Assembly (NCBI GenBank): GCA_963803975.1 | Contig: CAWDOY010000009.1 | Coordinates: forward strand, 32,001-96,000 | Reading direction: 5' to 3' | DNA: 64,000 bases | Source of the DNA: an uncultured delta proteobacterium | GTDB lineage: Bacteria; Desulfobacterota; WTBG01; CAIYCZ01 | Part shown: positions 1-64,000 of the stretch, piece by piece | How positions within the stretch are numbered: the first letter of the stretch is position 1 | Layout: every line of letters starts with the position of its first letter | The notes under the pieces: generated by a model | What the model was told of the DNA's origin: nothing | The model's input: only the letters and a program-made list of their open reading frames with translations | The model's database searches: none | Program-made: the position numbers and the translations under genes

Positions 1-372
1 CCTTGCTGTTATCAGATACTGGTATCTGGAATCAGACCTTGAGCACGGTTTCTACTTTGAACCGCTCCTGGTGCAGGAGAAAGGGAGCCGGGAAAAAGCA
101 CCCGCTCAAAATGACACCCCGATTGCTTCCCTGCGGGAGCAGGCAGGCCTGACCCCGGAAGAGATTAAGAAATTCCTTTCTTAGAATATCCATCAGTACT
201 GCTCTTAATTACGTGAGCGTGCTCTTTACTCTTTTTATTCACATACCATCAAAGTATCCCGGCGCTGGTATTTTCAAAAACTATTAGAATAGAGTTGTGT
301 TATAATTGTATAGGTACTATTCAGCAAAGTAGTTACCATACCTGTTCCACCATACAACATGAGGTAATGCCG

Positions 373-3300
373 ATGCAGAAAACAAGCGTTATAGTAGCGG
401 CTATCGTTTTCTCTGTCATTTTGTATCCTTCGGCAGGCAATGCGCAGCAGCAGTCGTATCTGATCCGGGCCGTGGCGCGGCTGCACGGGGCTATATCACC
501 ATCGGGATGGATAAAGGCCAGTGCCGGCGGCAGTCAAACATTCATCATAACACCGGATAAAGGCTATCGGGTGCAGGAGGTACGGGTTGACGGGCTCTCG
601 CAGGGGCCCATTCAAACCTACACATTCAATAATGTTCAGAAGCGCCACCGGATTGTGGCCGCCTTTGTGCGCGATGAAGGACAAAGCGATTTCTCCTCAG
701 CATTGCCCCAGCGCGGGCGGGGATTTGGCGGCGCCGGCCCGCCCGGAGACGGAGGTGGTGGTGAGGTAAAGGATAACGAGCGGACCATTGAGGAAGGAGA
801 TATTGTCAAGCACTATGACAATACGCTGTTTGTGCTGAACCAGTACCGGGGACTGCAGCTTATAGATATAGCTGACAAAAATACTCCGTCGCTGCTCTCA
901 ACCGTACCGGTCTATGGATACCCGGTTGAGCTGTATGTGCGCAACGGCACTGCCTATGTGGTTATTTCCAATTATTTCAACTGCTGGTACGATACCGTAA
1001 AGGCTGCAGCCGAATCATTTCAGGGCAGCCGGATTGTAGCAGTGGATGTCCGTGACCGCAGAGCCCCGCAGATACTCGGCGGGATTGACATCGACGGCTC
1101 TATTACCGACACCCGGCTGGTCGGCTCTATTCTCTATGTGGTTGCCAACCAATACTCGTATTACTACTACACGACACCGGAGAACGGGAACCGTACCTCC
1201 ATATCCGCCATTTCTATCGCTGATCCTGCACAGGTACAAGTTGTGGATCAGATGTCATTCCCCATGACCAGCAACTCATATCAGAATTCCGTGCACGTCA
1301 CCGCTGATGCCATATTTCTCGCCCAATATGGGTGGGGATATACGGACAGCAGCGGTATCTGGAAGGAAAAGAATGCCACGGACATCACGTATATCGATAT
1401 CTCAGACGAACAGGGAACGATCAGGAAGGGCAAGACCTTTACCGTTCCCGGCGTGGTGATGAACCGGTGGCAGATGGACTATTATAACGGCTACTTCCGG
1501 TTAATAACCCCTGAACAGTACTGGGGCAATGGATACCCGTCGCTCTATATCTATAAGGTTGACGGCATTGAAACCATAACTCCGGTCTCAAGCCTCACCC
1601 TGAAAATTGACCGGCCTGAAGCCCTCATGTCAGTGCGCTTTGACCGCGATGCCGCCTACGCAATTACCTATGAGAGAAAGGACCCGCTCTTCACTCTTGA
1701 TCTTAAAGACCCTGCGCAGCCCCGCCAGCTTGCGGAAATTCAAATGTCCGGCTGGATCGACTATATCGAGCCGAAGGCCGACCACCTGGTGGCACTTGGC
1801 CATGACGATGTTAATGGCATGACAACCCTTGCTGTTTCTCTTTTTGATGTGGCCCGCATTGATAACCCCGTGCTGGTGCAGCGGGTGACGGTGGGCGAAG
1901 GCTACGGCTGGGTGCCGGCAGATATCAATAATATGCATAAAGCGTTCAGGGTGCTTGATGACCTGCAGCTCATTCTGGTGCCGTTCAGTTCGTGGTCATA
2001 CACAGACAATAGAGACATCTCCGGCGTGCAGCTCATAGATTATTTTTATGACAGCACGAAAAAGGGTCTTACCAAGCGGGGCCTCATTGACCATGCCGGG
2101 TGGATTGAACGCGCCCTTCCCTATGACAGCAGTACCATCCTCACGGTTTCCAGCGAAGCGTTTCAGACTGTTGATATCAGCAACCGGGACCAGCCCGCGA
2201 TCATAAAAATGCTTGAGCTGGCACGTAACGCTGTTGATATCAGCGGCCTTACTGAAGACACCGCGCTTGAGCTTTCAGCAGATACCCGGTGGTATTCCTA
2301 TAACCAGGCACAAAGCAGGCTTTCAGTTGTTCCGCTGAAGAATCCGGATACACCGGAGCCTCTTAAGACACTGGATTTGCAAGGCTCATTTGACCGGCTT
2401 TTTTCAATGAAGAACTGTACCCTGCTCTCCGGCTACCGCTATGATGAGAAACAGGGGAACCTCATCACCGTAAAGACCCTGTCGTATGATGGCACTGACT
2501 TTACCACGCTCGGGTCACTCGAGATTCCCGGGTTCAACAGCTATTACTGGCTCGATATGCAGCCCCGTTATTACCCGTATAGTCAGTCTGTCGAGGTGGA
2601 GAAGCTCTCTGACACCGCGCTCGTCTATACGGGATATGAATACAGTTACGAGAACCCCATGAGCACTTCATGCACGGTGCTTATGAAGGCCGTCGACGTA
2701 TCAGAAAAGCAGAAGCCGCAGCTGGCATCAGACATCAAAGTTGCGTTACAGGCAGGCACGCCAACATCTATTATGTGGATAGGCCCTAAAGCATATGTCT
2801 CCTACGCTGAGCCCATTACCGCAGGTAATGCCGGCATGCAGTATTACAAGTGCTATTTTAAGGTGGTTGATTTTACCGATATCAATAACCCGGCCGCCTC
2901 GGACAGCATCAATATCCCCGGCTATGTGGCAGGGAGTTCAGCAAACGGGAACTACCTCTATACCATAGACTATCAGTATGCAGCGACGCCGGAAAGCTAC
3001 CAGTATGAGGTCTATCTGAATACCCTTGAGCCCATCGGGGACAAGGCATACTTGCGCGACCGGGAAAAGATCGTGCCGGCCCCGGCTGACAGCCATGAAT
3101 CCTTTTACTGCGGGAGTGTGACAATTAAGAACGAGAAAGCCTACTATGTCATAAACCGCTCGGCATGCTCTGATGATTACAGCTCATGCCAGTATGATGG
3201 AACGCTGGTCACCGCGGATCTCTCCGATCCGGGGAATATTCAGTTCCCGTCATCGCAGGCTCTCCAGGTGCAGAGCGCTGATATTGTTGCTGCGGTTCAG

Positions 3301-3490
3301 AATAAGCTGTTCCTTTACACCTACTCCGGTTTTGGCGGTATTATCATCTACGGGCTTGATAACCCCGGTGAACCAGCGTTTGAGACATTTTACCGGACCG
3401 ATTCCTACCCGTCGCAGATCAAGGTCATACAATGACGCGGCCTATCTGCCGTCCGGCATGTATGGCGTGAAAGTGATACCGCTGAAGTAA
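373..3490 (+). CDS. Secreted beta-propeller domain protein (Beta_propel-like) with an N-terminal bacterial-repeat/Ig-like domain; apparent frameshift near 3430
   Basis: Signal peptide MQKTSVIVAAIVFSVILYPSAGNA after a GAGGT SD; motifs IEEGDIVK, VRFDRDAAYAITYERKDPLFTLDL and EIQMSGWIDYIEP. The natural C-terminus (YNDAAYLPSGMYGVKVIPLK*) lies in another frame ending at 3490. Confidence 0.8.
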
Positions 3491-3512
3491 CAGGCAGGCA
3501 CACAAAACAATT

Positions 3513-3550
3513 ACGGGGAGGCTGAACCTTTAGCCTCCCCGTTTTCTTTT
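3513..3550. terminator. Intrinsic terminator between convergent genes
   Basis: ACGGGGAGGCT-loop-AGCCTCCCCGT hairpin followed by TTTCTTTT. Confidence 0.8.
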
Positions 3551-3567
3551 CACTGCTGCCTGCTGTT

Positions 3568-4128
3568 TTATTTTTCAAGAATAATGCGCTGCGCTGTTTC
3601 CAGCAGCGCTTTAATATCCTCCGGTTTTGCCAGGCCCTGCCCCTGCCAGCGTATGATGCCCTGCCGGTCCAGCAGAAACGCATACCCGGAATATACATCT
3701 TGAATTTTCAGAGCCTGCTTGTACGGCTCGACATCGCCGTAAAAGGTTATGACATTTTTATGCTTCTCATTGGGTATGGCTGCCCGCATGCCGCTGTCAA
3801 TCAGCGGCGCCATGAAAACAAAACGCCTCCTGATCATGGGGACTTCATAAAAGAAGCAGCCCTGCCTCTTGCCGAACTCCTTCTCAAACGGCCCCAGCCA
3901 TGAATCATTCTGGCTTTGGGAATCGCGCTTAAAGGACATCACAATCAGGGTGACCTTTCCTGTTACCGAGTCCGGAAGCGTCACTGTATCCCCTGCCAGA
4001 GAATCAGTGGTCAGGGTTGGAAATTTCATGCCGATTACGCCCTTGTTGCCGGCCTGCTCTGCAGTGATGCCAAGAGATGCCATGCTGAGCACTCCCGTAA
4101 TAAGTGAGATTGACAATACCTTGTTCAT
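3568..4128 (-). CDS. Exported thioredoxin-fold protein, ATP10-like
   Basis: Signal peptide; redoxin-like start (FPTLTTDSLAGDTVTLP) without CxxC; IDSGMRAAIP and FLLDRQGIIRWQGQG segments resemble the ATP10 family. Confidence 0.65.
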   Translation of the reverse strand: MNKVLSISLITGVLSMASLGITAEQAGNKGVIGMKFPTLTTDSLAGDTVTLPDSVTGKVTLIVMSFKRDSQSQNDSWLGPFEKEFGKRQGCFFYEVPMIRRRFVFMAPLIDSGMRAAIPNEKHKNVITFYGDVEPYKQALKIQDVYSGYAFLLDRQGIIRWQGQGLAKPEDIKALLETAQRIILEK

Positions 4129-4176
4129 ACTTGAGCTCCTCGTTCCCGGGTACAGCTGTACTTCATGAGGATAGCA

Positions 4177-5388
4177 TTAAGCAGGCAGCTCTGCAAGCAT
4201 CTGCTCAAAAAACCGTTCTATGCTTTCCCTGGCCGAAAGAGGCACGCCGGCAGAGAGCGTCAGGTTGCTTCCATATCCGCTGAAGCCGATGTAGAGAACC
4301 GGGGGATACACAACAGGAGGAAGAATCCAGCCATTCGCGGGATGGCGGTCAAAGAAAACCGTCCCGGGTTCTATCAGCCCCAGGTTAGTCAGCCCGCTGG
4401 GATAGTTCCGGCTTTTAATTCTTTCATGCAACAGCTTATCGCAGGCTTTCACCAGCAGGTTGTAGGGGACCAGCCCGGCAAGGGGCACCGTGCACAGCTC
4501 GCTCAGCCCGATCCAGCCGGACTTCTTGCGTTTTGTAATCGAGCTGACCCGGGACAGTGTCGCGGCGAAGTCCCTGCCCGGTTCCCGGCCCAGGTTTATG
4601 TGCTCGTAGGTGCTCAGGTTACAGATTCCTTCCGCCTTCCCCGAAGGAATGTACCAGCGCCGCAGGTCTACCGTAGTCTGAATTCTGAGCGCAGCCCGAC
4701 CGTCCCATGCTTCCGCCTTTGCCAGCGCCCGGTAAAATGCCGCAATCATCAGGTCATTTATTGTTGCCTGGTGCTGCCGGCCGTAGGCTGCGAGGCACGC
4801 GACGCGCTCAGAAGAAAGATGCCGGATGATAAACGTTAACGGCGTGCGCGGACCCGCAGGAACCTGCAGGGCATGAGACTTCTTGGGAATTTGATTGGAC
4901 AGGGTGGTGCGCAGAAAATTAAAAACCAGCGCCGGGTAAATGTACCACGGCAGGTGACGCATAATCTGGCCGCAGCCACGGGCTCCGTGGATGTTAGGCT
5001 GGGGCAGGTAGCCGCGGTTGTTTGCAAGCTGCGTATAGATGCGCGACAGCTGCGCAGCGATATCATTCAGCCCGGCTGCATCGCACGCCTGGTGTGCAAC
5101 TTTCAAAAGCAGGCGGTCACCGCCTGCTGCGCGCAGAACACAAGCGTTGATCTGCGGTCCCTGGCGGCTGTCAATGGGACGGTCTCTGAAGCAATCGAAT
5201 TCAGTTTGATCTGTAGTAAGAAAGAAGGTGTCCTGGCGCGGCGTTGTGAGCCGTTCCCAGTAAACCTTTTTCTTCTCTGTTACCAGCCGGCAGCCCAGCA
5301 CCGGCTGGGCATCAAGCATAAGATCAAGAGCGCGCGCCAGCCGCTCCGCGTCAAGCCCGTGCTCAAAAACAAGCTCCATCTGCAGCAT
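4177..5388 (-). CDS. Stand-alone condensation-domain / CoA-dependent acyltransferase
   Basis: HQACDAAG (HxxxD) motif, ATINDLMIAA and VDLRR. The frame stays open about 100 nt upstream of the ATG, so the true start is uncertain. Confidence 0.75.
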   Translation of the reverse strand: MLQMELVFEHGLDAERLARALDLMLDAQPVLGCRLVTEKKKVYWERLTTPRQDTFFLTTDQTEFDCFRDRPIDSRQGPQINACVLRAAGGDRLLLKVAHQACDAAGLNDIAAQLSRIYTQLANNRGYLPQPNIHGARGCGQIMRHLPWYIYPALVFNFLRTTLSNQIPKKSHALQVPAGPRTPLTFIIRHLSSERVACLAAYGRQHQATINDLMIAAFYRALAKAEAWDGRAALRIQTTVDLRRWYIPSGKAEGICNLSTYEHINLGREPGRDFAATLSRVSSITKRKKSGWIGLSELCTVPLAGLVPYNLLVKACDKLLHERIKSRNYPSGLTNLGLIEPGTVFFDRHPANGWILPPVVYPPVLYIGFSGYGSNLTLSAGVPLSARESIERFFEQMLAELPA

Positions 5389-5638
5389 GAAGTCTGCAAT
5401 GCCGATATCCTGCCCGCTGGAGATTATTTTATCTATTGCCGCTGCCGGAAAATGGTCCGGGATTTTATCAGCAAGTGATACTTTTATAATTAGGTGCTAG
5501 ATATAATCGGGCTGGCTGTTATCGATGAATGCAAAGGAATTCATGGGGTCAAACCTCAACTATCACAGAGAAACGCGAGCGGCGCATATCTCGGCCTTCA
5601 GAAAAAAATGCGGGGGCATTGCTGCTCCCGCGCTTCTT

Positions 5639-6283
5639 TTATTGCAGCTTGTCGCTTACATCATAAGCCCATGATACAACATCAGCATAATCGGTCCAGT
5701 TGCCCGGTTGCGCAAACATGGAATGCAGCATAATCCAGTCCTTGGGTAACAAAATCCGGTAATCGAGAGCCCCTGCAAACACCACAGCATCCTTGGGGAC
5801 GATTTCGGGAAACTGGGTAGTTATCTTCTTGATATAATTCTCTGCATATTCCTTTTCCTTGCCCCCCAAATCCATACCCAGAATCATGCAAACGCAATAA
5901 TAGGCAACCTTCTTAGAAGCAAGCTCAGTCTTATTCTTCTCAAGAAACGCCACCGCTTTCTCATTCCAATTTTCAATATAGATGTTGCTTCCGAGAATCA
6001 CGGAATCATATTTGGAAAGATCGATCGTGTCATTGTCGGCAAATTTCAAATCGACTTTGAACCCCTCGTTGCTAAGCACCTCGGCAATGACGTCGGCAAT
6101 CCTGTAGGTGGATCCATAATTGGTTGCAAATGCGATAAGGACCCTGGCGCCGGTATTATTGTCGCCGTATGATTTCTCGACCACATAATCCGGCAATCCC
6201 CTTTTTGCATGGCTTAAGCCCGGCAGGCACAACAGCATCATGCACACAATGCAACCGGCAATAACAAACAGCTTCTTTTTCAT
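5639..6283 (-). CDS. Exported flavodoxin-domain protein (Flavodoxin_5/HemG-like)
   Basis: Signal peptide; FATNYGSTYRIA FMN-binding loop; YDSVILGSNIY; FAGALD; AGGAGG SD. Confidence 0.8.
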   Translation of the reverse strand: MKKKLFVIAGCIVCMMLLCLPGLSHAKRGLPDYVVEKSYGDNNTGARVLIAFATNYGSTYRIADVIAEVLSNEGFKVDLKFADNDTIDLSKYDSVILGSNIYIENWNEKAVAFLEKNKTELASKKVAYYCVCMILGMDLGGKEKEYAENYIKKITTQFPEIVPKDAVVFAGALDYRILLPKDWIMLHSMFAQPGNWTDYADVVSWAYDVSDKLQ

Positions 6284-6852
6284 TGGCTGGCCCTCCTTTT
6301 GTAGTTTTAATTGTTAACCACTATCCTTCATAATTTTAACTTAAGAGATTTCATCAACATTTGCAAATAATTTCTCATGGAGAGGCAATGGGATCACCCA
6401 TTAAAGGTCCTATTTGTTTTTTGGATCAAATTCATTTTATTATTCTACTAACGTCCTAAAAATTTTCCCAAAGCTGCACCATATAAAATACAAGATATGG
6501 TCCTTTATAGTAAGGATACAGTTAAAACAAACTCATATAGGCCATAACAATTATGCGCATTTGGTATTAAGGTTCATTTCAACTATAGCCAATAAAACTA
6601 CAGGCACACCTAATATTGACCTAACCACCACCTATTTGCATATTTAAAATTCTCACTGCTCAACAATTGAGCAATCCTGCATAAAAGCACGCTGTTTAAA
6701 CGTGAATAAAATATATTAGGTGTACTTCACAACAGGAAGCGATAATGGGGTCAAACCTTTATAGGGTTTAGGCTTGGAGACATAACAGAAGCATCCAGGT
6801 AGTAATAGGAGTGCAATGGGGTCAAAAGACCTCAACTATCAACTATCTATCC

Positions 6853-7866
6853 CTACAACTCTTTTTCCAACGACTCAAACTGCTGCAGCAATTCTTTACG
6901 CTGTTTCATTGCTTCTTCAAGGCGCTTTCTGTTTATCCATATCGCTGCACCGCTGATATTGCCTATCCTCCGCCCTAACTCTGCTATACTAATCTTTCTG
7001 CTTAAATATCTCCTGCATAATTCTATAAATACGGATCGAGCCTCCCTGTGATTACTACGCCTCACATACAATGCTGCTGCTTCTTTTATAGTGTATGCTT
7101 TTGCTACGACCGCAGCTACCGCTTCGACTGATTTCGCTTTCCTGCCCACTTCCCCGATACCCGACTGCTCTTTTGGGTCGATTTTCATGCCAGTCAAAAA
7201 TCGATCTTGTATATAATTATTAAAATGTTCCGATCCCAATACTGCCTGCCCTCTGACTTCTTCCCACATGCTCTTCTTCATTTTATTTGCCATGCCCTCA
7301 AGCACAAACTGCGCGTACACCTTCCTGCCTTTTCCATCATCCCTTCCCGTCAACATTCCCAACACCTTTTCGTAATGAACAAAAGGCTGACGCCTTCGCA
7401 GTGAAACATAGCCGGCATAGCTGCTCCACTCATACTTCCTTATGATGTCTGCCTTTTCCTCAATACTGTACGGTGAAACCCTCTTTATACTCACAGGATT
7501 TAAATGTACATACCGGCTCAACTCCAATAAATAATTGTCCGCATCTATCAGTATCGCCTTATAGCGTCCCTGATATAAATGTCCGCTCCGGTTATGTTTT
7601 CGATTGTAATATACCGTGTAGGCTGTGCTGAATCTCTGCATGAACTTCTGAAGGTTTGCTTCGAGGGTATTGACAACCAGATGAAAGTGATTGTTCATCA
7701 ATACATAGGCGTGCAGGTGGACATTATAAAGTGCCATACTTGACGCCAGTATCTTAAAAAATTTCTGCCGGTCGGCATCTCCTTTAAAGATCTCCCGCCG
7801 CTCGTTCCCACGGCTTGTTATATGATACCATGCGCCTGAATATTCTATTCGTATAGGTCGTGCCAT
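6853..7866 (-). CDS. REP-associated tyrosine transposase (Y1_Tnp / IS200-like HUH) with a C-terminal helical extension
   Basis: MARPIRIEYSGAWYHITSRGN start, HUH motif LMNNHFHL, GHLYQGRYKA, catalytic-Tyr region RYVHLNPV, YEWSSY. Confidence 0.92.
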   Translation of the reverse strand: MARPIRIEYSGAWYHITSRGNERREIFKGDADRQKFFKILASSMALYNVHLHAYVLMNNHFHLVVNTLEANLQKFMQRFSTAYTVYYNRKHNRSGHLYQGRYKAILIDADNYLLELSRYVHLNPVSIKRVSPYSIEEKADIIRKYEWSSYAGYVSLRRRQPFVHYEKVLGMLTGRDDGKGRKVYAQFVLEGMANKMKKSMWEEVRGQAVLGSEHFNNYIQDRFLTGMKIDPKEQSGIGEVGRKAKSVEAVAAVVAKAYTIKEAAALYVRRSNHREARSVFIELCRRYLSRKISIAELGRRIGNISGAAIWINRKRLEEAMKQRKELLQQFESLEKEL

Positions 7867-7872
7867 GTTTCA

Positions 7873-7901
7873 TGCATAACAAAACAGACGGATTATGTCA
7901 A
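7873..7901 (-). promoter_or_regulatory. Putative sigma70 promoter giving a near-leaderless RAYT mRNA
   Basis: TTGACA-N17-TATGCA-N6-ATG on the minus strand, no SD, abutting the right inverted repeat. Confidence 0.55.
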
Positions 7902-8212
7902 TAGTTGATAGTTGAGGTTTGACCCCGTTTGTTCCATTTGTACGCACATTATCGTCATCTGCTTTGAACAGATTGTGACTGTATGGAATGTTATTGTTAT
8001 CTACCGAATAAAAGATTCTCAACGTTGCAGCCAATAATACAGGAGTACTGTCCAAGCTGCACGATAAGTTTAAAACAAACTGCACAGGCATATATTATGT
8101 GCATCAGGTATAACTAGATTCAATACTTGACAACATAACTATAATAGGCTATAACACCTATTTGCTATCTCTGCAGACTAATTCAGACTCAGTCAACTGT
8201 GAAATAATTTAG

Positions 8213-8503
8213 TCAACTATAGTTATATGATAACAGCAATAATACTACCACCATTACACCAATGAAAACAGGGAAAACGTCACCATTAATAACGCTGCCA
8301 TACATAAGTGATATTATTGCATATTCCAGATAAGAAAATTGCCATTGTAATAAATGAAACAGTTGAAAACATCTTTTTAAACAAATTAAAACAACTAACA
8401 CATCAGTATTCGCAGAACCAAAACTATGTACTAAGGAACATCCGCAGAAAAGCCGCGATTGATAGTATTGAATAATTGATATCTCTTTTTCTATTTTAAT
8501 CAT
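8213..8503 (-). CDS. Candidate immunity protein (AT-rich, hydrophobic; probably frameshifted)
   Basis: ATG directly follows the stop of the Rhs tip ORF (8504); low GC; hydrophobic segments. No family recognised. Confidence 0.4.
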   Translation of the reverse strand: MIKIEKEISIIQYYQSRLFCGCSLVHSFGSANTDVLVVLICLKRCFQLFHLLQWQFSYLEYAIISLMYGSVINGDVFPVFIGVMVVVLLLLSYNYS

Positions 8504-11500
8504 TCATATTATAAGATTGCAGACCAACCATGGAGGCCAAGTAACCGGATATGGTCCATTCTCTGATAGCATGTTGACATAACATCCAAAAGCATTACTG
8601 TTACTATGATAAAACATTTGCAACCTTATGCATACTACAACATTAAGATTACAATATTTACAATAAGGGTCCTCTCCACATCGTTTTTCATAATTTGTCC
8701 ATGATTTTTCGCACATTTAAATGCCGTAAAACACATATCATGATCATTGCAACAACTTCTAATGCATTTTGTTTCAAATATATTTGGCACTCTATCACAA
8801 CCCGACTTTTGTGAAGCAAAAGGCCTCTCTGGATCAATTTTTATAGTGGGATTATTCTCTGCGTATACATATGGCAGGAGTTTATTGGGAACGAGAGGGA
8901 AAATAGGAGCTACAAAATAACTTTTGCTATTTTGCATAAAAAGTAAACGCAACGGATCACTCGTCACATACCTCCCCGTCCTCGGATCATAGTATCGGTG
9001 CCAGTTATAGTGCAGCCCGCTTTCTTCGTCATAGTACTGCCCCGGGAAGCGGAAGTTGTTGGTGACGGTGGATGACAGATCAACTTGCGCTTCGCCAAAC
9101 GGGTCATAGGCTGCCTTCCACACAACGTTCCCTCCAGCATCGGTCATGGCCAACGGTGTCCCCAGGTGGTCATTGTGATAATAAAAAATATTATCACTGC
9201 CGTCAATCATCGCAAGCCTGTTCCCGCCTGCATAGACATAGCCTGCAATCAGGCTTCCCATTCGCCGCAGTTTCCGCAATAAGATTTCCCTCCAGGTCAT
9301 AGTGATATATCGTCGTCTTCCCCGCTGCCACTTTCTTCACCCGCTGCCTTTTGCATTATATAGATATTCGCCCCGCACTGACCCGTTCTCAACTGTTATG
9401 AAGCTGATTATTGGCATTAAAGGAATAGCTATACTATGCCGTCAGCGGTGATATTGCCGTTTGCATCATGGGTGTAGGGGATGACGCTTCTCCCGTTATC
9501 AATTGATGCGATCAGGTCTTTCCCTGATGAATACGTATAAGTATCACTTCCGGTATAAATCACCGGCCGGGGCAGTGTATCAAGCTGGTTGATAGAGCGT
9601 ATATTGCCGCTGAAATCATGGGCATAGGTCCTGTTGACAACGGTTCCCGCCTGAATTCCCTTAATCTGATATTTGGTATCACGGCTCACGGTTGTCTGAA
9701 TATTCCCGGCAGAAAAGTTCATTGTCTTAAATTCACCGAACGGTTCATAACTGAATCCTGCAGCTATTGTTTCTCCATTCAGAGCAACGCTTGCGATATT
9801 TCCGATCGCGTCACGCTGGTAAGCTACCACGGTACCCTGAGGATAGGTAATTTTCGTCAGAGCATTGTTCCTGTTATACTCATAGCGGGTTACATAGTTC
9901 GTGCCGCCGATGGTGGCGCGCTGCTCTACAACGCTGCCCCGCTCATCATACTCATACCGCGTTGTACCGGAAGCATCAGTCACCGTGGTCATTCTGCCCG
10001 CGCCATTTTGCACATCAGCTTCATCATAGATATATGTAATGTCCGGCTCATCAGGATTATCAATTCTTGATCAATCTGTTAAGCGCGTCATATTCATAGC
10101 TGACGGTGACGCCCTTTGCATCGGTTTTCGTCTTCACATTGCCTGCTTCATCATAGGTATACTCTGTGCTGCCCGTATCAGGAGAATTGATTGCAGTCAC
10201 TCTCCCGAAATCATCGTAGGTATAGCGGGTAACTTTTCCTTCCGCGTCCTTCACCATGGTAAGATTATCGTGAGCATCATAGTCGTATTCAGTGCGTGCT
10301 TCCTGCGGCGCCCCCTCAGCCTGCACAACGGTTTTTAATCGGTTGAGCTCATCATACAGGTAGGAGGTGCTTATATTATCAGGCACAGTCATCATAAGGC
10401 TGCGGTTGCCGTTAGCATCATAGGAAATGGCACTATAAGAATTATCCGGGTTCTTTATTTTATTCACACGGTTAAACTGGTCATATTCAAAATCAAGGTA
10501 TTTCCTTAATGCGCCCTGCGGATCGCGGATCTCTTCCCGCGTTTTATTCCCGGCATCATCATAGGAATAGGACATATAATTTCCCAGATTATCGGTAATT
10601 TTTACCAGGCGGTTCGCGTTGTCATACGCATAATCAACCTTGTTCCCCTCCGGCATTGTTACGGAAGAAATGTTGCCATTGGCATCATAGGCATAGGTGG
10701 TGACGCGGGAGCCAATGGTGACTGTTTTGATCCGGTTTGCATAGTCATAGGTGTAGCTGGTGACAACGCCATTCAAATCAGTAACGGAACCCACGTTGTG
10801 GTTCGCGTCATACCCTGAATAGGTGACCACGCCGCTCGGAGTTGTGACGGAGGTGAGATAGCCCTTTGACCGGATCATAGGCATTAACCGTCACGTCCTG
10901 AACATCTGTTCTCGGCCCGTTTGTCTGAGTAAGCTGCCCGTGATCATTATACTGATGCGTCGTGGTATAGGAAGCCAGCTGCCCGCGGGAATACCCCTGT
11001 ACCGTCTCAGACAGCAGATTGCCCGCAGCATCATACTCATAGGTTGTCACTTTGCGGCGGGCCGGATTGTCAGCGCCGGGCTCGCTCATGGTCAGAATTT
11101 TATTAAAGACCGGGTGATAGGTATAGGTGACGGTCCGCTCAAGCGGGGTATTCTTTGCTTCGGTTCTCGTGAGCATGTTTCCCCGCTCGTCATAGGTCAT
11201 CCCGGTGATCACGCCGTTTGCATCAATGCTGCGCCTGATATTCCACTTCTCATCAAAATCATAGTGCGTTGCGGATGCTCCGCAGGATGAACAGCCGCCA
11301 CTGGTTTTCCCGGTCTTCTCGATGAGCCAGCTCTCGCCGTTGAATTCATTTCCCTGGCTGATGATTACCGTCTCCCTGCCGCCCCGTGAATCAGTGGTGA
11401 CCACCATGCTCTCATCATGTATAGACTTCATCTATCGCCACGTTGTCTATATAGATATCGCTCACGCTGGCCGTGCGCCTGGACGATGACCGAATCCAGT

Positions 11501-13173
11501 CGGCCTGCTGCGCGCTTGAACAGATATTTACCGGCGTATTCGCAGTCCAGCCAGATTTCAAAATACTGATACCCGTGGTCCAGCCGCGTATCCGCTTCGA
11601 TTTCAACCCGGTGCCACGTGCCAGCCGCCACGCTGCTGCGGATAAACTCCCGCAGTTCTTCCCCGCCGTTCACCAGTTCTGAATACAGGTTGCGCTCTTT
11701 GGTAAAGGTAAGTGTTACCCCGTATTCATCACTCCCCCTGGTGCTGTCAAAAACCTTGACCCGGAAGTCCTGGTTCGTCGCTGGCGCAACCCACAGGTCA
11801 AAGGAAAGCTTCAGTGCCGCAACACCGCCCGCCTCGCTGGTAAATCTGATGCTTCCCGGATGCAGCCGCACTGCGCTGTTGCCGCTGTGGCTGGGGTCAG
11901 GATCATCCGCCTGGTTAACCGTTCCGGTCACCGCTGCCCACTGAGGGCTGATGCCGGCCTGAAAATCATCTGCGAACAGCGCGCGCTCCGGCGCGTAGTC
12001 AATCTCCACGCTCCCGGTACCGCCGGCATTGCTTTTACTGATAATGCGCCCCTGCCGATCATAGCCGTACGTGGCGACAATATTGTCATTGTCGTCAATC
12101 ACTCTGGTGAGATTGTGTGGCTCATCGGGATCAGAGTAAATAAACTGTTTTCTTGAGCCGTCCGGATAACTAATTACCGCCAGGTTTTCATTCTCATATA
12201 AAAAGACGTGCTGGCTGCCGTTCGGGTCGGTGGCGGTTTTCAGGTGGTTATCCTCATAGGTAAACCGCAGTTCCCTGCCATGGTCATCGGCAGCCTTCTG
12301 CAGCAGCCCGTCCGTGGTATAGGTCAGGGTCAGCGTGTTATTGCTGAGGTCCGCTACGCTCGCAAGCCTGCCGCTACTGTTGTATGTGTAGCGCGTGCCG
12401 TCCCTCAGCGTTGATATAAACACCGCGCCCTGTTTGCGCAATATGCTTCTGTCATAGGGTGCCGACTCATAGGTCCCGTCACCGCGTGAATGATAGACCC
12501 AGCCGAATCCGGTTTCACCCCGTATGGTAACAGTGCCCGAGGATGAATTTTCATGGAGGGTGAGCATATACGTATGCGACCAGCCCTTCCCCATGCCCCG
12601 GTCAAGCTGCAGCTTATTATTATAGTGAATCTCAAACTGCGGTGCCGGGCTGTGTGGCGCTAATTTCATCAGGGTGAGCATAAAGCCGCCACCGCCGCCT
12701 CCTCCACTGCCGGGACCACCGCCGCCAGGACCGCCGCCGCCAAGACAGCACATATCTTTAGGGCAGTCAGGAGGTGGAAACCCGCCGCCATCAGGAGAGC
12801 ACGTAGTATAATATTCATCCGAGCAATAAATGCGTGTGCCATGATGCATTTCCTGGCACTGCGCCATGCTGTCGTAAGCGCAGAGGTCAATGGGAAAGCA
12901 GGTGGGCTGGCAGAGGCATGAGTCACCCCCGCAGTCATACTGCCGTTCATACGCGGCATATTTTATAAACGGATACCCGTAGAGTTCGCCCACCCACGGT
13001 TCGCACCACTGTTCCACATATACCGGCATGTAGGGGGCCCGGTTACAGCTGTTGCCGAGGCAGGCAGAAGGGAAATCAACCAGGTAGGGACAATCCCCGG
13101 CTGCCCTGGAGGAGAAGCCAAAGACAGATAATAATATTATGAGCGCTGCTGTTCTGTTAAATGTTCGCACCAT
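8504..13173 (-). CDS. Rhs/YD-repeat polymorphic toxin with signal peptide and PLA2-like C-terminal tip; split into at least 6 ORFs by indels
   Basis: Consecutive fragments 13173-11428, 11431-10808, 10884-10060, 10013-9429, 9300-8635 and 8716-8504; YD repeats; core end YYHNDHLGTP...[34 protein letters not shown]...YVYAENNP; tip CCNDHDMC. Confidence 0.88.
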
Positions 13174-13184
13174 ATTCTGTTCTG

Positions 13185-15879
13185 TTAATCGCAGTTTGTT
13201 TTCAGCGTTTTCCTGAACGCACCCGCGCCACCCATTACTCTCAGCGATCTATTCACTGCTGCGGCCGGGCCATAGCGGTTCGTGGCGCCGCCGGTCTCAA
13301 CTTCCTCCAGCAAATACTGCCAGCGATTGCCCGGCCGCGGCGGAACATCAGTATAGGAGTACCGGGCACCGGTTGTCGCACTGCCCTGTGCCGGGATCAG
13401 TGACGTATTAATTTTCTGATAATCGCCCTGTACCGCTGACTTGCGATACAGGTTAAACCCCGCGGTTCTATTCTCCGTCTCAGTCTCCCACTGTATAATG
13501 ACCCCCATTTGCGTGGGGGTTGCGCTGAAGCGCGAAACCTTAACAGCAGTGGGAGGCGCCTGACCGGTTTTATTAACCGCGAGCCGGTTTCCTACCCGGT
13601 CATAGGCATAGGTGATCGCTGAGCCGTCCGGATACAGCGCAGCGATGAGCCGCCCCAGAGCGTCATAGCGATAGGTTACCGCATTATCTGCGGGCTCCTG
13701 ATTTCCCGCAATAAAGAACCCGACCCGCACAATATCGGTGTAGACAGCGTCTGCGGTATGCACTTCAAGCCTGACCGTGGCAACAGGCTGATCAATGCCG
13801 GTCGTGTCCCACGCTGCCAGCTCCGCATTGAGCCGTGAACTGTAGACCGGACCGCTGATTGATACCCACGAGGCGGGATTTTCTCCGCTGCCGTATTGTA
13901 CCTCATAATACTGGCCTGCTCCCGGCTGGGCAGTGCCGGCTATAATGATTTTAGAACCGGGGGTGAAGAGGCTTCCTGAAACAGGCTGATTAATCCGAGC
14001 GACGGTCTGATTGCCGAGCATGAGCATGCCACGGACCGGCGCTGCCACCCCCGAACTGTTTTCCGCTTCAATCCGGTAAAAGCAGGGGCCGCTTACCACG
14101 CCGCCGCCCGTGCCCGTGCCGTTCCAGATGACCGCGTCACCCGCGCTGGTTCCGGTTGTTGACCAGAGGGTTTCCAACTGCTGGTTTATAATGCTCAGCG
14201 TCCAGGTGGCTGCCTGGGAAAGCGCAAAAGAAATCGTGGTGTGCCCGGTCAGCGGCTCAAACTGCTTCGGGCTCGCGCTGGCAGAGGTGACCCTGAGGGG
14301 CTCGGTGAACTCTTCTTCCAGCCAGGGCTCGTAGCGCACGGTGCTTGAAACCACCGCGGAGGAGCAGAAATCATCGCCTGGGCCGTTTGGGGTGCCCCAG
14401 AAATTAAGCTCCGCGCTGACCGTTTTTTTATTATGCTGATCAATAATATCGTAGAGTGAATTTGCAGTAGAAATTCGAGTTGTGAATCAACACTGAACCG
14501 GCATTCTGGCCATAGAATCGAATCCCGTCGCTTTTACTGTAGCGGATGGTGCTGTGCTGCAGGGTGGATGCCGAGGGTACGCACTCATTAAAAACCAGCG
14601 CAGCATCCAGTTGAGTGGTTGCATTCTGTTCTTTGTGTTCTCCGGCATATTCCACCGTACAGTAATCAAGTCGGCTGTTTTCAGCGCTGGGACTCCAGGT
14701 AAAGCTAATGCCGTCCCAGTACTGGCCGGGGCTGATAGCGGTCAGGACAACAGGGTGCGCCTTGGTACCCTGGGCATTGAGGATGCCCCATCGTTTCTGG
14801 TATGTTGTTCCCCCGCCCAGATTCAAACCCAGGCCGGGACTGAATTTAACGATTGTTCCCGGTTCAATGGTGAGCGTCAGGGTCTTTCCGGCGCTGTCAG
14901 GGATTGTTATATCCTTCTCCCGCACCAGGTAGGGGATACCAAAGTTGTGCCAGGTTATGTTCTCAAAAATGTTGCGGCCGATTACTTCAATTGCCTGCTG
15001 GCCGTTATCGGAAAACGTATTATCTGCAGCAATGCGCATGATTGCAAGAACGCGCAGAGGATACGAGCCGTTCTCTACAAAACGATTGCCTGCGCCAATA
15101 TCAGGGTTGCAGTTATATCCTGAACAATACAGCCCATACGTCCCGTTGCGGGAGATTTCACAATTCTGAAGCACGGGGGAGCATACACCGGTTACACTGC
15201 TCCCGCTCTGAGACTCTAAACTAATTCCCACCTCTTGATTATTGGTAATAATAGAATTGCTGATCTGTCCGCCGGCATGGATAGTATCACCACTGGCAAA
15301 ATAAAAGCCGTTATGCAAACTGTTATGGATAGTGCAGTACTCTATTAGAACATATGAGCACCGATTTATGACATTGGCCTTACCATTTTCGTTATAGCTA
15401 TCCGGTGCAGCGCCATACTCAATAACGCAGTGACTCAATTTATTATACAGTCCCGCACATTGTCCTGTCGGCGGTAACCACATGAAGGATATTCCCTTCC
15501 AATACTGGCCGGCAACATTTGTGGTGAATGTGATGGGGTATTTGTCACTTCCCTGAGCTATGAGGAATCCATATTCTTTATTAGAAAAATTTCGTCCTAT
15601 TCGCATCCCCTTCCCTGGATTGAATTTAATAATAACAGGGGCTTCACCGCCGCCGGTAAGGGCTGTAGTAATCGTGAGGGTGGCACAATTAATTAAACTG
15701 ATATCAGAGGTGACAATGTAGGGGCTGCCGTCAGGCGTCCAGGTTTGATTGGAGGAGTAGGTCCCTCCCACGTTGGTCGGGCCGGCTGCGTAGGCTGTCG
15801 AGGAAAACAGCAGCAGGAAACAGATTAGTAACTTCTGAAAAAATACAGAAACCCTGAATGCTTTATGCATGCAGCGCAC
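13185..15879 (-). CDS. Secreted protein: right-handed beta-helix + FlgD/Ig-like domains + short YD module + C-terminal PTAV/FN3-like domain (one frameshift near 14462)
   Basis: Signal peptide; parallel beta-helix repeats; bridging sequence SLYDIIDQHNKKTVSAELNFWGTPNGP is in frame with ORF 14354-13185; YDALGRL...YAYDRVGNR. Confidence 0.75.
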
Positions 15880-15965
15880 CGGTAAGAATTATCGCCAATT
15901 TTTTGCAGATCCCGTTGAGTAGCAGTATGCCTGTCCCAATGGCTGCAAAAAGAAATGCCTGCTGG

Positions 15966-16616
15966 CTATCTCTCCATGATGCTTTCTATCTGAATATCCC
16001 GTGAGAGCGTTACGATGTGGGTCCAGTTCTTGTTATATTTTTTCCCCAGCTCACGCGGGTCTTCGATCTTTCCGTCAAGCTCAAAGTTTGAAAACACATC
16101 TCCGTCCCGCGTCACAAACACCAGGTGTCCCTGCCGGTAGGTGTCCTTGAATTCCAGAATGTCATAGATGGTGCCGGGCATGAGCGCCGCGCACAGCCAC
16201 GCGCTGTCATCGCAGTCGCCGTACATTTTCACGCACGTCGCCCACGGCTGGGTGATGGTATCGAGTTTGCCCCCCGCCGGGTCCTGCTTATAGGAAAACA
16301 TGTTCAATGCCTGGCCAAGCGCTCTGGGCCCGGCTTCAGCCGCCATTTTGAGCTGGTTGAGCTTTGATTCTCCCAGGGCCTTTTGCCCGCCGTAGAGCTG
16401 CTCGTCAATGTCCACCTTGGCAAGAGACGCCGTCCGCCACAGGCTCATGAGCACCCTGATCTGCAACTCATAGGTTGCCTCCACAACTTCCGGAGGGACT
16501 TTGGGCTTTGCTGTGCGGTGCTTTTTATGCCCGCCGACACCACCGCATCCGCACAGTATTATAGATAAAATGATTATTGTAAGCGCTGTATGTTTCATAT
16601 ATCCATAATTTGCCAT
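15966..16616 (-). CDS. Putative lipoprotein with a transglutaminase-like cysteine protease motif
   Basis: Lipobox-like ILCGC; GDCDDSA followed by a His-bearing strand (GHLVFV). Confidence 0.55.
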   Translation of the reverse strand: MANYGYMKHTALTIIILSIILCGCGGVGGHKKHRTAKPKVPPEVVEATYELQIRVLMSLWRTASLAKVDIDEQLYGGQKALGESKLNQLKMAAEAGPRALGQALNMFSYKQDPAGGKLDTITQPWATCVKMYGDCDDSAWLCAALMPGTIYDILEFKDTYRQGHLVFVTRDGDVFSNFELDGKIEDPRELGKKYNKNWTHIVTLSRDIQIESIMER

Positions 16617-17000
16617 AATAATGTATCGCTATAAAAAATAACTGATTATATTTTATTTTCTTATTTGACAAAGTCTTACCTATCATGAGCTTTTAATATA
16701 AGTCAATCACTTATTAGTTCCTGTAGAAAATTATTTGCTCTTTATGGTCAGTAATTATTTTATATGTATATAAAAATATATTTTGACATTTAAAAACTGA
16801 ATATATAGTGTTTTAGTGTGTTGCTCAAATGCTGCATTAGAATGCAGCCCTGTAGAGATGGTCTATGCCAGGCAGCAGGGAGGGGCTGAGTAAGCATGAA
16901 TCTTGGGGGAGAAATTTTAAACCTGCTGAGAAGAAAATATTCTGTAATGTCACAGAGGCATTTGTGTTAAAATATATATAGATATAGAGCTGCCATAGAT

Positions 17001-18000
17001 GTGTGCATGAAACAGTTTAATTTTCACAGACAAATATCACCGCTTTTTTTACTGCTGACTCTGCTGGCACTCATAACCGGCTGTGCCACAAAGAGAGAAC
17101 AGACAATAGTGCCGGCCTACCCCGGCCTCTATACGGGTGCGGCGTTGCCTGGAGAAGGTGAAACAATATTTGATCGTGAAGCGGCGGACGACTTCATCTT
17201 CGACACCCCTCAGCCGGAACAGACAGACACCTGTTCAGGCACTGCCGGCAGGGAAGCCCCCTATTATGGCCCAGCCGGATGGCGCTATACCCCCTATTAC
17301 GGTTATGGCCGCACCTTTGACCCGTTCGACCCGTATTACTGCGACCCGTTCCTGGGCGAGCCGTTCTGCTCCAGTTACAAATCGTTCCACGACCCGTACT
17401 GGTATTATTATAATGCGTACTTCTATCCCTATCAGCCCTACTACCCATTCTATCCCTATTTCCCCTATTACGGCTACTATTACTATGATGATGATGACGA
17501 TCACCATCACAAAAGAGGCTTCTGGCATAGTCTTAAGCACCGGGCTGACGAGCGCAAAGACGCCCGCGATAACCGGGTCAATGAATGGCGCGAAAAAAGA
17601 AAAGACGCGTGGGATGAAATTCAGGATGCCATCCGCGACCGGCGCGACGCGCGCATGGAGCAGTGGCAGGGCATCAGGGACCGGGCGCAAGACCAACGCG
17701 AGGAGCGTGTAGAGCACTTGCAGGATTTCCGCGGCCGCGTGCAGGACCGCGTCCGGGAGATGGGAGAAGAGCGCAGGGAGCGCTGGGACAATTTTTCCAA
17801 CAATGCGGGGAACGCGTTTTCAAGGATTGGGGAGCAGCGGCAGGAGCGGATAGAACAACGGCGGGACTTCTTTAAAGAGCGCGGCCTGCTCCGCAATGAT
17901 AATCACCAGCCCCTTGTTAATCGGGGCGATAACTAATAATGGCAGCGGGAACGGACTCTTCAACGGCGGCGTATTGCGCGGCTGGGGCGGCAGGCGGTAA
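17001..18000 (+). CDS. Lipoprotein with a Tyr/Pro-rich tract and an Arg/Glu/Asp-rich helical tail
   Basis: Lipobox LITGC. The ORF stops at 17936, but a shifted frame continues NNGSGNGLFNGGVLRGWGGRR* to 18000. Confidence 0.65.
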
Positions 18001-18117
18001 CAGCGGTGACTTGTTGGAAAAGAAAATATGGCAGATAAAAGAAGAGCGCAAAGGTTGCGCAAACGCCTGACAGCTGAACGCGCCTGCGGGAAATTTTAGT
18101 TTAAGCCAGATACCCCA

Positions 18118-18153
18118 AAGGCGGAGCCGTTGCTGGCTCCGCCTTATTTTTTG
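18118..18153. terminator. Intrinsic terminator
   Basis: AAGGCGGAGCC-loop-GGCTCCGCCTT followed by ATTTTTT. Confidence 0.8.
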
Positions 18154-18276
18154 ATATTATTGTAATCCGATAGTCATGGTCATCGTCAATGCAGTCCTCT
18201 TTGCCATGCTTGTGCCTGGATTAAATATCTACTGAGCATCGGTTTTTTCAAGCTCTCAAAAATTACTGCTTTTAGC

Positions 18277-21138
18277 TTACCCGACCGTTGCCAGGGCCTC
18301 AAGCGGCAGGCGCTCAACCGCAAGCACCTTGTGAAATTTTCCATGTCCGATGCGGGCGATCTCCCGGGCAAGCTGCTCGCCCTGGCTTTCTCCCTGGCTG
18401 ATAAAGATGACTGAGATCTTAATGTCCTTGCGGCTGGTTTTCCCTGCTTCGGTGAGCGCGTGCTGGGTGCCGATGAGTTCTTTCCGCTCCATGCTTATCT
18501 CGCGCGAGTAGGAGACCACGCGCCGGGTGTCGCGGCTTGCGTCCTGTTCTTCGATGAGCGCTGCGTTGGGCTGGCCGTCGGTTATGAGCACGATGTACTT
18601 GGGGTTGCTGTTTTTTTCTTTGAGCAGTATGCGCCGCGCGCAGATGAGGCCGTTGCCGATGTTGGTGTACTGCTCGGCCTTCATGGTCATGGCGGCTTCA
18701 AGGATGGGCTGCATCTTGTCGGTGAGCGGCACCACCACCTGCCCCAGGTTGGAGAATGATACAATGCCCACCCGGTCCTGCTTTGCCAGGGCCGCCTTTG
18801 CCAGTTCCGCGATCGCCATCTTGGCATAGCGCAGCTTGGCATGGTCTTTCATCGATGCTGAGACATCAACGCAGATGGCGACATCAAGCTGCTGCGAGGG
18901 CCTCTTCTCAAACGAGCGCAGGTCCGAGCGGTTGATATCATCAATCGCTTTTCCCTTTCTCATGAGCCGGCGCAGGCTGTGGCGGACCGAGATGTGGCGG
19001 AACACGTCGCCGGTGCGAAAGCGCCGCACATCGCTTTTGTCTATCTCCATTTCCGGCTTGAATGCGCGCCGCGCAAGAGACTGGCTCTGCTGGCGCTTCA
19101 CCAGCTTCTCCAGGAGTTTGCCCAGGGCAAGGCTTGAAAGGGTAAAGCGCTTGCCCCCCTCCCCGAGCGCTACCATCCCCTTCTTTTCCAGGTCGTGGAT
19201 GAGAATTTTCAGCTTCTCGTAATCAATCTTCTGCTGGGAAACTTCCAGCCCCTTTTTTTCGCTCAGGGTGTAGTGCACGTAGAGGTCTTCCAGAGAGGAA
19301 GTCTGGGAGCGGCCCTGGTGCTGAAAGTCCATGAGCTCGGCCAGCATCTCCCCGAGAGCCTTTGGCGGAATGGAAATCTTTTCTCCTTTTGCCCCCGGCG
19401 GCTTGGGCATCCCCTTGGCATTGTTCAGGTATTTGGCAAGCTCTTCAGGGGTTATCTCCCCCGTGGCCAGCATCTCCTCAAGGCTCTTTTTCAAGTGCTT
19501 CTGCCCTTCATCGCTCATCGTCATATCCGAGGAGCCGGAGAGATCAAGGTAGCCCCGGTCTTCAAGCTCTTTCAGCAGGTCCTGGTAGTTTTGCTGCATG
19601 TTATTGAGCAGGCCCTTCTCCATGGCATCTTTTAACGCCTGCTGCACCAGCGGGTGGTTCATCGCTTCCTCGGCAAACCCCGGATTATCAAGCGGCAGCC
19701 CCTCTCCGGGACCAAGCTGGCGCACAGCCGCATCAGTAAGCCCCATGAGGGCCCGGGCAATCTCCTCGGGCGTGAGCGGCCGTGCAGGACCCGGCGCGCG
19801 CTCCTGTGCTTCGGGGAACAGCGGGATGCTATACACCACCCGGCTGATAATGCTTTTCAGGATTTCTGCAATGGAAGCGTCTTCACCGGGGCTCGCCTGA
19901 TTGCGATGGCAGAGCGCAATACAGGCAGCCTCGGCAAGCGTCCTGCGGGTAACCCGCCCGCGCAGCAGCCCGTAGGCCTGGGCAATGTCCCGGGTGGCAA
20001 GGGTGCCGCGCACCCCGCCCGGCCGGGCAATGAGCGGATGGTGCCTGGTTGCCCCGGCTATGGCGCTTGCAAGGCGGTCAACCTCGTCAGGCGACAATTC
20101 CTCGCGCATCCGCTTCTGCAGCAGCTCATCAAGCACTTTTTCCATTTCACCGGACAAACCCGGCACGGTATGTTCACCGCCTGACAGCTCGCACACATCC
20201 AGCGGCGCCATGCGCAGACTACCCTGCTCCTGCGGTTCCGGAAATTTGTATATCTCTCCGTAGAGAGCTTTTTTATCCAGAAATGTTTTTGCCAGCGAAG
20301 GCAGGTCGAGCGCATGGGGCAATGAATACAGCACCAGCACCGTGCTGCCTTTCGCTTTCGCAAACCCTTCGTAGCGGCACAGGTCAAGGAGCCTGCTTAC
20401 CGTGTAGCAGGCCTCGTTGATGGCGTTTTCCCGTTCAAGGTTCAAGTCAAGCCCGGTGGAAAATACCGAGTTCATAAGGCGTGCGGCCTTTTTCCCCAGG
20501 GCCTGCTCGCTGCCGCCTGGATGAGCCTGTTCGGCAAAGAGGTTGTCAGCGGAGGCAAGAAGCTCGCTGTAGGTTTTCTGGTACTGGGAGGAAATGAGAT
20601 GCGGCCGCGCTGCCAGGGGCACGAGCGGAAGCCGTGAGCGATAGCAGTAGGCTGCAAGCTCCGGCAGAAAATCCCCCGGCTGAAAAATGCTTTCTTCATG
20701 GCAGGCCTGGCCCTCGCACAGGCCGACCCGGGCAGGTATCTTCAGGGCATAGAGCAGGGAAAAGCCGTAGTGCAGCGCTGCCCCTGCAGCAGCCGCAGAA
20801 GCATCGATGGCAATGGCTGCAGGCTGCAGCTTCCGTATGAACGGGGCAAGGTATGCCTTTACATTGATGCCGCGGCAGGGATAGGGGATAAAGGTCAGGT
20901 CTCTGACGGTTGCGGTGCGGGAAACATGTTCCGCGTAGGTGCCCTCGAGCCACTGTGATACATAGGAAGCAAGGTCCGGGCTCAGGCGGCGCAGCAGATA
21001 AAGCGGTGCGGCTGCGGTTTCCTCGGGCAGCGGCCCTTTCAGCTTCTTAAGCAGTGCCTGCTCTACATCAGGCAGCCGCGTGCCCCGCCACAGGGCAAGG
21101 CGCAGATCTTCTCTGGTTATGTCAATGGGGGAAACCAT
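18277..21138 (-). CDS. Large VWA-domain protein (ChlD/CoxE-like C-terminus, AAA-lid-like middle, unassigned N-terminus)
   Basis: MIDAS DVSASM, YTNIG and LITDGQPN; DISxxxSLR-like HISVRHSLRR before the VWA domain; lid-like PGGVRGTLATRDIAQAYG. Confidence 0.85.
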   Translation of the reverse strand: MVSPIDITREDLRLALWRGTRLPDVEQALLKKLKGPLPEETAAAPLYLLRRLSPDLASYVSQWLEGTYAEHVSRTATVRDLTFIPYPCRGINVKAYLAPFIRKLQPAAIAIDASAAAAGAALHYGFSLLYALKIPARVGLCEGQACHEESIFQPGDFLPELAAYCYRSRLPLVPLAARPHLISSQYQKTYSELLASADNLFAEQAHPGGSEQALGKKAARLMNSVFSTGLDLNLERENAINEACYTVSRLLDLCRYEGFAKAKGSTVLVLYSLPHALDLPSLAKTFLDKKALYGEIYKFPEPQEQGSLRMAPLDVCELSGGEHTVPGLSGEMEKVLDELLQKRMREELSPDEVDRLASAIAGATRHHPLIARPGGVRGTLATRDIAQAYGLLRGRVTRRTLAEAACIALCHRNQASPGEDASIAEILKSIISRVVYSIPLFPEAQERAPGPARPLTPEEIARALMGLTDAAVRQLGPGEGLPLDNPGFAEEAMNHPLVQQALKDAMEKGLLNNMQQNYQDLLKELEDRGYLDLSGSSDMTMSDEGQKHLKKSLEEMLATGEITPEELAKYLNNAKGMPKPPGAKGEKISIPPKALGEMLAELMDFQHQGRSQTSSLEDLYVHYTLSEKKGLEVSQQKIDYEKLKILIHDLEKKGMVALGEGGKRFTLSSLALGKLLEKLVKRQQSQSLARRAFKPEMEIDKSDVRRFRTGDVFRHISVRHSLRRLMRKGKAIDDINRSDLRSFEKRPSQQLDVAICVDVSASMKDHAKLRYAKMAIAELAKAALAKQDRVGIVSFSNLGQVVVPLTDKMQPILEAAMTMKAEQYTNIGNGLICARRILLKEKNSNPKYIVLITDGQPNAALIEEQDASRDTRRVVSYSREISMERKELIGTQHALTEAGKTSRKDIKISVIFISQGESQGEQLAREIARIGHGKFHKVLAVERLPLEALATVG

Positions 21139-21150
21139 GGGGAACAGGTT

Positions 21151-21307
21151 CTATCAGTTTGTTGAAAAGCTGTTTTTCCCGGGCTGGTCAAAAACATTCA
21201 GATGCAAGGCGCGCGACATCACGAGGAATGAGGCGTACTTCGCAGTACGCTGCAATGACGAGGGATAAGCGCAACGCAGCAGATGGGTGTTTTTCAACAG
21301 CCTGCTA
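21151..21307. mobile_element. MITE-like element of about 155 bp
   Basis: Imperfect terminal inverted repeats TATCAGTTTGTTGAAAAG / TTTTTCAACAGCCTGCTA; non-coding; overlaps the stop codon of the AAA gene. Confidence 0.65.
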
Positions 21308-22327
21308 TTTCTTTTTTGCCTGCTCGATTACTTTTTCGATAAGCAGGTCCTGCTTGTCGTAGTAGCGGCTTTCCGCGCTCACCACCAGCCGGCCCTGAAG
21401 CACCCTGCGGGCGGCCTTTTCCACGTGCTCGGCTTTCACCTGTTTGACATTTTTCAGCCGGGCCAGGGACTGGGCCTGCTCGTAGATGGAAAGGCTGGTG
21501 CGCACGCTGGGCAGCCGTTCAATTTCCTCGGGCATGGCGCGGGCCGCGTTGGAGATGGCGACCGCGCGGTGCAGCATGTCCTCGGGGACGCTGACCGCAT
21601 CGAGTGTTTTCCCGTACTGTTTCAGGATGGTTACCTCGTCTTCAAAATCCGGGTAGCTGATCCTGATCTCTTCAAACCGGTCAGAGAGGGTTTCGCTCAC
21701 CCGCTCAACGCCGGCAAATTCCTCGGGGTTCTCGGTTGCCACCACCAGCGTGTCAACCTGCGAGGTGAAGTCAAAACCGGCAATGGTGGTGATGCCCTCT
21801 TCCAGAACCTGCACCAGGGTGTTCTGGGTGCGCTGCGGCACGCGGTTGAGCTCATCAATAAACAGGATTTTCCGGTGCGCCTTCTGGATTTTTCCCGGCG
21901 TGAACGCCCGCGGGTCCTGGATGCCCAGGCGCATGGCCATGACCGGGTCAAGGTCGCCCATCAGGTCCTCAGGCATCATTTCGGGCGAGCCCTGGATGCG
22001 CACAAAGCGCTTGCTGCCGGGGGTCTTAACTTTTTTATGGCTCTTTTTGCCGCGGCAGTCCGGGCAGGACGGGTCCTCGGGATAGCAGTTGTAGCGGCAG
22101 TCGGCAATGGTTTCCATGGCCGGAAGAAGGGCGGATATTATCCGCGCCAGGGTGGTCTTGCCGGTGCCCGGCGGCCCCTCGAGCAGCAGGTGCCGGCCTG
22201 CCACCAGCACGGCAAGGATTGCCTCGCGCGTCTGCTCATCACAATAAAACCCTTCAAGCGGATTCTCTTTCTTTGCTACCCGGCCCAGTATGGCCTGCCT
22301 CAATTCCTCGCGCAGTGATTTAGCCAT
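21305..22327 (-). CDS. MoxR/ChlI-like AAA+ ATPase
   Basis: Walker A GPPGTGKT, Walker B ILFIDELNR, ATENP, LSDRF; Cys cluster CRYNC...CPDC. Confidence 0.92.
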   Translation of the reverse strand: MAKSLREELRQAILGRVAKKENPLEGFYCDEQTREAILAVLVAGRHLLLEGPPGTGKTTLARIISALLPAMETIADCRYNCYPEDPSCPDCRGKKSHKKVKTPGSKRFVRIQGSPEMMPEDLMGDLDPVMAMRLGIQDPRAFTPGKIQKAHRKILFIDELNRVPQRTQNTLVQVLEEGITTIAGFDFTSQVDTLVVATENPEEFAGVERVSETLSDRFEEIRISYPDFEDEVTILKQYGKTLDAVSVPEDMLHRAVAISNAARAMPEEIERLPSVRTSLSIYEQAQSLARLKNVKQVKAEHVEKAARRVLQGRLVVSAESRYYDKQDLLIEKVIEQAKKK

Positions 22328-22426
22328 GGCGAATTAGCTCCCTGAAATGTTTTGGCTTGCAAGCCTGCAAGCCGTCAATCTTATTTCTTCTGTCTATTGC
22401 CTGTTGCCTGGTGCCTGTTGCCTGCT

Positions 22427-22642
22427 TTAGAAACATCCCAGCTGGCAGTTCTGCACCTTGAGTCCGGCCACATCCAGAAAGGCTTTCATTTTGTTCATCT
22501 GGATATTGTTGTCCTCGGCAAACTTCTGCGACTGATAGCAGCTTATCTTGCCATCCTTGGCTAAACTTTTTAATTTGGCCTCAAGCTCCGGGGTCATCCA
22601 GTCCTCTCGTTTCGGGTTTACAAACATGTCTGCTCTGGTCAC
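22427..22642 (-). CDS. Small conserved protein ending in CQLGCF
   Basis: AGGAGG SD; GKISC...KVQNCQLGCF pattern seen in small proteins of anaerobes; function not established. Confidence 0.75.
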   Translation of the reverse strand: MTRADMFVNPKREDWMTPELEAKLKSLAKDGKISCYQSQKFAEDNNIQMNKMKAFLDVAGLKVQNCQLGCF

Positions 22643-22784
22643 GGTTAAGTCCTCCTGTAAATAGATTAGTTATTTCTTTGATACACCTATAGCATCGCTT
22701 CCGGTAAGCAGTATTGACTTAGGTCAAACAGATGCAAATATTCTTTTTAATACCACACCCCTTTTTTAACTGCCAGGCAATACG

Positions 22785-23000
22785 TTACCGGGCAGGCAAT
22801 TTCCGCCCGCTGGAGCTCTTCTTCTCTTTGGCCTCACATGCAAAGCGAGAACATGTCGAAAGCCACTGAAGTTTCTGCTCAGGATTCAACGCTTTGAACT
22901 CGGTGTGGCCGTCAAAAAGATTATCAGACATGGCGCGCACCAGCTCTCTGAATCTCCCTGTTTCATCAGTAACGTCTTTTTTCTTTCTGCCTGATTTCAT
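22785..23000 (-). CDS. Small protein, putative partner of the adjacent nucleotidyltransferase
   Basis: Overlaps the stop of the upstream gene; LNPEQKLQWL resembles LTPAQRLQVL in ORF 27406-27600. Confidence 0.6.
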   Translation of the reverse strand: MKSGRKKKDVTDETGRFRELVRAMSDNLFDGHTEFKALNPEQKLQWLSTCSRFACEAKEKKSSSGRKLPAR

Positions 23001-23521
23001 GACCGATTCCCCTCTTCTCGCAGGAGTTTTTCCAACGCCTGAATGTCAAAGATGTCTTTATCCCGCAAGGGTGTAATTGATCTTTTCAGTTCAAGCAGCT
23101 TCTTTTTAGACAAAAGCTTCACCGTATGTCCACTGATAGCAAGTTGCTCCGCACCACCCTTCAGCGCATTAAACGACAGTTCCTCGGTTAAAAAAATGTC
23201 AACCTGCCGGAAGGGGTTGCTGGTGTCAATAAAGGTAAAAACCAGCGCATTCTTTTCTTCGATAAAAACCCTGCGCTGTTCAGGATCAAGTAATGATTCA
23301 GCAGGAACAGGAGCCCGAGGGGTGAGTTTCAGCTTTTTCATGGCCGCGAGAAATTTTCGCAGATTGTGTGCGGTCATATCTATGGCCAGGTCAATATCCA
23401 TGGTCATGCGCTCAATGCCGTGCAGAACCAGCGCCACCCCACCGCAGATTATAAACCGCACCCCGTCTTCATCAAGTGTTGTAATGATTTCTTTGAGATG
23501 ATTTTTTTCTTGTTCAGCCAT
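22997..23521 (-). CDS. Nucleotidyltransferase-fold protein (AbiEii/DUF6036-like, toxin-antitoxin associated)
   Basis: ICGGVALVLHGIERMTMDIDL; C-terminal LLELK...RDKDIFD. Confidence 0.8.
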   Translation of the reverse strand: MAEQEKNHLKEIITTLDEDGVRFIICGGVALVLHGIERMTMDIDLAIDMTAHNLRKFLAAMKKLKLTPRAPVPAESLLDPEQRRVFIEEKNALVFTFIDTSNPFRQVDIFLTEELSFNALKGGAEQLAISGHTVKLLSKKKLLELKRSITPLRDKDIFDIQALEKLLREEGNRS

Positions 23522-23538
23522 ACCAGTACTATACCACT

Positions 23539-23956
23539 TTATGTTGAGCTTTCGTGAATCAATATTTCCGTCACGCCCTGCTTCACTATTCTGAATGCCC
23601 GCACCTCCGGCTGCTTCCTGTTTTTCAGGGAGATTATGAAATAGACCGCGTCAGGGTGAAAGGCAAGGCTGATGTCCATGCCCGAGGGGTCTGACAGGGC
23701 CTTTGGGGTGCGAGTGATAAATACCCAGCAGGCTCCCGCTCCCTTCCCCCAGTTCGGTGAATATTTCTACCTGCTCCTCAGGGGACATGAAATAGGAGTC
23801 AGGCGCGGGGTGGACGCTGGTGACGGGGATCACGCGCTCAAAAACACCCTGCTGCCCGATGAGCACCCCGCAGCATTCATTGGGAAGCTCCCGCCGGGCA
23901 TGCTCTATCATGGCGCTGAGCAAATGGGATGAAAGCGTTATTGCTGCATGTTCCAT
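23539..23956 (-). CDS. JAB/MPN+ (Mov34, M67) metallopeptidase; one indel near 23686
   Basis: PNECCGVL. Removing one base restores YHSHPKGPVRPSGMD (JAMM motif) and the tail AVYFIISLKNRKQPEVRAFRI...ESST* ending at 23539. Confidence 0.85.
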
Positions 23957-24042
23957 ATTTTCCCCCGGCAAAATAATTGACATATTTTGGGGACTGTGTT
24001 AACTTTGAAATCCTGATAAGGAAGAGAATTTTCAACACATAA

Positions 24043-24165
24043 CAGGCCTTCCGAGCTGCTTGTATACAGGCAGCCGATAAGGCTGAAGCAACCCTTCAGC
24101 CCGCCGTGTTTGCGAAGGAAGCCTGCAGGACATTGTCGAGGTGCATGTTCTGTCAGGCTTTTTTT
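24043..24165 (+). ncRNA. Moco/Wco-like riboswitch variant with intrinsic terminator (copy 1)
   Basis: CTTCCGAGC...GCCGATAAGG-stem-CCCGCCGTGTTTGCGAAGGAAG architecture; covaries with copy 2; terminator AAGCCTG...CAGGCTTTTTTT. Confidence 0.75.
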
Positions 24166-24286
24166 ATGCACGTATTGTATGTGAATTCCTTCCACATTTC
24201 AATTCTAATTGCAAGCATCAGTTTACGCATTATATATAACATAAGCGTACTGCAGATTAATATCCCAATCCACAGAGGAACCATGT

Positions 24287-24758
24287 ATGAAGGCTTTTAC
24301 GTTTAAACCGGAAAAATGCGATCTGTGCCGGAAGTGCGAGGAAGCGTGCGTTGCGGTCTGCGGCCCGGCTCAAGAAAAAGTCATCCGAATATGTCCCCCA
24401 CATACGGGTATTCCAGAGCCCGGAGGGCCCCTATATCAGGCTCTGCAGGCACTGCGAGGAACCGCCCTGTGTTGATGCCTGCATCGGGGAATCCCTGCAG
24501 CGGGGCCCGAACGGGCTGGTCATCCAGGACGAGGAGCGCTGCATCGGCTGCTTCATGTGCAACATGGTCTGCCCGCACGGCGCCATGAAAACCCTCATGA
24601 GCCAGGAAAAGGCGTTCAAGTGCACGCTTATGTGCGGCACCAAAACGCAGCCCACCTGCGTGCTTGCCTGTGACCGGGGAGCCCTGTTCTTTGAAGAGGT
24701 TTCCGCCCATAATAAAAACATCCGACGCGCCAAGCTTAAGGAGTTACCACGAAAATGA
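24287..24758 (+). CDS. 4x[4Fe-4S] ferredoxin-like subunit (DmsB/HycB type); frameshift near 24355
   Basis: CDLCRKCEEAC, CRHCEEPPCVDAC, CIGCFMCNMVCP and CTLMC..PTCVLAC across two frames. Confidence 0.88.
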
Positions 24759-26005
24759 AAACCAACGGCAGACAACACCTGATTATCGGCAATTGCATCG
24801 CGGCAGTTTCAGCTGCAGAAGTGCTGCGGAAGCAGAACCCCTCCGACACGATAACCATCATCGGTGATGAAGAGGTCCCCTCCTATTCCCGGTGCCTCAT
24901 TACCTATTATCTCGGGGACATGATAACCCGGAAGCACCTTTTGTCTCACAATGAGAAGTGGTATGCAGACCGGGACATTGACCTGCACCTCTCAACCAGG
25001 GCGCTCTCGGTCGACGCCAAAAAACATACGGTTATTGCCGAGCACAAGGGCAAAAAGAAAAAGTTCGAATATGACAAGCTGCTGGTTGCAACCGGCTCCA
25101 CCCCCATATTTCTTAAAAGCTTTCCCTATGATCCGGCCGGCATTATCGGCATGCGCAACTACCGCGATGCCGAGACCCTGAAGCGCTGGGCAAAGAAGGG
25201 AAAAAAGGCGATCATCATCGGTGCCGGGTTTGTCGGCTTGAAAACAGCCTACGGCCTTGCCAGGCAGGGCGTACAGGCAAAAGTGGTGGAGCTGCTGCCC
25301 ACCGTGCTGGGGCGCATGACCGATCTTGAGGCCAGCGCAAGGATTGTTGAGCGCCTCACCAGCCACAAGCTGATCGAGATTGAGCTCAACAACTCGGTCA
25401 CCGCCACCCGGAAGCAGGGGGACAAATACGTGGTCACCTATCAGAACGGCGCGGAAGAAGCGGCTGACTTTATCGTGGCCTCGGTCGGCGTTAAAGCCTG
25501 TGTCGAGTTTCTCGAAGGCACCGGCGCAGCATTAACGCGCGGGACCCTGCAGGTGAACGAGCGCCAGGAAACCACGGTTGCCGACATCTATGCTGCCGGT
25601 GATGTCTGTATATCTCCCCACATCATTTCCAGAGAATGGATCTATAACGCCATCTGGCCGGTTGCCGCTTCCCAGGGCCGGGTTGCCGCCTATAACATGT
25701 CAGGACAGCCGGCTGCCTATGCCGGCGATATCCCTATGAACAGCGTTGATTTTTTTGAGATGTGGATCACCGCCATCGGCAATGTCCAGGTCGAGGGTGC
25801 TGACATTGAGACGCTAAAATACATCAGCCCGCGCGTGTATCAGAAGGTGTTCATCCAGAAGGGAATCCCGATTGCCTTCATGGCGGTTGGCAATGTGGAC
25901 GGCGCCGGTCTCATCCGCGGCGCAATTGTCGCCGAGATGCCGTGGAAAGAGTTTGTAAAGAAGCCCCAGGCACGGGTGCTGCCAATAGCGGGGGAAGGAA
26001 TGTAA
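24755..26005 (+). CDS. FAD-dependent pyridine nucleotide-disulfide oxidoreductase (NirB/AOR gamma-subunit-like)
   Basis: YSRCLI, LLVATGS, IIGAGFVG, IYAAGD. Confidence 0.9.
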   Translation: MKTNGRQHLIIGNCIAAVSAAEVLRKQNPSDTITIIGDEEVPSYSRCLITYYLGDMITRKHLLSHNEKWYADRDIDLHLSTRALSVDAKKHTVIAEHKGKKKKFEYDKLLVATGSTPIFLKSFPYDPAGIIGMRNYRDAETLKRWAKKGKKAIIIGAGFVGLKTAYGLARQGVQAKVVELLPTVLGRMTDLEASARIVERLTSHKLIEIELNNSVTATRKQGDKYVVTYQNGAEEAADFIVASVGVKACVEFLEGTGAALTRGTLQVNERQETTVADIYAAGDVCISPHIISREWIYNAIWPVAASQGRVAAYNMSGQPAAYAGDIPMNSVDFFEMWITAIGNVQVEGADIETLKYISPRVYQKVFIQKGIPIAFMAVGNVDGAGLIRGAIVAEMPWKEFVKKPQARVLPIAGEGM

Positions 26006-26011
26006 ATAAAA

Positions 26012-26131
26012 ACCCTAATGTCAAAGCTCAAATGACAAATGAATGTCAAATCCTGAATTACCAATGAAACAGGGAGACCACCTTTGACATTTGGATTTCA
26101 TTTGGCATTGGGATTTTGAAATTTGACATTG
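26012..26131. repeat. Inverted array of degenerate heptamers (TGTCAAA / TTTGACA type)
   Basis: Left arm atgtcaaagctcaaatgacaaatgaatgtcaaa; right arm tttgacatttggatttcatttggcatt...tttgacatt. Confidence 0.75.
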
Positions 26132-26165
26132 TTTAGAATTCAGCTATTTAAATTTAGGATTTCTT

Positions 26166-27104
26166 ATGACCCAAAAAACCACCAGCTCTCCACAGAAGAA
26201 CATCCCCACTGCCCGCGTAAACGGCGTCATGATCAGCCAGTTCCAGCTGGAGTCAGGCGTTGAAGCGCTGCTGAAGCCATACGCGGATGTAAAGGGGAAA
26301 GTGCGCCTCCCCCAGGAGCAGCAGTACGCAGCGCGAAAAGCCGTGCTCGAAAACCTCATCATGCGGGAGCTTCTCTACCAGGAAGCATGCCGCAGGGGTA
26401 TCAAGGCTACGGACGAGGAAATAGAGAAAGTTATGGCTCTGGCAGTGGAAGAAGCCGGCTCCGAGAGGACCTTTAAGGCGATGATGGTGATGACCGGCTC
26501 AAGCCCTGAAGAGTACCGCAGCCAGATGATGAAAGATCTGGCGGTAAATAAAATGGCTGCCTCGGTGGTGGAGGGAAAGAAAAAACCGGTCACTGCGGAA
26601 GAGGCGCGCGCGTACTACGATGAGCATACGGCGGAAATGAGCGGCCCTGAGGCGCGCTGGCTCCTGCATATCATGCTGCCGCTTGATCAGTACGCCGCGG
26701 AGGCTGAAGAAAAAAAAGCGCGGGAGAAGCTCGAAAAGATACGCGCTGCAGGACCCGGCGGGTTTGCAAAAAGTCTGCGCACGCAGGGCGAGGACATGGG
26801 CTATGTCATGCGCGGCCAGCTGCACCCCATCCTTGATTCAGTAGTGTTCTCAACGCCGGCAGGCCAGATTACCCGGGTCATGCGGACCGAAGAGGGCCTG
26901 CATCTGATCCTGGTGAAAGAAGTATTGAAGGCGGGCGAGGTGCGGCCGTTCAATGCCGCCGTGGAAAAAGAGCTGCAGGAAAAGCTCTATGAAATGCGCT
27001 CAGTTGCAATGCTCCAGGAATTTACCGCAAAGCTGCACAAAAAAGCCGAGATAGAAATACTGGATACGTTTGTTGAAGCCCGGCTTGACATGGAGGAGAG
27101 CTGA
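26166..27104 (+). CDS. SurA-N/PpiC-type peptidyl-prolyl isomerase lacking a signal peptide
   Basis: ARVNGVMI, LENLIMRELLYQEA, HI, GEDMGY, RTEEGLHLI; hydrophilic N-terminus. Confidence 0.8.
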   Translation: MTQKTTSSPQKNIPTARVNGVMISQFQLESGVEALLKPYADVKGKVRLPQEQQYAARKAVLENLIMRELLYQEACRRGIKATDEEIEKVMALAVEEAGSERTFKAMMVMTGSSPEEYRSQMMKDLAVNKMAASVVEGKKKPVTAEEARAYYDEHTAEMSGPEARWLLHIMLPLDQYAAEAEEKKAREKLEKIRAAGPGGFAKSLRTQGEDMGYVMRGQLHPILDSVVFSTPAGQITRVMRTEEGLHLILVKEVLKAGEVRPFNAAVEKELQEKLYEMRSVAMLQEFTAKLHKKAEIEILDTFVEARLDMEES

Positions 27105-27405
27105 TATTTAATTGACCTCAATGTATCGGCTGGTGTATAGAGGAATAATTAACGGAAGGTACATTATGCCGAAAAATAACAATATTTTACTTCTAAAAAT
27201 ATGGGCCTCTATCAGCCTTCTCGCTGGTGGGGGCTTTTTATTTGTGGGTTTAGTTGGGACAAAATAATATGGGATGTCCCACATTTTTCTGAAGGTGCTG
27301 CCACATTTTCTCTCCCTTGAAATGCCTTGACACCCCACGCCCCCCAGCCTATATTTACTAAAGTACAGAGCGAACATTAACTCCCGAGTCCGGTGGAAAA
27401 TTGCG

Positions 27406-27600
27406 ATGCCGAAAAATGTTATAATGCGTACTCAGAAGAAAAAACCACCCGTACAGAACTCACAGTCGCACAGTGAAGACGGCATTGATCTTACGCTTAT
27501 CCGCTGGATGCTGTCTTTAACACCGGCCCAGAGGCTTCAGGTTTTGCAGCAGAATGTCAGCTCCCTTACGAGGCTGCGTAATGCAAAATACCACGTCTGA
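27406..27600 (+). CDS. Small antitoxin-like protein
   Basis: GIDLTLIRWMLSLTPAQRL; overlaps the next nucleotidyltransferase start. Confidence 0.7.
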   Translation: MPKNVIMRTQKKKPPVQNSQSHSEDGIDLTLIRWMLSLTPAQRLQVLQQNVSSLTRLRNAKYHV

Positions 27601-27706
27601 TTTTCTGGAAATCCTGCGTACGCTTTCTGAATATAAAGTCGATTTTATAGTGGTCGGAGGTGTGTGTGCCGTGCTTCACGGCGCTCCCATGACCACGTTT
27701 GATCTC
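27581..27706 (+). pseudogene. Truncated nucleotidyltransferase (same family as 22997-23521)
   Basis: MQNTTSDFLEILRTL...VVGGVCAVLHGAPMTTFDL; similarity then ends abruptly within the catalytic DxD motif. Confidence 0.75.
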
Positions 27707-27909
27707 CCGCTCCGCCGACAATTACCCCATCCAAAAGGGACTTTTTATCAATTATATTTACGAGGGTCTGATACCTATCAAGCACCAATATATCTATAAA
27801 AGTAAGGCACTTGGCCACGTTCTTTTCATGACGCAACCAATAAACTGAACGTACACAAACGTATCACTTCAAACTCAAAACATCAATTACAATAACGGAG
27901 GGAATAGAG

Positions 27910-29728
27910 ATGAGATATCCGTTTTGTACAAGGCTGAGTAAAAGTTTGACATGGCTGGCGTCATTGGTGATGACTGTTTGCTGGGCAGTCTCCGTAAATG
28001 CAATTTCCAATATGAAAAGAATGCAGTCTCTCATTTATTTTAATATCGTTATGGTTATGCTTTTAGTGATTTCAGGGTGTGAACCATACCCGGAGTGTGG
28101 ACCTGCTGATCTTGTAATCAAGAATGCGAAAGTTGTTACGGTTGATAAGGAAAATCCAGAAGCCGAGGCCGTCGCGTTTGTTGGAGAGTTTATTGTAGAT
28201 GTAACTTCCAACAGGAAAATTGCAAAGTACATTCAGGAAGGGAAGACGGAAGTTATTGATGCCGCAGGGAGGCTTGTCATACCCGGATTCAATGATGCTC
28301 ATGCGCATTTTTCATCCATTGACCTGGATTTCATTGACCTCAGGTATATTACCGAACCGAATATCATTACAGAGAAGGTGAGGGAAAAGGTAGCTGTATC
28401 CCAACCGGGAGAGCTGATCATGGGTGGTAACTGGGACCATGAGATGTTTCCCGATAAAAGGTGGCCAACCAAAGAGTTGATCGATCCTGTTTCTCCTGAC
28501 AACCCAGTGTTACTCTTCCGGACAGATTACCATTCGGTATTGGTTAACAGCTATGTATTAAGGAATTCGGGAATAACTAAGGATACACCCGATCCGGAGG
28601 GCGGAGAGATTCAGAGAGATAGCGTGACAGGAGAGCCTACAGGTATACTCAAGGAATCGGCAAAGGGGTTGATTAAAACCGGGGAAATACCGGTTGAAAG
28701 AACTCCTGAAGAGATTAAGCAACGCCTGATCGAAGGTTGGAAGGCAGCATTTAGAATGGCTGCTGAACTTGGTGTGACAAGTATTCAGCATCCGGGAGAG
28801 GGAGATGCTGAATTTTACCAGGAATGGTTTGACCAGGGAATGCTCACTTGCCGGATGGATGTTGCCGGTCGGCTTACTAACGATACAGACGCCCTGGAAA
28901 AATACGATGAGTTGAGAGAGAAATATCCACCCGAAGGAAACTGGATCCGGTTTGGATACCTGAAAGGGCAAATTGATGGGACACTGGGTTCAGCTACCTT
29001 TATGCTTTATGAACCGTTCATCGGATGACCCGGATAATACGGGTTTACCTCAGATGACCTATGAAGAGCTGGAACAGAAAGTGGTGACATGCGACAGTAT
29101 GGGATTCCAGATCGGAATACATGCCATTGGCGATAAGGCCAATACCTGGATCCTGAATGCTTTTGAAAAAGCAGCCGAGGTAAACGGCTGGAAGGATAGC
29201 CGGCACCGCAGTGAACACGCTCAGATCCTTATTGAAGAAGATATTCCCAGATTTGCGCAACTGGGTGTCATCGCTTCCATGCAACCCACACACTGCATAA
29301 CAGATAAACGGTTTTGTGAAAAACGGATTGGTAAGGAGCGATCTAAGTATGCATATGCCTGGAGGAGTTTATTGGATGCAGGTGCAAAGATTGCTTTTGG
29401 AACCGATTATCCTGTTGAACCACTGGATCCAATGGAAGGATTATATGCAGCCGTTACCCGCAAAGACCGTATGGGAGAGGAAGGTGATGGCTGGTTCCCG
29501 GAGCAGAAACTGACCATGGAAGAAGCCATTGAACTCTATACCCTTGGGGCGGCATATGCCCAATTCATGGAGAACAGGAAGGGCATGATCAAAAAGGGTT
29601 ATTTGGGGGATGTTGTTATTGTAAACCAGGATCTGATGACCATCCCTGAAGAAGATATTATGAAGACAAAAGTTGATTATACCATAGTTGGAGGTAAGGT
29701 GGTTTTTAAAAGGAACGACACCGACTGA
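27910..29728 (+). CDS. YtcJ-like amidohydrolase (Amidohydro_3), probable lipoprotein; frameshift near 29020
   Basis: IPGFNDAHAH, DGTLGS, IHAIGD, RHRSEHAQ, ASMQPTH, FGTDYPV. Confidence 0.9.
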
Positions 29729-29829
29729 CTGAAGGCGCGGTCCCGGGGTCAGGGCGGCGGCGGTCCCATCGACTCTCGCAACATAATGCCCCCTTTTATT
29801 ATATAAATATGAATTAACCGCTATCGGAT

Positions 29830-32245
29830 TTATTCGTAGTCCAGACTGGTAAAAATAGCATTGGCCAACACACGGAACATATTTTTCGGATGCGCCCCGA
29901 AGGTTGGCGAGATCCCCAAAAGCGTGATATTGCCCGGCCCGCTCTCGCTGTGAATGACTACCGGTTTTCCGCGGGCTCCGCTGCTGGACCATCCCGACCA
30001 GTACCCTGATACAAAAAAATTCTCGTCATCCTTTATATACATAGCAGAATTGACGCCATTGCCGAGGCTCGAAAACCAATACGGAGAATTCAGATAGGCA
30101 TAGTCCTCTGAAGGAAGGCCGGCCGTAATGGGGTCTTTCGGTGAATTGACCACTTTGACAATACCATCGCCATCGGCCCGGTTCAGGGCAAAGTCCAACA
30201 AGGAAGCATTGTCAGCAAAGTCAACCCCCCCGGCCATGCCGATAAAGTTGCCGCCGTTTTTCAAAAAGTTAACAATATTATCGTACCCGACCTCATCAAG
30301 CTCCCACCGCCATTCCACTCGCTCGAAAATCAGCAAATCAAAATCACCCAATATGGATGGCGCGGCGTTCAACTCCGCGGAGGTGACCTCTTGATAGGTA
30401 AAACCGAGTTCTCGCAGGCTAAAAGTGAGCCCTGATTCTGTGGAAGGGTAGACGGCGATTCGCTGCGGCTCCAGCTGAACGGCACTGTCTGGAATTTTCA
30501 TGAGGGCAAAAACATCCAGCCCATATTCCAGCGCCAGGCGGTTTGCCTCCGCATGGTCAGCCCTGAAGATAAACGCGCCCACTTCCAGCGGGCTTTCAGC
30601 GCCCGCGGCACCTTCCAGACGCGACACATCGGTTCCGGCTGCAATCAGGTCATTTGCAGCCCTGATCGCCTCGTTGCAGTTCGGCAAATACGCGTACCCG
30701 GTGCCGGACCAGCCCTGCACGGAACCGCGCAGAGGCCACTGCTTTCGCAGGCGGGCTGTTTTGACAGTGAGCGGCTTCTCAGCCACGGCCAGCCGTACCC
30801 CCCAGAGCAGCGGGTGGGACCATGCGGACGGTTTGGCGTAGAATGACAGTCCCTCAATAGCGGAAAGGTCCACGCCGCTGCTGAGAATCGTGTTTGCCAG
30901 TCCCCGCTTGGGCTGGTTCATCCATACCACGCAGGTTCCCTTGGGATAAGTAATATTATCGAGGGTAAAGGCATGCAGTGCTTTTTCCACCTGAATATCG
31001 TTGGCCAGCAAAAAGTCGATCAGCATATGAGGCTGATGTTCACTTTGCTGTAAGGGCGGCGACAGGGCAATCACATATGCTTCCGGAAACTCCTGAATCA
31101 TCAGGTCTTCAAATTGATCGTATGGTATCTGGTCCAGGATTTCCTGGCTGACAGGCTGCTGGGGAAGATCGAGAAATCCCCGGCGGAATATTTCGATCTG
31201 GTCCATAACCATTTCCTGCTTGTTTTTGACCGCGAACTTCAGAGCCCCCATAACCGCCGTCACCAGGACCTCTACATCGAGTTCGTCCCCCCCCATCCGC
31301 CCCCAGTAGGGGGGCTTCCAGTGTGTGGCCGTACGATCCGTGGTACATGGCATACTGGGGGCCGTAGATCGGCGGCCAATCATCCCACGCACCAGCCATG
31401 TCGAGAATAGGAATCATAGAGTCCATGCCCAGTTGTTCCTTCACCTCTGCTTTCATGGCCAGGGCCTGAGCAAGGGCCCATCCCAGGTAAAGGTCATACT
31501 CGTAGTTGGGGTTGTGGGGCGGCGTGCAAGGCTCGATCAGCAGGGTGGGCATAAACCCGTGCATGTCCAGAAGCACCAGGGGATTCCAGTCGGCCAGCAC
31601 GGCGACCAGGGCTTTTGTTTCAGGCTGAGACTGGGTGATAAAATCACGGTTGAGGTTAATCCCGTACCCATTCACCCTGGTGCCGTTCACCCTGCCGTCA
31701 GGGTTTTGAATCGGGTTAATCAGCAGGATGAAGTTTTCCAGGATTTCCAGCGTTTCTGCGGACTCGTCATAGGCGAAGTGCTCGATCAGCTCCATGCAGG
31801 CATCAACACCCGGGAGTTCATTGCCGTGCGTCCCCCCATTCACAAAAAACGGGAGCTTAAAATCATCCAGGCGCTCGATTGTATCCTGGGCCCTTTCCGG
31901 ATCATGGGTCATCAGGCGGCGAATCTGCCTGTAGTGTCCAAGCCGTCTCAGGCCGTCCGGGGAAGTGATCGTCACGAGGTATAAATCACGCCCGCCAGCA
32001 GACTGCCCCATGACCTCAACACGCACACGGAAGCTCTTTTTCTCGATCTCGCGGAGCTTGGGCCCGATTTCCGAGTAATCAATTGGATCATACGGGAGCG
32101 TTGCAGCACTTCGTGCAATTGAATTTGAATAGACACCTGAGACTGCCAGAGTGTCATTCGCTGCAAAGACGCTGGTGCATATTGTGGGGATCATTAGCAA
32201 AATAACTAAAAACAGATACATGTAAATATTATCCAACTTTTTCAT
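29830..32245 (-). CDS. Secreted M14 zinc carboxypeptidase with a C-terminal GATase-like domain; frameshift near 31290
   Basis: Signal peptide; HGNE, NPDG, NLNRD, DMHG; ORFs 32251-31109 and 31392-29830. Confidence 0.88.
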
Positions 32246-32513
32246 ACCCACACCTCCTGTTATGTGACTTTATAAAACTAAAAAACCGGAATTTATAGAG
32301 AACTTCCCTTTGGATGAAGAAGAAACGGGGTCTGGTCTTGGATTGTCAGCTATGCTGCGCTTCAACCTTTGTTATTATTTTGCTGACGGTAGTATAGTGA
32401 ATTTGCAGGGAGGTACCGGGGTCCTCTCATCCTCTCCTGCCTCGCAAGCCGCACCTTGCAGCAGGAAGATTCACCAACTAAAATTTATGCAATAATGCAA
32501 TACTAAAGGCAGC

Positions 32514-33248
32514 TTATACCTTGCCGCACACCGGGCAGTCGGGAATTTTTTTCTGCGGCAGTTCCATGAACTCCATGGCAGCGCCGTCCCAGATAAGCAT
32601 CCTTCCCATGAGATTCGTCCCCACACCGCTCAGGTATTTAATTGCTTCAAGTGCTTCGAGGCAGCCGATAACGCCGGCAGTTGCGCCGACAATGGGAAAC
32701 AGGGTCTTGGGCAGGGTGCCCGTGTGCATGCACCAGAGGCAGGGTGTTTCCGGAGGCTTGATGAAGGTGATCTGGCCCCGCATGCCGTACACGCCGGCGT
32801 GTATCATGGCAGTTTGGGTCCTGACCGCGTATTTGTTGAGTATCTGGCGGGTTTCAAAGTTATCAAGGCAGTCAACGATGAGATCAACCGTGCCGATGAC
32901 TGCCTCAGTATTCGCATCAGTTATTTCCTCAGCGACCGGCTCAACTTTTATTTCGGGATTGAGCCGTGTGAGTGTTTCCTGGGCAGAGAGCGCCTTGTTT
33001 TTGTTAATGCGGGAATCGTCGTGGAGTATCTGGCGGTTGAGGTTGGAAAGTTCCAGGGTGCCGCAGTCAGCGATGCGGATGGTGCCCACACCGGCAACAG
33101 CAAGATACATGGAGAGCGGGCTCCCCAAGCCTCCCGCACCGGCGATAAAAACTTTTGCGTTTTTTACGCGCTGCTGCGCTTCCTCTCCCCACCCGGGGAA
33201 TATCATCTGCCGCTGATAGCGGTTGCGTTCGCTCTCTGATAAGGGCAT
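32514..33248 (-). CDS. moeB: ThiF/MoeB/HesA-family E1-like adenylyltransferase
   Basis: RYQRQ, GAGGLG, SNLNRQ, DCLDNF, two CxxC motifs (CLWC, CPVC). Confidence 0.9.
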   Translation of the reverse strand: MPLSESERNRYQRQMIFPGWGEEAQQRVKNAKVFIAGAGGLGSPLSMYLAVAGVGTIRIADCGTLELSNLNRQILHDDSRINKNKALSAQETLTRLNPEIKVEPVAEEITDANTEAVIGTVDLIVDCLDNFETRQILNKYAVRTQTAMIHAGVYGMRGQITFIKPPETPCLWCMHTGTLPKTLFPIVGATAGVIGCLEALEAIKYLSGVGTNLMGRMLIWDGAAMEFMELPQKKIPDCPVCGKV

Positions 33249-33254
33249 ACGATA

Positions 33255-33358
33255 CGTTTCAAGTTTAAGGTTTAAAGCTTGAAGTTTAAAGTTTGCAGTT
33301 CAAGGTTTAAGGTTTAATTAATTGTATCTTTGAACCTGAAACATGCAACCCGAAACGT
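33255..33358. repeat. Inverted array of degenerate heptamers (GTTTAAG / CTTGAAC type)
   Basis: gtttcaagtttaaggtttaaagcttgaagtttaaagtttgcagttcaaggtttaaggttta facing ctttgaacctgaaacatgcaacccgaaac. Confidence 0.75.
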
Positions 33359-33671
33359 TAACCGTTCCCCCTCCAATAATCAGGCCGAACCACAACAGGT
33401 CACCATCTTTCAGCTTTGTCTTTAGCCCGTCGGGATAATCCAGCACCCACTGAATACGGCTTTTATTCAGATAGAGGTTGGGGGTCTTGTAGGGCTTGCC
33501 GTCAAGGATGCCCTCTGCGTAAACATGCTGGCCAAATTTAGCGCCATATTTTTTTATGACCTCTTCAATAAAGTCCTCTACCGTTGTTCCTGCCGTGATG
33601 GTAAAGGTCTCCTGTTCCTTATTGGTAATGCTCAGCACAGTGGTAAAATATTTACAGGTTACGGCGGGCAT
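33318..33671 (-). CDS. MoaD/ThiS ubiquitin-like sulfur carrier
   Basis: Beta-grasp pattern, GLKTKLKDGD...IIGGG; directly upstream of the E1 gene. Confidence 0.8.
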   Translation of the reverse strand: MPAVTCKYFTTVLSITNKEQETFTITAGTTVEDFIEEVIKKYGAKFGQHVYAEGILDGKPYKTPNLYLNKSRIQWVLDYPDGLKTKLKDGDLLWFGLIIGGGTVNVSGCMFQVQRYN

Positions 33672-33911
33672 TGTTTCTACCTCCCAGAATATAGATATAA
33701 ACGCAAGAGCGCATACTTATTATTATACACATTTTCTCTGCATGTCAATTGGCATGTAAGCAGAATGAGCGGTTACGGGAGCATCTCTGCCGGCCATTGA
33801 CACACATGCGGAAAACGCAGCAGAATATAACAAAACAAATTATTGACACGTATTTTTAGTTATGTTACTTGTGAATTCAGTCACTATATAGTATTAATAT
33901 TATATTATAAA

Positions 33912-34048
33912 TCTGGTCTTCCGAGCCGCTCACGCATAAGTAGGCGGCCGAAAAGGCTGAGGACAAAAACTTCAGCCCGCCGTGTTTGCGAAGGAAGCCT
34001 GAAGAGTACAGCTGCATTGTGCAGCTTACTTTTCAGGCTTTTTCTTTT
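33912..34048 (+). ncRNA. Moco/Wco-like riboswitch variant with intrinsic terminator (copy 2)
   Basis: Shares CTTCAGCCCGCCGTGTTTGCGAAGGAAGCCTG exactly with copy 1; compensatory stem changes; terminator AAGCCTGAAGAGTA...TACTTTTCAGGCTTTTT. Confidence 0.75.
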
Positions 34049-34181
34049 GGTACTTGGGGGATATTTAAAAAGTTACATGTGAAAGGAGGTGCAGTTTTAT
34101 TGTTTTTGTGGGAAGCCTGCGGGAAGCGGGCTGCAGTAGTTAACCAACATCTGTTACAGTTTTTGAAAAGGGAGAATAATT

Positions 34182-34682
34182 ATGAGTAACGGAAAAGCCC
34201 TGGTATACAACCAGGAAAAATGTACTGGATGCAGAAGCTGCGTCGTCGGCTGTTCTCTCTATCATGATGGCGAGTGCGGGAAAGTGGTTTCCCGGGTTGC
34301 CGTCGTGAGGAACGAGAGATTCGGAGAATCCTTTGTCGTCGGCTGCGACATGTGCACTGACGCGCCCTGCGCAGCAGTGTGCCCAACCGGCGCATGCGCC
34401 ATGGACACGGTCGCAGGCATCACCAAAATAAATGCCGATAAGTGCATCGGCTGCAAGGAATGCGCAATGGCCTGCCCCTTTGGTGTAATCAATATGCACT
34501 ATAAAACCGGAAAGGCTTTCAAGTGTGACCTCTGTGAAGGCCGTGATGCCGGTCCCGTTTGTGCTGACTGGTGCCCGAGCGGCGCAATAACCTATACAAG
34601 CCCCAATATTGCGTTCAAGGCCAAGCGCCGGGTAAAGCTTATGGAACGCTTAGAAGCTGCGAAAGCTGGAGAGGAGGGTTAA
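34182..34682 (+). CDS. 4x[4Fe-4S] ferredoxin-like subunit (AOR small subunit)
   Basis: CTGCRSCVVGC, CDMCTDAPCAAVCP, CIGCKECAMACP, CDLC..PVCADWCP. Confidence 0.93.
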   Translation: MSNGKALVYNQEKCTGCRSCVVGCSLYHDGECGKVVSRVAVVRNERFGESFVVGCDMCTDAPCAAVCPTGACAMDTVAGITKINADKCIGCKECAMACPFGVINMHYKTGKAFKCDLCEGRDAGPVCADWCPSGAITYTSPNIAFKAKRRVKLMERLEAAKAGEEG

Positions 34683-34686
34683 AACT

Positions 34687-36651
34687 ATGTATGGATGGGC
34701 TGGACAAAGACTACGCGTAGACCTTTCAACGGGAACAATAACCAAAGAGCCTCTCTCCTATGAGTATCGCCGCAAATGGATAGGCGGACGGGGCTTTAAC
34801 TCTGACATCATTTATAATGAAGTACCGGCGAACCTGGATCCGTTTGATCCTAAAGCGCGGGTGTGCTTTGGCGTGGGCCCGGTCAGCGGCACCGCTGCTC
34901 CTTCAACAGGACGCGTGACCGTTACCTGCAAGAGCCCGCTCACCGGCGGATTCGGTGACTCCAACATGGGCGGTCACTGGGGCGCAGAGCTGAAATATGC
35001 CGGCTATGATCAGATTGTCGTTCAGGGCCGGGCAAAACATCCGGTCTATATCTGGGTCGATGATGACAAGGTCGAGATCCGTGATGCACGCCACCTGTGG
35101 GGCAAATTCCCCCGCGAGGCAGACCAGATGATAAAAGAAGAGCTGGGCGACGAGGACATTCACATTGTGCTCATCGGGCCGGCCGGCGAAAACATGGTGC
35201 GGTTTGCCTGCACCTTTAACGATGTGTGGCGCGCTGCAGGAAGAACCGGACACGGCGGCGTCATCGGCTCCAAGAACCTGAAGGGCATTGCGGTCCGTGG
35301 TTCCGGCACCGTTAAAATTGCCAATCCCAAAGCCATGATGGATGTCTGCAACCGGCTGAGACAGACTTTTAAGCCCGACCCCATGAAGATCGGTCTCTAT
35401 GAGTTCGGCAGCCTGTGCCTCATTAACGTTGCCAACCGCGACGGCTGGTTCCCCTGGAGAAATTTTCAGGGCGGCGCACACCCGCTGGCAAACAACATGT
35501 CAGGCGAGACCCATGCCAAGACCGTGCTCAAGCACCGTGAAGGCTGCTTTGCCTGCCCGATCTGCTGCGGCCGATTCACCCACATTAAAGAAGGCAAATG
35601 GGCCGGTGAAGAGTTCGGCGGACCTGAATATGAACATGCAGTTCCGACCGGACCGCGCGTTGGCATAATTGAAGATGCCAATGATATCTGGCACAATGCC
35701 CGCTTAACCAACGACTACGGCATGGACGGTATCGAGACCGGCGGTGTAATATCAGCGGCAATGGAATGGTATGAAAAGGGCCTCATCACCACCAAAGAGA
35801 CCGGCGGACTGGAGCTTGAGTGGGGCAACGCGGAAGTCGTGGATAAGCTTATCCCCATGATTGCAACACGCAAGGGCTTCGGCGCAATCCTCGCCGAAGG
35901 CGCTGACCGGGCTTCTGACAAACTGGGACTCGGTGATAAAGGACACTATTATACCCTCACCACCCGCGGCATGACGCTGCCGGGCGATGACCCGCGCGGC
36001 CTTGGTTTCGGCTACGGGCTCTCTTTTGCAATGGGCACCCGCGGCGGCTGCGACCATCTCCGGTCACTGTGCTGCCTCGAGCTCTCCGGCGCCCTTTATC
36101 CGGGCCTCAACACCAAGATTCTCGGTGATGAGCGGCCCAATAAGCCGGTCACCACGGTAGGAAAACCCTACATGGTCTTCTATGAAGAGAACCAGAAAGC
36201 GACCACAGATTGTCTGCAGGTCTGCTGCTTCACCACCCACTGGTCATATGCGGTTCTCACGCCTGACCAGGTGGAATACCTGAATGCCGTTACCGGGCTT
36301 GACTTCACCGAGGAAGAGTTCCAGGAAATCGGCGAGCGCGTCTACAACCTGGAACGCGCCTACTGGGCACGCCAGATGTCCGGCGCCCGGGAAGACGTTG
36401 TGCCGGAGCGGTTTACCACTGAGCCGATGCCCCAGGGCGTTGACTATCAGACCAATGTCGGCGTTGTGTTCCCCTTAAGCGAAATGCTGAAAAAGTACTA
36501 CAAGTATCGTGAGTATGAGCCCGGAACAGGATTCCCCGGCGAGCGGAAGCTGAAACAGCTCGGCCTTGACTACGTGGCAAAGGATCTTGCCCCGCTGCGC
36601 AGCAAGTACCTGTCTGAGTCTGAGAAGAAAAAGAAAAAATACTACTATTAA
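34687..36651 (+). CDS. aor: Aldehyde:ferredoxin oxidoreductase family (tungsten, AOR/WOR) catalytic subunit
   Basis: KSPLTG, SNMGG, IGPAGEN, AAGRTG.G...GSKNLK, CFACPICC, GPEYE, DPRG. Confidence 0.93.
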   Translation: MYGWAGQRLRVDLSTGTITKEPLSYEYRRKWIGGRGFNSDIIYNEVPANLDPFDPKARVCFGVGPVSGTAAPSTGRVTVTCKSPLTGGFGDSNMGGHWGAELKYAGYDQIVVQGRAKHPVYIWVDDDKVEIRDARHLWGKFPREADQMIKEELGDEDIHIVLIGPAGENMVRFACTFNDVWRAAGRTGHGGVIGSKNLKGIAVRGSGTVKIANPKAMMDVCNRLRQTFKPDPMKIGLYEFGSLCLINVANRDGWFPWRNFQGGAHPLANNMSGETHAKTVLKHREGCFACPICCGRFTHIKEGKWAGEEFGGPEYEHAVPTGPRVGIIEDANDIWHNARLTNDYGMDGIETGGVISAAMEWYEKGLITTKETGGLELEWGNAEVVDKLIPMIATRKGFGAILAEGADRASDKLGLGDKGHYYTLTTRGMTLPGDDPRGLGFGYGLSFAMGTRGGCDHLRSLCCLELSGALYPGLNTKILGDERPNKPVTTVGKPYMVFYEENQKATTDCLQVCCFTTHWSYAVLTPDQVEYLNAVTGLDFTEEEFQEIGERVYNLERAYWARQMSGAREDVVPERFTTEPMPQGVDYQTNVGVVFPLSEMLKKYYKYREYEPGTGFPGERKLKQLGLDYVAKDLAPLRSKYLSESEKKKKKYYY

Positions 36652-36683
36652 TCAGCATTGAGTTGAAGGGAGGTCATGAGAAT

Positions 36684-36926
36684 ATGGCTATTATGACAAA
36701 AGCACAGGCCAAAAATTTCGCCGAGATGGATGACTTCATGCTCGAGCTTTGCGACTTTTTAAAAAGCAAGAGCGTCATCGACGCTACCACCCACCGCAGC
36801 ATCCTGCTGAAAGGCTTTTCCCGAATGGTTGACTGCCTGCAGGAAAAGAAGGTGATTAGCGCCAGGGAAGCCAAAGAGGCTATGGATAAAGGGTTTACCT
36901 CGCTGGTATACGCTTTAGCGAAATAG
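36684..36926 (+). CDS. Small hypothetical protein co-transcribed with AOR
   Basis: GGAGGT SD; 80-aa ORF with an internal two-fold repeat (LCDFLKSKSVI..KGF / MVDCLQEKKVI..KGF); followed by a terminator. Confidence 0.7.
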   Translation: MAIMTKAQAKNFAEMDDFMLELCDFLKSKSVIDATTHRSILLKGFSRMVDCLQEKKVISAREAKEAMDKGFTSLVYALAK

Positions 36927-36949
36927 CGCTCCGTTTCGGTAACACGAAC

Positions 36950-37010
36950 AAAAAAAGGCCTGGAACCATTTGTTTACCATATCAGTAACAAAGGTTTCAG
37001 GCCTTTTTTT
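36950..37010 (+). terminator. Intrinsic terminator of the AOR operon
   Basis: AAAAAAAGGCCTGGAACC...GGTTTCAGGCCTTTTTTT. Confidence 0.8.
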
Positions 37011-37032
37011 ATCTTGAAAATCTGCAAGAACT

Positions 37033-37125
37033 TGGTAAAAAAGGTAAAGAGGTAGAAAGGTTAAGAGGTGAAAAGGTGTATTGTTTTTTTATCTGTTAGC
37101 CTCTTGACCTCTTAGCCTTTTTGCC
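37033..37125. repeat. Inverted array of degenerate octamers (AGGTAAAG / CTTAGCCT type)
   Basis: ggtaaaaaaggtaaagaggtagaaaggttaagaggtgaaaaggt facing gcctcttgacctcttagcctttttgcct. Confidence 0.7.
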
Positions 37126-37140
37126 TATTATTATTAAAGT

Positions 37141-38042
37141 ATGTTTATGCGAAGAGTAATTTTTCTTATTGCCTTGTTTATATATGCTCTGGGGGATGCT
37201 GCGTACTGCGCTTCCCTCTACGATACCGTGAAAAAGGGCAACCGGCTCTACCAGGATGGAAAATTTGACGAGGCGCTCAAGACCTACGTCGATGGCCAGA
37301 TAGAGCATGCTGATGACCTTGCCTTAAAATATAATATAGCCGCCTCCCACTATAAAACAAAAAACTACGACGAGGCAGTGAAAGGGTATCTCGATGTTGC
37401 CGCATCTGCCAAAGATGCAGGGCTGCAGGAAAAGTCTCTCTATAACTGCGGCAATGCCCTGTACCAGCAGGGAAAACTTGAGGAATCCATAGAATATTAC
37501 AAAAAAGCTCTCGGGCTTAATCCTGATGACCAGGACGCCAAGCACAATCTTGAGTTCGTGCAGGAAGAGTTGAAGAAGCGCAAGAGCGAAGCTAAGAAGA
37601 CAGAGCAAAAACAGCAGCAGGAACAACAACAGCAAAAGCAGGACGAAAATAAACAGCAGCAAAACCAGCAGAACGATCAGCAGGGCCAGCAGCAGGAGCA
37701 GAATAACCAGCAGCAACAGGCCCAACAGCAAAGGGAGAAAAAAAGGAGCAAGAGAAAGCAGCTCAGCAGAAACAGCAGCAGGAACAGAAAGAAGAGCAAG
37801 CCCGGGCCGGCGAACAGAAGCCCGAAGAACAAAAGCAGGCGCAGGGCCAGCTGGGCACCGCAGATAAAAAAGAAGGCGAAAAACAAGACGAAGCTCAGGC
37901 AGTGCCGCAGCAGGCACGGCAGATGACCAAAGAAGAAGCTCAGCAGTTGCTCAACAGCATTGAAGAAAACCGGGGCAAGTTTGCCAAAAAGAAAGCGCAG
38001 GAAGAAGCTGCCGGGCAGTACCGGCCGGAAAAGGATTGGTAG
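37141..38042 (+). CDS. batC: BatC-like TPR protein with a Gln-rich linker; frameshift in an A-run near 37740
   Basis: GNRLYQDGKF, YNCGNALY, DAKHNLE, poly-Q; the shifted frame gives MTKEEAQQLLNSI...PEKDW*. Confidence 0.85.
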
Positions 38043-38045
38043 TTA

Positions 38046-38658
38046 AAGAAAGGCAAAAGGCACAAAGGCAACAGGCACAAAGTTAATAGTAAAATAATTG
38101 AGAGCAGGCATCGAGGCACAAAGGCATAAGGCACAGAGCGACAAAGGCGCAGGCAAAGATGCAGAAGGCACAAAGATGAAAACGTTTCGTGATCTTATAG
38201 TTTGGCAAAAAGCCATGCAACTGGTAACGGACACCTATCAGATAACCCTTAATTTTCCTAAAGAGGAGCTTTATGGACTCACCTCTCAAATAAGGCGCTG
38301 CTCCATATCGATTCCCAGTAATATGGCTGAAGGATATGGAAGAAATTCAACAGAGGACTATCTGCGCTTTCTGAAAATATCCCGGGGTTCACTGTATGAA
38401 TTGCAGACCCAGATAGAAATCGCCTTCAATTTACACTATATAAAAAAAGAAGATTTTGATCGAATGAATGAAGCAGGCAGAGAAATTGAGCGCATGGTAA
38501 GCAGCCTGATCATTAAAATCAACCAGGCAAAATAACTCTGTGCCTCTGTGCCTGCCACGAGCGGTGAGCCACTCGGCCTTGAGCTCGTGTCCGAAAGGCG
38601 CGTCGAACCGTAGAGGGACCTTATGCTTTGTGCCTTCTGCCTTATGCCTTTGTGCCTC
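38046..38658. repeat. Inverted 7/8-mer arrays (AGGCACAA... / ...TTGTGCCT) flanking the four-helix-bundle gene
   Basis: Left 38046-38175 aggcaaaaggcacaaaggcaacaggcacaaag...; right 38536-38658 ctctgtgcctctgtgcct...ctttgtgccttctgccttatgcctttgtgcct. Confidence 0.85.
38176..38535 (+). CDS. Four helix bundle protein (23S rRNA IVS protein / bAvd-like, TIGR02436 family)
   Basis: FRDLIVWQKA...FPKEELYGLTSQIRRCSISIPSNMAEG...FLKISRGSLYELQTQ. Confidence 0.95.
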   Translation: MKTFRDLIVWQKAMQLVTDTYQITLNFPKEELYGLTSQIRRCSISIPSNMAEGYGRNSTEDYLRFLKISRGSLYELQTQIEIAFNLHYIKKEDFDRMNEAGREIERMVSSLIIKINQAK

Positions 38659-38669
38659 ATAATAAACTT

Positions 38670-40448
38670 ATGAAACAACTATCCGCCTTACTTATCACCA
38701 TTTTTCTTCTGCTCTACGCGGCGCCGGCAGTAATAGCCGCCGAGACTTCCCTCTCCATCTCGCTGGACCGGGACACAGCGACCCTGGCAGACTCTATAAA
38801 TCTTACCATCTCCGTTGAAGGGGCAAGCGGCGAGCCGCAGCTGCCGTCCTCCCCGGCGTTTGAAACAGTACGCCAGGGCAGCTCTTCCCGGATGCAGATA
38901 ATAAACGGGAAGATATCTTCCAGCGTTGATTACAGCTATGCCCTCTACCCGAAGAAGGAAGGGGTTTTCACCATCGGCCCCGCAACCCTTGATAACAACG
39001 GATCCATGCTCACCAGCAACACGGTCAGCATTACCATTCAAAAGGCGGCAGTGAGCGAAAAGCGGAACGAGGATGTGTTTGTGACTGCGGAAGTGGACAA
39101 TCAAAATCCCTATGTGAATGAGCAGATCATCTATACCTTCAAGTTCTATTACCGGGGGAGAGTTGCCAATGCCCGCATGACAGAGTCTCCGTCGTTTGAA
39201 GGGTTCATAGCCGAGCTGTTGGGAAAGGAGCGCGAGTATCAGACCACTATAAATGGCCGGCAGTTTATGGTGACGGAAATAAAGCAGGCGCTGTTCCCCA
39301 TAAAGCCCGGACCCCTGACCATCTCTCCCTCAGCGCTGCAGTGCAGCGTGGCAGTGAGAAGACAGCGCCGGGGCGGGACTTTTAACGACCCGTTCTTTGA
39401 TGATTCTTTCTTCGGCTTTTCCCAGACCGAGTCGAAGATGCTGCGCACCTCACCTCTGGAAGTAACGGTCAGGCCTTTGCCTGAAGAGGGGAAACCGCGG
39501 GATTTTGCCAACCTCGTCGGAGAGTTCAAGGCTGCCGCGGAGATAAGCAAAAAGAAGCTGGAGGCGGGAGAGTCTGCTACCCTCACCCTCACGCTCACCG
39601 GGCAGGGCAACCTGAAAAATTCCCCGGCTCTCAGACTTGAAAATCTGGACGGCTTCAAGGTCTATGATGACAAGCCATCATTCGAGCCGCAGGTTGCGGA
39701 TGGACGCATCGGCGGTAAACTGATCATAAAAAAAGCGCTGGTGCCCTTGAAGGAGGGAACGCTCCAGGTTCCGCCGGTTGCAGTTGCCTATTTTAATCCC
39801 CACTCAGGCGCTTATGAAACAACGCGGACTGAGGCGCAGATTCTGGAAGTTTTACCGGCAAAGGAGAAGGAAAAGCTCCCCATTGCTGAAGCTGAAAAGC
39901 AAGCTGCCGGAAAACAGGAGATTAAAATACTGGGGAAGGATATACTGCCCATTCACACCGCACTGAACGTGCTGTCACCCGAGCCGCTTAATCCTCTCTC
40001 ATGGCCGGCAGCAGCTCTGCTCTTTGTTCCTCTGCTGGGCTTCTCTGCCTGCCTTCTGGTTAAACAGCGCAGGCTTCGATACAGCGACGGCACCGGCCTG
40101 GCCCGCGGCAAAAACGCTCACAAGAATTTCAGTAAAAAACTGACGCTGGTGAAAAAGCTGCATCATCATGACGAGGAAGCCTTTTACCGTAATGCTTCAA
40201 AAGCTTTAAAAGATTTTATCGGCGATAAGCTGAATATTGTCGGCAGCGCTTTGACCGCGGCGGAAATTGAAAGAAGGCTTTCAGCGCTGAACCTTGGAGA
40301 GTCCTGTATCCGGGAATTGAAAAGAATAATAGAGCTGCTGGAGGCAGGACAGTTTGCTTTTCAAAAATATACGCCTGAAGAACGCGAAGCTATGGTTGAC
40401 GCCATGAAGAAAGCGGCCCGGGAGATCGACCGAAAGATTAAACAGTAG
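38670..40448 (+). CDS. batD: BatD family protein
   Basis: Signal peptide, SSSRMQIING, PYVNEQIIYT, DPFFDDSFFG, VGEF, late TM helix; position after batC. Confidence 0.9.
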   Translation: MKQLSALLITIFLLLYAAPAVIAAETSLSISLDRDTATLADSINLTISVEGASGEPQLPSSPAFETVRQGSSSRMQIINGKISSSVDYSYALYPKKEGVFTIGPATLDNNGSMLTSNTVSITIQKAAVSEKRNEDVFVTAEVDNQNPYVNEQIIYTFKFYYRGRVANARMTESPSFEGFIAELLGKEREYQTTINGRQFMVTEIKQALFPIKPGPLTISPSALQCSVAVRRQRRGGTFNDPFFDDSFFGFSQTESKMLRTSPLEVTVRPLPEEGKPRDFANLVGEFKAAAEISKKKLEAGESATLTLTLTGQGNLKNSPALRLENLDGFKVYDDKPSFEPQVADGRIGGKLIIKKALVPLKEGTLQVPPVAVAYFNPHSGAYETTRTEAQILEVLPAKEKEKLPIAEAEKQAAGKQEIKILGKDILPIHTALNVLSPEPLNPLSWPAAALLFVPLLGFSACLLVKQRRLRYSDGTGLARGKNAHKNFSKKLTLVKKLHHHDEEAFYRNASKALKDFIGDKLNIVGSALTAAEIERRLSALNLGESCIRELKRIIELLEAGQFAFQKYTPEEREAMVDAMKKAAREIDRKIKQ

Positions 40449-40535
40449 GCAAAGAGGTAAAGGGAAGAGGTGAAAAGGTTGATAATTCTCAAACGGTAAC
40501 CTTTTAGCCTTTTGGCCTCTTAACCTATTCACCTT
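40447..40535. repeat. Inverted octamer array between batD and batE
   Basis: aggcaaagaggtaaagggaagaggtgaaaaggtt facing aaccttttagccttttggcctcttaacctattcacct. Confidence 0.7.
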
Positions 40536-40551
40536 CTCATTATATCCAACT

Positions 40552-41340
40552 ATGAAAAAGCTGCTATCTTTAATTTTATTAACTGCACTGGCAGTCGGCG
40601 TGCTTTACGCGGCAGCGCGTGCCCAGGACAAAAACAGTGAAGAGGCCGACACCTCGCATATGTTTCTGCAGGCTACCCAGGCATACAAGGACGGCGCTTT
40701 TGACAAGGCAGCCGCTCTTTATGAAAAGCTCCTGGCACAGGGCATTGTCAATGGCAGCATGTTCTACAATCTTGGCAACGCGTACCTGAAAGCCGGAAAG
40801 ATCGGCAAGGCGCTGGTTAACTACCGGCGCGCCGATATTTTTATGCCCCGCAATGAGGACCTGCAGGCAAACATCCAGTACACCCTGCAGCTCACAACCG
40901 ATAAAATTGAAGGCCGCGAGCCGTACGCGTATGCAAAAAACTTCTGCTTCTGGTACTCAAAGCTCAACGTCAGGGAGCTGGCCATCCTGTTTCTGATTTT
41001 CAATCTTATACTGTGGGGACTCGCCATAGCGCGGCTCTTTTATAGCGGGGAATATCTCTGGCTTGCTCTCTCTGTCTCCATAGCCTGCGCCATTCTGCTC
41101 GGCATATCCTCCGGTATTAAGCTGTATTCATTTTATTACAGCCCCACCGGTGTTGTCACGGCAAAGGAGATCACGGTCCGGTCCGGGGGCAGCCGTAATG
41201 ACACCGCCCTCTTCCAGCTCCATGAGGGAGCAGAGTTTGACTGGCTGGATGAAAGCAGCGGCTGGGTTAAAATCAAGCTGCGCGATGGGAAAAAAGGCTG
41301 GGTACAGAAAGATACCGTGGATAAGGTTGCCGTGGAGTGA
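40552..41340 (+). CDS. batE: BatE (TPR + TM + SH3b)
   Basis: FYNLGNAYLK, two TM helices, FQLHEG...WVKIKLRDGKKGWV. Confidence 0.9.
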   Translation: MKKLLSLILLTALAVGVLYAAARAQDKNSEEADTSHMFLQATQAYKDGAFDKAAALYEKLLAQGIVNGSMFYNLGNAYLKAGKIGKALVNYRRADIFMPRNEDLQANIQYTLQLTTDKIEGREPYAYAKNFCFWYSKLNVRELAILFLIFNLILWGLAIARLFYSGEYLWLALSVSIACAILLGISSGIKLYSFYYSPTGVVTAKEITVRSGGSRNDTALFQLHEGAEFDWLDESSGWVKIKLRDGKKGWVQKDTVDKVAVE

Positions 41341-41395
41341 GCGCTTTTCGGGCAGTAAACATCTCAGGATGACGGCAGAAGAAATGGCACTGCTT

Positions 41396-41433
41396 AAAAA
41401 GGGGTAACGCGATGGAAAGCGTTACCCCTTTTT
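41396..41433. terminator. Bidirectional intrinsic terminator
   Basis: AAAAAGGGGTAACGC-loop-GCGTTACCCCTTTTT. Confidence 0.85.
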
Positions 41434-41479
41434 AATTAAATATTAACGTATCTGCAAGCCTTACCGGCTATGAGGTTTT

Positions 41480-42191
41480 TTAGTCATCCTGACGGTCCTC
41501 GCCCCAGATACCGAACAAAAGGTAGTCGCAATACGTTACGTTGACGGCAGTGAACACGTAGAAAAGAAGTGCCAGACCACGCATGATGGTGCGGTCACTT
41601 TCATATTTTGCAATAAGAGACGAATCCGGTACAGCTTCTCCCTCCTCAGCGCAGATATAGTATGTCTGGTATATGGCAAATGATGTGAATAAAGAAGCCA
41701 GCCAGAAGTCGAGATACATTAACACGCAATCATATCTTCCGGGAAATAAACCAGATAGTCCACAAAATAGATAAACGATACCAGCGAAACAGCCCAGAAT
41801 TCAAGCGATGCAAATGTCCAGGGGGTTAAACAGCCGGGGGCAACCGGATCAGTGACAGCCGCCAGCCTGATCAAATTGTCTTTGATCATTTGCTTAATTT
41901 CATCTGCAGGCTTGATGCCTTTGGCCCTTTCAAGAAGCAGGGAGAACGCTTCGTCATTAGTGCTCCATCAAGGCCAGAAGCTCCAGTGCCGCGCGCTGCA
42001 CAGCCTGCGCATCAGGCGCCTGATTATTTTTCAATGCAGGCAGCTGCAAACGGAGAAATTGCAGCAAGTTTCTCCACAAGCTCTTTCTCATCCAGGACCG
42101 GCATTTTATTTCCCTGTGCAGCCAGGGCCGTGCTGAAGGGTATGAGTACCATTAATAATGAAACATAGGTGGCGATGCATTTTTTAAACAT
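41480..42191 (-). CDS. Hypothetical exported/membrane protein with several frameshifts
   Basis: GAAAG-type SD and signal peptide MFKKCIATYVSLMVLIPFSTALA at 42191; C-terminal hydrophobic part in ORF 41725-41480. Confidence 0.45.
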
Positions 42192-42454
42192 GGTTCTTTC
42201 CTTTCGATCAAAAATAGTTACCTTCAGGGATTAATTTATTTATTATTTCTAATGGCACAATAAAGCCGGCTTCTCAGCATACCTCCTTTCAATCTCTATT
42301 GCTTCCATTTTTTAGTGTTTTTATACCCGTGGAAAAGTCTGTTTTGTATGAGGTATTACTATATCATGAGATTGAAAGTTGTTCAATTATTTTAAAGCAT
42401 TATTTTAAAGTTCTTAACTTGACACGACACAGCAATTCAGATATTCTTTTTTAC

Positions 42455-42615
42455 AGCCAGGTAACCCGCACGGGTTTTAATAGGGAAGATGGTGCGACTC
42501 CATCGCGGACCCGCCGCTGTAACCGGGGACGAAAGCCATGAGAAAGCCACTGTGCCGTATAGCGGCACGGGAAGGAATGGCGAGTAGACTGATCCGGAAG
42601 CCAGAAGACCTGCCG
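42455..42615 (+). ncRNA. Cobalamin riboswitch
   Basis: AGGT...AATAGGGAAGATGGTGCGACTCCATCGCGGACCCGCCGCTGTAA...GCCACTG...GGGAAGG...AAGCCAGAAGACCTGCC (B12 box). Confidence 0.95.
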
Positions 42616-42686
42616 GCAGCACAGAGACCGCTATCCGTCGTGGAACACGGGCAGCTTTCAATGCACACATCAGGATGAAAAACGGC

Positions 42687-42723
42687 ATCCCCTGATCTCT
42701 CACGCGAGGTCAGGGGATTTTTT
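42687..42723 (+). terminator. Riboswitch expression-platform terminator
   Basis: ATCCCCTGATCTC-loop-GAGGTCAGGGGAT followed by TTTTT. Confidence 0.85.
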
Positions 42724-43205
42724 GTCTTTAAATCTGTTTCCCGGAGCACCGGATATGCTGCTTGCGCACATCAGCACTTGGATGGTAAAAAGACGGCTCG
42801 GCAAAATCGCCTATTGCTTTACCGGCTTTCCTGCGCTCTCCTGTCGATGCAGCGGCGATTACGGGATATATGTCAACATCCCGTTCTGTCACAGCCGCTG
42901 CACCTTCTGTCCGTTTTACAAGGAGCTGTACCGGGAGGACCTGAAAAACCGCTATGTCACGGCACTGGCAGAGGAAATAAAGACCGCGGATATTTCCGGC
43001 ACTCCCTGGTTCATCTATTTCGGGGGCGGCACACCCAACGTGCTCAGCACTGAGGACCTGTCCGCTATCGTTGGCGCGCTGCGGGAAAAAATCACCATTC
43101 GCGACATGGGCATCGAGCTGAGCCCTGCTCTGCTCACGCCGGACTACATCCGCTGCCTGCGCAGCCTCGGCTTTTCCAAGATAAGCATCGGCATCCAGAG
43201 TTTTT
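42722..43205 (+). pseudogene. 5' fragment of a HemN-like radical SAM gene
   Basis: IYVNIPFCHSRCTFC, YFGGGTP, ISIGIQSF; similarity then stops. Confidence 0.8.
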
Positions 43206-43525
43206 CCACCACGCCCAGGCGGCTCTGCCGGTGCTGCGAAACCTTAAAGTACCCAAACTCATGGTTGAACTGATGGGCCTTGTCTGCGGGTATATCTTTG
43301 TTCGGGACTGCCGATGCCATGTATACCGCGCAGTCTTCACTGCGGGATACACAACATGTGAGCTCCGGATACCGCTCACTTTCAGGCATTGCATCATCCC
43401 TGTTCATCCGTTCCTACAAGCGGGGGCACGACCTGTATAGTGCCCTCGAAGCAGGGGGTATGACGGCGAGATCAATGTGCTGGAGCAACACTATCGGCCC
43501 GTACCGTGGAAATATGCTGCGGTAA
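43200..43525 (+). pseudogene. cbiQ: Degenerate cbiQ / ECF transporter T-component fragment
   Basis: STTP...VLRNLKVPKLMVELMGL and SLSGIASSLFIRSYKRGHDLYSALEA in shifting frames; downstream of a B12 riboswitch. Confidence 0.65.
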
Positions 43526-43589
43526 TTTTCTACGAATGCGCCTGGTAGCAGCTGCAGTAATGCTGATCTTACAGGGGAGCAGCTGATTG

Positions 43590-44390
43590 GCAATGTCATC
43601 CAGGAAGCGCAGCATCTCTTACCGTATCGACGGCACGTACGCGCGGAAAGCCATCAGGGTAAAATTGCGCAGGGGCAGAAGATCGCTGTGCTAGGATCAC
43701 TCGGGCAGCGAAATTGACGCTCTTTCTGAATTTAACGGGGTTTTGAGGCCGCAGAACGGACAGCTTCTTTGCAAGGGACGCGACGTAGAATACAAGCGGC
43801 AGGTCTCACCGAGCTTCGCAAAAGCGTGGCATTGCGGTTCAGGACCCTGACGCGCAGCTTTTTTCCGCCAGCGTGTACCAGGAGGTTTCATTCGGCGCTA
43901 TGAATATGACAGCTTCCCGAAGCTGTGGTGCGCAGGCGCGTGGATGCAGCGCTGTGCAGTACGATATCTTCCACTGACAGATGAAGCGACTATTCCTGAG
44001 CTACGGCGAAAAAGGTGTTTCGATTGCCGATATCCTGGTCATGGAACCTGAAATCAGCATCTTTGACGAACCCACTGCGTGCGGCCTGCAACACTCTGCA
44101 GACATGGAATTCAGCGAACTGAAAAAGGGAGGACGCTGCTCGCCCACCCATGGTGAGAAAAACCGTGATGGAGGAAGCTGTTTATCAAATGGTGTCGCGA
44201 AGGCTCATCAGCCAGGAGAAAGTTTATCAGATTTTGAAAAACTGCTGCGGAATACAGGTCTTGAAAAACCCTGCTTTGGAAATCTATGCAAAGCGCGAAA
44301 TCCGGGGCATCCATGAATCTGCACGGCCGCCAAAAACAAAAGACCGGCTTTTTGCAATGGCAGGAAATGGTGCACCCGTGCTGCGGTAAT
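43590..44390 (+). pseudogene. cbiO: Degenerate cbiO / ECF ABC ATPase
   Basis: Fragments GQKIAVLG and LSYGEK.VSIADILVMEPEISIFDEPTA...TH; many indels. Confidence 0.6.
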
Positions 44391-44407
44391 TTTGTGTCAG
44401 CGCTGTT

Positions 44408-46539
44408 TTATTTCGTCGGCGTCAGGAGGTAGCTGTTCACATCCTCAATCCACTTCCATTCTGTTCCTTCACCACTATCAATCACCGCGGTAAAGTCAAG
44501 CTGCGCAGGATGCTCGCCATCAATGACCAGGGTGCTCGTTGACGGCCGCAGTACGGGAAGCAGATGGGGAAAGTCCGAGGCTGAGATGCTTACGCGCACC
44601 CGGTGCCCGGCCTTGAACACGCAGTCCATGGGCCAGAGCTCAATCGCGTACGGGTAAAGCTCTCCGGCTTTTATGGGCCGGGGATTTTTATCCGGCATGT
44701 CATAGAACGGGTCAAAGGGCGTATAGGACGGATCAGTGCGGTGCTCGGTCGCCACGAGGAAGTTCACGCCGGGTCATAGGGCCGGTGCCAGGCGCTGAGC
44801 CATCCGGAGGTGATATTTTTTGCCCTGCCGTCGGGAAACACATCGTTTACTTCTATCACCCACTGCACATCCTCCCGGTCCATGAGATCAAGAAGCGAGG
44901 TTGGTATCGACATTGAATATTTTTTTTATCAGCCCAATGGTCTTCTGCACCGCCTCCTGCTTGAGCGGCCGGTCAAAGGCGGTGCGCGCCCAGAAGGAGA
45001 GCAGCAGCGGGCCGGCTATTTCCAGGTCCTGCTGCAGCGGCTCGGTGGTGAAGGTAAGAACTCCTGTTTCATCCCGGCGCTCATCGATGAAGGCATCCTG
45101 CCAGGTGGTGGACATGCGGCCGCCCCATCGCACCTGCGAGCGCGACTGTTTCGCCGTGCAGCCGGTCAGGATTATGAATCAGCACGGGCGTGTCTTCACC
45201 GGCATCAAGGCCGGAAACATTTTCTGACAGCAAATAATTAAAGTCGCTGTTTGCGACTGAGAACCAGTCATTCTGAATCATGGAGGGCTTCTGCCTGGTG
45301 AGGAATAACGTCTGGCTCTTGAGGCGCGCGGCAGGAAGCGGCCAGGATTTTTCCGCGCGCCACTTCTCCGCTCCCATCACGTACAGCAGCACCGGAAACT
45401 CTGCCATGAACGGGTCGGCAACCCCTTTTATCTTCCAGTCAAACCACCGCGCCTGAATGCTGCCTTCCATGAAGCCGTCGATGCCGCTCCAGAGCGCGCC
45501 GTCGCCGTGGTACCAGGGGCCCACGACAAGTGACTTGTCCGCTGCCGCGTGTTGTGACAGCCCGAAGGAATAATTGTTGAGCGTGCCGCGCAGGAACAGG
45601 TCAAACCACCCGCTGGCAAGAAAAACCGGGAGCTTTTCCGGTATAACAAAATCACCCTGCAGAAAATCCCAGCCTGCCGCAGGCTTTTCCGGCCAGTAGA
45701 TCATGGGGGACCGTGTTTCATAGAACAGGCCGTCCTGCGCGTGTTCGTAATCCATGATCCAGCCAAGGTGCGTTGCTATCTGCTCGCGGTGGCTCTGCTC
45801 AATGGCCGCTGCTTCTTCAAGCACGTCCTCGTCCGGAAACAGCCCCGCGTCTTCAAGCAGCAGCGGGGTTTTGAGGGCGCCCATGTCAATCCCGAATATC
45901 CAGATGGGTATAAACCCGAGATCAAGATTTCCGCCCTGCATCACAATGTCCCGGTACGCGTCACTCAGGGTCTCTATGGGCATGATGGCTTTCAGGTGCA
46001 GCGGCACGCCGCTCTCATCCCGTGCGACCCGTCCGGCTGCCAGCATCTGGATAATGCCGCAGTAGGACGGCCCGATCATGCCCACCCTGCCGTCAGACCA
46101 GCTCTGCAGGGGAATCCACTCATCGATAATGTGAACAATATCATTCTGCTCGACAAGATCAAACGATACCCACTGGCCCGCAGAAGACCCGGTGCCGCGG
46201 ATGTCAACCACCATGACCGTGTATTCATGACTGAGCAGGTTTTCAACGTAGGGCAGGAAATATTCCCTGCGGTAGGGAGTGGCAAGCAGTATGACCGGCA
46301 GCTTTTTGTCCGGGATCAGGCCGGATAATGGTTGCCCACAGATCAGTTGCGGGCTGGTCTTTGAAACCGGGAACCGGTATGCGCACGTTCAGGTCCAGGA
46401 CATAATTTACCAGTCCGCGCTCATTGAGCCGCTCCCGTATCTTGCGCTCGACGCCGGAAGAAAGGTTAAGCGCAGACGCAGGGGCAGCAGCTGCTCCCGT
46501 GATGATAATGGCTATGAGATAAAGATACAATTTGCGCAT
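44408..46539 (-). CDS. Secreted CocE/NonD (S15) hydrolase, split by several frameshifts
   Basis: Signal peptide at 46539; ATPYR, VDIRGTGSS, WSDGRVGMIGPSYCG, GWFD, GPWYH, FKAGHRVRVSISASDFP. Confidence 0.85.
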
Positions 46540-46648
46540 GGACGTATATACGCAGCAGGATAATTGAACAGAGCCGGGCAGTAATGCGGCCGGCGTCACT
46601 GAGCCTGCCTGAATCACCGGCGGGTTGTCCGCATAGCGGATGTGCCTG

Positions 46649-47683
46649 TTACCGGGGACTGCCGGAGAGCAGAAGGTTAAGTGCCGGCACCATAATGTGC
46701 AGCCCGTATTGGGCAATAATTTTTATTACAGGGCTTTCATTAAAAAGGGCGGTTAATTGTTCTCCTTTTTTGTAATACAGTTTTATGAGATCCCTGCCCA
46801 TCGAACTTTTAGCCAGCACCGTGTCCCGTATATGCCGCATTGCTGCAAGCTGTGGATTGCCCTCTCCCAGCAGAGCAGTCGCCGCACAAATCCGCCGAAA
46901 CTGTTTAAGGAAATCTACCGTGCTCGATAGTATCCGGCACTGCTGTTCCTGCCTGGTAATGCCCGGAGAGTTATCGCCCGGCTGCACCGGCGCCGGGTAG
47001 GTGTCATACCAGCCGAACTGGGTATGATTGCCGCCTTCAATTGCCACGAACTCGGTATCCGGCGGCAGGTCTGCCCGGGATGCTTCAATTTTAGCGGGAG
47101 TGGCCAGACCATCGTCAGTCCCGGAAATAGATATAACTTTCAGGTCTTTGTCCCTGAGACTGAAGACCGGGGATGGATAGGCTGCCCACAGGACGACCCC
47201 TTTAACCTTGTCGGTGAAATCTTTAGCATACGAACACGCCATGGTCCCTCCCAGGGAATGGCCGCCTATGACCCATGTTTCAATGCTCTGGTAATCATTT
47301 ATTACTACATTAGCCCGTTCAGGGCTCAGAATTGCAAGGTCCCCAACCATCTTTACAATCACGGCCAGATACCCTTGCGCTGCAATGGCCTGCATGGTCG
47401 GGGCATATGAACGCGGATCAACATAAGCGCCGGGATAAAAGATAAAACCGGTTTTGGGATTCTTATCTTTTGGCGCAAAGGCATAATAAAAATTTGAACC
47501 CTCCGGCCACTCCGGCACGATTACCGTTTTTACCGTAACCTTGCAGGTGGATTCCAACGCCTCCACCGCCTCCGGCAGCGGGGGGAAGCTTGCCGGCGTT
47601 TCATCGGCAGCCCCGGGAGTGCCCGCGCCAAATAAGAGAAGCAGCAGAGCTAAAAAAGCACCAGCGAAATTTTTTGTCTTCAT
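46649..47683 (-). CDS. Secreted alpha/beta hydrolase (Abhydrolase_5) with a C-terminal CFI-box-CTERM-like domain
   Basis: Signal peptide; FYPGA, GGHSLGG, GTDDG, IEGGNHTQFG; tail CAATALLG...MRHIRDTVLAKSSMGRDLIKLYY. Confidence 0.88.
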   Translation of the reverse strand: MKTKNFAGAFLALLLLLFGAGTPGAADETPASFPPLPEAVEALESTCKVTVKTVIVPEWPEGSNFYYAFAPKDKNPKTGFIFYPGAYVDPRSYAPTMQAIAAQGYLAVIVKMVGDLAILSPERANVVINDYQSIETWVIGGHSLGGTMACSYAKDFTDKVKGVVLWAAYPSPVFSLRDKDLKVISISGTDDGLATPAKIEASRADLPPDTEFVAIEGGNHTQFGWYDTYPAPVQPGDNSPGITRQEQQCRILSSTVDFLKQFRRICAATALLGEGNPQLAAMRHIRDTVLAKSSMGRDLIKLYYKKGEQLTALFNESPVIKIIAQYGLHIMVPALNLLLSGSPR

Positions 47684-47788
47684 ATAAGTCCTCAGTACAA
47701 GGGTTACAGGTGTTCTGCTGCGGGGTCTCACGCGCCTCTCTCAAAGAAAAACAGCCTGCCCTTTGCGAGGCAGGCTGTACCGCGCAAT

Positions 47789-48214
47789 TTATAATTCAAT
47801 GGCTTCCTGCTTATGAGCTGCGTAATCGAGCAGGACCACTTTTTTCGGGACAATCCTGATAAGCACGTAGGCGGGGTCCGTGGGCCCGGTCTTCCAGTAC
47901 GCGGTCCACTTCTCCTTCCAGTACTGCTTGCGGGTTGCGTCATCGGTGACGATTTCAGCTTTTCCCAGAGCTGAAACGCTGCTGTGGTCAGCGGGGCGGT
48001 AGACAAACACGCTGGCGCTGGGATTTTTCTTGATTTCCTTCAGCTTGTTTGACTGGGCGCCGGTGGCAAAGTAGAACACCAGGTCCTCTTTGAGCGGCAG
48101 GTTTTCCATCATCCTGCCCTTGGGTATCCCGTTCTCGTCAATGGTGATAAGATTTGAGTACTGATAGGTTCCCACGAACTCCACAATCTGTTTACGCAAT
48201 CCTTCCTGAGCCAT
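47789..48214 (-). CDS. Pyridoxamine 5'-phosphate oxidase-like / general stress protein 26
   Basis: LITIDENGIPKGRMM, FATGAQSNKLKEIKKNP, GPTDPAYVLI. Confidence 0.88.
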   Translation of the reverse strand: MAQEGLRKQIVEFVGTYQYSNLITIDENGIPKGRMMENLPLKEDLVFYFATGAQSNKLKEIKKNPSASVFVYRPADHSSVSALGKAEIVTDDATRKQYWKEKWTAYWKTGPTDPAYVLIRIVPKKVVLLDYAAHKQEAIEL

Positions 48215-48292
48215 ACTGAATCCTCCTGTTAATATTATTTTTCTACAGTCAGTTCCTGACTAACCCGTTCTCTCTGCACGTTTCCTGATTGT

Positions 48293-48673
48293 TTAAACTC
48301 CGGTAAACAGCTCGTGTACCTGGAGCAGACGATTAAGCTTTTTATCAAGTGACCAAATCTGTGCATTATTTCTGCGAGCTGCACATACTATTGCAGCATC
48401 AATTAAACCCACACCTCTTGCAGTCAGTTTATGTTCTGAAGAGTACTGCCCAGCCTCAATCCAGATACCCTGTTCATCTCCTTTGGGAATATTGTGCCAA
48501 TATGATTTAATTATCTCTCGTTCCTTTTTATTGAGAGCGCCCTGCAAGAGTTCTCCAAAAATACATTCGACCCCCAGAACCTGCCGGTTTTCGAGGAGCG
48601 CTTCTAGAAGAAAAAATATCGGGGAGTTGTGCTTGAGAAATTCAATCCAGACAGAAGTATCAACAATAATCAT
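48293..48673 (-). CDS. vapC: PIN-domain toxin (VapC)
   Basis: IIVDTSVWIEF, ELLQGA, GLIDAAI, WSLDKKL. Confidence 0.92.
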   Translation of the reverse strand: MIIVDTSVWIEFLKHNSPIFFLLEALLENRQVLGVECIFGELLQGALNKKEREIIKSYWHNIPKGDEQGIWIEAGQYSSEHKLTARGVGLIDAAIVCAARRNNAQIWSLDKKLNRLLQVHELFTGV

Positions 48674-48885
48674 CGTTTTCGATTTAAGGCGCGAACATTT
48701 GTTGCTGAATAATCTGCTTTGAATTTCAGCGGGGTTTTCTCGATGGATTTATTTAATGCTTTTATTTTTTTAAGGCACACCCATTCATTTAACGCCACAA
48801 CGAGACTATCGGTCAAAGTCTTACCGGGCGCGTGGTGCCTTATTTCATTGATTATTTTATCAGGGATTAATGCAGTAACCTTCAT
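48670..48885 (-). CDS. VapB-like antitoxin (DUF2191 type)
   Basis: MKVTALIPDKIINE...TLTDSLVVALNEW; ATGA overlap with vapC. Confidence 0.85.
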   Translation of the reverse strand: MKVTALIPDKIINEIRHHAPGKTLTDSLVVALNEWVCLKKIKALNKSIEKTPLKFKADYSATNVRALNRKR

Positions 48886-48892
48886 ACGATAA

Positions 48893-48921
48893 AGCATACG
48901 ATACAGATTCGTATCTGTCAA
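48893..48921 (-). promoter_or_regulatory. Sigma70 promoter with a palindromic operator; leaderless vapBC transcript
   Basis: TTGACA-N17-TATGCT-N7-ATG; inverted repeat ACAGAT-acga-ATCTGT overlaps the -35 box and spacer. Confidence 0.75.
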
Positions 48922-49170
48922 TCAGTTTTAGAATTCCTTCAATTCACGCCCCTGAAGCACCACGGGCAGCGGCCCTTTAAGACCGCTGCCCGGTAAACTG
49001 CAATCTATGTATTCAGATATAATGCCAGGATAATGTCAATACTTTATTACGATTGCCTGACCCTCTGTGCTCCCTGACAAGAAGAGACTGACTTCTTTTG
49101 GAAAGCATAAGTGGCGGGCAAAAAAATGATAGCAGGAAAATGCAGGGACATCCCGTATAAAAAATTCTTT

Positions 49171-49584
49171 CTAACTCTGCATTATCTGCGGCTCTTTCGC
49201 AGCACGGCGATACGACAGGCTTCGCTCAATACGCAGCATTTCATCTTCATACTGACGGCAGGTGAGTGAAAAAAAGGACAGATATGCTTCCTCATTCCTG
49301 CAGGCAAGCCGCCGTCCGGAAAGCGCTTCAAATGCAAGAATCGGATCGCTGGTGTTCAGTACGACAATATCAATATTGTCATACTGAAGCGCGTCCTGGC
49401 ACAGCCCGACAACCTCAGCCAGCATATCAGGTGTTGGCCGCTCGGAGAGGTGCACCGCAATATCTATGTCAGCAGTATCCCTGATAAGAATGCCATCTTG
49501 AGACGAACCGAACAGCAGTGCAAAGTCTATCTTATTATGCTGCTGCAGGGCAGTCCCCAGCGCTTCGATACTAAATTCCCTCAT
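49171..49584 (-). CDS. MNT-family minimal nucleotidyltransferase (MntA-like), no HEPN partner
   Basis: ALLFGS...ADIDIAV...IDIVVLN. Confidence 0.85.
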   Translation of the reverse strand: MREFSIEALGTALQQHNKIDFALLFGSSQDGILIRDTADIDIAVHLSERPTPDMLAEVVGLCQDALQYDNIDIVVLNTSDPILAFEALSGRRLACRNEEAYLSFFSLTCRQYEDEMLRIERSLSYRRAAKEPQIMQS

Positions 49585-49681
49585 ACTTAAATTGCTCCAA
49601 TGAAACAGGGAAATATTCCTGCAGTTTCGTTATAATTGCAAATGATTATAGGGTATAATATCGAAAAAAGTAAACATAATT

Positions 49682-49775
49682 TTAGGGGTTAGGGGGCGGA
49701 AGGCGGGGTTAGGGGTTAGGGGTTCGTGTTTCGTGCATCGGGGCACTGGTCACCCGTCCTCTGATCCGCATCCCG
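49682..49775. repeat. Heptamer array TTAGGGG / TTCGTG with a degenerate inverted arm
   Basis: ttaggggttagggggcggaaggcggggttaggggttaggggttcgtgtttcgtgcatcgggg. Confidence 0.6.
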
Positions 49776-50242
49776 AAGCCTTACGGAGGTTGGACGAGCC
49801 ACAATTCAATGAAGCGGGGGCTCTCACTGCGGGCGGCCGGGGCCGTCTTCTTTGTCAGCGGCGCGACGTTCACCATACTTTGCTATGCAATACCCTGCGA
49901 AGGTAATCAGCGCGGCAAAGGCAATAATTAAAATGCAGATTAGTGCGATGGCGAGAATCAAGCGTAATTGTGTGCCAGTTAAAAATCGTATGGCGGCCGG
50001 GTGCACAGTCCTTGCTCATCCCGGACTCCCCTGTGTTCATAACAGAATGACACTGTTTGTCAAGAAACCGGACATGCGCCCGCATTTTCACTTCACGGGA
50101 TTACGGGCAATTAAAAAACACCGTCTATTAAATTTAAAAGCAAAAAAGCTCCCGCCAGCGAACACGCTGGTAGAAGCTTTCAATTTTTTCTTTCTGTACA
50201 TTCCCCCGCTGTTCGCGGCTAACGAACCGGTGGCCCGTGTTC

Positions 50243-50476
50243 TTACTTTGTCATATTTTTATAGAGGGCAAAATGCGTGGGACAGGTACAGATGTGCTGT
50301 TCTCCGTAAAAAATCCGGTAGGGGCAGTCGCTGTTTCTTTTATTGACAAAAAGCTCCTCGTCGCCGGCCTTGCCGCAGGCTTCGCACGCCCCGTGCCCGG
50401 TTGACAGGCAGGACAATCCCTTGTGGCACTTGACTGTTTTTTTGAGGACTTCTTCCGGTACCAGTTGTTTCATCAT
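50243..50476 (-). CDS. Small Cys-rich putative metal-binding protein
   Basis: GGAGG SD; C-x5-C...CEAC...CPY...CTCP; downstream hairpin terminator at about 50142-50180. Confidence 0.65.
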   Translation of the reverse strand: MMKQLVPEEVLKKTVKCHKGLSCLSTGHGACEACGKAGDEELFVNKRNSDCPYRIFYGEQHICTCPTHFALYKNMTK

Positions 50477-50530
50477 CCCTCCCTCTTCTTTCATCAGCAG
50501 TCAGCGGGAAGGCTACAGGCATTGAGCCGG

Positions 50531-50563
50531 GATTGCCGCGTCGCCTTCGCGCCTCGCAATGAC
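50531..50563. repeat. REP-like palindromic element
   Basis: GATTGCCGCGTCGCCTTCGCGCCTCGCAATGAC, similar to the widespread GATTGC...CTCGCAATGAC extragenic palindromes. Confidence 0.6.
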
Positions 50564-50847
50564 CGTATAAATAATAAAAGTTGTAAGCATTTATATCAAA
50601 CCTCAGTTCAATGTAAACAAAAAATTGCGCTCCGCCGGCCATCAGCTTGAATCTATCCGCTTTCAGAAATAAGCTATTAGAATAAAGGCTTTCAATGCAG
50701 GCTTGCCGGCTCACATAAAATCAGAAATACAGGATACCAGAACGCTGCGGCTTTCCTTTTTTTTACCCCTTTTACCTTGACTAAAAATAAAAGTTACGAT
50801 AGTGTGAAATCTTTTAATTTCTATCAGGTCTGCAGCCATATTTCCCT

Positions 50848-52344
50848 ATGGAAGAAAAGAAGGAATTTCTCAAGCAGAGAATAAAGAAGCTCCAGGATCT
50901 GCGGGATCAGGGCATCAACCCCTACCCCAATGATTTCCGGGTGCAGCACACCACGCAGGAGCTGATCGACCGGTTCGCCGGCAAAACCCCCGAGGAGGTT
51001 CAGGAGTCAGGCGCTGTCTTTGTGATCGCCGGCCGCGTCATGTCAATGCGCGACTTTGGAAAATCAACCTTCATCCATCTCCAGGACCGCAAGGGCCGCA
51101 TCCAGGCATATCTGCGCAAAGACAAGCTGGGCGCAGACACCTACCAGATGGTAAAAAAGATGGTTGATATGGGCGACTTCCTGGGGATAACCGGCACGGC
51201 GTTTGTAACCCACTCCGGGGAGCTGACCATTTTAGCTGATGCATGCACGCTCCTGAGCAAATCCCTGCAGCCGCTTCCTGAGAAATGGCACGGGCTCCAG
51301 GACATTGAGCTGCGCTACCGGCAGCGCTACCTTGACCTGATTGTTAATCCCCAGGCGCGCGCCACCTTCCAGGTGCGCAGCCGCGTTATCAACCTGATCA
51401 GGGAATTTCTCTGCCAGCGCGACTTTGTGGAAGTGGAAACCCCGATGATGCAGTCAATCCCCGGCGGCGCGACCGCGCGGCCGTTTAAAACCCATCATAA
51501 TGCTCTGGACATGGACCTGTACCTGCGGATCGCGCCCGAGCTCTATCTGAAGCGGCTGGTGGTGGGGGGATTTGAGCGCGTCTTTGAAATCAACCGCAAT
51601 TTCCGCAACGAGGGCATCTCCACCCAGCACAACCCTGAATTTACCATGCTTGAGTTCTACCAGGCCTATGCTACCTACGAAGACCTGATGGCGCTTACCG
51701 AGGAGCTGTTCTCGTTTATCAGCCTGCAGCTCTTTGGCACCGGCAAAATTACCTGCCAGGGTATTGAGATAGATTTCACCCCGCCCTGGGCCAGAATGAC
51801 GCTCAAGGAGGCAGCTGCCCGCTACGGCTCCATAGACGCTCGTGATCTTGATGACCGGGAAAAGGCTGTTGTCCACGCACAGCGGCTCGGCGTTGCGCTT
51901 AACGGGGATGAGCCGCTGGGAGAAATCGTGACCGGGATTTTTGAGCAGGTGGCAGAAGAACAGCTGGTGCAGCCGACCTTTATCACCCAGTATCCGCTTG
52001 AAGTATCGCCGCTGGCACGAAAGAACGAGGCCAACCCGCAGGTGACCGACCGCTTTGAGCTCTATATCATGGGGCGGGAAATCGCCAATGCCTTCTCTGA
52101 GCTGAATGACCCTGAAGACCAGCGCCGGCGTTTCACGGAGCAGGCGCAGGCCAAGCAGAAGGTGGAGGGACAGGTCACTGAAATCGACGAAGACTATATC
52201 TGCGCGCTGGAGCACGGCATGCCGCCGGCTGCCGGTGAAGGCATCGGCATTGACCGGCTGGTCATGCTGCTGACTGATTCGCCGTCAATCCGGGATGTGA
52301 TACTGTTCCCGCTGCTGCGCGCTGAAAAGCAACAGGAAACGTAA
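50848..52344 (+). CDS. lysS: Lysine--tRNA ligase (class II)
   Basis: PLPEKWHGL, YRQRYLDL, EVETPMM, LRIAPELYLKRL, FRNEG, HNPEFT, GIGIDRL. Confidence 0.99.
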   Translation: MEEKKEFLKQRIKKLQDLRDQGINPYPNDFRVQHTTQELIDRFAGKTPEEVQESGAVFVIAGRVMSMRDFGKSTFIHLQDRKGRIQAYLRKDKLGADTYQMVKKMVDMGDFLGITGTAFVTHSGELTILADACTLLSKSLQPLPEKWHGLQDIELRYRQRYLDLIVNPQARATFQVRSRVINLIREFLCQRDFVEVETPMMQSIPGGATARPFKTHHNALDMDLYLRIAPELYLKRLVVGGFERVFEINRNFRNEGISTQHNPEFTMLEFYQAYATYEDLMALTEELFSFISLQLFGTGKITCQGIEIDFTPPWARMTLKEAAARYGSIDARDLDDREKAVVHAQRLGVALNGDEPLGEIVTGIFEQVAEEQLVQPTFITQYPLEVSPLARKNEANPQVTDRFELYIMGREIANAFSELNDPEDQRRRFTEQAQAKQKVEGQVTEIDEDYICALEHGMPPAAGEGIGIDRLVMLLTDSPSIRDVILFPLLRAEKQQET

Positions 52345-52347
52345 AAG

Positions 52348-53589
52348 ATGCGCTATGAACTGTATATCGGCCTGCGCTACCTCAGGGCCAAGCGCCGGCA
52401 GACCTTTATATCAATCATTACCCTGATCTCCATCTCCGGCGTTGCCATCGGCGTGATGGCGCTCATCCTGGTGCTCGGGGTTATGACCGGCTTCACCGAT
52501 GACCTGCGGGAAAAGATTCTCGGGACCAACTCGCACCTGGTTATCTCCAAATTCGGCGCCAACCTGAATGACTACCGGCAGGTCATGGAAAAAATCCGCG
52601 GCTGCCCCGGCGTGGTGGCCTCAACCCCGTTTATCCTGTTCCAGGGGATGCTCTCTTCCGGCACCAATGTCTCGGGAGTGGTGCTGCGCGGCATTGACGC
52701 TGCCACCGCCCCTGCGGTCATCAGGATACAAGAAACCCTGGTTGAAGGAAGGCTCGATCAGCTGGAAAAAGAGCAGCCCTCTTCTGACGGCAGCAAGCTG
52801 CCGGGAATCATTATCGGAAAAGAGCTGTCAAAGCTGCTCGGGGTCGGCCTGGGAGAGCCGCTCACGGTTATCTCCCCCTCGGGGCTTATCAGCCCCAGCG
52901 GCCTCATGCCCCGCTGGAAAAAGTTTTTTGTCGTGGGCATCTTTGAATCAGGCATGTATGAATATGACACCACCCTCGCCTACATATCCATGAAGAACGC
53001 CCAGAGCTTTCTGAAAATGGCTGACGAGGCGACCGGGGTGGAAGTGAAGGTCTCTGATATTTATCAGGTGAAAACTTTTGCTGATGCAATCAGGAACAAA
53101 ATAGGGCTTTCATACCTGGTGCGGGACTGGATGGAGATGCACCGCAACCTCTACTCGGCGCTGAAGCTTGAAAAGACCGCCATGTCCATCATTTTAATTC
53201 TCATCATCCTGGTGGCTGCATTTAATATCATTGGCACGCTTATCATGGTGGTGCATGACAAGAACCGGGATATCGCCATATTGAAATCCATGGGAGCGAC
53301 CTCTGCCGCCGTCATGCGCATCTTTGTCATTCAGGGCCTGATAATCGGCGTGTTTGGCACTGCCCTCGGCCTTACCGGAGGGTATCTTCTGGCATTCCTC
53401 CAGAACCATTACCATATCGTGGGCCTGTCTCAGGATATTTACTACATACCGAACCTGACGGTTAAGACCAGCTTCATTGATACCCTCTGGGTTTCTTTAG
53501 CAGCGGTTCTGATAACCTTTCTGGCAACCATTTATCCGTCACGGCAGGCAGCGCGCCTGGACCCTGCAGAGGCGCTCAGGTATGAATAG
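52348..53589 (+). CDS. lolE: Lipoprotein-releasing ABC transporter permease LolC/E
   Basis: IGLRYLRAKRR, LKLEK, VAAFNII, IAILKSMGA, YPSRQAARLDPAEALRYE. Confidence 0.95.
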   Translation: MRYELYIGLRYLRAKRRQTFISIITLISISGVAIGVMALILVLGVMTGFTDDLREKILGTNSHLVISKFGANLNDYRQVMEKIRGCPGVVASTPFILFQGMLSSGTNVSGVVLRGIDAATAPAVIRIQETLVEGRLDQLEKEQPSSDGSKLPGIIIGKELSKLLGVGLGEPLTVISPSGLISPSGLMPRWKKFFVVGIFESGMYEYDTTLAYISMKNAQSFLKMADEATGVEVKVSDIYQVKTFADAIRNKIGLSYLVRDWMEMHRNLYSALKLEKTAMSIILILIILVAAFNIIGTLIMVVHDKNRDIAILKSMGATSAAVMRIFVIQGLIIGVFGTALGLTGGYLLAFLQNHYHIVGLSQDIYYIPNLTVKTSFIDTLWVSLAAVLITFLATIYPSRQAARLDPAEALRYE

Positions 53590-54295
53590 GGCGGCGGCAG
53601 GAGGCGGGGACTATATCCTCCAGGTCAAAAACCTGGACAAAAGCTATTTCAGCAACCAGAAAAAAACTGATGTTTTGAAAGAGGTTGCGCTTGAGGTGCG
53701 GCGGGGAGAGGCCCTTGCTATCGTCGGCCCCTCGGGTGTGGGAAAGAGCACCCTGCTGCACATTCTGGGGACCATTGACCGGCCCACGGCCGGTCACGTG
53801 TACTATGATGGAATAGATATTTTTGCCATGCCGGAAGAGGCGCTGGCGGGGTTTCGCAATAAAAGGCTTGGCTTCATCTTTCAGTTCCATCACCTGCTGC
53901 CTGAGTTCAGTGCTCTGGAAAATGCCGCCATGCCTGCGCTTATCAGCGGCCTTGACCGGAAAACAGCTGAAAACCGCGCGCGGGAGATACTTTCCCGGCT
54001 CGGCCTTGAAGAGCGGCTGACGCACAAGCCCGGGGAGATGTCCGGCGGCGAGCAGCAGCGGGTGGCTGTGGCCCGGGCGCTCATCATGAAACCGGACGTG
54101 GTCCTTGCAGATGAACCGACCGGCAACCTGGACACCCACACCGGGGAGGAAGTATTTAATTTGATACTTGAATTAAACGCCGAACTTGGGATAACATTCA
54201 TTATTGTGACACATAATGAAAACCTGTCAAAAAAGATGCAGCGCTGCATCACCCTGCTCGATGGCCAGGTTGTAGAAAAATCGCCTTCAGCTTAA
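53582..54295 (+). CDS. lolD: Lipoprotein-releasing ABC ATPase
   Basis: GPSGVGKS, FQFHHLLPEF, SGGEQQR, ADEPTGNLD. Confidence 0.95.
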   Translation: MNRAAAGGGDYILQVKNLDKSYFSNQKKTDVLKEVALEVRRGEALAIVGPSGVGKSTLLHILGTIDRPTAGHVYYDGIDIFAMPEEALAGFRNKRLGFIFQFHHLLPEFSALENAAMPALISGLDRKTAENRAREILSRLGLEERLTHKPGEMSGGEQQRVAVARALIMKPDVVLADEPTGNLDTHTGEEVFNLILELNAELGITFIIVTHNENLSKKMQRCITLLDGQVVEKSPSA

Positions 54296-54310
54296 AAGGA
54301 ATTTTATCAG

Positions 54311-57107
54311 GTGAAATGTTTGCAGATTTTAAAAAGAATATCGGGCGGCCTTTTGATCGGCATGCTGGCAGTGTGCGCCGTGCCCCCTGCTGCGCTCTCA
54401 GCGGTCAGGGTTGCGATCCTGCCGTTTGCAATCAACGCTGAAGAAAATCTCAGCTACCTGCAGCAGGCAATTCCCCAGATGCTTGCCACGCGGCTGGAAA
54501 GCCGGGGAGACATCTCGACCGTGGAAAAGGCGCTGCTGCTGCAGCATACGGCCCGGCTGGGAGAGAGAAAAATTGAGGAAGGGACGGCCAAACGCATCGG
54601 AGCAGAGCTGGGCGCAGATTTTGTTGTCATGGGCAGCCTCAGCAAAATCGGCAGCCAGGTGACTATTGACGCCACGCTCATTAACACCCGGGACCAGGTG
54701 CCGGTGCAGAGACTTGCGAGCACCACGGAAGGGCTCAGCGGCATACCCGCAAAAGTAAAAGAGCTTGCCAACTCCCTCTATTACAGGATTTCAGGCAAGC
54801 AGGCAGTTACCAAAATTATCATTACCGGCAACAAATATATCGAGCAGGACGCCATCATGCTCTCCATATTGACCAAGCCGGGTGATATGTACTCACCGGA
54901 ACAGCTCCAGGAAGATCTGAAGCGCATCTACAAGCTGGGCTACTTTGAAGACGTTACCGTGTCCAGCGCTGACAGTGACGAGGGAAAAGAGGTAACCTTC
55001 CAGGTCGTAGAGCGGCCGACCATCAAGGAAATCCAGATTCAGGGCAACAAAAGCGTCAAGCTTGAAGACATGCAAAAGGTTATGGAGACTAAAATCAGGA
55101 CCGTGCTTGATCTCAACAAGGTGACCGGCGATGTGTCCCGGATCAGGAAGCTCTATACTGACAAGGGGTTCTATAATGTGAGCATATTTTATAAGCTCAA
55201 AGCCATCTCAAGCGAGGAAACCGGGGTGGTGTTCCAGATTGCCGAGGGCAAAACAAGCAAGGTTAAGAAAGTCATCTTTACCGGGAATAAGGCCATCCCC
55301 TCCAAGGCGCTGAAAAAAATAATGGCCACGCGGGAAAAGAACATCCTCTCCTTCATTACCAGCGCCGGCATGTACAAAGAGGATGATCTGGAAAAGGATG
55401 TAGACCGCGTCATGGGCTACTACTACGGCCATGGCTACCTTCAGGTAAAGGTTGACCGGCCCGCGGTGGACTTTAAAGAGGACGGCATTTATATTACCTT
55501 CAACGTGTTTGAAGGCAACCAGTTCACCATCGGCAGCGTCGACATGCAGGGGGATTTGATCCGCGACAAGGCCTTCTTCCTCTCGAAAATAAAATCAACG
55601 CCGGGGAAAGTTTTTAACAGCACCGTACTGAATGATGACCTGCTGGTAATCAAAGGGCGTTTATTCTGTGGAGGGATACGCTTTTGCCGATGTCACACCG
55701 CTCACTGATATCAAGCAGGAAGAGAAAAAGGTGAATCTCACCTACAGCGTTGAAAAGGGAGAAAAAACCTATCTGGAAAAGATTAAAATCACCGGCAATA
55801 CCCGGACCCGCGATAATGTCATCCGCCGCGAGCTGCGCCTCACGGAAGGTTCTATCTATAATTCCAAGGAGCTCGATCGCAGCAAACAGGAAGTGAACAA
55901 TCTGGGGTTTTTCGAGGAAGTCAAGCTCAACCCTGAGCCGGGCAGCGCTCCCAACAAGGTTAACCTCAACGTGGAAGTAAAAGAGCGGCCGACCGGCTCC
56001 TTCAGCATCGGCGCGGGCTACAGCTCGGCTGACAGCATCATGGGCATGTTCCAGATATCCCAGAACAACTTCCGGGGCAAGGGCCAGCAGCTTTCCCTCA
56101 TGGCAAATATCGGCGGCCGCTCTTCCCGCTATGATATTTCTTTTACCGAACCCTGGTGGCGCGGCACCAGGACCTCGGTCGGTTTTGACCTGTACAATAC
56201 GTCCCGCTGGTACGAGGATTTCGAGCAGAGCTCAATCGGGCTTAATCTTCGCATGGGTAAACCTCTTGAGCGCTTTGATTATACCCGCGTGAACTACTCC
56301 TACCGTTTTGAGCAGGTGGATATTAGTAACGTGGATAATGATGCATCCCTTGCCATCCAGGAGCAGGAGGGCACCAGCACCACCGGGGCGGTTACCGGCA
56401 CCATAGTGCGCGATTCCCGGGATGACCGCTTTATAACCCGCAAGGGCTCCTTTCACAGCTTTACCGCAGAGATGGCAGGCATTGCCGGATCGAACAAGTT
56501 CGTGGGACTGATAGCCAGCTCCGCCAAGTACATTCCCTGGCGCTGGGATACGGTGTTTATGGTGAGGGGAACCGTGGGGTACCTGTTCGGCTATGGCGGC
56601 AAGGATGTCCCCCTCTCAGATAAGTTTTTCCTCGGAGGCCTTGACTCCATGCGCGGTTTCGAGGCCCGGACCCTGGGCCCGAAGAAAAAGCGACCCGAAA
56701 AAAAAGGTCTTATCTATGTAGAGAACGGTAAACCCTATATAAACGAAGACTATGACAGGAATGATAACTATAATGATAACTATTATAATAATGACTATTA
56801 TTACTATGACGACAATAAGGACTATGACACGGTGGGCGGCTGCAAGGAGATATTTTTCAACTTCGAATACCAGTTCCCCATCATGAAGGAAGCGGGTATC
56901 CGCGGCGTCGTATTTACCGATATTGGCAATGCGTACCGGCAGAGCGAGGGGTATCTTTCAGACCTGCGCTATGATTTCGGCGTCGGCGTCAGGTGGTTTT
57001 CGCCCTTTGGCCCGCTGCGCGTCGAGTGGGGCATAAACCCGTCCCCGATATCCAAGTATGATGAGAAGTCGAGCAACTTTGAGTTTTCCATGGGAAATAC
57101 CTTTTAA
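54311..57107 (+). CDS. bamA: Outer membrane protein assembly factor BamA with an extra N-terminal alpha/beta domain; frameshift near 55660
   Basis: POTRA repeats, ITGNTRTRDNVIRRE, KERPTG, MRGF, RWFSPFGPLR, C-terminal F. Confidence 0.95.
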
Positions 57108-57133
57108 CCCAGCAACAGGAGGATCAACGCATC

Positions 57134-57667
57134 ATGAAAAAAGCTACGGTAGTATTGGCAGCTCTGGTCATAACAGCATTCACCCTTGCCAGTGCAGGTG
57201 CATCCGACCTGAAGATCGGGTACGTGGACCTGCAGAAGGCCCTGAATGAAAGCACGGTAGGCAAAAAAGCCAAGGAAAAGTTTACGGCGGAAGTGAAGAA
57301 AGCAGAGTCTGAAATTACCCGCAAAAAAGAAGAGCTGGAACGGCTCGGCGGCTCACTGGAAAAACAGGGCTCCATGCTCAAGGATGACGTAAAAGCGGAA
57401 AAGGAAAAAGAATTTATCCAGATGCAGAAGGAATACGAGCGTAAGGTCAAGGACTACAAGGATGAGCTGCAGATCAAGGACGCACAGCTCACCCGGGGCA
57501 TACTTTCCGATCTGGTTGACATTATTAAAAAGTACGGTAAAGAAAATAGCTATACCATCGTCTTTGAGCGGAGTGAAACCGTGCTCCTCTATGCAACAGA
57601 TGGTCTGGATATCACCGACAAAATTATTTCGATATACGACTCCCAGGGCTCGTCCAAGAAAAAATAG
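57134..57667 (+). CDS. skp: OmpH/Skp chaperone
   Basis: Signal peptide, [11 protein letters not shown], coiled coil, DITD. Confidence 0.95.
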
Positions 57668-57687
57668 CGCGTACGCAGGGGGCATCA

Positions 57688-58731
57688 ATGGAAAAATCCC
57701 TGAAGGAACTTGCCGAGCTGGTCGGCGCAGAGGTGGCCGGCGACGGCTCGGTGCTCATCAGCGGGGTGGCAGGTATAGAGGCTGCCGGGGCCGGCCATAT
57801 AAGCTTTATTGCCAACCCTAAGTATCTCAGTAAAGGGGCAGCCACCGGGGCCTCGGCAATTATCTGCAGTCCTGAAGTCGCCATTGCTGGTAAGCCGCTT
57901 CTGAAAATTGCCAACCCCTACCTCGCCTATGCGAAAATTGTACGCCTTTTTCATCCGCGGCCGCAGCAGAGCGGCGTTATAGATGAGCGGGCGATCGTCG
58001 GCACGGGCGTCCGGCTTGGCCGGAAGGTAACCCTGTATCCGTTTGTGGTGATTGGCGATGGCTGCGTTCTTGAGGACGGGGTCACCATTTACCCCCACTG
58101 CTTTCTGGGAAATAATGTTACGGTTGGGGAACAAACGCTCATCTACCCCAACGTGACGGTTCGCGAGCGCTGTATCATCGGCAAGCGGGTTATTATCCAT
58201 CCGGGGACCGTGATCGGCAGCGACGGGTTCGGCTTTGCCAAAGATGGCGCAGAATATTACAAAATACCCCAGGTGGGCATAGTCCAGATTGATGATGATG
58301 TGGAAATCGGCGCCGGCAATACCATTGACCGGGCAGCCATGGGCAGGACCTGGCTCCAGCGGGGAGTTAAAACCGACAATCTGGTGCACATCGCCCATAA
58401 TGTCACGGTCGGGGAAGACTCGATTCTGGTGGCACAGGTGGGAGTTTCCGGGAGCACCAGCATTGGCAAGCGCGTAACGCTTGCCGGCCAGGTGGGTGTG
58501 GTGGGGCATATCACCATCGGCGATGATGCCATTGCGGGAGCAAAAACCGGGATATCCGGCAATGTCCCGGCCCGGCAGGTGGTGTCAGGCTACCCGCACA
58601 TGCCGCACCGCGACTGGCTGAAATCCTCGCGCACCATTCCCAAACTGCCGGAAATGAGGATGACCTTGAAAAAGCTGGAAGATAAAGTAGAGCGCCTTGA
58701 ATCCATGCTGCAAGAGCTCAAAGGGAGATGA
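57688..58731 (+). CDS. lpxD: UDP-3-O-acyl-glucosamine N-acyltransferase
   Basis: [28 protein letters not shown]. Confidence 0.97.
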
Positions 58732-58735
58732 TTAC

Positions 58736-59209
58736 GTGTTAGACATTAAGGAAATAATGGAATACCTCCCGCACCGCTATCCGTTTCTCTTAATTGACCG
58801 GGTTCTGGAACTGGAGCCAAACAAGCGCATCGTTGCCATTAAAAATGTAACGATTAATGAACCGTTCTTTCAGGGCCATTTCCCCGGCCAGCCCATTATG
58901 CCGGGCGTGCTGCTCATCGAAGCAATGGCCCAGGCCTGGGGGGTGCTGGCTATACGCTCAACCGGGCAAAAGGTAAAGAGTGCGGATGTACTGTTTATTG
59001 GCATCGACAAGGCCCGGTTTCGGCGGCCGGTCCTCCCGGGAGACCAGGTGCGCTTTGAGCTGGAAAGCATAGGCCTCAAACGCCAGATCTGGAAATTTCG
59101 CGGCAGGGCCCTGGTGGACGGGAACCTCGTGGCCGAAGCAGAACTTATGGCTACCATGGCTGCTACGCATATAGTGAAGGAAGAAAGCGCTCCAGGGGAG
59201 CCGGAGTAG
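58736..59209 (+). CDS. fabZ: 3-hydroxyacyl-ACP dehydratase
   Basis: [35 protein letters not shown] start at 58736. Confidence 0.97.
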
Positions 59210-59264
59210 CAACAGCACGGTGGTTACGTGTTTGCAGAGCACCGTTAATGAGACCTGAAGACCG

Positions 59265-60059
59265 ATGACACAGAAAAAACAGAGCACCATACATCAAACT
59301 GCCATCGTCAGCAAAAGCGCTGAAATCGGCGCTGGTGTTGAGATCGGGGCCTATACCCTGATCGGCGATGAGGTCCGGATTGGCAACGACACCACTGTGG
59401 GGTCCCATGTGGTGATTGAAAAGTTTACCACCATTGGCGAGCGGTGCAGAATTTTTCAGTTCTGCTCCATCGGTGAAATTCCCCAGGACCTGAAGTTCAA
59501 GGCGGATGCCCGGACCGAGCTCGTAATCGGCAATGACAATACCTTCCGCGAGTTTGTGACTATTAACCGGGGAACTCCCGGCGGCGGCGGCAAAACAGTT
59601 CTCGGAAATAATATTTTCCTCATGGCCTACGCCCATGTGGCCCATGACTGTAGGATTGGAAATCAGGTTATCATAGCAAACTCAGCAAGCCTTGCCGGCC
59701 ACATCCATATCGAGGACTGTGCCATCCTCGGCGGGCTGGTCGGCGTGCACCAGTTTGTCCATATCGGCTCCTATGCAATGATCGGCGGACTGACCGGGGT
59801 ATCAAAAGATGTGCCCCCGTACATGATGGCGGTCGGCGAGCGCGCCAAGCTCTATGGTATCAACCTCACCGGACTGAAGCGGCGCGGGTTTTCTGAGGAT
59901 TCTATCAGGGAGCTGAAAACAGCCTATAGGATTATTTTTCGCTCAGGGCTTACCCTCAGCAAAGCATTTGAAAAGATTGCGGAAGAAAACCTCACCACCC
60001 CCGAAGTCCAGCACCTTGTTTCCTTTATCAAAAATTCAGAGCGGGGTATCATCCGGTAG
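59265..60059 (+). CDS. lpxA: UDP-N-acetylglucosamine acyltransferase
   Basis: PQDLKF, REFVTINRGT, HVAHDC, VHQF, DVPPY. Confidence 0.97.
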   Translation: MTQKKQSTIHQTAIVSKSAEIGAGVEIGAYTLIGDEVRIGNDTTVGSHVVIEKFTTIGERCRIFQFCSIGEIPQDLKFKADARTELVIGNDNTFREFVTINRGTPGGGGKTVLGNNIFLMAYAHVAHDCRIGNQVIIANSASLAGHIHIEDCAILGGLVGVHQFVHIGSYAMIGGLTGVSKDVPPYMMAVGERAKLYGINLTGLKRRGFSEDSIRELKTAYRIIFRSGLTLSKAFEKIAEENLTTPEVQHLVSFIKNSERGIIR

Positions 60060-61013
60060 ATGGCGGCAATAAAAGCCGGCGTCATCGGCGTCGGCTATCT
60101 GGGTAAATTTCATGCTGAAAAGTACGCCAACTCACCCGACGCAGAGCTGGTCGGCGTGGTGGATACGGATCAGGACCGCAGCCGTGAGATAGCAGCGCGC
60201 TACGGCGTGCAGGCCTGCACTGACTACCGGGACCTGTTCGGCAGGGTTCAGGCGGTGAGCATCGTCGTTCCGACCCCGCTGCACCATGCTATAGCGCGGG
60301 AGTGTCTGCAGCAGGGGATTGACGTGCTCCTGGAAAAGCCCATGACCACAACCCTTGCCGAGGCGGATGAGCTGATCGAGATTGCCCGGTCAAAACAGCT
60401 CGTACTGCAGGTTGGTCACCTTGAGCGCTTTAACGCAGCCCTGCTCGCCATCAAGGATGTTCTGAAAAAGCCGCTGTTTATCGAGTCGCACCGCATTGCG
60501 CCGTTTAAGGAGCGCGGCATAGAGGTTGATGTTATCCTTGATCTCATGATTCACGATATCGACATTATTTTAAACCTGGTTAATGCGCCGGTCACGCACA
60601 TCAATGCCGTCGGGGTTCCCATCCTGACCTCAAAAAACGACATCGCTAATGTCCGGCTGCAGTTTGCCACCGGCTGTATTGCCAATGTGACGGCAAGCAG
60701 GATATCTGTCAAGGAGATGCGAAAAATCCGCCTCTTTCAGAATGATGCCTACCTGTCAATAGACTTTGCCGCCCAGGCAGTGGAGGTGTTCAGAAAACTG
60801 CCCAGCGCAGAAAGCGACGGCATGCCGAACATTACCTATGACCGGATTGAGATTGAGCAGGGAGACTCGCTGGAGCAGGAAATAAAAGCGTTTCTCAAGG
60901 CGGTGCGCAACCGCGAGCAGCCGGAAGTTCCCGGCGAGGCCGGGCGCAACGCCCTCAAAGTCGCGCTCGAGATTGTTGAGCAGATACAGGCCAGCCAGGC
61001 TGCCATTAACTAA
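60060..61013 (+). CDS. Gfo/Idh/MocA oxidoreductase (GnnA-like)
   Basis: GVGYLG, EKP, VGHLERFN, DLMIHDID; located between lpxA and lpxB. Confidence 0.88.
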   Translation: MAAIKAGVIGVGYLGKFHAEKYANSPDAELVGVVDTDQDRSREIAARYGVQACTDYRDLFGRVQAVSIVVPTPLHHAIARECLQQGIDVLLEKPMTTTLAEADELIEIARSKQLVLQVGHLERFNAALLAIKDVLKKPLFIESHRIAPFKERGIEVDVILDLMIHDIDIILNLVNAPVTHINAVGVPILTSKNDIANVRLQFATGCIANVTASRISVKEMRKIRLFQNDAYLSIDFAAQAVEVFRKLPSAESDGMPNITYDRIEIEQGDSLEQEIKAFLKAVRNREQPEVPGEAGRNALKVALEIVEQIQASQAAIN

Positions 61014-61134
61014 ATCATTGCTGCGAGTGCTATAATCAGCTATTGTAAAACCTTAGCTTACGGGCTATGGTTTTTTTGTTTTTCAGGATACTATCATTAC
61101 CCCTGAAACAGATTTTCATTGCAGTTAATCGGAA

Positions 61135-62329
61135 ATGTCTCAAACCACTTCCCCCGGCACCATAGCGGCTGGTTCCAAAAAGATTCTCCTGGTTGCGGGA
61201 GAGGCTTCCGCTGACCTCCATGGTTCGCATGTGGTGCGTGAGCTGAAAAGGATTGATCCCTCAGTTCATCTGTACGGCATCGGTGGCGACGAGCTGCGCC
61301 GGGCAGGCATGGAGATTCTTTTTGATGCCCGGGACCTTTCTGTGGTAGGGATTGTTGAGGTCGTCTCCCGCCTGCCGCACATCAGAAAGGTCTTCAATAC
61401 GCTCAAGCAGCAGATTGAAGAGGCGCCGCCGGGGCTTCTTAATCCTGCTTGATTACCCGGACTTTAACCTGCGCCTGGCTGCAGTTGCGAAAAAGCATAA
61501 GGTGCCGGTTCTCTACTATATCAGCCCGCAGATCTGGGCGTGGCGGCAGGGGCGGGTAAAAAAGATCGCGCGTATTGTGGACCAGATGGCAGTGGTCTTC
61601 CCGTTTGAGGTGCCGCTGTATGAAAAAGAAGGGGTGCCGGTGCAGTTTGTCGGCCACCCCCTGCTGGATCGGGAAATCCCGGCGTTTGACAGTGCCGGCA
61701 GCCTGGAGGCGTTTGGCATGAAACCGGGCTGGCCGGTGATCGGCCTGCTGCCGGGAAGCAGGAAATCTGAAATCGAGCGGCTGCTGCCGGTTATGCTTGC
61801 TGCAGCACAACGCATCCAAAAAGAGTACCCGATGGCGCAGTTTATCATCCCGGTTGCTCCCGGCATCCGCAGAGAAGAAATAGCAACATGGGTTGCGCAG
61901 AAAAATGTTCCGGTCACAGTGGTGGAAAACCAGCTCCACCGGGCCCTGCAGGTCTGCAGCCTGGTGCTGGTGGCATCGGGCACCGCAACCCTTGAAACAG
62001 CGCTGATGAAAAAACCGATGATCATCCTGTATAAGATTTCTTTTCTTACCTATCTTATCGGGCGCCTCATGATCCGCGTGCCCTGCATCGGGCTGGCAAA
62101 TATAGTTGCCGGCACGCAGGTGGTGCCGGAGCTGATCCAGGCAGATGCATCAGCGCAGCGCATTGCCGGGGAAGCCCTGGCCCTGCTTAAGAGCCCTGAG
62201 CGCCTGGCTGCCATGGAAAGGGACCTGGGGCGGATCCGGGAACGGCTCGGCGCACCGGGAGCATCGGCACGGGTGGCCCGCATTGCCTATGACATGCTCA
62301 GTAAAGGCCATAATGCAGTTAGGCGTTAA
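61135..62329 (+). CDS. lpxB: Lipid-A-disaccharide synthase; frameshift near 61435
   Basis: AGEASAD, DYPDFN, SPQIWAWR, FPFE, FVGHPL, LLPGSR, SGTATLE. Confidence 0.95.
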
Positions 62330-62380
62330 GCTTTCAGCAAAAACAACTTGAGCTGAACGCTGACTGGCTGAACGCTGAAC
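62316..62380. repeat. Short inverted heptamer array (GCTGAAC type) between lpxB and msbA
   Basis: gttaggcgttaagctttcagc facing gctgaacgctgactggctgaacgctgaac. Confidence 0.6.
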
Positions 62381-62390
62381 ATCATATAGT

Positions 62391-64000
62391 ATGCTCAAAG
62401 AAAGCGTTAACCTCTATATTCGTCTGTTTCAGTTTGTAAAACCTCACTGGCGCATGCTGCTGCTGGCAGGGATCTGCATGCTGCCCCTGGCCCTGTCATC
62501 AGCAGGCCTTGCCTACCTGGTAAAGCCGGCACTCGATGATATCTTTTTTAAAAAAAACCTCACCATGCTGCGCATGGTACCGCTGGCGATCATAATCCTT
62601 TACGCCATCAGGGGCGTTTTTGATTACAGCCATGCCTATTTTATGGGCTTTGTCGGCAACCGCATTATCGCAGATATCCGGGAGAAGGTGTACGTTCACC
62701 TGCAGAGCCTGTCGCTTTCGTTCTTTGCCAAAAATCCCACCGGCGTGCTGATGGCGCGCATTACCAACGATGTCAACATCCTCCAGGCATCTATTTCCAA
62801 TGTCATTATCAGCTTCTTTAAAGATCTGTTCACCATCGCCGGCCTGGTGGGCGTGCTCTTTTACCAGGACTGGAAGCTTGCCTGCATTGCATTCCTCATT
62901 ATGCCCTGGGTCCTCATCCCGATTCAGCGCTTTGGCAAAAAGAGCAGACGGTTCAGTACCCGCGGCCAGGAAAAGGTCGGCAAAATTGCCACGCTGCTGC
63001 ATGAAGCCATCACCGGGTGCCGCATCGTGAAAGCATTCGGCATGGAAGACTACGAGGCGCAGCGCTTTTCTGAGGAAAATTTCCGGCTCTTCAGAATCCG
63101 CCTCAAACGGCTGCGCATCAGGGCCCTCTCCTCCCCGCTCATGGAGCTCATCGGCGGCATTGCCGGTGCTGCGGTCGTATTTTACGGCGGCTACAGCGTG
63201 ATCAAGGGAACGTCAACGCCGGGCACATTTTTCTCCTTTGTGACCGCGCTGCTGCTGCTCTATGACCCGGTGAGAAATTTAAGCACGTCCTACCAGGACA
63301 TCCAGGAGGGGCTGGCAGGTGCGGTGAGGGTTTTTCAGGTGCTTGACAGCGTGCCGGAGATACAAGACAAGGAAGGCGCGCTGGCACTGCCCCCGGTACA
63401 AGGCGCAGTCAGCTTTCGCAGCGTCAGCTTTGGGTATGACCAGCATCTGGTGCTGCATGACATCGGGCTTGAGGTACGGCCGGGAGAAATTATCGCCATC
63501 GTCGGCACGACCGGCGCGGGAAAAACCACCCTGGTAAACCTCATCCCGCGCTTCTATGATGTTACCCGTGGCGCCATTGTCATAGACGGCTTTGATATAC
63601 GAGATATTACCATGCGCTCGCTCCGGTCGCAGATTGCCCTGGTCAGCCAGCAGACCATCCTGTTTAACGACACCGTGCGCAGCAACATCGCCTACGGTAA
63701 CACTGCTCCGCCGGAGGATAAAATTATTGAAGCTGCCCGCGCTGCCCATGCCAGCGACTTTATTGGCGAGCTTCCCGAAGGATATGACACCATTATCGGG
63801 GAGGCGGGGGTGAAGCTCTCCGGCGGCCAGCGCCAGCGCATGGCTATTGCCCGGGCGCTGTTTAAGAATGCCCCCATCCTGATACTTGATGAGGCGACCT
63901 CCGCGCTTGACAGCAAGTCCGAGGAGGAGGTGCAGCTGGCGCTGGAAAACCTCATGAAAAACCGCACCACCTTCATTGTTGCCCATCGCCTGTCCACCAT
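62391..64000 (+). CDS. msbA: Lipid A flippase ABC transporter (runs off the window end; absent from the ORF track)
   Basis: Manual translation MLKESVNLYIRLFQFVKPHW...; GTTGAGKTT, LSGGQRQR, LDEATSALD, AHRLST. Confidence 0.93.
   Translation, partial: MLKESVNLYIRLFQFVKPHWRMLLLAGICMLPLALSSAGLAYLVKPALDDIFFKKNLTMLRMVPLAIIILYAIRGVFDYSHAYFMGFVGNRIIADIREKVYVHLQSLSLSFFAKNPTGVLMARITNDVNILQASISNVIISFFKDLFTIAGLVGVLFYQDWKLACIAFLIMPWVLIPIQRFGKKSRRFSTRGQEKVGKIATLLHEAITGCRIVKAFGMEDYEAQRFSEENFRLFRIRLKRLRIRALSSPLMELIGGIAGAAVVFYGGYSVIKGTSTPGTFFSFVTALLLLYDPVRNLSTSYQDIQEGLAGAVRVFQVLDSVPEIQDKEGALALPPVQGAVSFRSVSFGYDQHLVLHDIGLEVRPGEIIAIVGTTGAGKTTLVNLIPRFYDVTRGAIVIDGFDIRDITMRSLRSQIALVSQQTILFNDTVRSNIAYGNTAPPEDKIIEAARAAHASDFIGELPEGYDTIIGEAGVKLSGGQRQRMAIARALFKNAPILILDEATSALDSKSEEEVQLALENLMKNRTTFIVAHRLST

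Follow-up and report, generated by a model that had tools for sequence, protein, structure and literature searches.

An AorABC-like tungsten aldehyde oxidoreductase locus and a neighbouring AAA+, VWA and cysteine-tailed protein trio that may serve its assembly

CoxD and CoxE, a MoxR-type AAA+ ATPase and a VWA protein, mature the molybdopterin active site of CO dehydrogenase, a Cu-S-Mo enzyme of the xanthine oxidase type and thus of a family other than that of the aldehyde:ferredoxin oxidoreductases (AOR). CysO/Mec+ and QbsE/QbsD are sulfur carriers processed by JAB proteins. SAMP1/HvJAMM1 is described as a JAB-processed Ubl system (in the part of PMC4443979 drawn on here), and NorQ/NorD, a MoxR-type AAA+ protein with its VWA partner, as acting in iron insertion into nitric oxide reductase (excerpted from PMC13036017). 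Among multi-subunit tungsten enzymes, AorABC(DE) of Aromatoleum aromaticum has ferredoxin, W and FAD subunits with MoaD-like genes alongside (8c0z; sections of PMC6365974). The known neighbourhood of the tungsten cofactor holds only MoaD, AOR, MoeB, MoaE and MoeA plus pyridine-disulfide oxidoreductase and ferredoxin in the accessible portion of PMC1779556, and JAB is not listed there in Table 1 (Iyer et al. 2006). A 2023 review knows of no dedicated helper for the multi-subunit tungsten AOR class.

The window analysed here is a 64,000-nt stretch of the genome G000 (contig CAWDOY010000009.1, positions 32,001-96,000), and its genes were called from an ORF list with Pfam and NCBIfam scans. All genes named in a preliminary description of this DNA were recovered at or near the places given there:

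18277-21138, minus strand: VWA953, a 953-aa VWA/MIDAS protein (Pfam VWA_2 3.8e-18)
21305-22327, minus strand: AAA+ ATPase of ChlI/MoxR type (Pfam AAA_3 2.8e-18, Mg_chelatase 1.2e-15)
22427-22642, minus strand: 71-aa CQLGCF protein, named for its C-terminal CQLGCF; family-less in Pfam and NCBIfam
22785-23521, minus strand: inserted pair of a 71-aa ORF and an AbiEii-like nucleotidyltransferase (Pfam AbiEii 1.4e-5)
23539-23983, minus strand: JAB/MPN+ metallopeptidase (Prok-JAB 2.9e-17), frameshifted in the assembly
24037-24165, plus strand: P3-less riboswitch with terminator, aptamer 24037-24136 (RF01055 28.8 bits, E 2.7e-5)
24287-24758, plus strand: FdA, poly-[4Fe-4S] ferredoxin (NCBIfam Fe-S subunit matches), frameshifted in the assembly
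24755-26005, plus strand: AorC-like FAD/NAD(P) flavoprotein (Pyr_redox_2 8e-51)
26166-27104, plus strand: PPIase, SurA_N-like plus parvulin (Pfam SurA_N_3 and Rotamase_2, each ~1e-13)
27108-32400, no single strand: inserted hydrolase/peptidase block (Pfam), outside the system
27910-29728, plus strand: split amidohydrolase within this second inserted block (Pfam)
29830-32251, minus strand: split ThuA-like/M14 peptidase within the same block (Pfam)
32514-33248, minus strand: MoeB/ThiF-type E1-like adenylyltransferase (ThiF 3.3e-70; NCBIfam MoeB models 8e-71)
33318-33671, minus strand: MoaD-like sulfur carrier/Ubl (TIGR01687 1.5e-10, below cut-off)
33907-34049, plus strand: second P3-less riboswitch with terminator, aptamer 33907-34012 (RF01055 31.1 bits, E 6.3e-6)
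34182-34682, plus strand: FdB, AorA-like poly-[4Fe-4S] ferredoxin subunit (9mqx_E 9e-33)
34687-36651, plus strand: AOR, tungsten-type catalytic subunit (AFOR_N 8e-78, AFOR_C 7e-106)
36663-36926, plus strand: small87, a family-less 87-aa helical protein 3′ of AOR

This stretch is a single rearranged locus interrupted by two insertions, as the preliminary description had supposed: three relatives (G009, contig C11; G016, C24; G006, C21) carry the same genes in a compact cluster of 12-15 kb from which both inserted blocks are missing. The compact order in G009 and G016 runs leftward through JAB, CQLGCF, AAA+ and VWA, rightward through FdA, flavoprotein and PPIase, leftward for the MoaD-like gene, and rightward again from a riboswitch through FdB, AOR and small87, the CQLGCF gene itself not being matched in the G016 cluster; G006 holds the same genes in a different order. 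No AbiEii-like block separates JAB from CQLGCF in the relatives, and one public contig (X2) jumps from 22750 to 23586 over it, a weak junction with a short side of 25 letters. The GC content of the second block is 0.49, and that of the genes on either side of it 0.55-0.60. Neither the two-gene AbiEii-like block nor the 27108-32400 block is part of the AOR system. The two frameshifts are features of this assembly: an extra base at 23690 disrupts the JAB frame after HSHPKGP and one in the A-run 24370-24374 shifts that of FdA, and both are missing in every public contig covering the site (X1, X3 and X18 for JAB; X1, X2 and X18 for FdA). The JAB frame is intact in G020 of the same genus, as are the FdA orthologues of relatives (156-161 aa).

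The AOR matched P. furiosus AOR (1aor, 1e-134) more closely than the AorB chain (8c0z_A, 3.5e-101); the best solved relatives of FdB were 9mqx_E (9e-33) and the AorA chain 8c0z_C (2.6e-30), and that of the flavoprotein was the AOR subunit AorC (8c0z_E, 8.4e-42). By these relatives the enzyme looks AorABC-like, with ferredoxin, W and FAD subunits, which agrees with the earlier proposal of an NAD(P)-linked multi-subunit WOR. It differs from AorABC in having two ferredoxins and two riboswitch-led operons 8 kb apart, and in the presence of JAB, MoeB, PPIase, the 87-aa protein and the trio of CQLGCF, AAA+ and VWA953 genes, with none of which aorABCDE is described in the available sections of PMC6365974. 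Orthologues of the AOR are 65-98% identical and paralogues at most 40%; since G000 holds about 29 AFOR_C matches, proximity to some AOR is not rare. Neither Pfam nor NCBIfam gave a family for small87 at E<=0.01, and no meaningful PDB match was obtained for it. Its orthologues (46-78% identical) lie immediately 3′ of AOR in the window's order, and it is also 3′ of AOR in G374 and was not seen in G412.

Both redox operons (ferredoxin-flavoprotein-PPIase and ferredoxin-AOR-small87) are headed by a P3-less riboswitch of the Moco/tungsten-cofactor type, so that the riboswitch-led operons described earlier belong to one class by RF01055 and by our model R1, albeit sub-threshold in Rfam. RF01055 was missed when the whole window or a 12.7-kb stretch was searched; the elements were found by short-range RF01055 searches, with both scores (31.1 and 28.8 bits) below the Rfam gathering score of 36 bits. 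With R1, the 24037 and 33907 riboswitches scored 85.6 and 82.3 bits. An alignment of 13 copies showed compensatory changes in 9 of 22 pairs, with 96.8% of cells paired (slid controls, 26-55%), and its covariation score was reached by none of 500 shuffles. The riboswitch is kept upstream of orthologous ferredoxin-AOR operons, and, in a comparison by hand, 20 of the 23 AOR-clade copies have an R1 match of at least 64 bits located 0.7-0.9 kb upstream. G000 has two strong R1 matches only, both in this locus, and the trio operon has no R1 match on its strand. Judged from their core, stems and P3 absence, the riboswitches are of Moco/Tuco type, though sub-threshold in Rfam: they share the core sequence, the P1/P2/P4 stems, the missing P3 and the location upstream of tungsten-enzyme genes with the P3-less 'Tuco' variants of RF01055 (excerpts of PMC2408646) and differ in scoring below the gathering score. 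In the MFE folds, a terminator lies 3′ of each aptamer and overlaps the P1 3′ strand. On these computed folds, a strong terminator would form without ligand by taking the 3′ strand of P1, and with the cofactor bound, P1 would close and transcription could proceed; such an ON switch would allow apo-enzyme to be produced only when the tungsten cofactor is present. The E. coli moaA element tested in the same source (PMC2408646, in part) is an OFF switch, whereas the terminator arrangement here suggests an ON switch.

Around the enzyme, the MoaD-like protein of the window ends in GGG and a 15-aa tail, and in its orthologues the stretch behind GGG is variable and 0 to about 40 residues long. As in the JAB-processed carriers and Ubls, an E1-like enzyme and JAB are encoded together with a MoaD/ThiS-like protein that has a tail behind GG; the differences are the tungsten AOR context and a tail cleavage that is predicted here. 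JAB would trim the variable tail behind GGG, MoeB would then adenylate the carrier, and the adenylated carrier could feed dithiolene sulfur to the pterin. The PPIase matched NCBIfam NifM (1.3e-12, below cut-off) and showed no N-terminal hydrophobic signal by eye. NifM serves NifH, and the parvulin PPIase could likewise serve the ferredoxin/flavoprotein module. The proposed link of the flavoprotein and PPIase to the AOR clade is weaker: both track the AOR cluster only inside the window's order, and in G412, G374, G413 and G414, all with AOR clade and trio, the PPIases are only 26-31% identical and no flavoprotein orthologue was found at E<=1e-60. A PPIase beside the trio at locus L048, an exported lipoprotein 25% identical, was rejected as an orthologue. 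The preliminary description had also proposed the island as a candidate 'complete' one, which did not hold: MoeA of G000 lies on another contig (C45), MoaE was not found in the genome, and MoaA, MoaC and a tungstate transporter were not seen among the locus genes scanned with Pfam and NCBIfam.

Within the trio, VWA953 (AF2 model pLDDT 83) has its VWA/MIDAS domain at the C terminus (about 747-953), behind a large N-terminal region, and the MIDAS residues D758, S760, S762, T825 and D854 do not vary among 22 family members. The VWA fold resembles 4fx5 (Z 24.9) and NorD 9qh8_G (Z 20.1). A weak resemblance to an AAA lid was seen for residues 353-419 (hhalign E 0.0016, probability 16%), and Atlas look-alikes, which are leads only, carry AAA_lid_2/Mg_chelatase at scores of 0.77-0.81, so that VWA953 possibly has a ChlD-like layout with an AAA-lid element. 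The best solved relatives of the AAA+ protein were ChlI 8osf (8e-12), 6l8d, BchI 1g8p and MoxR-like 2r44. Its motifs GPPGTGKTT and ILFIDELN, read as Walker A and B, and an invariant Cys4 insert (C77, C81, C88, C91) are conserved in 12 orthologues. TIGR02442, 'putative cobaltochelatase', matched the AAA+ protein (3.8e-31) and VWA953 (2.3e-17) with one half each, and both matched NCBIfam BchD/ChlI models, all far below the curated cut-offs. The CQLGCF protein has three invariant cysteines, C35 and the two of the C-terminal motif. It had no Pfam or NCBIfam match, none of the 47 clusters of its homologues is named, and its AF2 model (pLDDT 74; three helices and a hairpin) had no Foldseek match at E<=0.001.

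Of 80 loci with a CQLGCF gene, 17 have the three trio genes in a row. Among the 21 genomes of the window's order, 19 have VWA953 including its N-terminal part and 17 have the AOR clade; neither of the two is present in G002 and G010, nor are PPIase, flavoprotein or strong R1 matches. In a phylum sample of 401 genomes, with the top three AOR candidates per genome scored and the clade set at E<=1e-180, the trio with full-length VWA953 was found in nine genomes and the AOR clade in the same nine, leaving 0 genomes discordant for VWA953 versus AOR clade. G374, of another family, has both VWA953 and the AOR clade and its sibling G350 neither. The distant lineage of G412 again holds the trio (AAA 60%, VWA 31% identical) and an AOR of 65% identity (next paralogue, 39%); in its order, VWA occurs in four and AOR in all of five genomes. 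G418 of that order, with no completeness given, has an AOR 87% identical to that of G412, yet VWA953 and AAA were not found. G005, 85% complete, has trio fragments, and AOR was not found. In G413 and G414, about 9-10 kb separate AOR from VWA953; the trio is physically apart from AOR in G001, G003, G374, G412, G417 and G420, as on the metagenome contig L133, where it sits amid housekeeping genes. The linkage survives several different gene orders. The trio and the AOR clade share genomes and are often adjacent, although the genomes compared are kin and provide few independent events (the losses in G002 and G010, G374 versus G350, and the G412 lineage). This linkage and co-occurrence of AAA-VWA-CQLGCF with the AOR clade, whose absence had been chosen beforehand as the refuting outcome, was found, the co-occurrence both in the phylum and in a distant lineage.

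From gene content and sequence, the window holds a rearranged AorABC-like tungsten AOR locus whose neighbouring trio is, on balance, probably a dedicated assembly or cofactor-insertion machine. The proposed working model is NorQ/NorD (PMC13036017, in part; 9qh8), with which the trio shares adjacent AAA+ and VWA/MIDAS genes and a similar VWA fold. It differs in an AAA+ protein nearer to ChlI/BchI among solved chains and bearing the Cys4 insert, in about 690 extra N-terminal residues of VWA953, in the third, Cys-tailed protein, and in a client that would be a tungstopterin enzyme. VWA953 would hold the client by means of its MIDAS face, and traction of the AAA+ hexamer on VWA953 would cause apo-AOR to open or to receive metal or cofactor, as with NorQ/NorD; the CQLGCF protein would be a carrier or adaptor. 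Linkage and co-occurrence would be the same if the trio instead remodelled inactivated (oxidised or inhibitor-bound) AOR, or built and dismantled ferredoxin-AOR filaments. CbbQ/CbbO, the Rubisco activase, offers an analogue for such a role; the trio operon lacks a riboswitch, so that co-induction with apo-enzyme synthesis is not required, and AorABC forms filaments (accessible part of PMC10413684). Sequences do not separate repair from first assembly; the three invariant cysteines of the CQLGCF protein point to the binding of a metal, sulfur or cofactor more than to pure mechanics, and we regard an activase or repair role as rather unlikely.

It is rather unlikely, too, that the trio serves a different client or acts more generally, and that shared ancestry and local gene order alone account for its presence in the same genomes as the AOR clade. 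The separate positions of trio and AOR, the AOR of G418 without a detected trio, the stand-alone CQLGCF-domain proteins that are widespread in varied contexts, and the VWA953-like proteins of G002, G009, G014 and G015, which are shorter at about 500 aa, would fit another client; the absence of discordance among the 401 phylum genomes, the lack of both in G002 and G010, the linkage kept across gene orders and the separate lineage with both argue against it. The AOR cofactor comprises two pterins with a bridging Mg2+, and a true chelatase-like enzyme, with the AAA+ protein as I-like and VWA953 as D-like subunit, could insert tungsten into the pterin or couple the two pterins with this Mg2+, and the Cys-tailed protein would replace an H/CobN subunit as the carrier of metal or cofactor. 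The halves of TIGR02442, the BchD/ChlI model matches, the solved relatives of the AAA+ protein and the weak AAA-lid signals are in keeping with ChlI/ChlD (BchI/BchD), whose layout VWA953 may share. Nevertheless, every chelatase score is far under its curated cut-off, the D-like architecture is tentative, the genome encodes MoeA, which usually acts as metal insertase, at another place, and the locus has no H/CobN-type subunit and has the context of a tungsten enzyme, not of tetrapyrrole synthesis; a chelatase role of the trio appears quite unlikely. If the assembly reading is true, the trio would be a dedicated helper set for an enzyme class in which the review knows of none.

The tungsten-type aldehyde:ferredoxin oxidoreductase (AOR) gene and its neighbors were resolved by ORF listing and family scans, by which every gene named in the preliminary description, a candidate complete tungstoenzyme maturation island at 18277-36926 split by two inserted blocks, could be confirmed.

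Genes of the locus (window coordinates, strand, product)
18277-21138, minus, 953-aa VWA protein (VWA953)
21305-22327, minus, ChlI/MoxR-type AAA+ protein (AAA)
22427-22642, minus, 71-aa protein ending in CQLGCF
22785-23521, minus, AbiEii-like two-gene block
23539-23983, minus, JAB peptidase
24287-24758, plus (divergent from the strand of the preceding genes), poly-[4Fe-4S] ferredoxin FdA
24755-26005, plus, Pyr_redox_2 flavoprotein
26166-27104, plus, SurA_N and parvulin peptidyl-prolyl isomerase (PPIase)
27108-32400, unrelated block with split hydrolase and peptidase genes
32514-33248, minus, MoeB
33318-33671, minus, MoaD-like protein
34182-34682, plus, poly-[4Fe-4S] ferredoxin FdB
34687-36651, plus, AOR
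36663-36926, plus, 87-aa protein

In the assembly of the window the JAB gene is broken by one base at 23690 and FdA is likewise frameshifted, at 24370-24374. The JAB gene is intact in a same-genus genome, and the extra bases are missing from all public contigs covering both sites, and both frameshifts are treated here as assembly errors or private variants. The Prok-JAB domain scored 63 bits, and its HSHP...PSGMD motif is in frame in that same-genus genome (G020) and in public contigs. Indels relative to public contigs also affect other split genes of the inserted block, at 28997-29023 and 31286/31299 in an amidohydrolase (27910-29728) and a ThuA-like/M14 peptidase (29830-32251), each appearing as two overlapping ORFs. 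Elsewhere in the window, an RHS/YD-repeat gene (8635-14354) lies in at least five ORF pieces beside an IS200-like transposase (6853-7866), breaks that fit the many indel-type breaks of this assembly. Where VWA953 begins and AAA ends, the intervening spacer (21139-21304) contains a small repeated element; public contigs of sets X1, X2, and X18 skip from 21182 to 21304, leaving out 121 bases, the depth summed over 20604-21905 exceeds that of the flanks 10- to 30-fold, and many loose ends fall at 21165-21314. RNA-library contigs (X17 and X18) span a large part of the locus, which is only a weak hint of expression since DNA carry-over is possible.

A motif search for the CQLGCF protein recovered 80 loci, in 17 of which the CQLGCF, AAA, and VWA953 genes (hereafter the trio) stand in a row; AAA and VWA953 are adjacent in all 17 loci holding both. 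Two related genomes (contigs G009:C11 and G016:C24) carry a compact cluster of ~12 kb, in which leftward VWA953, AAA, CQLGCF, and JAB genes are followed by rightward FdA, flavoprotein, and PPIase genes, a leftward MoaD-like gene, and a riboswitch leading rightward FdB, AOR, and the 87-aa protein gene; in G016:C24 the CQLGCF gene itself gave no match. Both clusters lack the two blocks inserted in the window, as was predicted for a single locus from which these blocks had been removed, and the blocks have GC contents of 0.47 and 0.49 against values of 0.55-0.60. Other genomes present the same genes in rearranged form. In G006:C21, JAB is followed by leftward MoaD-like and MoeB genes, then by FdA, flavoprotein, PPIase, FdB, AOR, and the 87-aa protein gene in one rightward series, and finally by the leftward trio. 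G413 and G414 have JAB, CQLGCF, AAA, VWA953, MoeB, and MoaD-like genes in this order with AOR ~9-10 kb further on. In G001 and G003 three parts of the cluster lie on three contigs, and JAB accompanies the MoaD-like gene and not the trio.

VWA953 including the N-terminal region was found in 19 of the order's 21 genomes, G002 having a short paralogue only and G010 none, and the AOR clade was found in 17 at 76% identity or more, being below this threshold or missing in G002, G005, G007, and G010. A sample of 401 genomes of the phylum was searched as well, with scores taken for only the top two or three candidates in each; nine of them have full-length VWA953, and these nine are also the ones with the AOR clade (E≤1e-180). 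One of these, G374, belongs to another family, and its sibling G350 lacks both VWA953 and the AOR clade. In G412, the genome of the trio locus L048 and a member of a distant lineage, AAA and VWA953 are 60% and 31% identical to those of the window, and its AOR, 65% identical versus 39% for the next paralogue, lies on a different contig within an FdB-AOR-MoaD-like cluster; within the order of G412, VWA953 is present in four of five genomes and AOR in all five, the two sets lying on different contigs. G418, a genome whose completeness is not given, has the AOR, and VWA953 and AAA were not found there. Independent events are few, since these genomes are kin. A metagenome scan with the VWA953 family gave full-length relatives at 5 of 80 loci, the rest being generic VWA domains, and no AOR was seen in the flanks of these five, among which only L133 has both full 10-kb flanks and the others are short contigs. 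The linkage of AAA-VWA953 with this AOR clade, on which the preliminary description depended, is upheld, and the trio-AOR link is, at the level of genome comparison, well supported. The case of G007, in which the whole cluster is present with AOR, FdB, AAA, and VWA953 in pieces and with flavoprotein and PPIase whole, may be one of joint decay and was set aside as evidence: a split VWA953 also occurs in the few-contig genomes G006 and G003, and assembly error is possible.

Within the trio, AAA is highly conserved (75-91% in the order), and all 12 orthologues compared keep an invariant Cys4 insert together with GPPGTGKTT and ILFIDELN, which we read as the Walker A and B motifs. It matches the Pfam families AAA_3, Mg_chelatase, and AAA_5, with ChlI and BchI as the best solved relatives. 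The chelatase equivalog models were far from reached: TIGR02442 gave 108 and 63 bits (cut-off 779), TIGR02030 57 (cut-off 467), and TIGR02031 58 for AAA and 27.5 for VWA953 (cut-off 500), and Pfam and NCBIfam scans found no H/CobN subunit among the genes of the locus. The VWA953 family comprises 72 representatives at E≤1e-30, with the MIDAS residues DxSxS, T, and D invariant. Its predicted model (pLDDT 83) places a VWA domain at ~747-953 that resembles the one of NorD (Z 20.1), as it does many others, and an AAA-lid element near residues 353-419 is suggested by two leads, both weak; both the PDB sequence search and the whole-model searches with Foldseek and VIA returned VWA-domain matches only. 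As portrayed in part of one source, NorQ/NorD is the best-studied working model for AAA+/VWA pairs (PMC13036017).

The CQLGCF proteins have an invariant C35 and an invariant C-terminal CQLGCF in 37 sequences. They match no Pfam or NCBIfam family, and the predicted fold gave no Foldseek match to the PDB at E≤0.001, only generic three-helix matches, and unnamed clusters in the Atlas. Relatives with one or two such domains are common among anaerobes, as stand-alone or tandem domains (~55 aa, ...GKIxC...CQLGCF) in MAGs of Syntrophorhabdus, Syntrophus, Dehalococcoidales, Anaerolineae, Planctomycetaceae, and Thermoleophilia. Twenty-six loci of such remote domains were chosen, 20 of them scanned with Pfam and AOR matched by tblastn: FdhD is adjacent in two (L071, L082), AOR is adjacent in one (L027) and within 3-8 kb in two (L052, L071), and a xanthine-dehydrogenase-type gene lies near the domain of L029, neighbors that we take as a hint. 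A second full-length CQLGCF gene, 63% identical and without AAA or VWA953, was found on the 13-kb contig L020, from the same MAG as L021.

Other readings of the AAA-VWA953 pair were considered. An anti-phage defense system might be suspected, and this was rejected: PADLOC gave no match for VWA953 or the CQLGCF protein, and AAA reached at most 36 bits with assorted AAA models. The region 3' of the AOR operon (37141-41340) encodes a BatC-like TPR protein, a 23S-rRNA-IVP/Avd-like four-helix bundle, BatD, and a TPR/SH3 protein, with no MoxR, DUF58, or BatA/B genes near them, and the order AOR-BatC-BatD recurs in G019. A remnant of a Bat operon was nevertheless rejected, since BatA/B proteins differ from VWA953 in size and only family f1 has the Bat genes adjacent. 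Further on, a cobalamin riboswitch (42441-42631, 113 bits) precedes a radical-SAM ORF.

The preliminary description had also combined AAA-VWA953 and the PPIase into one set, of which the first part holds through its tie to the AOR clade and the second does not. In the order, the PPIase is present in 16 and the flavoprotein in 15 of the 21 genomes, both being absent from G002 and G010. Searches of G412, G374, G413, and G414, all with the AOR clade, gave no orthologue of the flavoprotein at E≤1e-60, and their PPIase matches are only 26-31% identical. A PPIase beside the trio of L048 was rejected as independent support, being an exported lipoprotein of 25% identity. Given these outgroups and the nature of the L048 protein, the PPIase is to be grouped with this order's FdA-flavoprotein operon and not with the trio. 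It has parvulin and SurA_N domains and is no NifM equivalog (48 versus 168 bits). G001, G003, G413, and G414 have a further, divergent PPIase of parvulin type (27-31% identical) at a distance of 3-8 kb from the trio or AOR (L120 13399-14265; L125 12839-13456; G413:C8:468749-469651; G414:C4:99082-99978).

Nor is the island "complete" as first described. MoeA is on another contig (C45) of the source genome, and MoaE (PF02391) was not found in this 98%-complete genome, for which an assembly gap or frameshift is a possible cause, MoaE being present elsewhere in 17 of the 21 genomes of the order, including a same-genus genome; the locus thus does not make up an entire cofactor pathway. The MoaD-like proteins all have GLI(V/I/M)GGG near the end, and a tail of 2 to ~40 variable residues follows GGG in 8 of 10 relatives' proteins and in the window's own, GGG being terminal in the other two. 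Such tails would fit trimming by the JAB peptidase. The MoaD-like protein falls below the family cut-offs (TIGR01687 41.4 versus 49.5 bits; ThiS 17 versus 22.5 bits).

The AOR exceeds the Pfam cut-offs for AFOR_N (261 bits) and AFOR_C (355 bits), and its nearest solved structure is the P. furiosus AOR 1aor (1e-134), ahead of the Aromatoleum AorB (8c0z_A, 3.5e-101). The flavoprotein has AorC (8c0z_E, 8.4e-42) as top solved relative, and FdB, encoded directly upstream of AOR, matches the Fe-S subunits 9mqx_E and AorA (8c0z_C, 2.6e-30). The AorABC type, as outlined in part of PMC6365974, is NAD-linked with three subunits, and its operon also carries MoaD-like genes. Likewise, AorA-like and AorC-like subunits are both encoded here, so that the enzyme appears to fit the three-subunit type, with the difference that in the window the subunits are divided between two operons separated by 8 kb; in G006 both redox gene sets are on one strand with a riboswitch between them. 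[quoted passage not shown] AOR genes are common in the source genome (4.25 Mb, 57 contigs), which has 29 AFOR_C matches.

Both redox operons are riboswitch-led, as had been proposed. Rfam searches over the whole window and over a 12.7-kb stretch displayed no Moco motif, a filter effect, since searches of 200-nt stretches recovered it: RF01055 matched 33907-34012 with 31.1 bits and 24037-24136 with 28.8 bits, each below the gathering score of 36 bits. The element upstream of FdB is strongly conserved in an alignment of nine loci. The P3 positions of the model are deleted in both alignments, which places the elements with the P3-less, putative tungsten-cofactor class; P3-less variants have been proposed to sense the tungsten cofactor, according to a portion of Regulski et al. 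(PMC2408646). In an alignment of 13 distinct copies from the window and relatives, 9 of 22 pairs show compensatory changes, 96.8% of cells are paired versus 26-55% with the partner slid, and none of 500 shuffles reached the covariation score, so that P1, P2, P4, and the conserved core are supported by covariation. A covariance model of this variant (R1) gave 37 hits at 55.7-92 bits over the 21 genomes of the order, while the next hits score 43.8 bits at most, and it is among these that the canonical P3-bearing copies of the source genome fall. The two strong hits of this genome are both in the locus. By hand comparison, a hit of at least 64 bits lies 0.7-0.9 kb upstream in 20 of 23 AOR-clade gene copies. 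Strong hits in relatives also lead other sets of AOR, ThiS-like, and ferredoxin genes, NuoE/NuoF-like genes, and a molybdopterin oxidoreductase gene of FDH-like type, which is split (186+817 aa) and perhaps encodes selenocysteine.

In the minimum-energy fold of both leaders, P2 and P4 are formed and the P1 3' strand is buried in a long terminator hairpin (z about -5) followed by a U-run. A ligand-closed P1 should consequently prevent termination, and the computed folds point to ON-switch logic for both leaders. Ten canonical P3-bearing Moco riboswitches (61-79 bits) are on contigs C57, C38, C37, and C48 of the source genome; the one at C48:79044-79166 is just upstream of another AOR-family gene, so that P3-bearing copies also precede an AOR-type gene there. 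Tandem P3-less aptamers stand upstream of the FdB-AOR operon in L116 (3229-3310 and 3369-3451; G015:C107). Among the R1 hits placed in the order, a strong one ahead of FdA occurs only in the source genome and G006. Around that FdA leader, ~80 other letters replace 24004-24174 in X1 and X18 contigs, and an X3 contig skips from 24001 to 24174.

Taken together, the comparisons support one riboswitch-led locus for a probable AorABC-like enzyme. No enzyme-specific chaperone is known for the AOR family according to a 2023 review (PMC10609526), and a full-text literature search found no paper on AOR together with von Willebrand, MoxR, and tungsten. The trio may have a role in maturation, to judge from its conservation with the AOR clade. 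It is conceivable, and in our estimation rather doubtful, that the trio could be the first enzyme-specific AOR maturation machine, in which a chelatase-derived AAA+/VWA motor would load the tungsten bis-pterin cofactor or the metal into apo-AOR with a new family of small Cys-tailed proteins as carrier of cofactor or sulfur. AORs are the sole enzymes known to reduce non-activated carboxylic acids, as stated in part of PMC9295118, and thus of interest as biocatalysts. The locus provides a short and concrete set of possible helper genes, which gene order and common presence or absence connect with one AOR clade, as does a common riboswitch for the redox operons, so that cofactor loading of AOR becomes a question open to co-expression. 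Furthermore, the locus introduces a new family of small proteins whose C-terminal CQLGCF is invariant, and its two riboswitches probably exemplify ON control, induced by the cofactor, of an enzyme that uses it.

Follow-up and report, generated by a model that had tools for sequence, protein, structure and literature searches.

Two leader RNAs in the window (the whole 64-kb stretch of DNA from an uncultured delta proteobacterium that was analyzed) are confirmed by sequence comparison as real, stripped-down members of the Moco/Wco riboswitch family. In each of them the aptamer helix P1 and an intrinsic terminator are predicted to be mutually exclusive, as in a transcriptional ON riboswitch. In the reading favored here, with a probability of about one half, free tungsten-pterin cofactor would stabilize P1, block the terminator and switch tungstoenzyme genes on. 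The two loci comprise the following features:

23651..23983, − strand: JAB-domain protein, divergent, adjoining copy 1
23977..24005, + strand: candidate promoter of copy 1 (TTGACA, 17 nt, weak −10 box), identified by eye
24043..24125, + strand: copy 1 aptamer without P3 (sequence, folding, RF01055 28.8 bits)
24048-52/24117-21, + strand: copy 1 P1, with extension 24043-46/24122-25
24055-74 and 24081-101, + strand: copy 1 P2 and P4
G24103-C24113 and C24104-G24112, + strand: pairs of copy 1 P5
24119..24165, + strand: copy 1 intrinsic terminator, 5' arm at the 3' end of P1; stem G24121-C24158, then 7 U
24287..24758, + strand: polyferredoxin, probably AorA-like, with an intact homologue in L011
24755..26005, + strand: FAD/NAD flavoprotein, AorC-like
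32514-33248, − strand: MoeB/ThiF adenylyltransferase, divergent, beside copy 2
33318-33671, − strand: MoaD-family sulfur carrier, divergent, adjoining copy 2
33912..34001, + strand: copy 2 aptamer without P3 (sequence, folding, RF01055 31.1 bits)
33918-22/33993-97, + strand: copy 2 P1, with extension 33915-16/33998-99
33925-48, 33955-77 and 33979-89, + strand: copy 2 P2, P4 and P5
33995..34048, + strand: copy 2 intrinsic terminator, overlapping P1; stem G33997-C34038, then a U-rich tail
34182..34682, + strand: polyferredoxin, probably AorA/WorS-like
34687..36651, + strand: aldehyde:ferredoxin oxidoreductase (AOR) large subunit (AFOR_N, AFOR_C)

The motifs given in the preliminary description were all found in the 64-kb window: CTTCCGAGC at 24048 and 33918, GCCGA.AAGGCTGA at 24073 and 33947, and an identical 32-mer starting at 24094 in copy 1 and 33970 in copy 2; the chance expectation for such repeats in 64 kb is about 4e-10. 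Both copies contain a P1-P2-P4-P5 multistem junction with conserved junction bases, and P3 is absent, as first described, a 6-nt linker joining P2 to P4 in the manner of the P3-less Wco/Tuco RNAs. The first P5 pair is G-C in both copies, versus C-G in the RF01055 consensus. The three-pair swap originally proposed for this last stem does not hold, since P5 of the Rfam model has two pairs and only the first is flipped; the additional outer pair is retained in 6 of 15 close homologues. Neither copy carries a GNRA tetraloop on P4 or the 11-nt receptor in P2; the P4 loop region of copy 1 retains the letters GCAA, the predicted fold being a 5-nt loop. As for the covariation noted between the copies, P2 has a true double change (U-A / C-G), and the P4 difference (A-U / G-U) is one-sided and therefore compatible rather than compensatory.

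The RF01055 matches are full-length (copy 1, 28.8 bits, E 2.5e-4; copy 2, 31.1 bits, E 5.2e-5), neither reaching the gathering cut-off of 36 bits; the full length supports the assignment to the Moco family. Scans of the whole window, of 10.5 kb and of the whole genome missed both copies, the last missing all three that this genome contains. The match surfaced only when 150-nt pieces were scanned, so the earlier blanks are a filter effect. When 20 short loci from the broader subtype described below were scanned, 16 matches passed the cut-off and 4 fell below it, one locus giving none. A covariance model of our own (R1), trained on both copies, scores them at 62.4 and 60.4 bits.

The predicted covariation among homologues was found in 15 close relatives, with both-sided changes in 5 of 6 P2 pairs and 4 of 7 P4 pairs, while the junction bases are invariant; the covariation score was reached by none of 500 shuffles, the sequences being kin and not independent. 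That the leaders are a chance or duplicated intergenic repeat without regulatory role, as their exact common 32-mer could suggest, is extremely improbable: the idea is refuted by homologues in many genomes, RF01055 matches, covarying stems and consistent gene context.

Both of the terminators initially reported exist, the scanner's simple rule having picked up just the upper part of the copy 2 hairpin. They overlap P1, as had been claimed, without sharing its full 3' strand (GGAAGCC): the terminator stem, U-tract aside, begins at the fifth base of that strand. P1 and terminator thus compete through that pair and through the P1 extension, in which the G adjoining P1 is paired in 14 of the 15 close homologues and the preceding G in 11. 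Throughout the subclade of the window, the overlap outside the U-tract amounts to only 3-5 bases and depends on the extension. In folding, the probability of P1 is 0.76-0.93 in partial transcripts and about 0 after the terminator is complete, and no fold with P1 and the complete terminator together was found for either leader. The terminator fold is favored by 10.8 and 8.7 kcal/mol in the two leaders, and with a gap of 9-11 kcal/mol switching would have to be kinetic. The adenine riboswitch, reportedly proven by experiment (Mandal and Breaker in 2004) to be an ON switch acting by terminator disruption, likewise sets P1 against a terminator and is activated by its ligand, although aptamer and ligand are unrelated.

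A broader P3-less subtype that includes the two copies occurs in Desulfobacterota, Chloroflexota, Bacillota and Caldisericota; its first P5 pair is changed from C-G to G-C and the 11-nt receptor is missing. Its members were selected by P5 sequence or model score, terminator and gene not being used. The genome scan yielded at least 119 loci (39 of 119 with short flanks only); a two-hairpin rule removed 35 of 131 pattern matches as chance occurrences, 5 loci were retained manually, and duplicate aptamers were merged. A metagenome scan with an overly loose pattern, in which 3 of 80 scored loci (120 found) were strong, was excluded from the counts. Among the matches listed, the outer P5 pair of 95 parsed members is U-A (52), C.A (31), C-G (9), U.G (2) or A.A (1). 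The receptor loss first described extends to the class, a loose receptor pattern being present in 15/95 subtype RNAs among the matches listed vs 120/125 other RF01055 matches. GNRA loss does not, since 76 of 95 among the matches listed keep a GNRA-like loop, the loss occurring mainly in the subclade of the window.

Overlap between terminator and P1 is seen in 70 of 97 subtype RNAs among the matches listed vs 1 of 125 other RF01055 matches, kin again not being independent. The remaining subtype RNAs of this set have a separate terminator (5), none called (21) or too short a sequence (1), and the other type has terminators separate from P1 (95) or none (29). Some evident overlapping hairpins (for example, L014, L018 and L300) escape the strict terminator rule, which was used for both sets; they were left as called. 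The 21 of 97 listed RNAs without a terminator under this rule speak against the ON reading. In a set of 82 matches chosen solely by Rfam score, the overlap is present in each of the 6 new subtype copies and in no copy of another type. An antiterminator, taken here as a run of at least 5 bases complementary to P5, is frequent in canonical copies (24/43, vs 8/65 overlapping subtype copies). The ON-type wiring suggested in the preliminary description is thus supported by the listed counts of overlap and by the displacement of P1 in folding.

It is very unlikely that these RNAs repress, or are ligand-independent attenuators with a decaying aptamer. An OFF model has been published for one subtype member, that preceding wor1 of Eubacterium limosum (Putumbaka et al. 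2024, PMC11725836), the copies of the window lack the tetraloop-receptor brace and lie below the family cut-off, and the terminator fold dominates at equilibrium. Such readings are, however, opposed by the absence of any fold combining P1 with the complete terminator, by invariant junction bases and covarying stems in the 15 homologues, unlike decay, and by the recurrence of the overlap across several phyla whose terminator sequences are unrelated. A third copy in the same genome, located before FdhE and formate dehydrogenase (FDH), also argues against them, as its otherwise invariant P1 pairs are changed together with the terminator arm.

Copy 2 leads a ferredoxin and AOR operon, and copy 1 a ferredoxin and an AorC-like flavoprotein. 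The best solved relative of the AOR (34687..36651) is Pyrococcus AOR 1aor (E 1e-134), and that of the flavoprotein (24755..26005) is 8c0z chain E, the AorC subunit of Aromatoleum tungsten AOR (E 8e-42). Copy 2 therefore stands directly before a Mo/W-pterin gene; the genes downstream of copy 1 encode pterin-free partner subunits (AorC-like, ferredoxin). The two operons probably encode parts of one AorABC-type complex. The assembly carries one extra base near 24370, absent from the contigs of all four runs, so the frameshift in the copy 1 polyferredoxin is likely an assembly error. Neither of two promoters identified by eye was listed by the promoter scanner. The genome contains roughly 20 AOR-family loci, only one of which carries an RNA of the subtype.

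Downstream DNA was available for 70 subtype RNAs among the matches listed, of which 57 precede AOR operons; the others precede TupA/WtpA-like genes (4), ferredoxin with an AorC-like gene (2), a tungsten radical-SAM maturase-like gene (1), Fe-ADH (1), TctC (1) or genes without assignment (4). None of these 70 precedes moaA/moeA or xanthine-oxidase-family genes, vs 24 and 22 of 125, respectively, for the other RF01055 type. Downstream genes were labeled by hand, the metal of each enzyme being taken from its family. The 20 subtype RNAs from a model search, which partly coincide with this set, lie before AOR (12), formate dehydrogenase-N-type operons (6) and others (2). By sequence context, the P3-less Wco/Tuco-type RNAs found here are associated with tungsten genes. 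AOR (7/125), FDH (1) and TupA-like (8) genes are likewise found behind RNAs of the ordinary P5 type, so the link to tungsten genes is not unique to the subtype.

This context suggests an altered ligand specificity of the subtype. The same ON wiring with a metal-blind ligand (molybdopterin, or Mo- or W-loaded pterin), in which case the flipped P5 pair and the missing receptor would mark a lineage of ON-wired RNAs and not a new specificity, is unlikely. Most junction bases are common to subtype and canonical type, the canonical P3-less type precedes Mo and W genes alike, and wor1 mRNA of E. limosum, whose medium normally contains Mo, did not respond to W limitation (PMC11725836). Against a metal-blind ligand stand the missing xanthine-oxidase-family and moaA/moeA contexts among the 70 listed RNAs and the TupA- or WtpA-like identity of the transporters behind subtype RNAs. 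In addition, the E. coli moaA RNA discriminates against W, and the RF01055 fold can therefore distinguish metals.

Under the tungsten-cofactor ON reading, the nascent leader would fold P1, P2, P4 and P5 as a four-way junction, as folding predicts. Without ligand, the complete terminator is predicted to capture the P1 3' strand and extension, ending transcription. Ligand would stabilize P1 so that the base of the terminator could not close by the U-tract and the polymerase would continue, by analogy with E. coli moaA, in which the ribosome site lies within P1 and the cofactor represses. Gene context points to tungsten-loaded pyranopterin, the part common to AOR-family and formate-dehydrogenase cofactors, as the putative ligand. 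Copy 2 would control ferredoxin and the catalytic subunit, and copy 1 ferredoxin and the NAD-linking flavoprotein.

Before tungstate transporters, the same aptamer subtype is predicted to act as an OFF switch. With P1 forced, ribosome-site accessibility in four transporter-type leaders, the fourth without an assigned gene, fell from 0.55 to 0.01, 1.0 to 0.02, 0.71 to 0.16 and 0.79 to 0.41; it changed little in a fifth (L167, WtpA; 0.44 to 0.33), and no ribosome site was found in the leader of L132. With regard to a possible translational ON control by canonical RNAs before AOR, forcing P1 raised accessibility in 4 of 6 and left it about unchanged in 2, L006 being mis-parsed. ON control at enzymes and OFF control at transporters would together give feed-forward on enzymes and feedback on uptake. 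We tentatively propose, as a possibility still in doubt, that the flipped, receptor-less subtype is a distinct tungsten-selective class within RF01055, marked by the P5 flip and not by P3 absence, which activates tungstoenzymes (AOR, FDH) and shuts down tungstate uptake; P3-less RNAs of the ordinary type in the same genomes would be generalist or Mo-linked OFF switches, and the 75-85-nt copies would represent the minimal core.

The P3-less "Tuco/Wco" group of RF01055 (Regulski et al. 2008, PMC2408646) shares with the copies the P1-P2-P4-P5 junction, its junction bases, the lack of P3 and pterin-cofactor genes. The copies differ in the G-C first P5 pair, the missing 11-nt receptor, the P1-overlapping terminator and an A.C or G.U, not a Watson-Crick pair, below P4, and the subclade of the window in its short P2 and P4, mostly without a GNRA loop. 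The 2008 alignment already held four receptor-less subtype members with the same P5 flip but with the GCAA loop kept: Mth-1-1 (Moorella, before HybA-AOR-MoaD-NirB), Dre-1-1 (before AOR), and Tth-1-1 (before ModA) and Tth-2-1 of Thermus (PMC2408646). On our reading of that alignment, Mth-1-1 and Dre-1-1 have a U-tailed hairpin starting within P1. The consulted portions of that paper describe OFF control only, note a loop-receptor correlation, and set out neither the P5-flipped subtype as a class nor ON logic; direct ligand binding could not be shown for the Moco family (PMC2408646). A literature search, mostly open-access, for the subtype as a class or for ON control found no description.

The E. 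limosum wor1 "Tuco" RNA (PMC11725836) is of the same subtype, with the G-C flip, a GCAA loop and no receptor; it precedes a tungsten AOR operon, and its authors model a translational OFF switch. Its published alignment contains, on our reading, a conserved hairpin with a weak U-tail starting inside P1, on which the text is silent. The supplement gives the Moorella and Faecalicatena WOR1 RNAs as "transcriptional", no direction being found in the part consulted. Against the ON reading, W limitation caused no mRNA drop (wor1S 2699 vs 3158, wor1L 10923 vs 12106) at an activity below 10%; mitigating factors are about 6 nM residual W, Mo in the standard medium and tupABC mRNA that was also unresponsive (PMC11725836), together with the weak U-tail of the hairpin.

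The same study bears on whether the fold is an antiterminator stabilized by a protein (for example, one of cofactor binding or maturation) or by a metabolite of aldehyde or redox load, which is quite unlikely. On lactate, wor1 increased 5-6.5-fold independently of W limitation, acetaldehyde being about sixfold higher (PMC11725836); Fe-ADH, TctC, WD40 or DsbA-like genes follow a small number of subtype RNAs; and for the Moco family a protein factor was left open as a possibility (Regulski et al. 2008, PMC2408646). The lactate response is, however, ascribed by the authors to a CcpA site, and the unrelated AOR, FDH and tungstate transporters have the cofactor in common, not a substrate.

The "Wco" ligand assignment rests on gene context, and the subtype bears on how RNA distinguishes W from Mo. 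It offers a small aptamer, a gain-of-signal readout, ON/OFF pairs occurring naturally within one genome, and hosts available in culture (Moorella, Eubacterium). Standard annotation misses its members, as all three copies of this genome show. The ON reading challenges the OFF model published for E. limosum wor1 (PMC11725836). If it is true, cells make costly iron-sulfur tungstoenzymes only with cofactor at hand, which would be relevant to the physiology of acetogens and gut microbes and to the production of AOR and FDH biocatalysts.

The two leader RNAs of the window are real but were missed by annotation; they belong to a subtype that recurs within a known family of riboswitches, RF01055 (Moco). 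Subtype RNAs lack P3 and the 11-nt receptor, and their first P5 pair is flipped from C-G to G-C; the remaining RF01055 matches are called ordinary. Three subtype RNAs and 10 ordinary ones, scoring 60-79 bits, are present in the source genome (G000). The elements concerned, with the window's cobalamin riboswitch, are:

Window 24043..24125, plus strand, aptamer of copy 1
Window 33912..34001, plus strand, aptamer of copy 2
G000:C33:23795-23887, minus strand, third subtype copy (L318), found by model search, preceding FdhE-like and FDH genes
Window 42441-42631, cobalamin riboswitch (Rfam scan, 113 bits)

As the preliminary description claimed, both leaders carry an identical 32-mer (starts 24094 and 33970), far beyond chance expectation, and its motifs were re-located in the window sequence. 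In an approximate-match search of the entire genome with the 3' core, the window pair were the only real copies. On folding, P1 encloses hairpins P2 and P4 together with a P5 of two pairs, and a hairpin with a U tail follows. The proposed stem covariation is borne out in the subclade of 15 close homologues, whose P2 and P4 are short and whose loops vary: 5/6 P2 and 4/7 P4 pairs change, a level reached in 0/500 shuffles, these homologues being kin. Beside such figures a chance origin hardly merits consideration. The outer pair of the supposed P5 swap is not conserved (6/15 close homologues; C.A in 31/95 wider members).

Rfam scans of the window and of the whole genome did not call RF01055 at either leader. 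On 150-nt pieces both match it below the 36-bit cut-off (28.8 and 31.1 bits), but over its full length (model positions 1-135) rather than partially. Among such pieces from the source genome and relatives, 9/11 match and none exceeds the cut-off. The Rfam P5 consists of two C-G pairs, the first being G-C in the window copies; because these score below the cut-off, lack the receptor and depart from the consensus at P5, they are filed as a variant.

The core occurs in 9/61 related genomes, the source genome counted, each of the 11 matches being a complete RNA. A species-genome scan yielded at least 119 loci; 131 pattern matches were listed in total and 96 retained. By record title, hosts among the matches listed are Anaerolineae and other Chloroflexota, Clostridia (including Eubacterium barkeri and E. 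aggregans), Caldisericaceae and deltaproteobacteria. The wider subtype usually passes the RF01055 cut-off. Among the matches listed, most keep a GNRA loop (76/95; GCAA 40, GUAA 14), and a loose pattern finds the receptor in 15/95, versus 120/125 other RF01055 matches. The base after P4 tracks the base before it (G.U 52, A.C 35, C.C 5, A-U 2, A.A 1; n = 95, among the matches listed). Since G.U and A.C wobbles are alike in shape, the flanking bases may form a non-canonical pair.

All RNAs were judged by a single strict terminator rule, under which a terminator overlaps P1 if it starts at one of the first six bases on the 3' side of that helix. Among the matches listed, the terminator overlaps P1 in 70 of 97 distinct subtype RNAs (5 separate, 21 none, 1 too short), versus one of 125 other matches (95 separate, 29 none) from the source genome, 35 subtype-bearing genomes and 21 genomes of the source order. 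The suggested sharing of the P1 3' strand with the terminator, the ON layout, is thus a strong pattern of the subtype. Separate terminators accompanied by a P5-complementary run (antiterminator; 24/43) represent the OFF layout. In a search of 151 genomes from the phylum with a subtype model built on 44 RNAs, 51 matches were inspected. By pattern, 19 were subtype RNAs, some duplicating the first set; 15 had an overlapping terminator, 1 a separate one and 3 none. Of the 32 others, 16 had a separate terminator, 14 none and 2 an overlapping one, and one of these 2 is subtype by eye.

In folding of the window copies, the probability of P1 is 0.76-0.93 while the transcript is partial and drops to about 0 with a complete terminator, and forcing P1 costs 10.8 and 8.7 kcal/mol; P1 and terminator are predicted to be mutually exclusive. 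U-tract aside, the first four bases of the P1 3' strand lie outside the terminator stem, which starts at the fifth; the clash therefore rests on that pair and on the P1 extension, in which the 5' G's are kept in 14/15 and 11/15 close homologues. Many Chloroflexota members have a terminator that occupies the entire strand (position-0 start in 30/92, among the matches listed).

Both copies lead a polyferredoxin, joined in copy 2 by a subunit of the aldehyde:ferredoxin oxidoreductase (AOR) family and in copy 1 by a flavoprotein. Among solved structures, the best relative of the flavoprotein is the third subunit of the Aromatoleum tungsten AOR, which hands electrons to NAD (PMC12096430). The two operons probably encode halves of one complex. 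The copy 1 ferredoxin frameshift is one extra base, missing from contigs of 4/4 runs. Single-base indels relative to other runs (24370, 29025, 31286-31299, 27889), which split the ferredoxin, amidohydrolase (27910-29728) and peptidase M14 regions, are likely assembly errors. Both operons are flanked divergently by JAB (23651-23983, minus) and MoeB/ThiF and MoaD-family (32514-33671, minus) genes; this sulfur-carrier set may act in pterin synthesis. Intergenic 26017-26051, matched by many unrelated contigs over that stretch alone, is a small repeated element. The source genome has roughly 20 AOR-family loci in 4.25 Mb.

Downstream DNA was available for 70 listed subtype RNAs. With gene labels assigned by hand, 57 of these lie ahead of AOR operons, 4 ahead of TupA-/WtpA-like binding proteins and none ahead of moaA/moeA or xanthine-oxidase-family genes. 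Other RNAs (n = 125) precede moaA/moeA (24), xanthine-oxidase-family genes (22), porins (14), ModA-like (11), other ABC/ECF (9), TupA-like (8), AOR (7) and FDH (1), with 29 unlabelled. Six further subtype RNAs from the model search, L318 among them, lead formate-dehydrogenase-N-type operons. In L318, missed by the RF01055 search, both strands of the otherwise invariant P1 pairs have changed, and so has the overlapping hairpin; the U-tail is weak. Subtype RNAs ahead of Tup-like transporters carry no overlapping terminator, and P1 formation there is predicted by folding to hide the ribosome site, so the flip marks an aptamer type and ON or OFF goes with the gene's role. The gene context is tungsten-linked, and what two unrelated enzyme families and metal transporters share is the cofactor, not a substrate; an effector other than the pterin cofactor therefore appears improbable.

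Tandem subtype RNAs before AOR (L137, L288/L315, L289/L316), each with its own overlapping terminator, possibly sharpen an ON response. Tandem ordinary P3-less RNAs (L007, L008, L341; G000:C57:14480-14795) precede a xanthine-oxidase-family operon, then CoxE-/XdhC-like genes; at such operons 16/22 cases have an OFF-type separate terminator, possibly reflecting repression by the tungsten cofactor or a scavenging role. At G012:C154:45388-46074 (L241, L013), a tandem pair of ordinary RNAs leading a xanthine-oxidase-family gene and a subtype RNA leading AOR are arranged back to back. Ordinary RNAs before one AOR subfamily (L006, L189, L207, L217, L242, L243, L251) lack a terminator, and some have a P5-complementary run directly ahead of the ribosome site; these are possible translational ON switches. 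Clostridial transporter leaders (L160, L173, L214) and the E. limosum tup/fet/focA RNAs show a third P5 type, which has a U-A pair.

Members of the subtype were already in print. The accessible part of Regulski 2008 (PMC2408646) defined the P3-less group, noted four GCAA-loop RNAs without receptor and assayed regulation for E. coli moaA alone (OFF). Four supplement rows share the flip and a GCAA loop; two of these precede AOR, with a hairpin that, on our reading, starts inside P1. Moco and Wco classes are named without the present split in the accessible text of PMC9971707, PMC9481103, PMC3766115, PMC12121620, PMC12318220 and PMC5651825. In the literature covered, largely outside subscription papers, no account was found of the subtype as a class or of its ON control.

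By layout and gene context, the leaders may work like a P3-less Moco/Wco riboswitch. Since the E. coli moaA RNA has its ribosome site in P1 and is repressed by the cofactor (PMC2408646), the ligand, presumably a W-pterin, would likewise stabilise P1. The accessible material of PMC11725836 (2024) includes a subtype RNA ahead of E. limosum wor1, modelled as a translational OFF switch; under tungsten limitation wor1 mRNA stayed within 1.2-fold while activity fell below 10%. The unchanged mRNA is the strongest evidence against a tungsten ON reading, softened by about 6 nM residual tungsten, Mo in the medium and unresponsive tupABC mRNA. An OFF or constitutive element would fit these data, but given the prevalent P1 overlap it is quite improbable. 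An ON switch blind to the metal would also accommodate the wor1 mRNA; set against the tungsten-linked gene context, it is unlikely. We give a tungsten-cofactor ON switch a probability of about 0.5. In Table S4 of the same paper one iron-transporter permease is lower without tungsten (273 vs 127), whereas the text says that fetABC1 rose; the column labels may be swapped.

Eight subtype RNAs (L306, L312, L093, L233, L228, L232, L037, L054) precede genes without an obvious tungsten link (WD40, DsbA-like, TctC, Fe-ADH and unlabelled proteins) and are possible leads to new tungsten biology. The subtype makes the unproven claim of tungsten sensing, and the question of Mo/W discrimination, directly testable.
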